Below, one piece after another: positions 1-64,000 of a DNA stretch of 64,000 bases. A program made the position numbers and the translations under genes. Origin of the DNA: Bugula neritina (lineage: Eukaryota; Animalia; Bryozoa). The stretch covers positions 11,778,818-11,842,817 of the forward strand of contig OZ037772.1 of NCBI GenBank assembly GCA_964035545.1, in the 5' to 3' direction. A model generated the notes under the pieces. That model was not told where the DNA came from and searched no databases. It saw only the letters and a list, made by a program, of their open reading frames with translations. Every line of letters begins with the position of its first letter. The stretch's first letter is position 1.

Positions 1-90
1 AGCTAACACTATAGTAAACTAAAATCATTCTCATGTTAATAATATTCTAACAGGTTAGTGGTGAGATATCCAAAAGAAATATATTATTAC

Positions 91-219
91 TTACTTTTTT
101 CTTTTAGAAGGCTTTAAGGCTTTGAGTGGTTCAACTGTACTGGAACTAGTACTCGTTTCTCCCACTTTTCTTCTGAGTTGTAGTAGTTCAGCTTCTAACT
201 TCTTTACTAAATCTCCCAT
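91..219 (-). CDS. Small 42-aa basic/coiled-coil ORF (MGDLVKKLEAELLQLRRKVG...KPSKRKK)
   Basis: Intronless ORF, TATATAAAAG ~55 nt upstream on the minus strand (~270-280), NLS-like C-terminus; inside the putative Polinton end. Confidence 0.35.
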   Translation of the reverse strand: MGDLVKKLEAELLQLRRKVGETSTSSSTVEPLKALKPSKRKK

Positions 220-907
220 GGTGTTTGCTGTATGGTTTGGGATGCGATGAAACATAGAAGTTTTTCGAGGCTTTTATATACTGAGATTTTGTAATTTATT
301 CCTACGTAAATGAAATTTATCTTAACTAAAAGTTTTCCTCTTTTTTATTATAGGGAGTTGGGTGGTAACATTTTAATTGTAATCTGCCGGTTTAAGGTTT
401 ACTCACGTAAGCAATATTATATCAGTTTACGTAGGTGATACGTGTTTTAACAGTTGCATATGTATTTAAATTTCAACTAGGACACTTCCCATCCGTAAAT
501 TAGAAATTGCCGTGTCATCCATCTTAGCTGAAAAATTTTCCGATTTCTAACTATAATGAGGAATTGAGTTGTTAAATTTTAAATACAATCCACCCATCTA
601 GGGTTTAATTACTGGGCGATATTATATCAGGTTATACAAGATTTTATTATGTTTTACTTCCCATTGATTAAATTGGAAACCGCTGTGTCACCTCCTAATT
701 TTTGCTAATATTAATTTTTACTTTGTCAAAGTTTCAAACATCATTAGCATAAGGTTAATTATCTTTTTTCTGCTTTTTGAGTTTCAGAAAAATTGTGTCA
801 AGTTATAAGTTTAAAAATGGAGTTGCAAATAGAGTTGGACCATAAGACATGTTTTTTGTTTCCATTTAACATTTTATTATAAACTATGAGTTGTATACAG
901 AAAAACA

Positions 908-1423
908 TTACATTCCGTAATAATTATTTTCTAAAATGTGTTTAGTCAAAACTGTTAACAGCTTAGATGGTGAAGACGCATCACTCTGAGACATATTACC
1001 ATTCAAGAAAAAATATTGTATAGTTATAAAATCCCCGTGAACTTTAGTGTTGCAAACAGCTAGTTTTAAATTGTCAGTCATTTCGAAGTGTTTTGTGCAG
1101 TTATTGAACATTCTGTCTAAAGTATAATTAGTTGAAAACATCTTTCCAGAAAAGCTACCATTACCGCTCATAACTATGTTGATTACATTCATTGATAAAA
1201 ATAGTGCTACCAGGATAATAGCGATAGGTTTCTTTTTTAGTTCTGAAAAGCTCCAGTCATTCTTTGCATTATCTCTCCTGGTCGAAACTTTATTAATGAG
1301 TGTATTCCGATTATGTACAACTTTTCTCGCCACATCTAACTCATCTTCAGCCACATTTGCATCTTGTTCATTAAATATAGGATCTTTATTTTGCAAGGGA
1401 AAATTTTCTACTTCTGTCATCAT
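908..1423 (-). CDS. 171-aa intronless single-TM protein, probable element cargo; C-terminal half weakly PC4-like
   Basis: KKKP followed by hydrophobic IAIILVALFLSMNVINIVM; TATA-like element ~1485-1491 upstream and AATAAA ~873-878 downstream on the minus strand. PC4 resemblance (CTKHFEM..LKLAVC...G..ITIQYF) is by eye only. Confidence 0.55.
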   Translation of the reverse strand: MMTEVENFPLQNKDPIFNEQDANVAEDELDVARKVVHNRNTLINKVSTRRDNAKNDWSFSELKKKPIAIILVALFLSMNVINIVMSGNGSFSGKMFSTNYTLDRMFNNCTKHFEMTDNLKLAVCNTKVHGDFITIQYFFLNGNMSQSDASSPSKLLTVLTKHILENNYYGM

Positions 1424-1927
1424 TGATTAACCTTTGCGCTCAAAACATATAACGATGAATGATGTAAATTTCAGAATGGTGATGTTTTATACCAAAAAAC
1501 ACACAAATTTTGACTCGCAAACTGTATAACTCTCAGCTCAGTGAGTAAATTTTGTTACTTATAAAGTTAGTGACAAGGATATACAGCTAAACTAATCATT
1601 GATCCACCTTCCAGTAATTGCTTAAAAAGGTGTATTCACTGTAAGCTAAATTTAATAGCTACCACCTGTCAACTTTAAGGCTTACAATGCTCACATAGTT
1701 AACGAGATGCTAATTTCCATAGCCATAGAGTCTACGCTATGTTGACAAATTGACCGATACGAGATGCTTACTTCCATAGCCGTAGAGGGGCTTATTATAC
1801 TACTGACATGTGCTTACTATTAACACAGAAACATACATATTATTATGTGTAAAATATATGCACGCATTCGATCTCATATGTGAGGAATTGCTGTGTTACA
1901 AATACAAACCTGTCATTTGTTTTGCAG

Positions 1928-1995
1928 AAGAAAAAAAAGCTGGTGATGCAAATGACGCTCTGGACTTCCTTAAGGGTCTTGGCATTGTTGGATAA
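1928..1995 (+). CDS. Probable terminal coding exon of an upstream host gene (..EEKKAGDANDALDFLKGLGIVG*)
   Basis: Acceptor TTTGTTTTGCAG ending 1927, open frame to TAA 1995, AATAAA at ~2036. Confidence 0.45.
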
Positions 1996-2634
1996 ATCGA
2001 ATGTTTAACTCTTGTACTGACATATACTTGCTTTGAATAAAGCAGCACATTCTTTGTTATAAACTTAGTGCAAGTTTTATTTATATTAAAAAAAATCATG
2101 ATGAACCTTTTAAAAAGTAAAATATATATGTTCAAATTAAAAACAACTAATAATGCATTTAGAAATGGGATGCAAAAACGTATCTGGTGCAACTTTTTGC
2201 AAGTTGGAACTGCAAATATAACTATAGCACATTTGTATCTATAGCTTAAGGGGAATTGATGCTTTTTTGTATGATACTTGGCTTTCATTTTGTTCTTATT
2301 TAACTGCTTTGCCAGAAAAATTTGACACTTCAACTACATTATAGTAAGTATTTTCAAACCGAGTTCTTTTGTAAAAAAATTGTAACTGATTATGCATAAA
2401 TTTTTGCAATTGATCATGCAATAAAAAACTAAAAAAATCTAAAATAGTTATTGAAGTTAAAGCATAAGTTGAGAGTTGTCTCGAAAACTCCAGCAAGTTT
2501 TGTTAAAAATTAGATTCCACTTCTTGACAGTAGCAATTACTTTGCAATATGCTTGTATATAAAATATTAAACATATTAAGTTTGACAATCCTGTCTCAAA
2601 GTAGCTGTGTGATTGATTATGACTCATGCAAGAA

Positions 2635-5600
2635 CTATTTCTTCGAGCTGCGATATCGGTCAATTTTCTTTTTGAGTCTCTTTTCCTGTTCCTCCATCTG
2701 CTTTCGCTGCCGTTCAATTGCTGACAGTTCTAACCGCAGTTTCCGAAGCAGCTCTGTTTCTTCCTCCATCTGTTCCTCCTCGGTTTCCACCGTCAATTGC
2801 TGCCGCTTGTTCCTGTATTCTGTCAGCAGCATTGACTGCCCTTCTTTCAACTCTTCTTCCTGTTTCTGTATCTGGTTTCTGGCCTGGAAAGTGAGAGTGA
2901 GGTCGTTGTGCCACTTGCCCACCTGCCGTGCCATGTCAGTTCTGGTTGGTGACTCATCACCTTGTAGAGTACTGTCTGTCATATCTTTAGTATGCATACG
3001 TCTGCGGAGATGCTGAGCCTTAAGGATGAAAACTTTCTTTGTATCTAACGACTTTCTCTTTTCTTCCAAAATCAATTGATATTTTCTACATAAGAAGTGA
3101 CAATGCTCTACTAAATAAAATTTTTGAAATGCACTAACTTATTTAAAAATATAATTCAATTTTAGTTAAATTATTAAAATTTTAGTAAATTTGAAAATAT
3201 CAAATTCTGTTTATTCATTAAAATTTAATTATGATTATACTTTTGAGTATATGTTTCAATAGCTATAATATTAAAGTGCAATATTTTAAATATGAAAATG
3301 AACAAGCTGATGAAAGCTAAAGAAAGCTAGGCTGGCATCAATGTCAGGATATACACAAAAAGTGCAAAGTGTATGTGCTATAGCAGTTTAAATATACTTG
3401 AACACTTTTTATGCAAGAACTTGTAACAAAAGATGTAGGTTTAATGTCGCAATAGTTTACACATTACATTGAATTATTATGAACACAATTATACCAATTA
3501 GATTTTCACCAGTCTGAATGCGAAACTAATTTGTTTGAATAGGAATAAAATCAAAGATCGCTGGCTAAACTATCTTTTAAGAACATAGCCAGCAGTTACC
3601 TGGTAGCAGGGCTGTCTTTATATCTTGCAAGAGTTGGATCTGAAAGAAACCTCTTTACAGTTTCATTTATTATGGTTCTTAGATGATCATCTAATTCTTC
3701 TTCCTCTGCAAACTCTGTCTTGTATGCCTATATTGAAAGCTCTGATTGGTCAGTTACAATGTAGGTCAGTTAAAATGTAGGTCAGGTACAATGTAGGTCA
3801 GGTACTTAATGTACTTAATTAAATAGATGCTGTTGTATCCTGGCTAAGTGTCCACATCTGTTTTACCAATTATGTGTGAAAGGTTAATGTACTTATGTTA
3901 TTAGTCATGGTTTTGAGTGCAATATTATTATGTGCTTGATTGTAAAGCAGTCAGTTATTATAGCGAGTGCAAGCAGTGCAGAATAAACTTTTACTCTCCC
4001 TTTACACGCAATCCACATTGTTACAATGGCGACGAGAATATAAACTATATTACTTACAACTGGAATATTACTACTCTGGGCAATTTCTAACCATGGCTGT
4101 CTCTCTGGACACTAGTACAAGCAACGTGAGGACTTTTTCTGTGTCTACAGATCCCCTGACTGTTGGATCAAGGTGGAAGAAGTGGAAGAGGGCGTTTGAG
4201 TACTTTGTTGTAGGGAGAGGGGTTACAAATGCTGCTCAGAAAAAGGCACTGCTATTAAACATGGCTGGTGAAGAAGTGCAAGACATATTTGAAGTACTGC
4301 CAGCTGGAGAGGGTGCTAATGAATATGCCAGGGCTATGGCAGCACTAGATACTCACTTTACACCCAAGACGAACATTCCCTATGAAAGGTCGGTTTTTCG
4401 TAGAACAGAGCTGACAAGTGGGGAGACAATCACAAACTACATCACAAGACTACGACAGCTTGCTATTACCTGCGAATATGACGATGTGAACAATGTAATT
4501 AGAGATCAGGTAATTGAAAAATGTAAGTCTAGTCATCTACGTAGGAAATTACTAGAGAGAGGCTCAGAATTGACACTGGCTCATGTAATTTCTATTTCTC
4601 AAACGGAGGAAGCTGTCAGTATGCAAAGTGCGGACATTCATAGCTCTGGAGCTGCTGTAAATAATGTGAGGAATGGCAGAAGTAAACCACACAAGAAAGA
4701 CACACATTATACGTCAAAGGAAAAGAGCTGTTTCAGGTGCAAATCTACAAGACATGTAGCCTCTTCAAAGGAATGCCCAGCTCGCACAAAGATGTGTAGA
4801 TCATGTGGCAAGAAAGGACATTTTGCCGGGGCCAAGTTTTGCAGAGGAGCTAAGGGACAGATAAACTCTATGGATAATAGTGCTAAGAAGTATACTGCTG
4901 ATACTGAGGATGATATTGAAGCCTTGTTTACTGTTAGTGACAATACTGGAGGTGAGATGTTCAACATCAATGCAGCAAGGTCAGCTAAGCTCTCAGTTCA
5001 GGTGAACAATACCAATTTATCTGTACTAATTGACTCAGGAGCTTCTAGCAATTTATTAGATAGAAATACTGCTAAATTAGTAGGTTGTGTAGTAAAACCA
5101 ACAACCAAACAATTATTTGCTTATGGTAACAAATCTGCATGCTTAGACTTGATAGGTGAAACTGATGTAAATGTTTTTGTGCCTTCTACTGGTAAATGTG
5201 TGCATGCTAAGTTTTACATATTTAATGGTACTGCTACTACATTGTTATGTAAAAGTACATCTGAGCAGTTGGGTGTGCTGAGGGTTGGTCCTGTAGGTGA
5301 GGGGGTTCACTTTGCTTCATCGGATCTTGCTAGCGGTGATGGGCAGTCGTGGTTGGATATGTTTCCTGAGTGCTTTGCGGGTGTTGGTTTGTTGAAGGAT
5401 TTGCAGGTCTCTTTACACATAGATCCTAATGTCAAGCCAGTTGCTCAACCAGTAAGACGCATGCCATTTGGTCATAGGAATAAAGCTAAGGCTAAAATTG
5501 ATGAATTGCTTGCTGCCGATATTATTGAGCGAGTTGAAGGTCCTACACCTTGGGTTAGTCCTATTGTCACTGTGCCTAAGGATGGTAATGATATACGTCT

Positions 5601-8600
5601 ATGTGTAGACATGAGACAAGCTAATAAAGCAATAATTAGGGAAAGGCATCCAATTCCTACAGTCAAAGAGCTGATGTACAATCTCAATGGTGCTAAAGTT
5701 TTTAGCAAAGCAGATTTAAAACTTGGTTACCATCAGTTAGAACTTGATGAAGCCTCTAGGGCTATTACAACATTTGCCACACCATTTGGGGTATTCAGAT
5801 ATAAGAAGCTTAATTTTGGGGTAGCATCTGCTAGTGAAGTTTATCAGTATCACATACAGAGATCTATAGCAGATTTGGAGGGTTGCCAAAATTATGCTGA
5901 TGATATTGTTATATATGGCAGTAACAAACAAGAGCACGATGCTAGGCTTAGAGCATTTCTCAAGCGCATGAGTAAACTAGGGTTGACATTAAATGCTGAA
6001 AAGTGCAAATTTGGCTGTAGCAAGATCACTTATGTAGGCTATGATATTTCAGACAAAGGTATATCAGTAAGTGACAAGAAAGTCAAAGCAATTGTACAAG
6101 CTAGGGTCCCAAAGGATGTTACAGAGCTGCGTAGTTTCCTAGGTCTTGTGAACTTTGTGGGTAAATTCATTCCTAATTTATCTACACATGCTGAGCCTCT
6201 GCTGAGGTTAGTAAAGAAAGCAAGTAAGTTTCAGTGGTCTAGTGAGCAGCAAGCTGCCTTTGATAAAATCAAATCTATGATGGCTCAGAGCAAAACACTA
6301 GCTTATTTCAACCCAAATGCTGAGACAACTGTTACAGTTGATGCTAGTCCGTATGGTTTAGGTGCTGTTCTAAGTCAACGTGTTGGTGGTTGTGAGAGAG
6401 TTGTTGCATATGGGCATCGCAGTTTGTCAGCCGTGGAGCGCAGATACTCTCAGACTGAGAGGGAAGCTTTAGCTATAGTATGGGGCTGTGAACACTTTGC
6501 CATATACTTGATTGGAACTAAGTTTAGGTTAGTGACTGATCATAAACCGTTGGAATTTATTTTCAATCGTGTAAACTCAAAACCATCAGCTAGGATTGAA
6601 CGCTGGGTGCTTAGGCTACAAGCATTTGACTATGAGGTGGTCTACAAGCCGGGGTCAATGAACATAGCTGACCCACTGTCTCGTTTGTCAGTTGATGAGC
6701 ATACCCCTTATAATGTGAATAATGTTGCTGATGAGTATGTAATGATGATAGCTAAACTGTCAGTGCCCAAGGCAATGAGTTTTAATGAAATTAAAAAGGC
6801 TGCTGCTAAATGTTTGGAGATGGGCCAGGTTAGAAAGTCACTAATCAGTGGCCTATGGTCAAACTGCCTTCCTGCATACAAAGCTGTCATGACTGAACTA
6901 GCTGAAGTTGAAGGAGTAGTCATGAGGGGCAATAGGATTGTAATGCCTGTGTCATTAAGGTCAGTAGCAGTGGAGTTGGCTCATGAGGGTCACCAGGGTA
7001 CAAGTAAGACAAAACAGTTATTGCGTACAAAATTGTGGTGGCCAGGCATGGATCAGGACGTAGAGAGGTTTTGTAAAGGTTGCTATGAGTGCCAGCTTGT
7101 CAGTGCACCAAGCAGACCACCACCCATGTCCAGTACAAAAATGCCAGACAAGCCATGGGAACACATTGCTTGTGATTTACTGGGTCCATTACCCAATGGA
7201 GAGAGTATTCTCGTAGTGGTTGACTATTACAGTCGTTATTTTGAGGTAGCATTTCTGAGGTCAACAGTTGCTACAAAAATAGTTGAAGCTATTGAAGCTA
7301 TGTTCTGTAGATGGGGAGTTCCATCAAGTATTAGAACTGACAATGGACCACAGTTTGTTAGTCAATCATTTCAGGAATTTCTAAATGAGTATGGTGTATT
7401 CTGGATGTCCACCACACCAATGTGGCCGGCTGCCAATGGTGAAGTGGAGAGACAAAATAGGAGCCTATTGAAAGCACTCAAGATAGCTCACATTTCAGGC
7501 AAAGACCATAAAGCTGAGTTGAGAAAATTTCTGCTAAGTTATCGTTCAACACCACACTCTGTTACTGGTGTTTCTCCTGCAGAACTCATGTTGGGGAGAA
7601 AACTCCAAACGAAGCTTCCTTGCTTAGAGAAGTCAAACAGACTAGATGAAGAGGTACGAGACCGCCAAGCAGTTGCACAGGAGAAGAGTAAGAGTTACTT
7701 GAGTAATCAGGCTCATATGCCCGATGTCAGTGTAGGAGATGAAGTCTTGATTCGTCAGAATAAAACTGACAAGCTCAGTGCAACATATGATCCGGAGTCT
7801 CAACAGGTTGTTAGCAAACAAGGGTCAGAGGTTGTAGTCCAGTCTAAAGAAGGTGTTGAGAAACGCAGAAATGTGTCGGATGTCAAGCCACTGACTCCAA
7901 CTTCGAGTCAGGCTATTGCTGTTACTGATAGGCCTTTGAGAAACAGGAAACCTCCTGATAGATATGGAGTCACAGTGACTCATTAAATTCTTTATTGCTT
8001 GGTAGATTAGTTTATTAGTTGTTAGTCTCATTAGTTTGTAGAGTTCATATTGCAATTTACAGAGTGACTTGACTGGTTTACTTAGTGTTTGTGTTGGTTC
8101 GAGACTTGTGTAATCTGGACCAGTCTGATACTTGCTAGTAGTTGGTTGGCGTGTCTTGCTGGGGCTGTGTGTTGTGGCTGTGGGATTCGGTGGTGGCTCT
8201 GCGTGTCCTTCATTGCAGGTTTGCCCTCAGCTCATTTCACACTGCTCACTGTACTTAGTTTAGTTGCTTTAGTTTGATATTATGCATTTTATGTAAACTA
8301 TAGCTTTTCAAGGTTCACTGTAATTTGGCTTTACTTAGTTTATTTCAGTATTAATTTTATGGTATTATGTTTTTGGTTTACCTGAAGTTTGTTGAATTGT
8401 TATAAATTTTTATTATGCTAGTATTAAAGCTTTTTCAAGAAAGAAAGGGTTGTTGTATCCTGGCTAAGTGTCCACATCTGTTTTACCAATTATGTGTGAA
8501 AGGTTAATGTACTTATGTTATTAGTCATGGTTTTGAGTGCAATATTATTATGTGCTTGATTGTAAAGCAGTCAGTTATTATAGCGAGTGCAAGCAGTGCA

Positions 8601-9657
8601 GAATAAACTTTTACTCTCCCTTTACACGCAATCCACATTGTTACAGATGCCAGCATACAAAGTAAGCATATATACAGTATAGAAGTAATGTATAGTATAA
8701 AATAAATAAATAATAATAGTATAAATAATAATATAAACGCAGCATTGTGTTTCATACGCACTAACCAAACTCATTTCATGGTCGTAATATTTGTATGCTT
8801 TTGAAAATGCTTTCTTTGCTGCAACCTCTTCTTTTCTTTCGTTGGCAGACTTGAGTTGCAGGTGCCCAGTCTGCTGGTCTGCCATAGCATGAGCAACCAC
8901 CTGTTATACATATCACATCTGGTGACACATGTCTCAAACAGCTGATATTTTTAACGGATACCTGATAATCGAATTTACTTTATTAAAATTGCTACAGAAA
9001 AAACTTGTCGCGGGTGTCTAAAGCTACCTCGTGACTCATGTCACATATGACTACATTTGGTGCATATACGATAATGCTTTACTTATTTTGGGTTGGCCGC
9101 AACTATGAAATTTAGGCCTACAATAAAATTTATTGATTGTTCAACTTAGTTATTTAAAATTACTGTAACATTACCTTAAAGTAAGTAGCATACTGTAGCA
9201 GCATCCGTTGCATATGTAACAGTAACATTACCTTAAAATGGTTAACAAGTTTTTCGCTAGTCTTTAACTGACTTCTGTTTGCCGCGGGTAATTTTAAAAG
9301 TAATTTTTGAAACAGCGCTTTAGCTTTTATTAAGAAAGTGTCATCAATATCTAAAATAGACATTTTATAACTGTAGTTGAGAAAAGTTCTTACTTTAGTT
9401 GATAATTTTGTTATAGAGGTAATTATTCATTTAGGTCGTATATGTTAATTAACAATACATATGTTGGCAACTGATCACAGCTAAAATTTCAAATTTATTT
9501 ATAAAATCTATTTTTTATTTAAATATAAAACATTGCAGCACTATATGCAGCTAGCTATGTTTATATGGCAATGCAATTTATATAAAGAATAAGGGCTGGA
9601 AGCAACAGCAACAGTAACAGTAACAGTAACAGTAACAGTAACAGTAACAGTAACAGT

Positions 9658-9734
<77 letters not shown>

Positions 9735-12151
9735 TAACAGCAACAGTAACATTATTGATTGAAGCTGTAGTATAAGTTTTTGGTGTACTCACCATCAAAA
9801 GTTAGGGGCGTTGATCTGGCACCCGCTGTCACTGCAGAACCAGGGTACGGCTGAACAAAAGTGGTAATGTTTTGAAATGATTCGTGTATATTAATTAGGA
9901 GTTTAGTGCTAGCTGGCATCCGGGCACACTTTAGCTATAAAAGATAATTGTGACACTATATTGAGCACAACAAAAGTTTATCACAAGTAAACAAAGATTT
10001 ACCAGAAACATTTTTAAGATATAATTTTGGAGCTTGATCGGTGTTATCTTCTCTTGCACTTGAATGCACATTTTAAATTTGAAAAGCGTTGAATCTCTGT
10101 TTTGAATATGTATAAAAAAATTTGATTTAATATGATTTAACTTAAATGTGTCCAGCATGCAATTCTTTTTCAGGTTATTGCAAATTGAAAGTTTTCAGCA
10201 TTTACTATATTAATTGTTTTGTTTTAAATTATTATGTGACAAACTGCTGATGGTTTTTGCTAATAATTATAAAAATAGTTAATATTTATAGATTCAAAAT
10301 AATTACAAAAAGTAAATTGGCTAGCTACAATATCTTTAATTCAAACTTACTGTGTTTTCAAACTCCTGGGGCTTTTCCCCATATTCCCCATCCTCTTCCC
10401 AATTTCTTATTAGAAACAGCAATGAAGTTTTAAATTTTTTCCTTTTGAAATGATAGTGGTTGTATTCTGAGCAGAGCTATAGATCAAATGAGAAAAGGTA
10501 ACATCTGTGTAATTTATGATAAAGTATTATATATAAAAGGCTTAATCAAATGATAGTAGACAACTTCCAATTGAATTTTACAATCATGGTTGCTGAATCT
10601 TTGAAACATTTTAATTAAGCCTGCTGTTTTATAATAAATTACTCACTTTAAAAATATTTAAGGCAGAGCTATGATGTATATTAGTTTAATTTCAACAGAT
10701 TTTAGCAAATTGCATTGCCTTTAATTGGTTAAATTATAACAGCTATAAAAACAGTTTTTTTTAAATTAGATATTATACTATTATTGGTTTATAGAAATAA
10801 AGTTATATCAGATAAAATTGCTAAATAAAAGAAAAAAATTACCAATTAGCTAGTCACACCAGTGCAACAAATAAAATATAACCCAGTGAGATTCAACTAA
10901 TTCAACTTCAAATAATTTAAAATGATGAATAATTTCTACCATACTAGGCACTAAGCATAATATATACTCACAGATATTCGTTCTAGATCATTCATTTGGG
11001 GTAGTCTGTTGAGGTTTAGGATCTGTAGGCTAGAAAGGTGCAAGGACATGTATAGTATAGCATTCTCTTGCAAGTAGTTATCACCCCTTGCATTCCGATA
11101 CCCTTTACAATCAAGCAGGAATATTGCAATCTATAAGGATGCAAAGCAAACACTGGTTAGGTTATGTCTGTGGAGCAAATAGTGTTAGTAACTGCAGCTG
11201 ATAAGAGCAAATGAGGCCCGTAAAGATATATATAGGTGTATGTAGTAAAACTACTTGAAAGGTTAGCCTGCAAAATTAACAATGTACGATAAGAGTTGGC
11301 CTTCGTATAAATAGATTAACAAAGTGCATGATAGTTCAGCAAGAGCAACTTGGTTTTGAATTTGAACTAATCTCTGACCAACATTTTGGATGCTTAAGTG
11401 GAGTACAATACAATTTGCAGCTTGCATATAAAATGTGAATTGTAAGCTTAAATAAACAATATTCAGTATATAATGCATAGATTTACAATCTTTTTAAACT
11501 GCGCAAAAAAACTTGCTGAAATTGTGACAGTTTTATTTCTATTCACCCCATTAAATTGAAGCGGTTGATCCCAGATCCAAATACCATGTAGTTGAGTTTC
11601 CTCCTTCTGCGATTCTACTTCTTCTACGGGCAGGTCAAACAGGTCCTCCCACCCGATGTCTGTCTCTACCTGCAGAACTATGGCTATCTAAGTAAACATA
11701 GCTTCTGTTTAATTAACTACATTAAGTACTACTACTATATTTTATCAAAGCAAGCCAACCTTGTCTACAGCCCTTCCAACAGCTGACAAAGGAAACCAAG
11801 AAAACAGTAATTGATGTATTAACATTTTTCCTCTGTGTCATTGTTACCTAAAATCTTTGAACAGCTATATTGATTGAATTTAAGTAAGAAAATAAGTTAC
11901 GTAACCAGTTTCTTTATACCCACCTGACTGTAATACTGACTGTAAATATTCATCAGCTGAAGTAGAAAAGTTTTGCCAGAGTTCTGTGCACCAGCAATAG
12001 AAATAAGAAAGACGGGTTGTTCAGGCACCGTTCCTTTAGAGAGGACTTCTTCCAGTGAAGACCATAAAAACTTTGGTGCTGGAGAGATTTCATCTTTTGG
12101 TATCTCAACTATTAATACTGGTTTCCCTTTTCTGCACCACGTATAGTTGTT
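2635..12151 (-). CDS. GBP/atlastin-family (GB1/RHD3-type) large GTPase-like protein with C-terminal coiled coil; >=9 exons, >=536 aa, first exon unresolved
   Basis: In-frame GT-AG exons 12151-11924, 11669-11547, 11130-10972, 10476-10351, 9934-9793, 9350-9232, 8900-8766, 3727-3600, 3085-2635. Motifs in atlastin/GBP order: LISIAGAQNSGKTFLL (G1), HGIWIWDQP, IFLLDCKG (G3), SSLQILNL, LLFLIRNW (G4), IHESFQNITTFVQPYPG, DIDDTF; E/K/Q/R-rich tail, no TM hairpin. Possible start exon near 12486 (MTYKETVFK). Confidence 0.8.
3831..4025 (+). repeat. 5' LTR
   Basis: TGTTGTATCC...ACATTGTTACA, identical to 8451-8645; contains AATAAA (~3982). Confidence 0.97.
4027..4036 (+). promoter_or_regulatory. Primer-binding site TGGCGACGAG (tRNA-Ser(GCU)-complementary)
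   Basis: 1 nt after the 5' LTR; complementary to ...CUCGUCGCCA, the 3' end of eukaryotic tRNA-Ser(GCU). Confidence 0.85.
4093..7986 (+). CDS. Gag-Pol polyprotein (1297 aa from first ATG)
   Basis: Two zinc knuckles (CFRCKSTRH..C, CRSCGKKGH..C), protease VLIDSGAS, RT (LCVDMR, DLKLGYHQL, YADD), RNase H (VDAS, YSQTEREALA, TDHKPL), integrase HHCC and DDE (DLLGP, TDNGPQF, GEVER). The ORF track start at 3967 is a non-ATG codon in the LTR. Confidence 0.96.
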   Translation: MAVSLDTSTSNVRTFSVSTDPLTVGSRWKKWKRAFEYFVVGRGVTNAAQKKALLLNMAGEEVQDIFEVLPAGEGANEYARAMAALDTHFTPKTNIPYERSVFRRTELTSGETITNYITRLRQLAITCEYDDVNNVIRDQVIEKCKSSHLRRKLLERGSELTLAHVISISQTEEAVSMQSADIHSSGAAVNNVRNGRSKPHKKDTHYTSKEKSCFRCKSTRHVASSKECPARTKMCRSCGKKGHFAGAKFCRGAKGQINSMDNSAKKYTADTEDDIEALFTVSDNTGGEMFNINAARSAKLSVQVNNTNLSVLIDSGASSNLLDRNTAKLVGCVVKPTTKQLFAYGNKSACLDLIGETDVNVFVPSTGKCVHAKFYIFNGTATTLLCKSTSEQLGVLRVGPVGEGVHFASSDLASGDGQSWLDMFPECFAGVGLLKDLQVSLHIDPNVKPVAQPVRRMPFGHRNKAKAKIDELLAADIIERVEGPTPWVSPIVTVPKDGNDIRLCVDMRQANKAIIRERHPIPTVKELMYNLNGAKVFSKADLKLGYHQLELDEASRAITTFATPFGVFRYKKLNFGVASASEVYQYHIQRSIADLEGCQNYADDIVIYGSNKQEHDARLRAFLKRMSKLGLTLNAEKCKFGCSKITYVGYDISDKGISVSDKKVKAIVQARVPKDVTELRSFLGLVNFVGKFIPNLSTHAEPLLRLVKKASKFQWSSEQQAAFDKIKSMMAQSKTLAYFNPNAETTVTVDASPYGLGAVLSQRVGGCERVVAYGHRSLSAVERRYSQTEREALAIVWGCEHFAIYLIGTKFRLVTDHKPLEFIFNRVNSKPSARIERWVLRLQAFDYEVVYKPGSMNIADPLSRLSVDEHTPYNVNNVADEYVMMIAKLSVPKAMSFNEIKKAAAKCLEMGQVRKSLISGLWSNCLPAYKAVMTELAEVEGVVMRGNRIVMPVSLRSVAVELAHEGHQGTSKTKQLLRTKLWWPGMDQDVERFCKGCYECQLVSAPSRPPPMSSTKMPDKPWEHIACDLLGPLPNGESILVVVDYYSRYFEVAFLRSTVATKIVEAIEAMFCRWGVPSSIRTDNGPQFVSQSFQEFLNEYGVFWMSTTPMWPAANGEVERQNRSLLKALKIAHISGKDHKAELRKFLLSYRSTPHSVTGVSPAELMLGRKLQTKLPCLEKSNRLDEEVRDRQAVAQEKSKSYLSNQAHMPDVSVGDEVLIRQNKTDKLSATYDPESQQVVSKQGSEVVVQSKEGVEKRRNVSDVKPLTPTSSQAIAVTDRPLRNRKPPDRYGVTVTH
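8437..8449 (+). promoter_or_regulatory. Polypurine tract
   Basis: AAGAAAGAAAGGG just before the 3' LTR. Confidence 0.85.
8451..8645 (+). repeat. 3' LTR
   Basis: Identical to 3831-4025; followed by TSD GATGC. Confidence 0.97.
9601..9751. repeat. Compound hexanucleotide microsatellite (ACAGTA)n/(ACAGCA)n
   Basis: About 25 units in an intron of the GTPase gene; source of the spurious poly-L and poly-VA ORFs. Confidence 0.95.
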
Positions 12152-13992
12152 CTGCAAATGTACCCAATTAGAGATTCAATTTATAGCTATATTGACACAA
12201 CTATTAGTATAACTGAGCTAGTGACAGATGATATTTAGCCTATTATAAACATTTATAAAGCTTTTGTGACACCGTTATAAACTATAACAACTGATAATAG
12301 TGAATTGGGCTATATATTTGCAGCATATAAAGAATTTCAAACTATTACAATTGCTAAAACTTCACTTGTAAATATGTATAATCTTTCATGCTGAGTTATA
12401 TGACATGTAACAAGCACTCCGACACATCTGTATAATATATTTGCCTTGAAAGGTGGTGATTTAAACACTGTTTCTTTATAAGTCATGACTTGCTGATTGC
12501 TTTAAAGTATATATTAGGTTATGATAAAAACTTGGTCTGTGCTTTAGGCTTTTTGAAGTCAATTTTGAAAATTTACTCAATCAGAATGAATATAGACCTG
12601 TTTGGTCACACCTCTTGAATATGTGGCATTTCATTGCATTCAGTTTCTTGATAAAAGCAGGCAAAAATATTTCAGGTAAAAGTTGATTTCTTTTCCATTA
12701 CTGGTTTATAGGCATAAAGTTTCATCAGGTTGTAAAAAATTACATTATTTAAAGTCATAATATAGAATATGTACAGTAAAATTTGAAAAATTTAATGGTT
12801 TTAAATAATGCCCAATTCAAACTACTGGTTACAGCATTTATGTAATAATTAAGGTATTCAGCTAAATTCAAATTGATTTTTAATTCAAGTCACTTAAAAT
12901 ATCAAGGTACTAGAAGTATGTACTATCATTATTACAACCAACTATACAATTCAATACGTTAGTATGATCTAATTGCATGCTCAACTGGCAGTGAAACAGG
13001 CTGTATAAATTGAGTGTGTATAACCATAATTACACTGACCTCGTAGTTTTCAACTTCTTTACTGCTCATTCTGATTTGTAATTGACTCTTAGAGAGAAAA
13101 ATAATGTCCTCTCTAAAAGTTAAACAGCATGACAAGTGTGACTTTACACAACTACTTACTGTTAATTTACAGCACTACCTTCAGGAATGTTGATGTTTAT
13201 AGTACGTGATGCCTACTTTGAACTAGCAGTATCCTTAAGTTTTCAACTATCTCTTAAGATAAACTGTATAGCTTATCAATGCCAGCTGCAGTTCAACCGA
13301 ATCATGTCTGTAGAGGTAGAACAACTTCAACATGTATCGCACTATAAACGCTAACACCCAAAGCATTTATTGTAAAGAGTTTTTTGGCAAATTTAATTAA
13401 TAAGTTAAAAAATGACACATCTGTTTCTAAAGAAACTATTTCAATAAAAAATGTTTCTATAATTATTTTTGAATACCCATCTACACTATTCAATATGGTA
13501 AAGCTGTGAATAAATATCTCTAAGCTTGTTCCACTATTGAAATAATTATTATATATTTCCAAAGGTTTAGTTATTTCAGTAAATGATGAAATATATTATT
13601 ATTTTAATAATCAGTTGCTTTACATCACAAAATATTATGTTTCATGCTGTTTGATGAAGAATCAGTTCTTAGTTATAGCAGCAATGAAAAGACAATGGAA
13701 AAACTTCGAAAGTATTTGCAAGTATAGAGTGAAAATGAATTATGGGTAATCTGCCAGCAGGAAGTGACTGTAAATTTGTAAACATATATGTCAAATATAT
13801 TCTTAATAGAAAAGTTAGTGCGTATATATAGGCAAACATCTGGTAAATACAATATAAGTGGTAAAAGCTGGAATAACACTACATGCTTATATCTACTAAT
13901 TGCTTTTGCTTAAATAAAAGGTTTCTAAACATGAAATAAGTTACTCGCATGTGCTTAAAAATGTCAAGTGTTGTAAGTCTCTAAAAATATGT

Positions 13993-16875
13993 TCAACATT
14001 CGTCAGATGATTCATCATCTGGATTGTTCCGGTTGGCTATAAATACATGGAGGTACTGGTCCAGGAAGTAATTGTGTGTGAGTTCGTTTACAGGATAACG
14101 ACAAAGCTTACAGATGTACATGCCTTGCGTATGAATGGCTGTCCCAGCCTCGTGACATTTTATACACTTTGCCTTATTGATAGTTTTGTTACAGTCTATA
14201 GCAATTTCATTCACGGGTTTCATCCAATCAAATTTCTTGTGACTGTTGCTAAAATGGGATTCTATTTTGTTCCACATGAACTCATAAAAACCACATATTA
14301 GACATTTGTAAGCCTCACACTTGGTACATTTGCTCATGTACTGGTGCACTTTGTAGGCATCCTTTGCAGTTCCTGGGCAGTCCACATGACAAGGAAATAT
14401 TTTGATGTCATCTTCCAGTTTTGGAGCTTTACAGGGAAAATCTGCGGGTCGGTTTGTAAACTCGGTGGTCACCGCCAAGTTGGGATTTTTGTGACCAGTT
14501 CGTTCTAGATGTCTGGCATATGAGTACTCTTTGAAGAAGTCTTCCCCACATCTGAGACACTGGTACCTCTTGCAGTTCGGGCAGTAGCTACCCTTCCCGT
14601 CCGTATTCTCTAAGTAGTACAGGCTATTCTTAGCACCACAGAAGCATCCAACGAATGGAAGAATTTCAGAAGTTGACAATTTGCTTGGAAGGGTTTTGTG
14701 TTCTTTACTTAAAAATTTGCTCTAAAAAATGTGAAATATAAATGCGTAGATTGTTGCACAAAGTTGATTCTTTTTAGAATCCTGTGAGAGGTAGTGAGAT
14801 AATTGACATAGACATGTTGAAATGCTCATGTTTATTGCACCATGTTACTATGTGGCATTTCTCTATTTAGCACATCATTATATAAAAACAAAGCTTTCAA
14901 CATTATGATAATGATCTGGTTGATCTTTAAATTGTACAAGAATCATGACAAAGTTATGACACTAACACTGTATACATTAAGGCTAAGTTCACTAAAAAGG
15001 ACTAAATATCTTTATTAAATATTGAGTTCCACAAATATTGAAACAAAGAACTGTGCCCGCAATATTATTTGAGAGCTGTCTAGCAAATTGATAAGTGAAA
15101 CATATATGAAGTACCCATCTATCATTAGTCTGCATAATGTCAGCCATTTCATCCAGAAACTTAAACGTCCAGTTTATTATTCCTTTGAGCCGTGTTATCT
15201 CACCATATCTCACAATCTCTATCAGCAGGGGCCGTATTGTATGGAACATCTACAGCAAGGTGCAGAGTATGTGCTGGTATAAACTTTGTTATGTAGTATT
15301 AACTTAGGATAGCTTTTTGAATTTTAAGGTAACTCTAACATTTACGCCAGCTAATTAGGGAAACAAATATAATTAAATTAACATATTTTGTTACTGTAAA
15401 CACATTCACACTTGCACGACAGTGGATGTTAATTATTAAACAAAACATTTATTTATATTATGTTATTACAAAGCTATATAATTAGTGAGGCGGATGCATG
15501 GAAAGCCAGCAATAATTAGCAACATTATTACATGATGCTATAATGAGATTTAAATGGCTATTACATTGCAAAGATGTGGCCATATGAACATTCTCATAGG
15601 CCGTGGTGGGTTACCCTCCTTGGGGACTGGTACTGACTCTAAGCGCTTGATGACCTCGGCAACTGTCAGGGCTATTGAGTTGGTGATAATGTAACATGGT
15701 ACAAATGGGGCTGCAATAAACAGCATGTTGTATATAATGTTTCATAACATTTGTGTGAGAAGATTATCTTAACATTGCATAGAATAAAACAATAACAGCT
15801 CACTAGTTAAAATACTAGGTATTGCTCATACTACTAGCTGTTTATTTATTTTACTAGGGGTCAGTTTATTTGACTAGGTATTGTAGCTCACACTAGAAAG
15901 TATCAGCCCATACCACTATAGTTGTCAGCTAGTATTTCTATTAAAATATGACATTGTCTTTTTTAAACCTTCATCTTATACCTTCCACCTTGATATAAAT
16001 AGAACCTTGTAAACTTATAAGTATAATAATAGTTCTAGCTGCACAGTACCGACCTATCTTCTCAACTGCGTTGGCGTGTGGCAAAAACAGGGGTGTAAAC
16101 ATGACCTCATTCTCTCCGAGAACTTTAACTATGCTGGCCAATGGCAGGTTGCTGTTGGGAAAATTGATGGTCGTTTCTTCTATTCTGGAAAATGACAAAA
16201 GAATTGAAAGGAGATAACTCCCCAATATCGCAGAGCTGGTGCTGCTGTAAACCTATGTGATATCCTGCTGTCGATTTAACAGATTACTGAATATTGTTAC
16301 AGCTAGCTCATGCTGCACTCACGTAGTATAACTAAAAACTTGTTGAACTATAAATATTTGTTCACCTAGTATCCACACAATACTTGTTCATGTTTTGGCA
16401 ACAATTTGCATGTTAAACCTGCATGGGTGTTCTTATACCTATATCTACATCTAAACTAAACCAGACTTATAACACTCACTATAGTCATAAACACAATTAT
16501 ACTCAACCTATATGTACTCAATATAATTGTACTTGTCTTATATGCGCTAGCTCTCACTCTACACAAACTCAACCTACTTTCACCTATATAATAGAAATAA
16601 TCAGCTAAAAATATAAACCTACCTTGACCTACATTTACTAGACTTACATTATATTATACTCATTATACACATACTACTGTTAAACATAATCAACCTACAC
16701 AAACTCAACATACGTGTAACTAGCTTGTATGTATTTAATCTTGGCTTACATTTACTCAGCTGACAAGTGTATTTACTCTCAACTTACACTTAATCAACTC
16801 TACTTACTTGTTCAGTACAAATGCCACAAATATCTCTTTATTGGTTGCTGGTGGGTTGTTTCTTTTGGGAGGCAT
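13993..16875 (-). CDS. Zinc-finger gene A: unassigned N-terminal domain + Cys/His-rich ribbon-C2H2 domain (402 aa, 5 exons)
   Basis: Exons 16875-16808, 16184-16054, 15710-15565, 15249-15115, 14721-13993 splice in frame (1209 nt); starts MPPKRNNPPATNKEIFVAFVLNK; exon sizes and phases shared with paralogs at 18140 and 46321. Confidence 0.85.
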
Positions 16876-18139
16876 GATTTTTGTTGGTTGTAATTTGCTA
16901 TTTTTAGTTTACCAGAAACTAGTAATTATATAGCTTTTTGCTCATAGTTTTGAGTTCAGATTGTTTTAAATCAACAATAGTCATAATTATACTATTTCAA
17001 AAATGAATTGTTGCACACTGCAAAATCCACACCAACACTTCTGCTAATAAAACATAAAATAGTTTTAGAATATATAATTGTAATTATATCCCAAAGCTAT
17101 TGTTGGGCAGCAAAGTTATAGATCGAATTTATTGCTAACTTTAAGACTCTTATTGTTTTTACTAACAATTCCTTGTGGGGCAGAATATTGTGCACTCAGT
17201 TGTTATTCAATTTACTTTAAATATCTAAAGTTAATATAAAGAAAATAATAAACTAATATTTCAGTAAAATAAGTTTAAAATGGGCCTTGATGTATATGTA
17301 CAAGTATATTGCATATATTCTCTTTATTCAAATTACAGTACTATTTGAGACTTCTCAAAGTGCGTTAAAAAGGTTTTGTAGTCTTATTAGTTGTTTATAG
17401 CAGAACGGGCTTTGTTTCTTGTAATTCAAGAAATTTTAGGATGTGAATTAGGCCAGTCTTGAAAGCAATCTTAAAATTTATAGCAGCATACAAGCAAATC
17501 ATATCTAAGCAGTGAAGGTCAAAGTTCAAACATTGTATCATGTACATTATAGTGAGCATTTGTTTGGTTCGTGAATAGCTGGGTGGCTGGTAAATGACAG
17601 ATATAGCTGAAGATTGCAAGCCAGATATTAAATGAGTATATTCATCTATAATATCTGGCTTGGGATCTTACACATGGGTATGTCTTTATGTAGCTTCTTT
17701 TTACCATAATAACTACTCTCCTAACTAATAGTTTTAATTTGTATAAAATTTAAACAGGTTCAACTTGAAAAAATATGTTTTTGTCATAAAATAGCTATAC
17801 TACATATTTTAAACAATATCAACTATAAAATAAAATTCACTTTTATAAAAAAATTCGTTTTTATAAAATGAAAGTTATTTTTATACAATAAAATTATATT
17901 TTATATGAAATACTATAAATTATTCTATATAGCCTATTAGACCTAAATAAATGAAAATGGCCAGCATTGTTGCATTGCTCAAACGTAGATCTCTATAACA
18001 ATCACTACTTTGAGTGAGGTAATAGTTGGAAATGTTTTACAGGGGACTTAGTTTATAAATAAATCATCACCGAGTCATCGTTAAGCTTTTTTATAGTTTC
18101 AAAACTAAGGATATTTTTGTGAAATTAGAAGCAGCTAAA

Positions 18140-19558
18140 ATGGAAATGACATTGGTTCCTGCAGACAATGAAGAAGAATTGGGGTTCTCCTACCCGCCCC
18201 CAACCAACAGAGAAGTATTTGTAGCCTTTGTTCTAACAAAGTAAGATAATAATTATGGCTGATTTACAATAGGTTGACAGGGTTACAAAGTACAGTTTCA
18301 TTACATTGGAGGCCATCTTTGACATTATAAGCTTTATGCAATCTGTGCTAAAATATTTTATAGAATGAGCTCTATATGTTATAATTAACATACTGTAGAC
18401 AGTATTAATTGACTCTGCTGCAATTGAAATAAATTACCTACATTATTTAGGACAAACTCTGTGTTAGTGAAATATATAGAAAAAGTTTAGAGCCTAAAAG
18501 TAAATGATTGTGTTTTGTAGACTTGAACAAACAGCAATAGACTTTCCAAACAGTAATCTAACTTTTGATGAAATTGTCAGCCTTTTCGATAAAAATGAAG
18601 TGGAGTTTTCTCCCCTGTTCCTAGAATATGCTATTGCTATTGAGACAGGTGATGTATAAATCTTAAATTAATATTAGATTTTATTTAGATATAATTAAAT
18701 AATTTTAAAGATTTATTAAAACATTTTATTGGTTTTAACAGATTAACTAGCTTTAATGTGGTATCATGAATACAAAACAAATTTTCCCATTATAGCGTTT
18801 AGAGAGCCTGTACATTTTATTTTTACAGAGTTAAAGAATTCAAGTTTTACAATTGAAAGTTTTTCTGTTGGCCTGACAATTGAGCAGCTGATAAACCAGC
18901 TTGAGACAAAAGAGTGTGTGAAGCAACTTAATGATGAAGACGTAACGAAGATCTCCTGGACTGATATTTGTGAGGTGAGACCATTTATCCATTAACCAAT
19001 ACCAGAAAACATTGTCCAAAATTTAAACCATACATTAATTACTATAGTAGGTAGTTCAAATCTTGCTAAAATTTTAATTTAATTTTATATGGCTTATATA
19101 TTTACATTAAAATTCAAAAATTGATATTTTTGTGCTTAAATTATTAAATAGGTAATTTAATGCATTTTTTCCAGCAAAATTATTACATTTTTTTCAGGAC
19201 ATTGTTTTAGCATTAAAGGTTGTCTTCTCATAAATTAATTTGAAAGTTTATCAAATTGCTAGTTTAGCTTAACAGAATGTAAAATTGCAATATTAACTTT
19301 TAGTTCAAACATATATATAAACTAAACTATAAAACCAATTAAATTATACATATATTATGTGCCATAAATTAAACTATGAAATTGATCAGATTAAAGATAC
19401 GTTTCAATGTATACTTGTTCTAGATGTTTCACACAGTGAGACAAGTGCTGATTGATACAGTGAAGTACTTTGAAGTAGCCAGACTCAAGAGAATCTTAGA
19501 CTGGATGTTTGAGCTTCTGGACAGGTTCTCTGCCTTGACATCTCCAGAATTTCATTGG
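18140..19558 (+). CDS. Gene B, exons 1-4 encoding the same unassigned N-terminal domain
   Basis: Exons 18140-18240, 18521-18648, 18829-18974, 19424-19558 in frame (YPPPTNREVFVAFVLTK / FPNSNLTF..VEFSPLF / SWTDICE / MFHTVRQVLIDTVKYFEVARLK). Link to a 3' exon unresolved. Confidence 0.8.
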
Positions 19559-20783
19559 GTGATTTGAGTGACAGGAAACTGCAGGTGCTCTCATATGTGA
19601 TTTGGAGGGAAAATCAATAGAAATACGATAAGCCAAAGTTGCCGATGACTTACCCATGTGACTATTTTTCTGCTAATGTATGGTTTATTGCAAATAATTG
19701 TTTATAACTGCAACAACAGTCTACAGAGTAATAGAAATGTACAGTATTGATGCTTAAGTGTTAGATGTTGCAATGATGTGAATCTATTGCTTCCACTTGT
19801 TCAAATGAGGTGAAGGGTGATGTACCTTTCATTTATTACATTATTATATGTTATTGTATAGCTTATTAATTTTTAATGTTATTAGAAAGAAATCTAGTTG
19901 AACAAAATGCAATTTTTATAAAACTTTGCTACAGTTATACTTGCATCCTTTTCCGCATAATTAGTAATTTCATTTTTCATTTTCATATTGATAGTAAGTA
20001 ATATAATAAACTATAAACCCATCAATGGTCGAAACTTCGATATTCTTTAAGATGGCAGTTACATAAAATTTTTAGCTTTGGCTTTTATGCTTATTTAACA
20101 AAAGCTACAATAGCAGATAGCTTTAAATTTGTCCAAACTAAACTACAATATTACTAATTTTACTAGTTTTACTAGTTTTACGGTGATAATGATTATATTT
20201 GGCTATTCTAAAGAGGGCAGTTACATAAAGCTATATAGCCATCGAGCTTTAGCTGGGCTTTTATGCTTTTGCATTGAATGTTTCAGAAACATAATTATAT
20301 ATATATCTCAGCATTAACTGCAGTTGGAAGTTTCTTTAAGTCGGAAAGAAAATTTATAGAAGATCAGAAACAAAGTTAAAGGAAGTAGGCTAGTATTATT
20401 ACTATCTGATCATGCTTTTAGCATGACACTTAATTTGTAGCTTTTATCTAATTAACATTTTAGTAGCTCCAAATTCTCTCTAAAATTTGATATAATATTT
20501 TATTGATCGGTTTAGCTGGAGCCTAGTTTTATTTGCCATTGTCTAGCTGCTTCTACTCCAGTCCACAATATTTGTTTTAATTTTGTTTATATCAGCTAAT
20601 AATAGGCACTGTAACTCAGAGTTTCTTACACACAATGCAATTGTCAGATTATCAAAAGTTGGCCAACAATAAATAAGATGGTTGGGTTTTAAAAAACAAT
20701 TGTTCTCTAGAAAATTTATTTTAAATTTTATTTAAAAATTTCTTTAAATTGCAAAATTAGTTGATGTTTAAATGCTTATACAG

Positions 20784-21136
20784 GAATTGCCTCCGAACCA
20801 ATAAGAAGTTCTGTAATAAAGTTGCTTTATTTTCCAGAGCTGATGAGTGCAGACGACAATAAGGTCAAGAAGGTCTTTATCTGCCCTCCTTGCGAGTACG
20901 AGACCAGCAATGAGGCTAACTTCCTAGAGCATTTCCGAGGCCATTGTATCGACCAGTTCCACAGGTGCGGTGTGTGCGGGGAGATCTCCACCTGTTTCCG
21001 AATCATGCTAAAGCATAAAAGGGAGCACATGGGGATGAAGTTTCTAAGATGTGGTCGCTGTGATGCCAACTTTCTAGACCTCCTAGAGTTCAAAGGTCAC
21101 CTGTTGAGATGCAAGAAGCTCAAACACGCTGCTTGA
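20784..21136 (+). CDS. Classical C2H2 zinc-finger exon/ORF (2x C2H2 + C2HC), probable last exon of gene B
   Basis: CPPC..F..H...H, CGVC..H...H, CGRC..F..H...C; acceptors at 20783 and 20837, ATG at 20843; AATAAA ~21252. Both acceptors need phase 1 but exon 4 of gene B ends in phase 0. Confidence 0.7.
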
Positions 21137-21934
21137 GACCTGGCATGTCAGATTTTATTGTCTACTTAAATAACATTTGCAGTAGAAAATAATTTTAGTA
21201 ATATTCCTTTTGTATTTTATGCACTAGCTGTAAATTGCTTATATATCATAAAATAAAGTTCCATTGAAATTTTACATACAAGCTGATTTGTTTCATGTGA
21301 AGCATAACGGCAAGTACAATTGCACTAGAGAGGAATTAAATGATTGATTAAGACCAACAATATATGCTTTCAGTTTAATAAACTTAAGCAAAAAATGTTG
21401 GTTAAATTGATACTGCAAATGATTAAAAAAAAAAAAAAATTCATGCATCCACAACTAACGTGGAATCATTACAATAGTTTGCTTATAAATACCAGTGTGA
21501 TTAATAGCAGCAGAATGAAAATAAACTAAATCAACTATTATAAGAATATTATCAACATACTATGACAGAAGTTGTTTGCTCTTTTTGTGGCATGAATAAT
21601 GGAAGCTGCTGTAAGCAGCTCTGGTTTGAAGATTTATGAGTTCAGAGGTGAAATTTAGGCAAGAAATTTGAACCCTCAACTCTAAACTCATGTCCCCCAA
21701 ATTACTACACTCACTCACCTTCAACTACGAGCAGCCTATGCATGGGTTTTTATTTAATTTTATTTAGGCTTAGATAAAATTCAATTGCATTGTAATTTAA
21801 AAAAAAAGAGTTATAATTCAATGTTGCAGCCAAAATAAAATATTGTATATAAACAATCTGGTTAGTAAGAATGCAGCAGAACTAAAATGCAATATATAAA
21901 ATTGTTACACTGTAAGTTGCACTAAAATCACATA

Positions 21935-22598
21935 TTAGGTATCCGTTTTGGCCAGTTCAGTGTTGCATATCTTACAGTAGAGAGTAAAATAGTGTCCGTC
22001 TTTCCTGACAGCAGTCCCTGACATGTAACATCTCGGGCACCTCAACCTTCTGATTGCCAAGTGCCTCTGCATGAGAGATCCATGAACCAGCTTCCTCGGA
22101 TCCGCTGGTGGCTGGTAGTCAGTCACCAGAAGTCTTTCCAGCCGACATCGGTTCCGGTGTGTCTTCACGCACAGCAGACACTTGTAAAAGCTGCACAATG
22201 TGCACTTACTTATGAACTGATTTACTTTGTACGACTGAGCTGGTGTCCCCTGACACGAGTAGGAGCCACAGTGGAACAAACCTATCTCCGGCAGCAAGGT
22301 TGGTCCTGTCTCTGATTCAGGAGTTCGGTTGAGATGAAGCGTGGTGACGACAGCCGTCCTGTTTATGTGGTCTTCTTTGCTCCTCTGATGGTTAACCACA
22401 TGGTCAAGACATATGAACTCTTCTCCGCACATCAGACACTGGAATTTGCAGCAGACTCTGCAGAAGCTGATGGTATTCTCAGAGCTGTGTTCTGTCTGGA
22501 TGTGTTGTGGACCTCCAGGAGCTCCACATAGGCAGCCAACCAGCGGGTAGCCTGTTGATTGGCTGGCTCCAGCTCTAAGGGGAGGTAGTGCTTCGGCC
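21935..22598 (-). CDS. Cys/His-rich zinc-finger family member (terminal exon); second C2H2 lacks both His
   Basis: YPLVGCLCG..CRVC..FQCLMCGEEF..H..H..NR..C..CQGT..KVNQFISKC..C..YKCLLC..CPRC..CKIC; phase-2 acceptor TTTCAG|GGCCGAA equivalent to that at 26748; upstream exons not found. Confidence 0.75.
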
Positions 22599-22998
22599 CT
22601 GAAATGTACCAAGACATTTGTTACCCACAGTATAATCTTACCATCACGTGTGTGTCAGCCAACCCAACCCGTGGAAGTCGTATTACTAAGTGAGGCATTC
22701 GTGAAGTTTATGCCTACAGAACCATGTCAGACTCTGTCAGCAATTAGTAGCTGCAACCTTTAAAAATCTAGTTTTTTTCAGAATCACAAAGTAGCCAATA
22801 ATATCTCTTTTATAGAGAAAACCCGACAAATTATATAAGTTCTCTACAAACAAACTATTAGCTATTATATATTATAGTTTAATTAGTAAAATCCAAAAGG
22901 AATGATTATTTGTTTATTATGCTAGATATGATCAGAGTAGTCAATTCCTGTGATTGGCAGCTTGAAAATAATATGCATGACTTGAGGTTTTAGCTTAA

Positions 22999-23768
22999 AG
23001 GATTGCTCTATCTTGTCTAATAAATGGCCATTTAGGTCAAACACACATAATATTGTGTTTTTCTAAGCATGCATTGACAAAAAGCATTTGACCAAAGGTA
23101 AAAAAAGTTAGTTGAAGTTGAGGGTGTAGATTGGTAACAGCCAAAACGCCGATTTTTGAAATGAGCTGGGAAATGTGACGTAACAGCGCCAGCATTCCTG
23201 CTGGTCACGTGACTATACAAATGAATAACTATAGAAATATGACTGTGAGATTTAATCTTTCAGCTCGTAATTTGTATATTTATAGAAGTGCAAATGTGAA
23301 TTATCTCAATCTATAGTTTTTTGACATTTTAAATAACATGTATGTGATAACATTAGGCCATATTTTGCTTGCATACATTAGAAAAAAGCATTGCAAAAAC
23401 ATGCATTCTTTAGGATGAATGCCTACAATCGATCTAAACTAGGTCAGATTGTGCAATATTACGGGCACACCAAAGCTGACCTATATAGCGCACTGTAACT
23501 GCTTGAGCGTTATTGGTTGATGTTGTGCCCAGCAACCTTGAATACAAGCGTTATAGTTAGCACGTGCAGCATAGTTACTGGCGTTCACACGTCACGTATT
23601 AGGCTATTCTTTTTCATGGCTGAAAATTTTACCTCCCTCAAAATTGGAATTTTGAAAAGCTGTTTTCTAGGCACATATCCCTTTGCAAAGCCACAATTGT
23701 TTGCATACACATTAGATTATAGTTCATAATTATAATGTGATTGTAATAAACTAAGATTGAGCAATCCT
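22999..23768. mobile_element. Non-autonomous Kolobok-type DNA transposon (MITE)
   Basis: TTAA|AGGATTGCTCTATCTT ... AAGATTGAGCAATCCT|TTAA: ~16-bp TIR (1 mismatch), AG terminus, TTAA TSD (22995-22998, 23769-23772); no transposase ORF. Confidence 0.8.
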
Positions 23769-24587
23769 TTAATGTGTTTTTTTAATGTAGATTACTGAAA
23801 TAAAATAAAATGATATAATTCAAAAATAAACAGAGTGCTAATAAAAATTGAGGTAAATAAATACTCACATTGAGAAGGTTGTGAAAGCTCACTCTTCTAC
23901 AAATCTGTTGATGTTGATGTAAAATGTTGAAACTGTAAATCACTGAAACTAATGCGGCAGCAGGAAATCTGTGAGTTGGGTGAAGGTAAGAAAACTCTTC
24001 TAATATATATTATAAGACCAGCTAAAAGCTCTATAATATGTGGCTTCTGTAGAACACAAAAGCCATTTCTATTAGAAAGAAAGCCTTTCCAAGCCTACAT
24101 TTACTAACTTTTCTCACTAGAGGGCGTAAGCTGCAGCTGCAGATAAATTTATGATTTTAGTTGCAACTTTTAATTTAATAAATAATTCCTTTATCCAAAC
24201 TACAACAGGTCAACATCAAGCATGTCTGCTATAGAGTAAGTATAATTCTCTAACTATTATAGCTAATCATATAAATGCTATTTCAACTTTTAGAAAATAT
24301 TGAAAAGCTAATTCTCATTTAATTAAGTTGCATATATAACAATTTATTTGTGTGAACTACATTTTTCTTCAATGCAATTATTACACCATTCACAACGTAT
24401 AGTTTGATTGCAATATAAATTGTATATCAAATATGATGTTTAAAAATTTAAAATAGCTTTTTTTGATGAAAACTCCAGTTTTTAATTTATAATCTAAAAC
24501 AAAATATAATTTGAAACACATGATGATCCAAGAGAGTACAACTTCTCTAATGTCAGAGGTAATGAAATGCATCATCTGAAATTTTAG

Positions 24588-25203
24588 CCTGTCACGTTCT
24601 TCAAGTTGGCGTAGTTTTGTTGGTTGCGGATGTGGAAAATTGGGAGGAATTGTATTCTCCAGGAAAGATGCTAGCTACTGTCAATCCTGCCAGAACTATC
24701 AATGCTTGGTTTGTGGCGAAGAGTTCTCTCAACTGGTACATCTAGAACGACATCTGTCACTTGATAGTCACATGATGCAGCCAACTTGCTCGACTACCAA
24801 CTACATGAACCGACCGCTAGATTCTCCGGAGTTCCCAGCCCTCAGAAAGGACATCAAACTACTCCGGTGTAAGGGCGACTGCTCCGGAACAGCGAGTGAT
24901 GCATTCAAGCTGAACCAGTACGTCAGCAAATGCAGATTCTGCCAACAATATAGATGTCTTCTGTGTGGACTTCTGCACAAGGAAAGAAAAGTTGTCTCAA
25001 AGCATGTAACCTATTACCATATGTGTAGCCCTCTTTCTGAACCTAGCCTCAGAGTTGTCACTCTCAACTGGGTACTCACTGGTCGACTGAGTGCCAGCAA
25101 TGGGTTGAGTCCGACAGATAGGTTGAGTCTCATTAAACAGTTGAATGGAAGGAAACGTCAAAATGATAAAAGTTCTAAGCTGTCTATTTTAAATACTTTA
25201 TAA
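24588..25203 (+). CDS. Cys/His-rich zinc-finger family member, C-terminally truncated (possible pseudogene)
   Basis: Acceptor TTTTAG at 24587 (phase 2); SFVGCGCG..CQSC..YQCLVCGEEF..HL..H..NRP..DIK..C..CSGT..KLNQYVSKC..C..CLLCG..H...H; final C4 ribbon absent. Possible start mini-exon MSAI(D) ending 24235. Confidence 0.7.
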
Positions 25204-25277
25204 GAGATGTCAGTTTTAAACACTTTATAAGAGATGTCAGTTTTAAACACTTTATAAGAGATGTCAGTTTTAAACAA
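25180..25277. repeat. 27-bp tandem repeat (~3.5 copies)
   Basis: TTTATAAGAGATGTCAGTTTTAAACAC units; supplies the stop codon of the 24588 ORF. Confidence 0.85.
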
Positions 25278-25614
25278 TATATAGCATGTCATAAAATGTT
25301 TAGTTGCCCAATTTTATCTTTACATGAAACCATTTTATGCTATTAAATTCTCACCTTTCTCTGCCCAAATTTTATGTTAATCATGAATACACTGACAAGA
25401 TTTTTCAATACACATGTCCACTGCGTACAATGTTATGCATGATTCTGCATGTTGTCAACACACCTAAACAGACTTGTTACTTTATGGTAGATCATTGTTT
25501 ACAGCACAACACTTCAGTCTTCAGACTGCTCAAAAACTTCACAACCAAAATGAGGCTCAGCAGCTATACTTCATTACACTGAATAAATTGTATAATTAGT
25601 TTAATCGTTCAGCC

Positions 25615-25793
25615 ACCAGAGATAACTATTAGACTGTGTACCATAAGTAGCTATTAGACTGTGTACCTGGGATAACTACTGGGTTGTGTACCAGAAATAA
25701 TTATTAGACTGTGTACCAGAGATAACTATTAGACTGTGTACCAGAGATAACTGTTAGACTGTGTACCATAAGTAGCTATTAGACTGTGTACCA
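25615..25793. repeat. 25-bp minisatellite (~7 copies)
   Basis: ACCAGAGATAACTATTAGACTGTGT units with variants. Confidence 0.9.
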
Positions 25794-26083
25794 AGGAATG
25801 GCAGCATATATAAACAAATTAAGTTATAATTAAATATTAATTAACATGAATTATAAGTGTGATTAATAAATGTAGTGAGCAAATTTATAGTCAAGTTTGA
25901 AATACTTTTTGTGGGAATATAAAAAATTACCTCTCCTGTCCAACTATTACGCATTACAATATCCTTTTCAAATTATGTCAAAGCTCATGTAATATTTTAT
26001 TGATTAAATAATTCAAAAGTATAAAGAAAAATAATTTTCTACAGATCCTTGAACATTTGTGTTTACAGTTGATTACAGAAACA

Positions 26084-27020
26084 CTAGTTGGTAATTATTA
26101 CAATACCACAGAACCTACAGAACAGGTTGTAAGGGCTGGCATGCTGGGCACGTATGGCTGTGCCATGACACTTGCAGTGCTCGCAGCTCAAATTCATCAG
26201 CCAATGATTCTCACTCACAGCCTTAGCAGAAACTGGTGCCAGAGGGTTGACTTCGTGCTGGGCGGTCACGTGCTCCAGAAGTCTGTATCTATCACTGTGG
26301 AACTTAGCACAGAGGAGACATCTGTATAGCTTGCACATCTGGCACTTGCTAATATACTGATCTACTTTACTGGCATCATTGGGAGTGGCCGGACAGTCAA
26401 CTGTGCAATAGAGTAACTTAATGTCATCGGTTAGAGTTGGTGCAGAACCTTGTTTTACTGGTTGGTTGGGGTAGTCTGTAGTGACTCGAGCTGTCCCCTG
26501 GAGGTGATCTGGAGCTCCGTCTTGGTGTCTCAACGCCTCTTCCTTCAAGCCAAACTCTTCACCACACATTAGACACTGGAATCTGCCACAGAACTGGCAG
26601 AAGCTAAGTGTAGAAGTACTGTGGTGGTCAGTTTGAACTATCTGAGGACCTGCTTGGTGGCCACACCCACAGCCAACCAGAGGGTAGGCTTTCCATCTCC
26701 CGGCGAATGAACCCTCAGCTGGTGTCACCCCAGATTCTCCTTCTGCCCTGCAGGAAGTCAAACTCAGTCTATGAGTCTCAACTATCAATTCATTCCGGAA
26801 GTTAAAATTTATTAAATAAAAATTAAAAACATTTTCAATTGTATGTTTGGATTCACACTAGTAACAATGTTATTTCCTAAAATAGTAGTACTGGATTTTT
26901 CATAAAGCCTAAATTAAAATGCTGGTTTTCAATGGAATTGAAGAATATGTCTCTCTAAAAAAGTGTAAAACAAAATATTACTCACCATAAACTATGATAA
27001 TACATTTTTTTGCAGATCGA
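26084..27020 (-). CDS. Cys/His-rich zinc-finger family member; terminal exon 26748-26084 plus 35-nt exon 27020-26986 (SICKKMYYHSLW), further 5' exons likely
   Basis: Complete motif set (YPLVGCGCG..CQFC..FQCLMCGEEF..H..H..DIK..C.VDCPAT..KVDQYISKC..C..CLLC..H...H..CEHC..CRFC); compatible splice phases; upstream phase-0 donor at 27158. Confidence 0.8.
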
Positions 27021-30000
27021 CTGTGTAATGGAAGAAAGTTCAAGTTATCCAACAACAAAACTAAACTGGCTTTTGAAAGTAAATAAAGTTTCGCTCTAAA
27101 AGCTTTATGAGTTTAAATCTAAAAAGTAGCAGAAGTAAGAGAGTAGCTTTCGACTTACATGATTGCTTGATAACTCCTTTGTAGCCTTCTTTGTTAAAAA
27201 TGAAGAAGAAAGTGGGGGGTTTGTATTTTCTACAATAACACATGCATGGTTACTGGCCCTAAGTCTATCAGAGAGTTTCTCAGTCACACTCAATTCTGAG
27301 CTGCTTATAGAGCAATTCTAAGTTATTTCTCTATTCAAATATTTTATTATATTGCTTATAGTTGCTGATAAATATAATGTAATTCATAAAAGAAGTGTTA
27401 TGTGACTGAGCTAAATACTATAAATTTTCATATTTGTAACATAGTTTCGGATATCAGCATTTCTAGAAGCCTAAGGCAACAAGCAATTTAAATAAGTAGA
27501 ACCATCCACTGAACTTAAAAAGTTAATATTATTGAGTTCATCGAAATCATCAAGCTTATCTTTGCTAAGAGAAGAAAAATTAGAGCTGTGATTATTTATG
27601 TAACAGTAAAATAAAATCAATATATCAAATATAATAACTATTACTAATAGTAGTATTAAAACTGTAAATAGTAACTGTAATATGAATAGTTTGCTAATAC
27701 TATAAATAGTAATGGTAATAAACTAATAGTAATAGTAATACTAATTACTAATAAGTAATAGTAAATTTAATATTGAAGTATAAAATAAATTACTATAAAT
27801 ATAGTACAATAATATATTATAGTAGTTATATTTATATTTATATTACACATATTAATATAATTAAATGGTATAAAATATTTTAGAAAGAAAAATCTTCCCC
27901 ATACTTTAAAAGATTTTATATACCTGATAGTTTAGTGTGTCTTCACTGCAGGGTGGAAACTAGATCTTTACTGTCTGAACCAGTAATAGTATTTGAACTG
28001 GGAAGAATTCCAGTAGAGATAATACACATTCTCTGACTGCAACACCAGTATTCATCTGGTTGGAGCATTATGTAATGCTTACAGTTGAATTAGCAGCACA
28101 ATGCTCTTTCCATTACACCATGTAATTATCTGAAACTGAGAACAAAGACTCCTGGACAGGGTACACATTCTGGAGACAGTAAAGAGTAAGTGAAACAACA
28201 TGACAGATGTTAAATGGTCCATTATCACTTAATTTTTTGTTCCTTTCTTAAACCTACAATACAACTGATAATTTAACAAAAATGTAAACTCAGAAGTGCC
28301 TCAGTTGTATTGCTATACTTAGCAACAGATTAGCAAACTCTGTCAATATAGCACCAGGCGAATAGTTTGACCTCCAGTGAAGGCCATTGGTGATGTTGCA
28401 AGGGCATTCATTCATAATTGCTACTGTACCCTATAACATTTTACCATGGGGGGGGGGGTTCTCACAGTGATATGGTGATTTTACACCCATGTGAATTCTA
28501 TTAGAAAATGCTAACATTTATATTTTAAAGGGGCTGAGTTAAAAAATGCAATTTATACAATTTCTAGAATCTAGCATGTCTAACTATATTTCTCAACTCT
28601 GTACTAATCTTCTGTTACAATTACCTTAGCATTAGGGGGATAATGATTAAGCTGTTATAATATATTATCTTAACATAAAAGCAAGAAATAGAAGTGATAT
28701 CTTTCATGTAGCAGAAAATTCATCGTGAGCCCCTTTGGGTGAAGGAAAGCGAAAGACAACAGTATAACTAATAAAAGTATTAGTCAATCACAAAACAGTT
28801 TAGGTGATGTATTATGTTTTATTTTACTAATTAAAGTTTATTATATTATAATATAATGCAATATAACTTATTAAAGTATATTACAATGCAATACAATATA
28901 TTAAAGTATAATATAATACAATATAACATATTAAACAATACATTATAATATAATGAAATTACAAGTATCAACATAATTAAATTTATTGCACTGTATGCTT
29001 TTAGGAAGCCAAAACATTTACAAGGTTATGCACACAAAATCTCATTCTTGGACACATAAATTGTTATCTTCAAATTTTCTAAACTTGCTAAAATGAATTA
29101 AATTTGAAAAGAAACTCAACGTTATTTTAAAAAAATAGTTTGCAATTGGTGTAATATAATGTAATATAATGCATGTTGTTTATTGAAAAATAAAACCAAA
29201 TTAATGAAAAGAGGCAAGACTAATGCTTGAACTAAGACTTCACAGAGATACGTATCAAGTTTTCAATTACAAAAATGTAAATCTTATAGATGGTCAATAC
29301 TTTAAAAAAATTTCATGTAGGTTTCATTCAAAAAGTTTAGTAATATTGCAAGGAATACTGTTAAAAAAAGTTGGGAAAGTCCCATATAGTAGTATTCATA
29401 TGTAAAAGCATACAATATGGATGATGTCATCCTAGATAGATGCTTCCCAGTTAGACGCTAGGCTAAATTTCCCACTTCCTGCACTTCCCAGCTGGAGACT
29501 ATTTTCTTATTTTGGTACAATATATATTTTATGTGCAATTTGTTTGAATATTATTAAAATATATGTCTATTTAAATATAAACTTGAATCAGTTGTTTGCT
29601 ATCTAGCACATGAATAAATTTTATTTTGGTACTTGTACAAAACTATAAACTATGCATGTAAAGTTGGTGATAAGACAACTTCTATATAAATGAAAGTTTT
29701 TACCCATTACAATATAATAATATAATATGTACTATAATATAAAATAATAAAACGTTGCATTTATTTTTACCCTCTTAATAATATAGTTTAGTAAATTATA
29801 TGTAACTTGGCTGATTTTCATCCCAATGTTATATATACATGAGACATTAGGCTAGTGCTATAACTCCTAGACCATGCTGTCCCCATAGTTATAAAACAAA
29901 ACTTAACGCAAATTCCCTTTCTTTTAAAAATAATGGGCATTGTAAATGGAAATTGCATGATTTTAGGTGACTATTTGCACAATTTGTTAGCTTTTAGTAC

Positions 30001-30977
30001 TTGTTAAACCTGCTCTGCCATGTTTACATTCAGTGCTTAGCAACAGCTAGGATTTCAAACTCTCAGAATTCTAAAAATAACAAGATAGCAAAAGTTAATG
30101 CAGTTTGTACAATATCGTTTAAATACGTGCAGTTAGATGTGTGATTGTAACGGGATAAACATAGTTGATACACTTAAAAGACTAAATTTCATGAACATAA
30201 AATTTTATGAAAGCTGCATGTTTCAATAATTATATATAGGAAAATATAACTCACAAATTTTTTTAATGCTGTTTACACTTGAGCCAATTATATGACAATA
30301 GTGGCATTCACAATTGTATTTAATATGCAAACTATGAAACAATAGCACAGGTAATTAAAACATTTAAAGTTATGTAAGCAATTATTTTCAAATGCCTAAT
30401 TTAGAACTTGAAAATAATTGCATAATAACCAAAAGCCTATATCTTGTGTACAGGCTAAGTGCTATACTTGGGCATCGCAACCATTATTGTTTTCAAGTGT
30501 ATACTTTTATACATGCAAAACTTTGCATAATCTAGCTTAAGCTATATTATATCATTAATTGGTACAGCTTTCAGAGGTCAGTGCTTAGAGTGAAGAGTTA
30601 AGTTTAATCTACTTTTAAAAATGCTGACACAGTTAGTCCCTCTCTTGCACAAACTTGCAGCAGAGCTGAAAACTGTTGTCATTAGTCACAGTAAGCGAAA
30701 CTACATTCTTCTATTAAATTCACTGACTTTGTGAGGATGTCAATGGCATTTAAGTACCTGTATGTATTCAAGTATATAAGTATTAGTCTCGCATGATTAA
30801 CTCGAATATTGAATACAGCAAACCTTACGAGTGAGATTAGTGCAGGTTGTGGAACTTCGTTACAGTCTACTACACCAATTGCTTGCTTATCCGATAAATA
30901 ACTGATTCTACTGGGAAAAGTTATTTATTACTCAGTTTTATAACCATGCATGCAGTAGTTTAACTTATGTCTAAATA

Positions 30978-33900
30978 ATGGACGACCTGGAAGATACAGA
31001 AACTCAGAAAGAGAGAAGTAAAATCAAACAGATTCTGACTCTCATAGTACTCTGTGCCGTTCAGTTCTTTGCTATCTCATCTGAGTCTGCTATGTACTCA
31101 TGTTACCAGCCAGCTGCATTCCTGAAAGACATGAATAATGTACAAATAGGGCTGGTGTTTTCTTCCTACGAGCTAGCAAGACTGCTAGCTTCTCCAGTGG
31201 CTGGCTTATTGGTATGTATCACAGAAAACAATGAATAACTTATACTATATATATAATCTATAAACGGGTTACTTATGTGGCATATATTATGATGTTTTGT
31301 TTTATGTCATTTCCAGCATGTTTTGAGACTACTTTAGCCTTTTTTGGGTGGTGCCTGTTTTTTAATCACAGTAGATGCAATAATTTCATTATTATAGTTT
31401 GATAATAGTTTCAGTAAGTTACCCAGTAGGTAATCAGTTATATATAGTATGTTATTATATAGCCAAAGCACAAAAAATTGAACCTTCAATAAATGATTGC
31501 CAGTTAGTATACAGTGACCATTCCTGCAAGGGCCTTTATGGGAATTATGAAAATTTAATTTAGCAATTTATAAATCCACATTAATTTTAACCAGATATAC
31601 TGTCCAGCACGTTTAACTTCTATAATAAGCTATATATAAACACAACATCATGCCACACAATAGAACCTGTAGCACCATGTCATGTAGAACATGCCACACC
31701 ATGTCATGTAGAACATGCATGCAGCCTTATGCCATTTGTCATCTTTCAGATATAAGTTTGATAAACATTTCACCTTCAGTGGATGTGAACAATGTCGTAT
31801 TACACATAAAGCCTCTCAAGGTTGAATGCCGTATTATACAATCATTCAATTTCTATAGAGATTTAAGCTAGCCAAAGCCTAGACCTCTCCCTGCTATCGC
31901 TACATGCATGTAAAGTTTACAACCTTATGCTTGCAGTACAGAAAAAAAATAAGACCTAATTTTTTTTGACATCGTCGTTACCCTGCAGAGCTTTAAACTT
32001 ATGACCTAGCAATTACAGGGATGACACTCTACCCTTTAGACTGTGATTGCTTTTAGTTGTATCTATAGTACTAAACTGATAACAGCCATATAATTACAAC
32101 ATATATCACTTTGCTGCCATTAACATATTGTCAGTTTCCACATTCAGGTTGCAAGAATAACTCCAAAAAAGATAGGACTATGCGGAATTCTAATAACAGG
32201 AGTCATGTGCATTGCTTTTAGGTGAGAGTTGTGTTTTCTCATAAAATAAATAATCCATGTAACTGATTGCTTTAAGCATCAATGTGTATCAACTCTAAAA
32301 CAAAAATGTATAAATAATTTCTATTTTGTAAAAATAAACAAAAACATATTTGTTTCAAATGCATATATTTTACGTGATTTAGTTTAGCTTACTATGCCAG
32401 CAACTCTTACTACTTTCTACTGTGCATGGTGACGCGATTTCTTGCTGGAATTGGAGCTGCATTTACCACAGTTTCTGTGATGACTCTAGCCTTGAAATCT
32501 GTCAGATTCATTAAAACAACAAGTATAATGGTGAGTGTGGTCAGATAATCAGGGTTGGGTGCCAATTCTGTGTTTACTAAGCAGTTGTGTTCTCTTCAAA
32601 TAGAAAAAGTAGCATTAATTGTGTGATCGAATGCATATAAAAATAAAAATGTACCACCTATAATATCTAGTAATTTTATAGTAATAAAAAATTGTATCAG
32701 TCAGTTATATTTTCTCCTAATAGCTATAAATCCGGTTAGATATACCTCGTTTTAGCAACTTATGCATATTGTATAGTTGTATATACTTTATAATTTACGT
32801 TATATAATGTTATTTTTACTATTGTTTATTATATGTCCTAGTTTTCAAACAAGATTAATTTTCAATTTCAGCAAATTATGATTATATACATTGTCTTATA
32901 TATAACCCTTATTGCATATTATATTATAAATCTATAAGATATATAATTTGCTTCATAATATTAACATAATATTATCTTTGATTGTATAACTTAAAAATGT
33001 TTTTGTATATCATCAAACACTAGTGACTAGAATATTGTACTATTATTCAATATTTAGTCTGACTCCTTGAAGCAGGGTTAAGTTTTAGTATTATTTGTAA
33101 AGATATTTAAATGATTGAAGAAGAAAAAGTTATGATATATATTAGCTATTTATAGAAAAAATGAAGTGTTTGTGAAACTATACACACAATGTAATTAATG
33201 TCTTTACTGTGACGACAGGGAATAGTAGAAGTAGCAGTTGGGGCTGGACACACAGCTGGACCAGCCATCGGAGGAGCTCTGTATGAGGTCAGTTCATGTT
33301 ATAGGCAGCAGGTTATACTTGTCAGCAGTTCGTGTAGGCAGCAGGTTATACTTGACAGCAGTTCGTGTAGGCAGCAGGTTATACTTGTCAGCAGTTCATG
33401 TAGGCAGCAGGTTATACTTGTCAGCAGTTCGTGTAGGCAGCAGGTTATACTTGTCAGCAGTTCATGTAGGCAGCAGGTTATACTTGTCAGCAGTTCATGT
33501 AGGCAGCAGGTTATACTTGTCAGCAGTTCATGTAGGCAGCAGGTTATACTTGTCAGCAGTAGCAGAGCAGATTACCTTTTGCTGCATACCTATTAGATTT
33601 GGTATAATTAAAATGATGATATTATATTCACTCAGATAAAAAATTTCCAAGTGAATTTAAGCATTCTTTCAATTTTAAAAGTATATTGGATTTATACAGT
33701 GAGTATTTTATGAAATGATAATATATATGATTTAGTAGCCTATATATTTGCATTGTGCGGTACGCTCTTCATTTATAGTGAAAACTTAAAATTGAGTTTT
33801 TTTCAACCTTTGATTTTGCTGACCTTAATCCTTCATAATTGTAAATTATTCACACTGTAATTTTTTGTCCCTAAAATGCAGTGTTACTATTGCAGCTTTA

Positions 33901-36900
33901 TATAATATAGTATATTATACGTACATTGACTATATAACAGCGTAATATATTATAATATAGTATGTTATATAGTAATTTATTAAATATCTAATATATATTT
34001 TATTATAACACATTATGGAACATATTATATGTTGCGCTGTTTTAATTATAGCACAATATATGAATTGCACATATAATATAATAAATTTTATATGTGCAAT
34101 TTTAGCTGAGTGGTCTGGTCGCTGCATTTTGTTTTATTGGAGCAGCTTTAATCGTATTAGCAGCATTCCTCGTAATCCTCGTACCAAACATAGGTGAGTG
34201 ATGCTTGTAACTATATTTAATATCAAATTAATATTAACAAATGATTTGTTATTAAAGAAAACTATCGAGTAATACAAATCTATCTTTATAGAATTGTAAC
34301 TTAATTACATATAAAAAATATATATGAAATAAAGCATCAATTTTATGTTACCAACTCTTAATAGAATTGAAAAGAGAAAAATTTATAAATTATCTCGCTG
34401 ACGTTTAAAAATTTCTGGGCATAAAAGGATTGAAGCTCTTGTTATTCAAGGAAATTATTATGTAATGACAGAAAGCAAGAACAGCTGTGGTCTAGTAACA
34501 CTGATAGAATATGCTGGCTTAAAGTAGGTTCAGTTCATTAATAGTTGAATTCTATGAGAGCCATTGATGATGCCAAGAAGTGCATCTGCAAGCAAAAACC
34601 ATGTATAGCAATATGAGAGGTACAACTGCATGTAAACTTGCTTAAATTAAAAAGCCATGGTTGAATCAATTTGCATTTAGTTAAAAATTTTGTAGTTTTT
34701 AGTTAAAATGATATTTTTTCGCAACTGACAAAAATTAAAATGCTCAACTTTTGTGAAATCATGAGAAAATGTTATTGATTTCGTTAATTCGACTTTGAAT
34801 TTTTCTAACGATATTATTTCCTCATAAACGTGAAAGCACTGTAGTTATTCCTGCGACTGTATTATTTTAACTGCTTAAACCCAAACTATAAATTACTACT
34901 AAATTTATTTATTTTAGAAGTTTTAGGATCAACTGGAAAGAGTGCTTTCAAATTATTGCAGATTCCTGGAATGATGATCATGTTCATCACAGTGATTGTG
35001 TGTAACTTAGTAATATCATGGCGAATGGTTTTCTACAGTGGCTTCCTCTACGATACAGTAATACTGCACTTATTCAAACTTTGTATTCCTTTAGTGGTGA
35101 AATTGCTCAAAGCTTAATATATATTGCATTGAGTTTCAATTTTTGCGGAGACGGTTTTTAAAGAGTCAATATTCTGTTTAAAATAAATTCTAAAACAAAC
35201 TGTATTACAACACGTTATGATATACAACTTTAATTATTTAAATAATCTGATGTTAAATTTAAATAAATTGTTCTATCTAGAACAGCTTAGAGATGTTTTT
35301 TTATTATATTTTTCTTATTAAAGGCAATTTTAGTTATATGCTGTTCAACCTACTATTTCAGCAAATAATTTGACAATTTAGATACTAGATTTCACGATGT
35401 ATCCAAGGATCTGATAAACAAATAATTCATATTGATTTTAATGATTATGCATATATATTTTAGTTTGGGATGAAACCTGGACAGGTGGCTCTTGTTTTTA
35501 GTGGAGTCTCTCTTTTCTATGTTTTGCTATGTCCAGTGACATCTTATATTTTAGGAAAGGTACGTCTATTGTACATTGAAATATTTGTGCAGGTGTGGCA
35601 AGTGTGTGCAGGTGTTTTTAGGTGTGTGCAGATGTGTGCAGGTGTTTGCAGGTGTTTGCAAGTGTTTGCAGATGTGTGCAGGTGTGCGCAGGTGTTTGCA
35701 GGTGTGTGCAAGTGCATACAAGTGTGTGCAAATGTGTGCAGATGTGTTCAGGTGTGTTTAGGTGTGTGCAGGTGTGTGCAGGTGTATGCATGTGTTTGCA
35801 GGTGTGTGCAGGTGTTTGCAGGTGTGTACAGGTGTTTGCAGGTGTGTACAAGTGTGTGCAGGTGTGTGCAGGTGTTTGTAAGTGTTTGTAGGTGTTTGCA
35901 GGTGTGTGCAGGTGTGTGCAGGTGTTTGCAGGTGTGTGCAATTGCATGCAGATGTTTGCAGGTGTTTGCAGATGTGTATAGATGTGTAGGTGGTGTGTGG
36001 TATAAAGCTATAATATGCTAAATATTTGCAACTATAATTTGCTAATCATTGTTGCTGTAATGCAAAGATTTGTTGGTTCTCATACTTCCAGGGTTATGTA
36101 TTTTCCATGATGGTCGTTCTCTTGCCATTGAATGCAGCACTGCTGCTGTTTCTTGGACCCTCTCCTTTGCTGGATTTTATATTTCATGGCAAAAGGTAAG
36201 TTTTAATACATTTCAATGGCACAGCGATTATTAGATGAACTTCAACACAGTATTATGAGCATTAAAGTATAAAATAGCCTCATACTAACAATTTTAAGTG
36301 TATAGATAAAAAGTTAAAAATATTATTATTTCTGATCTTAGTTTAATAAATTACAAAGGATTTGCATTAATGCACTGATATATTATAGTATTACTTTAGA
36401 TTATTTTAATTATTATAAAAAAATTACATATTATATAATCTCAATCACATAAACAAGTTATTTTTGAAAAAGCTACACGTACTTTAAAATTCTAAATAAT
36501 AATGATATTGAAAAATAATTAATGTTGGTAAATTGGATATTATATAGTTTAACTGCGTGGAGTAAGAAGGCAAGTTTATTCCTTTACAGTTCTAGTATAG
36601 CTCACCAAATACTTGGAGAATATTTGATGTCTTGTTCCAACACAATTGAGCAAAATACTTTTAGCATACATCATATTACATTACATTACATAATGTTATA
36701 TTATGTTACATAAAATTGCTTATGCTTATGTTTACAAGGATTGCCAAACATAATATTGATTCAGGTTTGAGAATAATGTTTATATTTTTTTAGAAATATT
36801 ATTGTAATATTTTATGTCTTGTATTTTATGTAAATTGTTTTATATTCATTTTTAATTTACATTATTTATATTTATTCATATATATTATATTCATTTTAAT

Positions 36901-38493
36901 TTACAGTTATTTGCCACTCACTCTGACCACTCATTTTATGACCATGATTTCCCAGCAGGGTGCCTATATACCTCCATTCAAGGCTATGCTAGATTTGGCA
37001 GTGTAAGTATTATATAAGCCAATTTGAGCTCATCGAAAAATTGCATGAATGCATGTTTTCATAAAGTTGAAACTTATTAGACACCATCAATATAATATAA
37101 TATCATAACATGATTTTTATAGTTGGCTTATAAAAAATAAATTTCTCTAAATAAAAAAATATAGACATGCACAAAGTTGAACTTTTGAACAATCTTGAGA
37201 TGAGCAAAAGAAAAAAAGAGGATTTTACTTAATATATTAAGAAACTAAAATAATTAATTATTGACAGCTATGGTGTCTATGGAGCTTATATAACTTATAA
37301 AATTATTTTAGTCAATATTTTCCCAAGTCAAAACAATTATTATCTTCTCAAATGTAAGTATTCAGTTTAATGTAACTATAGCGTAAATGGGTATAAAGAA
37401 GACAGTTTGGAATTGTATGGAATGACGAGTGGTCTGGTAAACTGTGGACTTGGTGTAGGCTGGATCCTTGGTCCAGGGATTGGAGGAAAAGTTGTAGAGG
37501 AAGTTGGATACGGTTCCAGTCTCACCTACTTGTCTTTTCTCCAGTTTACTTTGGTATGTGTGTCTAGGATCATAACAACTCTTCTTTCCTAACCTGTTCT
37601 GTTTGGAAGGACAGGTTAGGAAATATTCAAAGTTCTTAATTCTTTTAAAAACATTTTATTGGATTGATTTTTATATACAACTGACTAAAACCAATTTAAA
37701 ATTATATTTAATTTAAGTATGTAATAATATCATTTAGGGAATATCTTTTTAATTTGTTCAAGCAACCCTCTATTAATTTTTGGGGAAAACATAGTTAGGC
37801 TTTACATAAAACTTAAATTTAAAATGACATAAATCTTTTTCTTTTTCAGGATTTATATTTTTGCAAAAAGCGCTTGAATTTCATGACATTTAAGTCGTTA
37901 TAATTATTGCAATTTCATGGTTTATAGTAGTCAAAGTATTGAGAAATTAATTTATTTAGAATACATTAATATTCAACAGCATGTTCTCAACAGATAGTAT
38001 ATAATGCAAATGTTACCGGTCCAAAAAACGATTGAAACCTGCTTTATTTAAGTCATGCATGCTAAGAAAGCTAATTTTTAATAAGATTTAGAAATGCATG
38101 CCATGAACTAGTGTTATTATGCTAAAAAAATTCAAAGTCAGGTTAAAACTGGTTATAGTTTCGTTATGATGTTCAAATAAGAAAACCTATAAAGCATTCA
38201 TTTATATTGCATATGCAGTATTCTATATTGTGTTTTAGGTATCAATCATTATTATATATTTATTGGCTATGAAGTTATGCAACAAGCCGCTCAAACTAGT
38301 AGCTGCCAATGTGTACCAGGAGCACAGCAGCTTATTGAAGAATGACTCACTCCATCAAACTACAGACAGCGATAGCAGCAGCAGACAAATATCAAATATA
38401 GCCAACCAGCTAATCAGGAGGCTACACACATTGTTTGACAAATCAGTGACAGAGACCTCTGTAGTTACTTGTAATCCGCAACCTAAAATTTGA
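30978..38493 (+). CDS. MFS transporter, SLC18B1-like, paralog 1 (11 exons)
   Basis: Exons 30978-31211, 32148-32221, 32383-32530, 33219-33287, 34106-34193, 34918-35057, 35464-35559, 36092-36195, 36907-37002, 37382-37553, 38239-38493; motifs IGLVFSSYELA..LASP..G, TRFLAGIG, G...GPAIGGALYE, NGY..SLELYGMTSGL, G..LGPGIGG; multiple TM helices. Confidence 0.88.
33302..33561. repeat. 33-bp minisatellite (~8 copies) at start of MFS-1 intron 4
   Basis: TAGGCAGCAGGTTATACTTGTCAGCAGTTC(A/G)TG units beginning ~15 nt after the donor at 33288. Confidence 0.93.
35588..35990. repeat. 10-bp minisatellite (GCAGGTGT[G/T]T)n, ~40 copies, start of MFS-1 intron 7
   Basis: Directly visible; begins ~28 nt after the donor at 35560; source of Cys/Val-rich spurious ORFs. 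Confidence 0.93.
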
Positions 38494-39269
38494 ATGATAA
38501 TTCATAACATATATAGTTTTCAAAAAATTGAATTTTTCTTATTAAATGAAGTGACTCAAATTTGACTTATTAGTATTGTTTTTGATGTTTGTCTGTTTGT
38601 TTGTTTGTTTGTTTGTTTTTATTTTGTCGCAGTCAGGAAAAAAATTAATTGAGAAAAAATAACCAAAATGACAGGGCCTATGGCGCAATAGCACTGTAGC
38701 TAGTCGAGGCAGCGAGCCATGAATGGTTGACAGTCAGCTTATGTTTCAAAATTTTTAAATTTTTTTGCCTCAAATGCTTCACTGCCTGGTTATATACTTG
38801 CAGAAGGGCTATATATAATGGCTGCATACATGGTAAGTATGTAAAGTCTGTCAAGGGTGACTAATCTATTAAGTATATTATAGGTTTCTCAGTCAGATCA
38901 AGTAGAACTAATTATTATTACAAGAAACTGAAAGTCAAAAATTTACGAGGCAAGAGAACAACAAGCAGATTAAGTATACAGTGAAACTGCAATAATTCAA
39001 TCATCCTTAAATTAATGCTTCACTGACTTAAAAAAGCACGAAGGTTTTCAAAGTTAAGTATAAAATGGTCTCACATGAATAACTCCGATAATCATTTATC
39101 AGCCGTAAGTATGGTACATCTTACGGATCACATTGCCACAGCTTATGAAATTCCGTTACAGTCTACTACACTAATTGCCTGCTTGTCCAATATACATAGC
39201 AATTTCTACAGTAAAAAGTTATTTATTACTTAGTGTTATAACCATGCAGTAGTTTAACATATCTAAATA

Positions 39270-42200
39270 ATGGACGACCTAGAAGATACAGAAACTCAGA
39301 AAGAGAGAAGTAAGACCAAACAAATTCTAACTCTTATAGTACTCTGTGCCGTTCAGTTCTTTGCTATCTCATCTGAGTCTGCCATGTACTCATGCTTTCC
39401 ACCAGCTGCTTCTCTGAAAGACATGAATAATGTACAAATAGGACTGGTGTTTTCTTCCTACGAGCTAGCAAGACTGCTAGCTTCTCCAGTGGCTGGTTCA
39501 TTGGTATGTATTATACAGATCCTTGTACAAACAGCTTAACTTCATACTCTACTAGTTCACGGTGTGTTTTATTTAACTACTACATGTATTGTGAGACTGT
39601 CTTAGTTTTGCTGAGAAGATTTGTTCACAGTATAAGATTCAATTAATACTTGTGTGTTTTTGAATCTTTTGTAAATCAAGATAACTTTTTGAGTAGTGAA
39701 AGGCTATTGACATGTTTTTATATATATTACAATACAAGATACATTATGCATCTGTTACAATTGACAAATGATACAATGGAAATGCGTGTAATAGCTTAAG
39801 TAGTTTTCTTACTAGCTACAATGTCTATGTATATAATATAGCTATTAAAAAATTCCTTTAGGTATTATAACACCAATGTATAAAGTTCAAATTAAATATT
39901 TGAAAAATTTAGTAGAATTTTAATCTAGTTTGTATTTATAAATGAATATTTGGCTATCAATCTAGTACCGTTTTTCTCAACCCAAGTTTCTCACTGTATG
40001 TGTAGTATATATATGTATATTATAGTACACGCTTCTCCTTATGGTACAGAATAAATACCAATATCAATAGTGCTACTGCAAGGGGTTTGAACCCACAAGC
40101 AAAAGCAGTTACTATATACACCTACAAAATATAACCTCTATACTCTGGCTATTTTTAGTTGCTGGTGTATATCTATTAGATGTTATTAACTTCAAAGTAT
40201 GTTATTTATAGGGTACTATTAACTGGTAATTCAGTCATTTATTTTTAAAAGTATGTTTAGGCATATTAATTAGTAAAACACTTTTTTTGTTGAGCTGGAA
40301 ATAGATTTGAGTATGAATGGTGCTGTTTTTCAGGTTGCAAGAGTAACTCCCAAAAAGATAGGACTATGTGGACTTCTAATAACAGGATCCATGTGCATTG
40401 CTTTTAGGTATGAATCATTTTTGATGATAGAATTACATTTTAATTAAATTTTATACTTCACTAAATTTTTACTGTTAGATGTGATTATAGTTTTTCTAAA
40501 TTATGTTTCATTTAAATATTGAACTGGCTAAGATATTGAAAGAATAAACTTGTCATCTCATGACGTTCTAAAACATGAGTTGAAGTTCATACCATAGTTA
40601 AAGTTTACCACTGGAAACTGTTTGAAACAAAAACCTTTTAAATAAAAGTTTTCATTTTAATATTATTATACTGCAGTTATATGTTTATAACTATAACTAT
40701 AGCTAAATGCTAAACGATCTTATATATATAGTTACTTATATATTATAGTATCTCTTTAACACTATAGTAGAGTTTTATTTAAATATTCTTATATATTTTA
40801 GCATATCTAATTAATAACTGACAGAACTTAACAGTTTATTGTTTAAAACATTGAAATATTTTTTAGCACATCAGTGAATTGTAATATATATTTTAATGAG
40901 GTACGCAAGATCTTTCTTGTAGATTTATAAATTCATGAAAATATATATTCCACAGCAATTAGATTGAATCAGCTTTAAAGTAAGGATATGTGTAAAAAAT
41001 TAAGTAAACAAGTGTGAACAATTGTTATAAATATTCACTTTAATTGGTTTCAGTTTAGCTTTCTATGCCAGCAACTCTTACTACTTTCTACTGTGCATGG
41101 TGACACGATTTCTTGCTGGAATTGGAGCTGCGTTTACCACAGTTTCCGTGATGACTCTGGCCTTGAAATCTGTCAGATTCATTAAAACAACAAGTATAAT
41201 GGTGAGTGTGGTTTAATAAAAAAGCTCACACAAATTTAAAGTTGCCATTCCTGTGAGAAAACCCTGATAAAAGGGTTTTTGTTAAATCGGGCTAAGAACT
41301 TATTTAGATAAAGAAAAGGAGCAATTATGATCTAATGTTCTGCTTAACATCACTAATAGCCTTCACGGGTTTCTAACCTATGACCGTGCGTTTACTATAA
41401 GGAAACTCTTTAACCCCTAGACCACAGCTGCTTACATGAGTGTATATTGTTACAATCTATATAATGGTGTTTTAATATTTAGTAAAAAAATATTATAGAG
41501 CAGACAATATGTATTTAGGAAATAAATGAAGTCATATATATATATATGGGTACATGTTACAGGGAGCAGCCGTGGTCTAGGGGTTAGAGCATTTGACTAG
41601 TAAACAAAAGGTCATGAGTTCAAGCCGGAACAAAGGCCATTTGTGATGTTAGGAAGAGCATCCAGTCATAATTGCTCCTGTGCCACATTTAAATAAGTCC
41701 TTAGCCTACTTTAACAAAAACCTTTTCGATCAGGAGTTTCTCACAGGAATGGTGACTATGAGCCTGCATGTTTTTTTATATATATATACTTGTGACTATA
41801 CACAATGTTTATGTTTGAACTCTATGTAGGGAGTAGTGGAAGCTGCGGTTGGCGCCGGACACTCAGGTGGACCAGCCATTGGAGGAGGTTTGTATGAGGT
41901 AAGTCCATGAGGCAGCAGATTACACTTTGCAGCAGATTAAACCTTGAAGCACATTTATTAGGAATAGAATTGTGAAATTAGTACATGTTTATTGATCTCA
42001 ATAACACAAATCTTGACATAAAATAAAAAAAAGTTAAAAAGTTTCGAGGCAAAATTTGTGTTGCAATTATTTTAATTTATTGACGCTCTTTTTTATTATC
42101 AAATGTGCAAGCTTTGATGCTGAGGTTATATTATATTACAATGCTAAACATTTAACAGCATATTAAGTATATTATAGCACAATACTTATAGTTATATCAC

Positions 42201-45200
42201 ATATTGTATCTTAATTTAATTAGTATAATACTCTGAATTGCATTAAATTCTAATTCAATACATGGAAACTTATTATGATATATGTCACATTGCATTGTAC
42301 TATACTAAAATTTAGCACAATACTTAACGTTTTATTACAATGCACAATGCTACATTTAATTTCATTATGTTATTACACAATTCATAGCATTATGTTATAT
42401 TAAAATCACATGTACATACAATGGATTTTTTGACCTATATATAATAAATACTATAGTATTTTAAATTGTTAGGTAATGATATATTATTCGATCTATATGC
42501 TATTAAGCAATGTTTTGGTACAGACGTAAATATAAACAAAGTTAATATCTGCTTGCAAGGCTAGTGAATTACTGATAATAAATATGTACCAATTATTTCA
42601 GCTGAGTGGGAGCATAGTAGCTGCTTTTAGCACTATTGGAGCAACTCTAATCATTTTAACAGTATTTCTCGCAATCCTCGTACCAAATGTAGGTGAGTGG
42701 TGCTGATAATATAGTTATTATATTTTCTTTATATCTTAACAAGCAACATATTCATATTTTAGAAAACCAACTGGCAATAACAGTAACTAACTATCATAAA
42801 TTTTCAATTAGCCAGGAACCAGTGCTTTACACTCAAATGTAGCTTTGCTGACAGTTTAAACACTAAATATTTTATTATTTTACCATAAAAAAGTGACTAT
42901 ATAAATAGACATATCTTACTGCAGTTTGCACCTGCTCAGAGTTTATTTGCTGAAGCATTGTAAATATACATGTTTTTATATTATTCTGAATACAACAAAG
43001 CTAGTGACAGCTAATGTATTTATGTGCTTTAGAAGCTAAAAAGTCAACTGCAGGAAAAAGCAGCTTACAGTTATTGAAGATTCCGGGAGTAGCTCTGATG
43101 TTGATAACAGTCATCGTGTGTAACCTGGTGATATCATGGAGGACAGTCTTCTACAGTGGCTTTCTCTACCATACAGTAACTATCTTCTTTAATAAACGTA
43201 TTAGTATATATAGGGAACATGCAGTCGTGGTCTGGGGGTTCGAATGTTTGCTTAGTATTTAGCCATGGGTTTGAGTCCCTGACAAAAGCCATTGATGATG
43301 TATATGTAGGAAGAGCATCCGTAAATACATGAGAATATATAAAAAAGTGCATGAAAAATGTAAAACAATTATTGCCTTTATTGCTAGTTACTATATGATA
43401 TGATAATATATTTTATATGAAAAGACATATTGAAAATACCCACACATCATTGCAGTTAAAGTTTTAAGTTAAATGCTATAATATATATGTATATAGACTG
43501 AGAAACATTACAAATGGTTATCAATCAATTATATGTTATGCAAAAGTAGTAAAAGGTATACTTTCAAAATCATTATAATATTTACTATTTTTAGAACATC
43601 ATATCTTCAAATATTTACATATATTAGTTTGAAGAGTGTGTTTATTACATTACACAGTTGGCAAAGCTTATAGGTGTACTATTATAGCTGCTCAAAATTA
43701 TACTATTGCAACAAATAGTTTGCATATATGTATTCTTGGTTTAAAAAAGCAGTTGATTTGTAACAAAGAATATTTATAAGCTCATTATAATGTAATTACA
43801 AATTGGAACATTTTAAATTCTTTGTAGTTTGGGCTAGGACCTGGAAGCGTGGCCCTTATTTTTGTAGCAGTGTCTTCCTTCTATGTGATGCTGTGTCCAT
43901 TGACCTCTTATGTCTTAGGAAAGGTACGTACTGCACAATTGACAATAGATGTTATTGAAACTGTATACTAAAACGTCTAAATTTTTGACTCATAAAAAGC
44001 TGTAGATATACCAATCGCCATATACTGCAGCATTTTTTTCAACAGATCGATGCTTCTAATATATTTCGAACAGATATAGTTGTTGATATATGTAAATAAT
44101 GCAGAGATCAGTATGAGTCATTCGTAAGAAACGGGTACAAAGCTGCAAGATATTTAAACGATATTACCTTTTTCCTGTTACATAACGTTGTCAACGTACA
44201 GTGATACTTTTTGTTACAGCATAAAATAACTCTCTATTATATAGACTATGTCCTACACGATTATCACATCAATGATGGTTTTGTATTATTTGTGTGTTTT
44301 TATGCGTTATATACGGTTAATATAGAGAAACACTGAGTTATTGTTGGAATACATAAGTTATGCTATCTTTATTTCAGGGCTACATATTCTCTATGATGCT
44401 AGCTCTTTTTACCCTGAATGTAGTGCTACTGTTGTTTATTGGACCATCTCCTTTACTAAACTTTATTTTTCACCATAAAAAGTGAGTGCTCCTATATCTA
44501 TTACATGATATTATATTATATACATGTTAACTCAAGTTTTACCTATATAATATATAAAGTCCCATAAATTTTCAAGTAAACTGTTAGACTGTGATTCTTA
44601 TTTACAGTTATTTACCACTCACTCTGACTTGCCACTTTATGACAATGATTTCCCAGCAGGGCGCCAATATACCACCATTCAAGGCTATGCTAGATTTGGC
44701 AGTGTGAGTATTATAATATATAGCGGGTGAAGTGCTTGTGCATGTGCTAATGTCATCAATTAATAATATTATACTGAACATGCAAGTTTCATAATGGAGA
44801 CAACTAAAAACTTGCAAAATGATTAACTATTTAATGCTCATGTTTTTTCAATGAGAAATATCCTTACGCATATTTTATATGTTTAGCTACTCAAATTTAT
44901 GAAAATCAACTGAAATTATATTGCTTTGAATTAAAACTTAATAATTTGTAAAACAATAATTTATCAGTTTGATATTTCTTCATTTAGCGTGAATGGATAT
45001 AAAGAAGACAGTTTGGAGTTGTATGGAATGACGAGTGGTCTGGTAAACTGTGGACTTGGTGTAGGCTGGATCCTTGGTCCAGGGATTGGAGGAAAAGTTG
45101 TGGAGGAAGTTGGATATGGTTCCAGTCTCACCTACTTGTCATTTCTCCAGTTTACTTTGGTATGTGTCTTTTACCAAAGCAGCTTTCATTTATATTACAG

Positions 45201-45899
45201 CGGCTGATTCTTTGCAGAACATGTTTTTCTTTGATAGTTTGCATACAATTGACTAAAGCAAATTCAAAGTGACAATTGATACAGATAAAAGCTCAATTAA
45301 TCTTTTATTTTTGTTGAAAATCCAGGTATTTTGCAACACATAAATTCTGAAAACATTTTAGTTCAATATTAGAGAATATTTAAAATTGTGCTAGTTAAAT
45401 TTAATTAAAATCTATTGGTAATTGTAGTTCATTCTTAACACTGTTTAAAATAATTGTCAAAACTTTTTGCTTGGTATAAGCTACTTAATAAGCAATTATT
45501 CTATATCTAAATTAAAAAAATCAAAGAGTAGATGATTCTAAAATGGTATTATAAAAAGAAACTATAACAAAACTAAAATTGATTCTCTTTATAATTAGTA
45601 GAGCCTATATAACATTGTGGATTGTTTTTATATTATGTTTTTAGGTATCAATCATCATTATATATTTATTGGCTATGAAGTTTTTTAAAAAACCACTTCG
45701 ACTAACAGAAGATAATTTGTGCCAAGATTATGACAGCTTATTAGAAAATGATTCACTTCATCAAACTACTGACAGCGATAGCGGCAGCAGACAAGTATCA
45801 AATATAGCCAATCAGCTAATCAGGAGGCTACACACATTGTTTGACAAATCAGTGACAGAGACCTCTGTAGTTAGTTGTAATCCGCAACCTGAAAGTTGA
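39270..45899 (+). CDS. MFS transporter, SLC18B1-like, paralog 2 (11 exons)
   Basis: Exons 39270-39503, 40334-40407, 41054-41201, 41830-41898, 42602-42692, 43033-43175, 43828-43923, 44378-44481, 44608-44703, 44988-45159, 45645-45899; same structure as paralog 1. Confidence 0.88.
41225..41432 (-). mobile_element. tRNA-derived SINE, full-length copy
   Basis: Reverse complement aligns to 41562-41770 and 48654-48875 (AGCAGCTGTGGTCTAGGGGTTA...TTTCTCACAGGAATGG). Confidence 0.8.
41562..41770 (+). mobile_element. tRNA-derived SINE, full-length copy
   Basis: A-box-like TGGTCTAGGGG, B-box-like GAGTTCAAGCC, conserved core GCCATT.GTGATGTTAGGAAGAGCATCC, tail TTTCTCACAGG. Confidence 0.82.
43221..43321 (+). 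mobile_element. tRNA-derived SINE, 3'-truncated copy (weaker remnants at 34479-34588 and 28378-28408)
   Basis: GCAGTCGTGGTCTGGGGGTT...GCCATTGATGATG...AGGAAGAGCATCC. Confidence 0.65.
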
Positions 45900-46320
45900 T
45901 AAATAATTTTTATGCAGCCTAGCTACCAAAACAATTTTTCTTGAAATGATTGTTTTCTATCTTGTATAGGTAAATATTACATACATGCAAGACTATGAAT
46001 ATTTTCATAAAGTTGTTGATACATCTACATATAAAGACCTTTTGTATAATTAAGTATTATATAAATAATATAAATTTTATATGAATAAAATTACTTATAA
46101 TAAATATGTTTGTTTAATTAGTGAAAGCCAGCAACAATGCTTGCTTTGGCTAAAGAGATACTGCATATTGTTGATATGTTGTTATGCCTAACAATATGCT
46201 GCACTATTGTTGCGCAATCATTAGCTCATTCAACTTACCTGCAGGCAGAACTGTGCTAAAGGAATCAACCTTTTAGCCAAAAGAAAAACTAGAAACACAA
46301 CTCGGAGTAAATTTCTAATA

Positions 46321-48573
46321 ATGCAGAGCAAAGATGGAGATAAGGATTGTTATCCTCCAAGTAGCAGAGAAATATTTGTCTCGTTCATACTATTCAGGTG
46401 AGAGTTATACTTGGAGGAAACTTTGCAGGCGCAGGGTGTCCAACCTTTACAAAGCAAGTCGACCACTGAAATGGAGTAATCGGGTGGTGAGGACTGAATT
46501 GTAAATATATCTCGAGCTTGGAGCCACAGCATCAGTTTTCTTAAATTGCTTTATTCCAAATTATTATGAATCATTACACATTTAAGTCTTAATCACTACT
46601 GCAGGCTGCATATGTTTTTTAACATGTATATAAATGAGACATTTAAAGGGTGCTGTTCCACTCTAATTCATATTATATGTGTACAAAATAATTTTATTTA
46701 TTATGCTTTTGAGGGCCTCATAAATGTAGGCTGAGGGTAAGCATTTAAACCTGAGAGCGCCTGCTGAACAGCCCTGAGGCTGCCTGCTAGACAGCCCTGG
46801 GGCCGCCTGCTGGACAGCCCTGGGGCCGCCTGCTGGACAGCCCTGGGGCCACCTGCTAGACAGCCCTGAGGCCACCTGCTGAACAGCCCTTCACTAGACT
46901 GTAGATTCGGTTTTATGCAGCATTGAAACTAATTGAGACGCAAAGCTATTATTTATGATAAAAAAGTCAATTGTTACAGTTATCTATTGATAAAATTGTA
47001 GCAAGATAGAGCCTAGACTCTAGAGGTTTTTAGATTTTGGCTAGAGAAAAGCATAAACAGAGTGCATCTGCACTTGTTTTAATCTGATTAAGCAAGCTTA
47101 CTGAGTTGAGTGTTGAGTTTTGTTTTTTATATATATAGAGTAGAGGAAACCTGCAGAGATAGCCCCAATAGCAATATACAGCTGGCTGATATTGTTGAGC
47201 TACTCAGTGAAAACGATGTGAAGTTTGCTCCTCTTTTTATAAAAGTTGTTGATAATATAGAAAAAGAAGGTAAGGCATTGCTCTATTTCATAAAATGAAG
47301 AATTTTAGTTTACTGAATAATAATACCAAGTGAAATGATACTTGTCTTTTAGAAACTTGGATTTTGTCAATTTTATAGAAATACATGTGCAAAAAACAAT
47401 ATATGTTTTGTCATTTTATATATAATATATGTCATGATTATGATTATTCTGTATTTGCAGTGCTTGGGAAATCGGCTTATTGCTTTCACAATTCTGTTGC
47501 TATGACAACCGACCATCTGAGAAAGGAAATACAGGATTTGCTGAACAGTCAAAGGAGGCAGCATGGAGAAAGAGTAGGAGAAATTGAGTGGGAGAGCTTG
47601 TGTCACGTGAGGGTGTATAATATTAACACACACGCACACATTGTATATGTTAATATATACAGTATTATTTATTATTTTATATAGATGTACTTATATATGT
47701 ATATATGCATGTATAACATAATTATGTATATCATATTATATATCCTTGTATCTGTATGGTTGATTAATACAACACAATTAATTTTAGGTTTTCAATGCAG
47801 TGAGGCAGTTGATCATAGAAACGGTTAAATATTTTCATATTTCACGTCTCAAAGCAATTTTGGAACTGATGCTGGATTTTCTCAAAAGTGTGTCTTTTCT
47901 AATTCCAGCTGAATACTTGGTGAGTATATACAATACTTGGTGAGTATATACAATACTTGGTGAGTATATACAATACTTGGTGAGTATATACAATACTTGG
48001 TGAGTATATACAATACTTGGTGAGTTATAATATACAATACTTGGTGAGTATATACAATACTTGGTGAGTATATACAATACTTGGTGAGTACATACAATAC
48101 TTGGTGAGTGTATACAATACTTGGTGAGTACATACAATACTTGGTGAGTATATACAATACTTGGTGAGTATATACAATACTTGGTGAGTATATACAATAC
48201 TTGGTGAGTATATACAATACTTGGTGAGTATATACAATACTTGGTGAGTATATACAATACTTGGTGAGTATATACAATACTTGGTGAGTATATACAATAC
48301 TTGGTGAGTATATACAATACTTGGTGAGTATATACAATACTTGGTGAGTATATACAATACTTGGTGAGTATATACAATACTTGGTGAGTATATACAATGA
48401 TGTTTAGCAATCTTTATTGGCAGTTGGTTATGTCAGAAATGCTGCAGGTTTAAAGCTTTTAAAGTCATCACCAATTAAGTTATTCATTTAAAAATTACTT
48501 GTATTTTAATTATATTTCAATTTTAATTAGCAACAATACCAGCTTTGAGTGAGTAAATATTTATATATATATA

Positions 48574-48616
<43 letters not shown>

Positions 48617-50037
48617 TAACAAGTTTGTCCTTGACTCTTAGATCTCTAACAGAAGAGCAGCCATGGTCTGGGGGTTAGAGGTTAGAGGGTTTGCCTAGTA
48701 AGCACGAAGGTCATAGGCTCCAGCCCAGACAAAGGCTATTGGTGATGTTAGAAAGAGCATCCAGCCATAATTGTACTTGTGCCTTATTTAAATTATAAGT
48801 CTTTAGCCTGCTTTAACAAAAATCCTTTCCATCAGGGGTTTCTCACAGGGATAGCGACTATAAACTTGCGTGAGGTTTTATTCATGTTTCTAACAATTTT
48901 TTAAGTGTATAACTACATTTAATCTGAATTTTTAAGCAATTACTTCCCTTGAGTCCTAACAGATAGAAATTAAAAGTAATTAAACTAAGCGAGATTCATG
49001 GCTCACATCAAGAGTCAGTCTCTATACTAATCTAAAATTATTAAAGCTAGTAGCACATTAATATGTTTTTAAATTAAATAATAATATGTAGGTGTATTTA
49101 CAAATCATTTGATGAAAGCAGCTTTTTCAGCATTAATGATAATACAATTTACCTTAATAATTTAATTTTCCAGCAGTTTAGTAAAGAAATTATTTGCAAT
49201 TTAGTAAAAACTATATTACATCTCATTATGCTAAAAATGATTATCTATTGATATATTAAATTAATCTATTAAAATTACTTTGGTATTAATTTTTAATTTC
49301 AAAAATGAATCTGTAAACTTGCTATATAAATGACAGAAAGTTGTTGAATTTTTATTTAGGAACCTGAAGATCTGATGAAGCCATCATCTCCTAAAAAGCC
49401 AGGGCCGAGAGTGTGGCCAGATCTCAGTTCAGCTGTACCAAAAGATGCTTTAGCATTTGTGGGATGCTTCTGCGGGTCAGCTAACAGTATTAGCTACGCG
49501 ATTGACGGGAAGGGACAGGCGAGTGAGTGCAGTGTATGTCAGAGGTTACAGTGTCTGATATGTGGAGAGGATTTCAACACTATGACCAAGTTTAAGAGAC
49601 ATTTACAGAGATTTGGTCACCCAAACTCAGTGGCTACAGAGTTCTCAAACAGACCTCCAACCTTTTTCACCGCAGCTCCCAAACTGAATAAAGACATAAA
49701 ACTCTTCCATTGTTCTGGTGATTGTCCAGGGACTCCCTACAACGCTTACAAGATCAACCAGTACATCAGCAAGTGTACTATCTGCCAGGTTATGAGGTGT
49801 CTCATATGCGGCTACGGCGCTCTCATCTGGGAATATCTTGCCAGACATTTCCAGAGACATGACCATAAGCCTTTTAACTTTAGGAATCCCGTAACAGCTC
49901 TAGCTATTACCAGAAACAACAAAGTATTTAACCTGAAATGTGCTAAGTGCGAGTTTAGTAAAGCTGTGGTTTTGCAAAAAGAAGGTTATAAATGCAAGAA
50001 ATGCTCAACTTTTCTTTCCAGAATTTTCTCAAACTAA
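46321..50037 (+). CDS. Zinc-finger gene C: unassigned N-terminal domain + Cys/His-rich ribbon-C2H2 domain (387 aa, 5 exons)
   Basis: Exons 46321-46397, 47139-47269, 47461-47606, 47788-47919, 49360-50037 in frame (1164 nt); exon 2/3 lengths (131/146) identical to gene A. Confidence 0.85.
46759..46889. repeat. GC-rich 23-bp minisatellite (~6 copies), gene C intron 1
   Basis: GCCTGCTGGACAGCCCTGGGGCC units. Confidence 0.9.
47912..48397. repeat. 20-bp minisatellite (~24 copies) whose unit spans the exon 4 splice donor of gene C
   Basis: AATACTTG|GTGAGTATATAC; the first unit contains the last codons of exon 4 and the donor at 47920. Confidence 0.95.
48654..48875 (+). mobile_element. tRNA-derived SINE, full-length copy
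   Basis: Aligns over its length to 41562-41770; preceded by (TA)n at 48563-48614. Confidence 0.82.
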
Positions 50038-52311
50038 ATTTTTTCTGTAAAATAAATCTCTTCTATAAGAGAGTAAAATTCATTGTCTTGTTTTTTAATT
50101 AATGTCTTTAATTTATAGGTAAATATATGAAAATACTGATCATGACATAGTTGAGCCCTAGAATAAGCAACTTCTTGACTTTTTTATTAAAATGTAATTG
50201 TCAGAACTCAACATACAATAATATTTTACGCTATTAATCCTGACTACCTTCATCAATGCTACAACAAGGTACAAATGTTCTCTTTTCAAAATGATATAAA
50301 ATTACTACACCTACGTATATAATGTTTAAAATTTCCAATGCTTATATACATGTCTTTGATTTGCAGCAAAAATGTATAGTATTTGTTTGCAGTTAGTTTA
50401 TGCAAATAATTTATTGGCTATTTCAAGTTGTCTATTGTTTGTGTCAATTTCTTATAGCTGGTTTCATTAAAAATATTCTATATAATAATAGAATAAGTTC
50501 TACATTCACATTTGATATTATAGTACATAATACACAATAAGTTATTTGAGCTTATGAAATTAGTGAATAATCTAACTTAAAGATTTTCATATTTAAATGC
50601 AATATAACTTAAATAAATTAAAATTGTTTTAACATATACTATTAACTATATTTAAAATACTCAACTCATTGCAGCTTTAATTATATGATTGTGAAATTTA
50701 ATGTGGGTTATAATATAGGTTATAGAGCAGCTATATACATGCAATAGTTAGCTTAATGTGATTAGCTAAGAACAATGACTCCTCTCCCCTCCCCCCTCCC
50801 CCCCCCCCTCCCACAAGCATTCACATCACTTACCAGCTTGTATGGCTTGGCTATTGCATGGCTATGGAAGAAAACTAATATTATACTGCGACAGGAGTAT
50901 AAGGACATCAGCCTAGCTTAGACTATATATCAAGTAAGACTGTCAAACATGTTTTAATCATTACATTATGTATTATTGTTTCATAGTTTTAGTATGACCG
51001 ATATATGCAGCCTGATGCATTAAAATACAAGGCTAAAAGAAGGCTTAGCTTTGAAGTTGTGATTTTAGAAAGATAAAAGCATCATCGCATGCACTAGTCA
51101 AGCAATTATTGACTCTCAGGCAATTATATAACCTGCGAAGCTTTTGCTTGAACATCTTTATATAGCATGTAACAGCTAGATGTTTAGGTTTTAGACAAGA
51201 GTCTGACAACTCCTCATATTGCCCTCATAATAACTATTACCATACAATAGTATATAGGATGTTTCATATTGAAGTATTATTATTTATATAATAGATAAAG
51301 CATTTAATATTTAAATATTTTCAAGTAGGAAATAGCTCATTGAAAATCAATTTAAAATATAACTATTTGTAGATTACTTCATTTATATTATAGTCACATA
51401 TCTAACATTTTAATCTCTATTGATTTTTCTCTGTGTTTTAGACTTCAAGTTGATTTTATATTCCAATAAACTGCAAAAATAAAATCTGAAGTTTTAAATT
51501 TTTAATTAAATGACCACTGCAGGTAGTTATATACACTGAGGATTTCCGCATGGCTTTTCACGATTTCTCTTTTACATACAGCATATAATAGTGTAATTAC
51601 CTTATCTGTATCACAATGACACCCTTTGAATGTATAGATTTGCAAGTTATATTTAGCCAATACAATTACCATTTTTTTTATCTTTTAACTTCCAAGTTGC
51701 TTCAGTTAGTTAAAATATATTGAGATTTAAAGCTTTACAAAATAAAAGGTTGCTGAGTAAGCCAACAGTGTTTCAAATTTATACAGCGTTGGCCGTTTAT
51801 ATTAGTCAATGTTATATGCAGGTGACTATAATATTTATTGCATTAATTTTTAATTGCATTCATTTATAAATCAATTTAAATATCAATTCATTAGTGTAAT
51901 CATAGCTGCCACGTTATGTATCAATATGTCTGTGTTTATAATAAGCATTAGCATAAAGTTCTAGTTGATATATAAGAAATGAAAAGCAAATATATACTAG
52001 TATATATTATGTTAATATTTGTATGCATTCAGCATTATCAAATTATAATAAACATAGAAGCTGGAGTAAACCAAGTGAAACATTTTTTTTAATTTTTTGT
52101 ACAAAAGCATTAATAAAATAAGTTTACAAGACAGTTTGAATGAAATTAAATCGGAAAAAATATCAGTCATAAATAAGGCTTCTATTATAAAGCTGTTGGC
52201 GAGAGAGCATTGGGGAAACATTCTTAGAGATACCTAACAATAATATATTATATATTATATATATTTGCATGTCACAAACTACACAATCATATCACCTACA
52301 GAATATAAGGT

Positions 52312-54909
52312 TTATTGAGAAGTCAGCTCAAAGCCATGAATCTCCAGTTCATAAATGTTGAAAACATTGTTGATTCGAACTGCTGTGACGCGTACGTATC
52401 TACCGTACATCATTTCGCTACAGGAGACGAGGAATATGTGTGCAGGTGGCTGTCCTGGGATATAGTCACAGATCTCTCCCTCTGGTGGGTTGTCAAACCT
52501 GGTATCTGTCTCTCCTATGGCTACCCTTACATTCGCCAGTCTATCATTAACTGTTGAAGGAATATTCAAACTGAGTTACAGGTTTACTAGCAGAGTATAC
52601 ATTACGACACAGAATTAGGTGAATTATTATATTATATACTATTAGTATGTACTATTATATTATATACTATTAGTATGTACTATTATATTATATAATTGTG
52701 TAACTGTATAGCACTCCAACATTATAGCACCATTACATTATTTAATTACTGAAATATATCGTAGCATACCATTATTATATTACATAATACTCGTAGATTG
52801 TATATAATACTATATATATAATACTGATGCTATATAATATATATCTTTTTCAGAATTGTACATTAAAACACTACATAAATTTTTATTTTGATGGTCACAA
52901 TAATTATATAGGCCAGTGTTTTATAAATTAGTTAGATTTTGGACAAAAATGAGATTTTACATTAATTTGTTAAACAAAACAAAATAAATTTGTTTAATTT
53001 AATTTGATTTATATTATAATGTAATAAATTCATATAGAAAAGCATTAATAACTTATAAAATTAAATATCATTTACAATCAATACGGCTCATATGAATTAG
53101 ATATAAATATATGTATTAATGAGCTAGTGTATATAAGACACTGTATGTTTAAATTTTATTAGGAAGAGTGAAAATAATATAACCAAAATTCTAAGATCAA
53201 TTTTTTTACATTTACAAGTACCTATTATACTATGAAAGCTATAAAGTCATAAAACAAGTAACTAAAACTCTTAAGTCATTAAAATATATGTCATTAGCTC
53301 TAATATACACTACCTCTTGATGAGCTTTCCGATCTGTCCCATATCTTGACACCTAACACAAAGTGATTGGTGAACATATCTACTTGTAACCATGGAGATG
53401 GTTCTACATTGGTGTGAGCCATACTGCCATTCTCAGGGATGTTGTGCACTGAGGGGAGATAAATACCATCAATAGCCTTTGTACCAAGACGTTTAGAATT
53501 ACTTGTACTGCTTAGAGATACATTCTTGCCTGAAAGATAGCAATAACTACAGACAAGTGTTGGATGAATGAGTAACACAATCGTAGTGCGCTATTGTTTT
53601 GTTGAAATATTATTATATAATAGAGAGGGTTTTTAGTTTGCTATAACAAAATTTGCATAGTTTCAAAGGTTAGTTTTACAGATACATTTCTTATTATCAA
53701 TTATAATGCATTGTTTTTTTGCCTTTTTTTTTCACCTCTGTAAAGTTTAAATTAATATTTAGCAAAATCTTATGTAACAAACTTAACTTTTTCAAATAGC
53801 TTGCACGTAACATAATTTATAATTCTTTAAATGCGTCTGAGGCTTAAAATCCAATTTTTGAATTATTAGAAATTTGTCATGGTTTTTGCTGACCTCTTGC
53901 AAGATATTGTGAAAACGTGTACACCATCAGATCATCTGAGTGACACCTCTTAACAAAACACTGTTTCCTCGACTTTCTTGTATCATTCACCACTTTTGCT
54001 TCTTCGGACAGGAAACAGATTGATGTCACCGTGTCATAGGAAACAGCAGCACATGATTGGTTGAGAGTACAGAGTGACAGACAGTTGCTTAGTGAGAAGC
54101 TCTCATTCTGGTTTGTGGTAATTAGTACATCAAAAAATGTTTGGTTCATATATCCTTTTTCACCTGCAGTGCATAAAAACATTGTAATTCACTGGACTTT
54201 ATTGAAAGTTTTTTAGTAATTTTATAAAAAATATACTATTTTAAAAACATGCAATAAATGTATGTAATTATACATAATTATTGACTTTAAACAAGATTTC
54301 TGTAAGATCAGATAAAATATATAAACATGAAAACTGCAAATCGCAATAGAAAAGGTTTCCTACAATAAATTTTCGATAGAATAAACGATGATCACACGAA
54401 TCATTGGAATATTATAATCTTTTAACTAAGATATAAAATTATTTTACTAGAACTTTTAAATCTGCTTAAAAACACAATGTTTACTTACAAGTTGCTGGCT
54501 TTGCTCTTTCAATGTACAATAAGTCATCAACATCTACTCTCTGTTCTACTAGGACGAGTTTATCGTCTCTCGAGAGCTGACATGACTCATTTGACTGCCC
54601 ACAGATGGCGCTCCTACATCTCTCACCAAAGAAATGGCATTGAGTCATGCATTCTATGACCGTTCTAGCTGCATATATTCAAACTTTTGTAAAAAATTTA
54701 ATATATATTTCATTGGTTAATAAACTAAAATTTTAAAGTATAACTTTTAGATACTAACCTGCCTTGATGCTTACAATATCTGAAAGTGGGAATCCTTGTT
54801 GAGCTGTTAGGTGGGTTATGTTGGACGTGAAAATTCCAGAGTCTACACTACATGGTAATAAGAATAATATTATATTTAATACACAAACATTATGAAGGCT
54901 ATAACACAT
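52312..54909 (-). CDS. Secreted PAN/apple-PAN/apple-F-type lectin (fucolectin-like) protein, 5 exons
   Basis: Exons 54909-54759 (signal-like LNIILFLLPCSVDS), 54668-54489 (ECMTQC..C.SA..C.L), 54163-53894 (CLSLC..SCAAVSYD..CFL), 53529-53314 (GKNV.LSS..AIDG..AHT..SPWLQVD..VKIWDR), 52550-52312 (RLANVRV..C..SC..GRYVRV..ELEIHG); all phase 1 and in frame. Confidence 0.85.
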
Positions 54910-56565
54910 GCTATAGCTGTTGAGCTGGTAGTTCCCAGAGTAAAGGCTACGGGGTGATGAAAAAGTATTTGCTTATAAGCATTTATTGATTTATCCTAAA
55001 AGAAACTTTATATCATGCATGCATTTAAAATTCACAAAACATATTTAAATAGCTGTAAACTACTGATGCGTTAAGTTAAAATTATTTATTTAAAGTTTAA
55101 AGTAGTTTGAAATAAAGTTATTAGTTTAAAAAAGTGTTTTAATTTCAAAACATAATACATATAATATTCATAACTTCTAAAAAATATGAACTGAACTATT
55201 TTCCAAATTATCTTACTTGAGAACAACTGGTTGTAAATCTCAATATAATGAGAAAATCAGTTTAAATAATTTTAGAGTTTTTAGTATCTATAATATATAC
55301 TACTAAATAAGTAAAAATCTCAATAAAATAGCCACATTTATTATATGTGTGTATTTGATTGCGCGAGTGTGTCTGTGTGATTTCATGTATAATTAATGCA
55401 ATATTTAATTGCTGCATATTTTTTATGCATGCATTGTGCCTGGGCATGAGTGCATGCACGGGTGTGACAAAGTAAAGTTTGCTGTACGTATTCTACAAAA
55501 ATTGGAAAATAATTTAAATATGTCATGTATATTTTTCAGTAATGATTTTGATTTAAAGACTGCATCTGCATAAATATATAGCAAATTTTCCAGAAAATGC
55601 TAATTTTTATCAGTGAAAATAATTTCATTAGTTTAATTTATTGAAACAATAGAAAATTATTTATATATGAATAAAATAAGGCAGGTTGATTAGAGTAGAA
55701 AGTCTTTATATATATATATATAAGCTGCAGCAACTTTATTTGATTCATTATATGCTAGCTGTATGCATAATAACAACCATATAGCTAATTACAAGCTATA
55801 GAATAGATGCTGTAGGTAAAGAAAATATTATGTTAGCTTGCAAAACTTTTGTTCCACAATGTCTACCTTTTGAGGTGTTAATAATTTGCATCTAATGCAT
55901 CTAATAGACTGGTTTTTTGGCAAACTGCCAGACCTACCACTCTCATCACGTGTTACTAAATAAATCACATGATGGGACAATTACCTGACACGTGATGTCT
56001 ATTAAGGCAGTAATTACTCTGAATTTTAATTTGCAGTTTAATTAGCAGCCTGATTCTGTACTGTATATATAATTGCTATATTAAGAGTTATAAGAACTGA
56101 TACAGAAACTGAGGTTATATTTCTACCACAAGCAGGTAAAATGAGCTTTCATAAACTCTATTCTTTTAATTATTAGCACATGATATGTGGAGTATTAGAA
56201 TAGGTTTTAATATATAGTGAAATATTACAACAAAACATATACTTTTATGATATATAATCTTTGGTTACATTGCGCTATGTTTCTACTTAAATCATACAGC
56301 GTACTTGATCGTAAATATTATTATAATAAAACTTATATTGTAATATATTATAGTATGGGCCTACCATTCTATACTAAAATCTATATCATATACTATATTA
56401 GGTTATTGAATTTTCTATATTATGTTATTATTCCATACTATAACATATGATATTGTACTATATGTTGCACCATGTTACGTTATAGAGGTACTGTTAGGTA
56501 ACCATATATGATGCTAAAATTAATGCCATTCCTACAACTGGTGACAATTTTCAGCAACCTATATA

Positions 56566-56709
<144 letters not shown>

Positions 56710-56719
56710 ACAACGGTCA

Positions 56720-58112
<1,393 letters not shown>

Positions 58113-59457
58113 GACAGCAGCTGTTTCGGGATTTGTCCCCTCATCAGCACAGAACAGAGTACCATGGCCCACACCTTCGCAATAGTAAAACTTATAGTTT
58201 TACTAAAGCATATTTAAAAGGTGTGTTCGTGTGTGTGTCCATACTTTTGTTCTAATATTCACATATTACATTATTTTTATTAGATTTATATGCTTGGTAG
58301 TCAGAGTCAAAACTATGACACCAGCATAAAGTCATAGGTGTATAAAAATTAGGAAGAATTTATCATTCTCCAGCATATAATAATAGCCATATTACATACA
58401 TCAGCTCATTGAGCTAATTGAGCGATATTTGTATGTAGAGAAAATATTATTCTTGTATTGATTAGATTATTGTTCCATATTATATAATTTCTGAGGTGTT
58501 ATACATTTCCAATTGGCTGGTTGTTGAAATTTAGTCAGCAGTAATTAAAGGTTCTTTAAACAAAAAACATCTTGGAAGAGAGCCAAATAAAACATAAAAA
58601 CAAAAAACAGCCTATTAATACCAAAATAAATTTGTTTCATAACTGCAATAAATTGCAGCTCTTAATTTAATGGAATTTTCTGCCATTTACATATGATCAT
58701 ACCTGAATACATTATAGACATAATATATTATATTCTTAATGCATATATATTATACTGTATGCCTGACCAATTATTTAGTGCCGCAGACGTCATTTGATAT
58801 TAAAGATCTTACCTAGATTTGGCATCATGCATGACCTTATATATTTACTTCTCACTCTTATGTGGTATTGATCTTGTTTCAGCGACTATTGAATTATATT
58901 TAAATATGCTGCAATAATATTAGTATAGGCACATTGAATGCTATTAATGTTTATTTTTGAAAAGTTATTCTACTTATCACTGAACAAAGTCAAAAACCTT
59001 GTATAATCATTTAAACTCAGCACATTACTGTTTTGTTGAGGTTTCAGTTGTGTGAATAGATGCTTTTAGAACACGGTTTTACCATTATTACTCATGGAAT
59101 AGTAGGAAAAGAATTCTAAACTGATCAAAAATTTCCTATTATAATATGCAGCTACCCAAAATAATTTGGTAACACTAAAAAGACACAAAATTTATGTGAA
59201 ACTATTTTTGTTTTAATATAGTTTTTAATTTTATTTTTTTGCTCTAATATATATAATATAATTTAAGAGAATTAATTCAAGATATAGTTGTGAGAAAATT
59301 AAAAAAGTATTTAGGTATTTAAAAATTTAGAAATATAAAAGCGTAATTATAAAAGCGTAAACTCTTTGTTATTTACATTGCATGCTGTAATGATCTTCTT
59401 ATGAAATAGCTAGAGGTGAACATGGGGGACAGCTCTTAATATATTTCTTATTTAGAC

Positions 59458-61213
59458 ATGGCGGATATCCAGGGTGCAGTGATTCATGTACAAGGCTTGA
59501 TTGCAGACGCTGCATTAGATCATAGCGATGAAAATCTGCAGAGACTGAATGATTATATAGAAAATATGGCAGATAATCAAATAATCCCCGTTCTATCGAA
59601 AGAATATCGTCCAAATTTTAAGGCCAGCATTCGTTCATGTTGCTGCTTCTCAGATGGCTCTAATGGCACAGCCCTACATTACGCAGCCTTACATGCAAAA
59701 TCTCAGCTGATAAAGGTAGTTTTGACTGCAGCTAACAACCGTAAAGACTTTGCTCCCACATTGTTAAAACTTCAATTCTGTAGGCAGACCCCACTACATT
59801 ATGCCGCAATAAGTGGAGATACAGGCTGCGTAGAAGCAATGAAATGTGCTTTTCTCAGACCTCGCCATCATTCTTCAGCTGCTCAGAAATTGGTACAAGA
59901 CAGTGAAGAGCTAAATGCTAATGCAGGTGAAGACACATGGTTAGCATTTTTAAAAATAAAAGACAAAAAAGGTAATACAGCAGCTAGCTTGGCAATTGAA
60001 AATGAGAAAACTGGAGCGCTAAAAAGCATGTTGTCTGACTTAACACCACAAGAGAAATTCATACTGTTAGAAGTAAGAGATGGTAAAGGTGACACTTTAC
60101 TGCAAAAGGCAATAAAACAGAATAACTTAGATATGGTGAAACTGATAACAAAAAACCTGGAAAAAAACCAAGTCTTTGAAATTGCTAAGCATGCGACTAG
60201 CAGACAAAGAAGAAATGCCCTGCATCTGGCTGTTGACGTCAATTGTGAAGATATTGCCAGACATATTCGTGAGAATATCAGCTCCAATAATTGGATAAAA
60301 CTTTGTACACAAGATGCAAACAGAGAAGGGAGAAATGTTTTACAATTAGCAAGAAGAAAAATGAATATTTGCTCATCATTTGTCATTCAAGAAGAAGGAA
60401 ATGCCAGATCAGCTCATCAAGCCCACCGTGAAAGTTTGTTATGTTTATATCTAAAAAATAAACATAATCATAACCTAGCTATATATAAGCAAGCAATTTA
60501 TTTTATATATGCAATTAGGTGTTTAATAGCTTTTTGAGTGCTTCTTTGTGTTTTAGGTATGGCGGCAGCGAGTGGTCATACTTTAAACAGTCGAGGACAT
60601 GCTAACAGAGGGTGTGAGTATGCAACAGATATTATAGATATTTCTGTTAGCATGCTTAACTTACAGAAGTTTTTAGTGTCCTATGCTGTCTGCTTTAAAA
60701 TCAGATGTTTTATTCAATATATTTTATCTTTTTTGTTTCAATGATTACTTTTTATTTGAAGCTGAGTTATATAGTGGGATGTTGCGTATTGTCATCCGGA
60801 AGCGCCCTTTATCTCTGTGTACATGCATGTGTGTGTAACTGTGAAAGAAGCAGTCATAATAACCGTGCAAATTCAATGGTTGAATCATAAAATATATAAA
60901 TAGATCATGAATAAACTTTATTTATTTTGAAAGGGTGGTTTGTATTTTTTAGAATATAAAGTAATATTATTCACAAAAATAGTCATTTATAAAAATAATT
61001 CTTATAGCAAGATCATATAGTAAAATATTTAGTCTACAAAATTTGATTGATATGACCACATGAATATTATATTTTTCTATAATAGTGATGAAAATTGTTT
61101 ATATTAAAGAAGTTACATTCTAAAAAGTTTATAGTTTATAGTTCTCAAGCAGAATAAAATTTGATTTTCATTACAGACGAAGGATATAGGACTAGAGAAA
61201 CTGGCAGCCAGGG
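59458..61213 (+). CDS. Ankyrin-repeat protein; large exon 59458-60434 then small exons (60557-60613, 61177-~61213); 3' end unresolved
   Basis: GTALHYAA, QTPLHYAAISGD, KGNTAASLA, GKGDTLLQKA, RNALHLAV, EGRNVLQLA; acceptor at 59455; phase-1 donor at 60435 joins SMAAASGH... Confidence 0.8.
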
Positions 61214-61302
61214 GTATGGAACTTTTAGTACAACACTTGGCAGTGAGTATAGACAATCTCTAAAACCAGACTAAATTGATTTGATGATGTAGTGCTCACG
61301 TG

Positions 61303-61645
<343 letters not shown>

Positions 61646-62929
61646 ATGTGTGCAAACTGTCTCATAGCAAACCTCCAAAATGTTGCATCACAAGTCAAAG
61701 CTAAACCTCATCATAATTTAAAATTTTGCATGATGTACATTTGTTCTTTTGCTTTTATTTGTTAGAAACACAATAAATAATTATTTGCCATTTTTATGTT
61801 ATATATGCTTTCATTCATCTATTTGTATTAAAAGGGAAATATTTAAAATTAAAGACACGGTTCAGGGAAAAAGACATATTAAGCAGATTGCCCTATTTTT
61901 TGCTAGTTGTAAAGTTGTTTAAGGCTATGGCTAACATGTTATTTTAAAAAACTGCAATTGGGTTCACGCATGCAGCTAAAAATTTTAAGGATTTGTTCAG
62001 TATTTGCAAACAATTTTAGATCACAGTTAGTTTAAGGTCATTACTTTCCAGATTCACGCACTGCTTTATGTTATATATAAACGGTTTCCAGGGGATAGCT
62101 CGAACAGTTTTTGTCTCACATTAACAAATTTAACATGAAAAGATAGCTCTTGCATTCCTCTTTCATATACTTTTTTAATTTTTTAATAAAAAATTTTCTG
62201 AGAAAGTTGTTGCATAATAAGTAAAATATTACACCCTCCATGTTCCACTGCTGTAGCACAGGGGATTCATTTTATAAAGTCTAAAAGTTAAACTTGACAT
62301 TCCTTGATATGTTTTCTCTAATATACTTTCTTTGTTTTTTGAAATTCTGTTTATGCTCTTCACAATTTGGTAAAAACATACACCATTTTGCAAGTTTCAC
62401 TGCAATTTTCTAAATTCTTCATATGGTGGTTCTAGCTACGCTCCTGTGACTAATTATAACATTCCTAGTACGTTTGCCGCTCTGCGCTATCACAATAACA
62501 TATAGTACCCTCTCGCACAAATTGGCAATCTATTGGATTTCTGCCAATATAATGTTCCCTGTTTTACATTAGCACTTAGCTGAATCATCTCACTATGTTA
62601 CAATAATATATTGAAAATGCCTCAGCACAACATAATTCTTTGTTTGTTTGGCAGAGTTAATTTCAGCTAAATCACTTCACGTTGCAGTCTTGTCAGTAAA
62701 GGTCTGTCTAAAGGGCAGCAGGTGTACTTTCAGTTTCTCTAATTCACATATGATTATTTTAAGTACATTCTATAACATCAATTTAAGGTTTAGTCCAGTG
62801 TTCAGTATCTAATTATTATGCATGTATGTTGTCTTACTGTTGAACAAAAGTTAAAAAAAAACTTTACAATTATAGCCATATTTATTATACATGCGTAGGA
62901 TTTGCATAAGTTGACAAAAAAAATTGCAA

Positions 62930-62995
62930 CAAGACAGGGTTGAACCATGACCAACCAACTCCTCGCTGACGCCTCTAACCTCTGGACCACGCAAT
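62930..62995 (-). mobile_element. tRNA-derived SINE head (different body from the main family)
   Basis: Minus strand GCGTGGTCCAGAGGTTAGAGGCG...CATGGTTCAACCCTG with A/B-box-like motifs; no convincing cloverleaf. Confidence 0.45.
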
Positions 62996-64000
62996 CATCG
63001 TTCGTAAGAAGCGCACTATATTACTAACTATGATTACATAAATATTTCGCGCGCAAATGGGTTATAATTATTAGGCTGTCAATTCATGTTGATAGCAGTC
63101 AACTGTTGCAATAGTCTCGGGTTACTAGCAAAGCTAATGGTTTTGAACAAATAACCCAAAAGTTTAAAAATAAGTAGCTTGCGTATTACTAGCTACAAAA
63201 ACAGGTCTGAAATAGACTGATAAAGCAAGCTCTTATTGTAGAGTTTGCAGATGTGCTCTAAAATAAAACTTAAACTGTATGCTATTACATAAGTATTTGT
63301 ATGCGAGAGATAAGTGGACATTACTGAGTTTCTGGAAAACAACATACTTGAAGTTAACTTTGACAATGGTGTGTTATTTTCATCATAGCTAGCCTATAGC
63401 ATAAATCTCTAATCATATGAATCTTTATGAAGCCCACAGCTCATGTAAGGGTGGCAAATGTAATTTGAAACGAACAATTATGTTGCTGCATTGTGTCTAA
63501 GGTATATTAGAGAGCAGAATTTGGTTTTACTAGCCTACCCCAACGGCATCTACAATGCAGCTTATATGCTGGCAGTTGTAATAAGTACTGCCAATAGCAA
63601 GGTTACTATCACTGCTAGCTCTGTGCAGTATGTAACCTCTTGAATAATTGCGCCAATTTTAAACTCTTGGAAGTTGGCCAAGTTATCATATCGCAGCCAG
63701 CCACCGGAGACAAAGCATCAGAGCTATTCATATAATATTATACTGATGCACTCGGTAGCAGAGTGGCTAATCTAACATAGTTCATAGTTCAACACCCTTT
63801 ACTTTGGGAATACAGCCTCTTTTTTTAGGTTTACCTTACAAAGCATGAAAATATCTAAACTGATATTCTGACAATTTAGAGGTACATTTTGAAAACTAGG
63901 TTAATTGCACTTGTTTGCACAACAACAATAATAAAAAAGATATTATGCAGTATAATAAAAACACACATAATACTATATAATATATTATAATGATAATAAT

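Follow-up and report, generated by a model that had tools for sequence, protein, structure and literature searches.

We describe a small orphan gene family, so far known from Bugula only, which has probably grown by tandem duplication of whole genes; we put the probability of this reading, with its full-length members, its module-only members M2-M4, gene B and a role in nucleic acid binding that we infer, at roughly 0.55. The family comprises five paralogues with an N-terminal domain (N domain), A to E, of which A, C, D and E are predicted to join it to a basic, compact five-zinc module, and a putative sister group, M2-M4, encoding the module alone, with a tiny first exon and a phase-2 intron ahead of it in two cases. 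Genes A, B and C and M2-M4 lie within a 64,000-nucleotide stretch of Bugula neritina DNA, referred to here as the window.

Gene structures and genome census

Explicit GT-AG exon models and tblastx comparisons among the three loci reproduce the proposal of the preliminary description that A, B and C have a common four-exon N domain with phases 2,1,0,0 and the exon lengths in Table 1. All of the shared exons were recovered (group E-values of 2e-25 for A/B, 1e-64 for A/C and 3e-18 for B/C), and the conserved sequence pattern reported for the N domain holds for all three genes. Two more diverged copies, D and E, are located 60-80 kb upstream (C8:11.713-11.720 Mb) and are structured as A-C. The intron phases 2,1,0,0 are identical in all five genes, and the exon lengths, in the order A/B/C/D/E, are 131/128/131/131/131 nt for exon 2, 146 nt throughout for exon 3, and 135/135/132/132/132 nt for exon 4. 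Intact frames of 378-402 aa with canonical splice sites are present in A (402 aa in the GT-AG exon model), D and E, and C was also modelled.

Table 1. Exons and open frames of the family in the window (window coordinates)
Feature	Position	Strand	Remarks
Gene A exon 1	16808..16875	-	68 nt; ATG start, phase-2 donor; explicit GT-AG model; GT donor kept in the other B. neritina assembly
Gene A exon 2	16054..16184	-	131 nt; carries PNSN...PLF motif; AG and GT kept; dN/dS 0.61
Gene A exon 3	15565..15710	-	146 nt; splice sites kept; dN/dS 0.58
Gene A exon 4	15115..15249	-	135 nt; phase-0 donor; splice sites kept; dN/dS 0.20
Gene A exon 5	13993..14721	-	linker and five-zinc module up to stop codon; phase-0 acceptor ttttttag
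Gene B exon 1	18140..18240	+	101 nt; phase 2; splice site kept in second assembly
Gene B exon 2	18521..18648	+	128 nt; splice sites kept in second assembly
Gene B exon 3	18829..18974	+	146 nt; splice sites kept in second assembly
Gene B exon 4	19424..19558	+	135 nt; donor CATTGG/GTGATTTGA kept; read-through gives W-V-I-stop
Triple classical C2H2 open frame, 3' of B	20840..21133	+	own ATG at 20843; Pfam zf-C2H2_REST 1.5e-5
M2 module exon	21935..22598	-	phase-2 acceptor; dN/dS 0.33
M3 candidate mini first exon	24222..24235	+	ATG, 14 nt, GTAAGT donor; ATG, frame and donor kept in other assembly
M3 module exon	24588..25203	+	phase-2 acceptor; dN/dS 0.58
M4 module exon	26084..26747	-	phase-2 acceptor; dN/dS 0.29
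M4 candidate mini first exon	26986..27005	-	MYYHSL, 20 nt, GTGAGT donor; ATG, frame and donor kept in other assembly
Gene C exon 1	46321..46397	+	77 nt; phase 2; GT-AG model
Gene C exon 2	47139..47269	+	131 nt; orthologous Bugula fragment is P0005
Gene C exon 3	47461..47606	+	146 nt; GT-AG model
Gene C exon 4	47788..47919	+	132 nt; phase-0 donor; GT-AG model
Gene C exon 5	49360..50037	+	five-zinc module; phase-0 acceptor tttatttag at 49360

The module is predicted to be joined to the N domain through a phase-0 intron in four of the five genes (A, C, D and E), with conserved phase-0 donor/acceptor pairs at the junction with exon 4, and the two are also joined in an NCBI model, EB796_013576 (P0002), which was built by AUGUSTUS with transcriptome hints (PMC7576161). 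That model connects N-domain exons 1-3 directly to the module and skips exon 4, even though this exon is present and conserved in the same assembly; the public model is corrected here by its inclusion. The proposed exon junctions of the family are based on comparative evidence together with this one automated model, itself skipping exon 4; a single public sequencing run covers the locus, and its reads are genomic DNA. As originally reported, a four-exon N domain followed by a single-exon zinc module is a genuine, conserved gene layout, and the genes form a tandem cluster. The module-only B. neritina protein P0008 (EB796_012818) is nearest to gene C in sequence alignment, and is its probable orthologue.

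An HMM census of the 216 Mb genome returned at least five N domains and at least seven close modules, all on scaffold C8 within ~115 kb (a first look had given just 5-7 candidates), and four distant relatives of the module on scaffold C2.

The N domain and the five-zinc module

The N domain is ~155-170 aa long, on four exons of fixed phase and nearly fixed length, and is mostly acidic (pI 4.1-5.4), with the exception of gene A (8.6). It was presented at the outset as unassigned, and our searches agree. No Pfam family matches at E <= 10, either with P0002:1-115 (exons 1-3) or with exon 4 of A, B and C scanned separately; among PDB sequences there is no match better than E 0.03, that one being an unrelated phycobilisome linker; a protein-language-model search gave no usable match; and an exhaustive profile search of 1.84 billion representative proteins, in which bryozoans are poorly sampled, gave no homologue outside Bugula. 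One interpretation is that the N domain has a known helical interaction fold but has diverged too far for sequence methods to detect it, such that this would be an ordinary zinc-finger family with a known domain. We regard this as possible but unlikely. Exons 1-3 are predicted to be all-helical, at low confidence (AF2, pLDDT 48), the N-domain profiles are shallow (about 10 sequences), and both Pfam and AF2 were run on parts of the domain, all of which would be compatible with a missed fold; the empty Pfam, PDB and language-model searches argue against it, and ZAD is excluded because conserved Cys pairs are absent among the five N domains.

SCAN- and BTB-zinc-finger proteins also have a helical N-terminal domain, potentially an oligomeriser, fused to zinc fingers, but only the logic is comparable, as neither SCAN (PF02023) nor BTB (PF00651) matches the family N domain at E <= 10 and its AF2 model has the low pLDDT given above. 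The ZAD-C2H2 genes of insects likewise are clustered and place a lineage-specific N-terminal domain ahead of zinc fingers. ZAD itself is a treble-clef domain that binds zinc through four cysteines (C4) and mediates dimerisation, whereas the family N domain has no conserved cysteines and no Pfam match to it (PF07776).

The module has the layout [C4 ribbon + C2H2] x2 + C4 ribbon, with five predicted zinc sites in one exon. This alternation of three C4 ribbons with two C2H2 units is fixed across seven copies, except that M3 has lost the last C4 ribbon, which is missing both here and in P0009, its nearest Bugula match. The modules are basic (pI 8.2-9.3), apart from M4 (6.9). That of gene A is predicted by AF2 to form one compact domain (pLDDT 74.5, pTM 0.74) with a hairpin and helix at both C2H2 units, a packing that, together with the interleaved ribbons, differs from beads-on-a-string C2H2 arrays. 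In the module profile, positions 46-72 and 132-160 match classical fingers in the PDB (Aart at 5e-7, a consensus zinc finger at 3.4e-5, Kaiso, CTCF and others), and the two C2H2 units belong to the classical superfamily as profile-recognisable CxxC...H...H beta-beta-alpha units. Pfam PF18868 (zf-C2H2_3rep) scores 29.0 bits on M4 (E 2e-6) and 15.1 bits on C, although M4 is below the cut-off of 30.8, it is the only one of five modules near it, and the other modules have no match.

A second alternative is a zinc scaffold of the IBR/RING2 type, with the module binding proteins or acting in the ubiquitin system rather than binding nucleic acid, and the N domain as an adaptor for substrates or partners. 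The best Foldseek rows for the module are HOIL-1 IBR-RING2, parkin, HOIP, RNF216 and HHARI, Pfam IBR is found on M3 (16.6 bits, E 0.0086, below the cut-off of 24.3), and the module has two zinc sites per unit with a C...C...CxxC-x4-CxxC spacing as in the IBR/RING2 of RBR E3 ligases (by reading, C-x-C...C-x2-C-x4-C-x2-C). However, the structural matches are all insignificant (E >= 0.2, TM about 0.12), no RING1 domain is present in the family, the modules are basic, and the second zinc site in every unit is a helix-containing C2H2 finger whose profile matches classical DNA-binding fingers. We consider a scaffold of this type rather improbable.

Purifying selection and growth of the family

Comparison of two cryptic species within B. 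neritina shows purifying selection on the family exons. We compared the window with a second B. neritina assembly (GCA_010799875.2), which is syntenic at 77-88% nucleotide identity, with ~17% non-coding divergence and about 0.2 substitutions per synonymous site. Only two indels, both of 3 nt, occur in 3,931 nt of exon, and none shifts the frame, compared with 100 in 5,056 nt of non-coding DNA, 76 of which are not multiples of 3 (P = 2e-26 for no frameshift in the exons). The 3.9 kb of exon contains no stop codon in the comparison of the two assemblies, and A and B keep all 16 of their splice dinucleotides. The dN/dS is 0.44 for the N domain of A, 0.36 for the modules, and 0.78 for the N domain of B, which is near neutral by that measure; exon 5 of gene A has 86% amino acid identity to its orthologue, with 0 indels and a dN/dS of 0.31. 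A, B and M2-M4 have orthologues in the second Bugula lineage, C and E are represented by fragments, and all family copies were in place before the two lineages separated.

Three further modules had been described as lacking an N domain. Within the window, the N-domain HMM finds exactly 12 exons (E 1e-5 to 1e-19, the rest being noise at E > 0.2), none of them at M2, M3 or M4, and these three therefore have no N domain. Their module acceptors had been placed correctly at 22598 and 24588, and one base off at 26748, which is actually 26747. A reading of them as swapped partners is not supported: because all three acceptors are in phase 2, and two of the three have a conserved tiny first exon, M2-M4 are better regarded as separate module-only genes.

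The single candidate for a module swap, from gene B to the triple C2H2 frame, is unconfirmed. Exon 4 of B is in frame with it solely through the distal AG (20840) of a cAGAG acceptor; splicing to the proximal AG yields W-S-stop, and an unspliced transcript ends at once as well. The C2H2 frame is kept without an indel in the second assembly, with a dN/dS of 0.53. Most likely gene B terminates shortly past the N domain; joining to the different, triple-C2H2 exon is less likely.

These data bear on the KRAB/ZAD-like reading suggested at first. On such a reading, the N domain would be a lineage-specific effector shuffled among interchangeable finger exons, with the cluster diversifying to keep pace with transposons. 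KRAB-ZNF genes typically have a variable tandem C2H2 array in one exon, and have expanded in a lineage-specific manner to tens to hundreds of copies. As in the KRAB-C2H2 genes of tetrapods, the family has an N-terminal accessory domain on small 5' exons and all of its zinc units in one 3' exon, in a lineage-restricted tandem cluster with fairly fast evolution (dN/dS 0.36-0.78); transposable elements are close by, and 3' of B there is another, classical C2H2 exon, with which B is in frame by way of one AG. In contrast to KRAB genes, the family has five copies in 216 Mb rather than hundreds, no Pfam KRAB match (PF01352; P0002:1-115 and exon 4 of A, B and C, E <= 10), a predicted multi-helical N domain of about 160 aa rather than an A/B box of ~75 aa, and no tandem TGEKP-linked fingers; the number of fingers is constant within the fixed five-zinc layout. 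The module tree, ((A,C),(D,E)) versus (M3,(M2,M4)), and the N-domain tree, (D,E) versus (A,B,C), are congruent, which argues for duplication of whole genes and not for interchangeable modules. The modules without an N domain differ in intron phase, two having their own first exons, a junction of B with the C2H2 frame requires the distal AG, that frame contains an ATG of its own, and every copy predates the divergence of the two Bugula lineages. Few copies genome-wide without finger diversification had been named beforehand as counting against this reading, and this is what the census, confined to one ~115-kb stretch of one scaffold, and the fixed module layout show. Nothing connects the family to transposon control, and we judge the KRAB/ZAD-like reading very improbable. 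A further possibility, chance open frames or pseudogenes in decay, might draw on the dN/dS of the B N domain, but is refuted by the selection, splice-site and indel data and by the identical phases in five paralogues.

Proposed function and significance

The proteins may be nucleic-acid-binding regulators, as suggested by charge and C2H2 similarity, in which the basic zinc module would make the contact and the acidic N domain would offer a surface for protein interaction, oligomerisation or effector functions. If gene B is finger-less, it could modulate its paralogues through the common N domain. A bolder version, which we offer only as speculation, sees in the N domain a new fold for effector or oligomerisation functions in bryozoan-specific multi-zinc nucleic-acid binders, with finger-less B and M2-M4 as natural 'half' proteins tuning the full-length members; together they would make a compact regulatory module, self-contained and having arisen within the Bugulidae.

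The locus reveals no new transposon-control system and opens no long-standing question. It comes from the Bryozoa, a phylum with almost no functional genomics, and if confirmed would represent a small, clean case of a domain and a multi-zinc module, both lineage-restricted, becoming one gene, with later duplication of the fused gene giving rise to full-length, module-only and perhaps domain-only members.

Gene models and their conservation in a second assembly

The window consists of AT-rich DNA of a eukaryote. The preliminary description proposed that three genes (A, B and C) share an N-terminal domain (the N domain) on four exons, and tblastx among the three loci recovered all of the common exons; canonical GT-AG models match the exon figures given there exactly, and intron phases of 2, 1, 0 and 0 are common to A, B and C. 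An N-domain HMM finds the 12 expected exons in the window at E values of 1e-5 to 1e-19, and no further N-domain exon better than E 0.2. Five Cys/His exons are present, and three of these modules (M2, M3 and M4) do indeed lack an N domain, as had been described, because the HMM scan of the window yields nothing beyond the 12 expected exons.

Gene models and candidate mini first exons, in window coordinates
Feature	Coordinates	Strand	Remarks
Gene A	16875-16808, 16184-16054, 15710-15565, 15249-15115, 14721-13993	minus	GT-AG model; 402-aa open frame
Gene B	18140-18240, 18521-18648, 18829-18974, 19424-19558	plus	GT-AG model
Gene C	46321-46397, 47139-47269, 47461-47606, 47788-47919, 49360-50037	plus	GT-AG model
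M3 first exon	24222-24235	plus	14 nt; GTAAGT donor
M4 first exon	27005-26986	minus	20 nt; MYYHSL; GTGAGT donor

The intron of C between exon 4 and the module exon opens with a tandem array (47912-48410), each unit of which carries a donor-like GGTGAGTATATAC; later copies, if used, would shift the frame. Elsewhere in the window, positions 3967-7986 (+) contain a gag-pol open frame that runs for 1,339 aa without interruption and belongs to a Ty3/gypsy-type retrotransposon; motifs of a zinc knuckle, protease, RT, RNase H and integrase can be read by eye in its translation. A 359-aa open frame at 59458-60537 (+) is ankyrin-repeat-like by eye.

Window positions 10,000-27,000 are collinear with the older B. 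neritina assembly GCA_010799875.2 at 77-88% nucleotide identity. The older assembly behaves as though it came from a second cryptic species within the B. neritina complex and is therefore a useful comparator. Only two indels, each of 3 nt, are found in 3,931 aligned exon bases, compared with 100 in 5,056 non-coding bases, 76 of them with a length not divisible by three. Had frameshifts accumulated in the exons at the non-coding rate, 59 should be present, and the probability of finding none is 2e-26. A and B keep every splice dinucleotide, and the orthologous exons contain no stop codons. Between the two sets of exons dS is about 0.2; the N domain of A has a dN/dS of 0.44 and that of B 0.78, and the modules have 0.36. 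The case for the exons is comparative: the contigs of the one public run found are genomic over 13900-19650, continue through the introns with no joints, and carry no information on splicing. As read from genomic sequence, the structures of A, B, C, the two further copies D and E, and the module can be regarded as secure. Two differences between the assemblies lie among the modules: some 770 bp in the M2-M3 interval (23004-23771) are absent from the other assembly, having been either inserted here or deleted there, and a tandem repeat with a 25-bp unit in the M3-M4 interval (25615-25793), which the other assembly matches at many 25-bp-spaced offsets, differs in copy number.

The module exon of A matches a Logan contig and the NCBI protein model EB796_013576, built by AUGUSTUS with transcriptome hints (PMC7576161) at VXIV02001989.1 (segment L004, 10001-13868). 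The model joins N-domain exons 1-3 to the module and terminates in a non-homologous tail; it omits exon 4, which exists in that same assembly at 91% identity (L004 11678-11812). VXIV02001989.1 carries no annotation for either the B orthologue or the C2H2 exon.

Module-only genes and the 3' end of gene B

The acceptors of M2, M3 and M4 (at 22598, 24588 and 26747) are in phase 2, whereas the four N-domain genes with a module all use a phase-0 acceptor. For M3 and M4 we identified candidate mini first exons whose ATG, frame and donor are all kept in the other assembly; a first exon of M2 was looked for and not found, and tblastx revealed no upstream exons common to the three. Judged from these gene models, M2, M3 and M4 are module-only genes.

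The exon-4 donor of B is in phase 0, and use of the strong acceptor ahead of the downstream C2H2 frame (cag|AG at 20838) gives W-S-stop. An in-frame fusion is available only through the next AG, at 20840, and an ATG at 20843 belongs to the C2H2 frame itself. If the donor is left unspliced, translation ends in W-V-I-stop. The donor, both AGs, the C2H2 ATG and the read-through stop are identical in the other assembly. Downstream of exon 4, a non-coding 300-bp block (19650-19990) is 93-95% identical in the other assembly, above the coding exons. It contains no open frame, and Rfam matched neither this block nor anything else in 13000-28000. An AATAAA is located nearby, at 20005. The block may be the 3' UTR of B or a regulatory element. 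The read-through and acceptor features, together with a block that is possibly 3' UTR, lead us to lean towards B encoding an N-domain-only protein.

Relatives and duplication history

An HMM census of the whole genome (216,009,554 bases in 321 sequences) places N domains at five places only, three of them in the window; the genome's size is in line with that of tzBugNeri2.1 from the Darwin Tree of Life, at 216.00 Mb over 320 scaffolds and a mitochondrial sequence (PMC11480708). The other two, D and E, gave weak matches, but with exon 2 and exon 4 as a pair, at 11.713-11.720 Mb of the same scaffold (C8). Their models have intact frames of 378 and 385 aa, with phases as in A-C and exons of 131, 146 and 132, and in each a module exon follows a phase-0 acceptor. 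Seven module copies lie in the stretch of C8 that contains A-E.

Four distant module relatives are found in tandem on scaffold C2 (E 2e-6 to 1.5e-4), and probably represent the wider family that gave rise to the module. Each of these open frames (C2:27457410-27488458) occupies one exon, is about 350 aa long, and has an acidic stretch at its N terminus as well as two ribbon+C2H2 units; Pfam returns only zf_ZIC, at E 0.017. Two weak module matches were discarded, one on C3 as an ordinary poly-C2H2 protein and one at C8:5.17 Mb as the finger at the N terminus of a LINE-like ORF (L008 1606-2916). The latter ORF starts with a CxxCxFYQCxxCG...H...H finger resembling the first ribbon+C2H2 junction of the module (E 0.46), which is probably no more than a common motif.

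Pairwise identities are 21-43% among N domains and 27-47% among modules. The maximum likelihood module tree is ((A,C),(D,E)) against (M3,(M2,M4)), and that of the N domains sets (D,E) against (A,B,C); the two halves have therefore duplicated together. The modules had been proposed to be interchangeable, and this joint duplication, with no exon shuffling, speaks against it.

The two domains and their possible roles

Exons 1-3 of the N domain (residues 1-115 of EB796_013576) and exon 4 were used as separate queries. Neither has a Pfam match at E <= 10 or a usable protein-language-model look-alike, and a PDB sequence search gave no match of note. A word-based search with residues 1-115 returned the query alone, and an exons 1-3 profile against 1.84 billion representatives found only EB796_013576, four Bugula fragments of one exon each and a spurious repeat protein. 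Similarly, a word-based search found no match to the module outside Bugula. Restriction of either domain to Bugula is supported to a limited extent, as bryozoan sampling is thin and the exon queries are short.

AF2 predicts exons 1-3 to be all-helical at a confidence too low for fold comparison (11-row alignment, pLDDT 48), the Atlas model of EB796_013576 has a pLDDT of 0.39, and a complex prediction asking whether exons 1-3 and exon 4 pack as one domain speaks neither for nor against it (score 0.01). A possible internal repeat of exons 2 and 3, prompted by a MAFFT misalignment, was rejected (hhalign probability 0.6% over 13 columns). The module is predicted to form one compact domain (pLDDT 74.5, pTM 0.74, core mostly >85), with conserved ligands setting five sites in the order C4, C2H2, C4, C2H2, C4; in a profile comparison both of its C2H2 units match classical fingers (5e-7 and 3.4e-5).

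The KRAB/ZAD-like logic suggested for this family holds for the gene layout, to which the likeness is confined; unlike those systems, the A-E family has few copies, its fingers are not diversified and swapping is not evidenced. The N domains are mostly acidic and the modules basic. We infer that the basic multi-zinc module probably contacts nucleic acid, and that the acidic helical domain joined to it would serve protein contacts.
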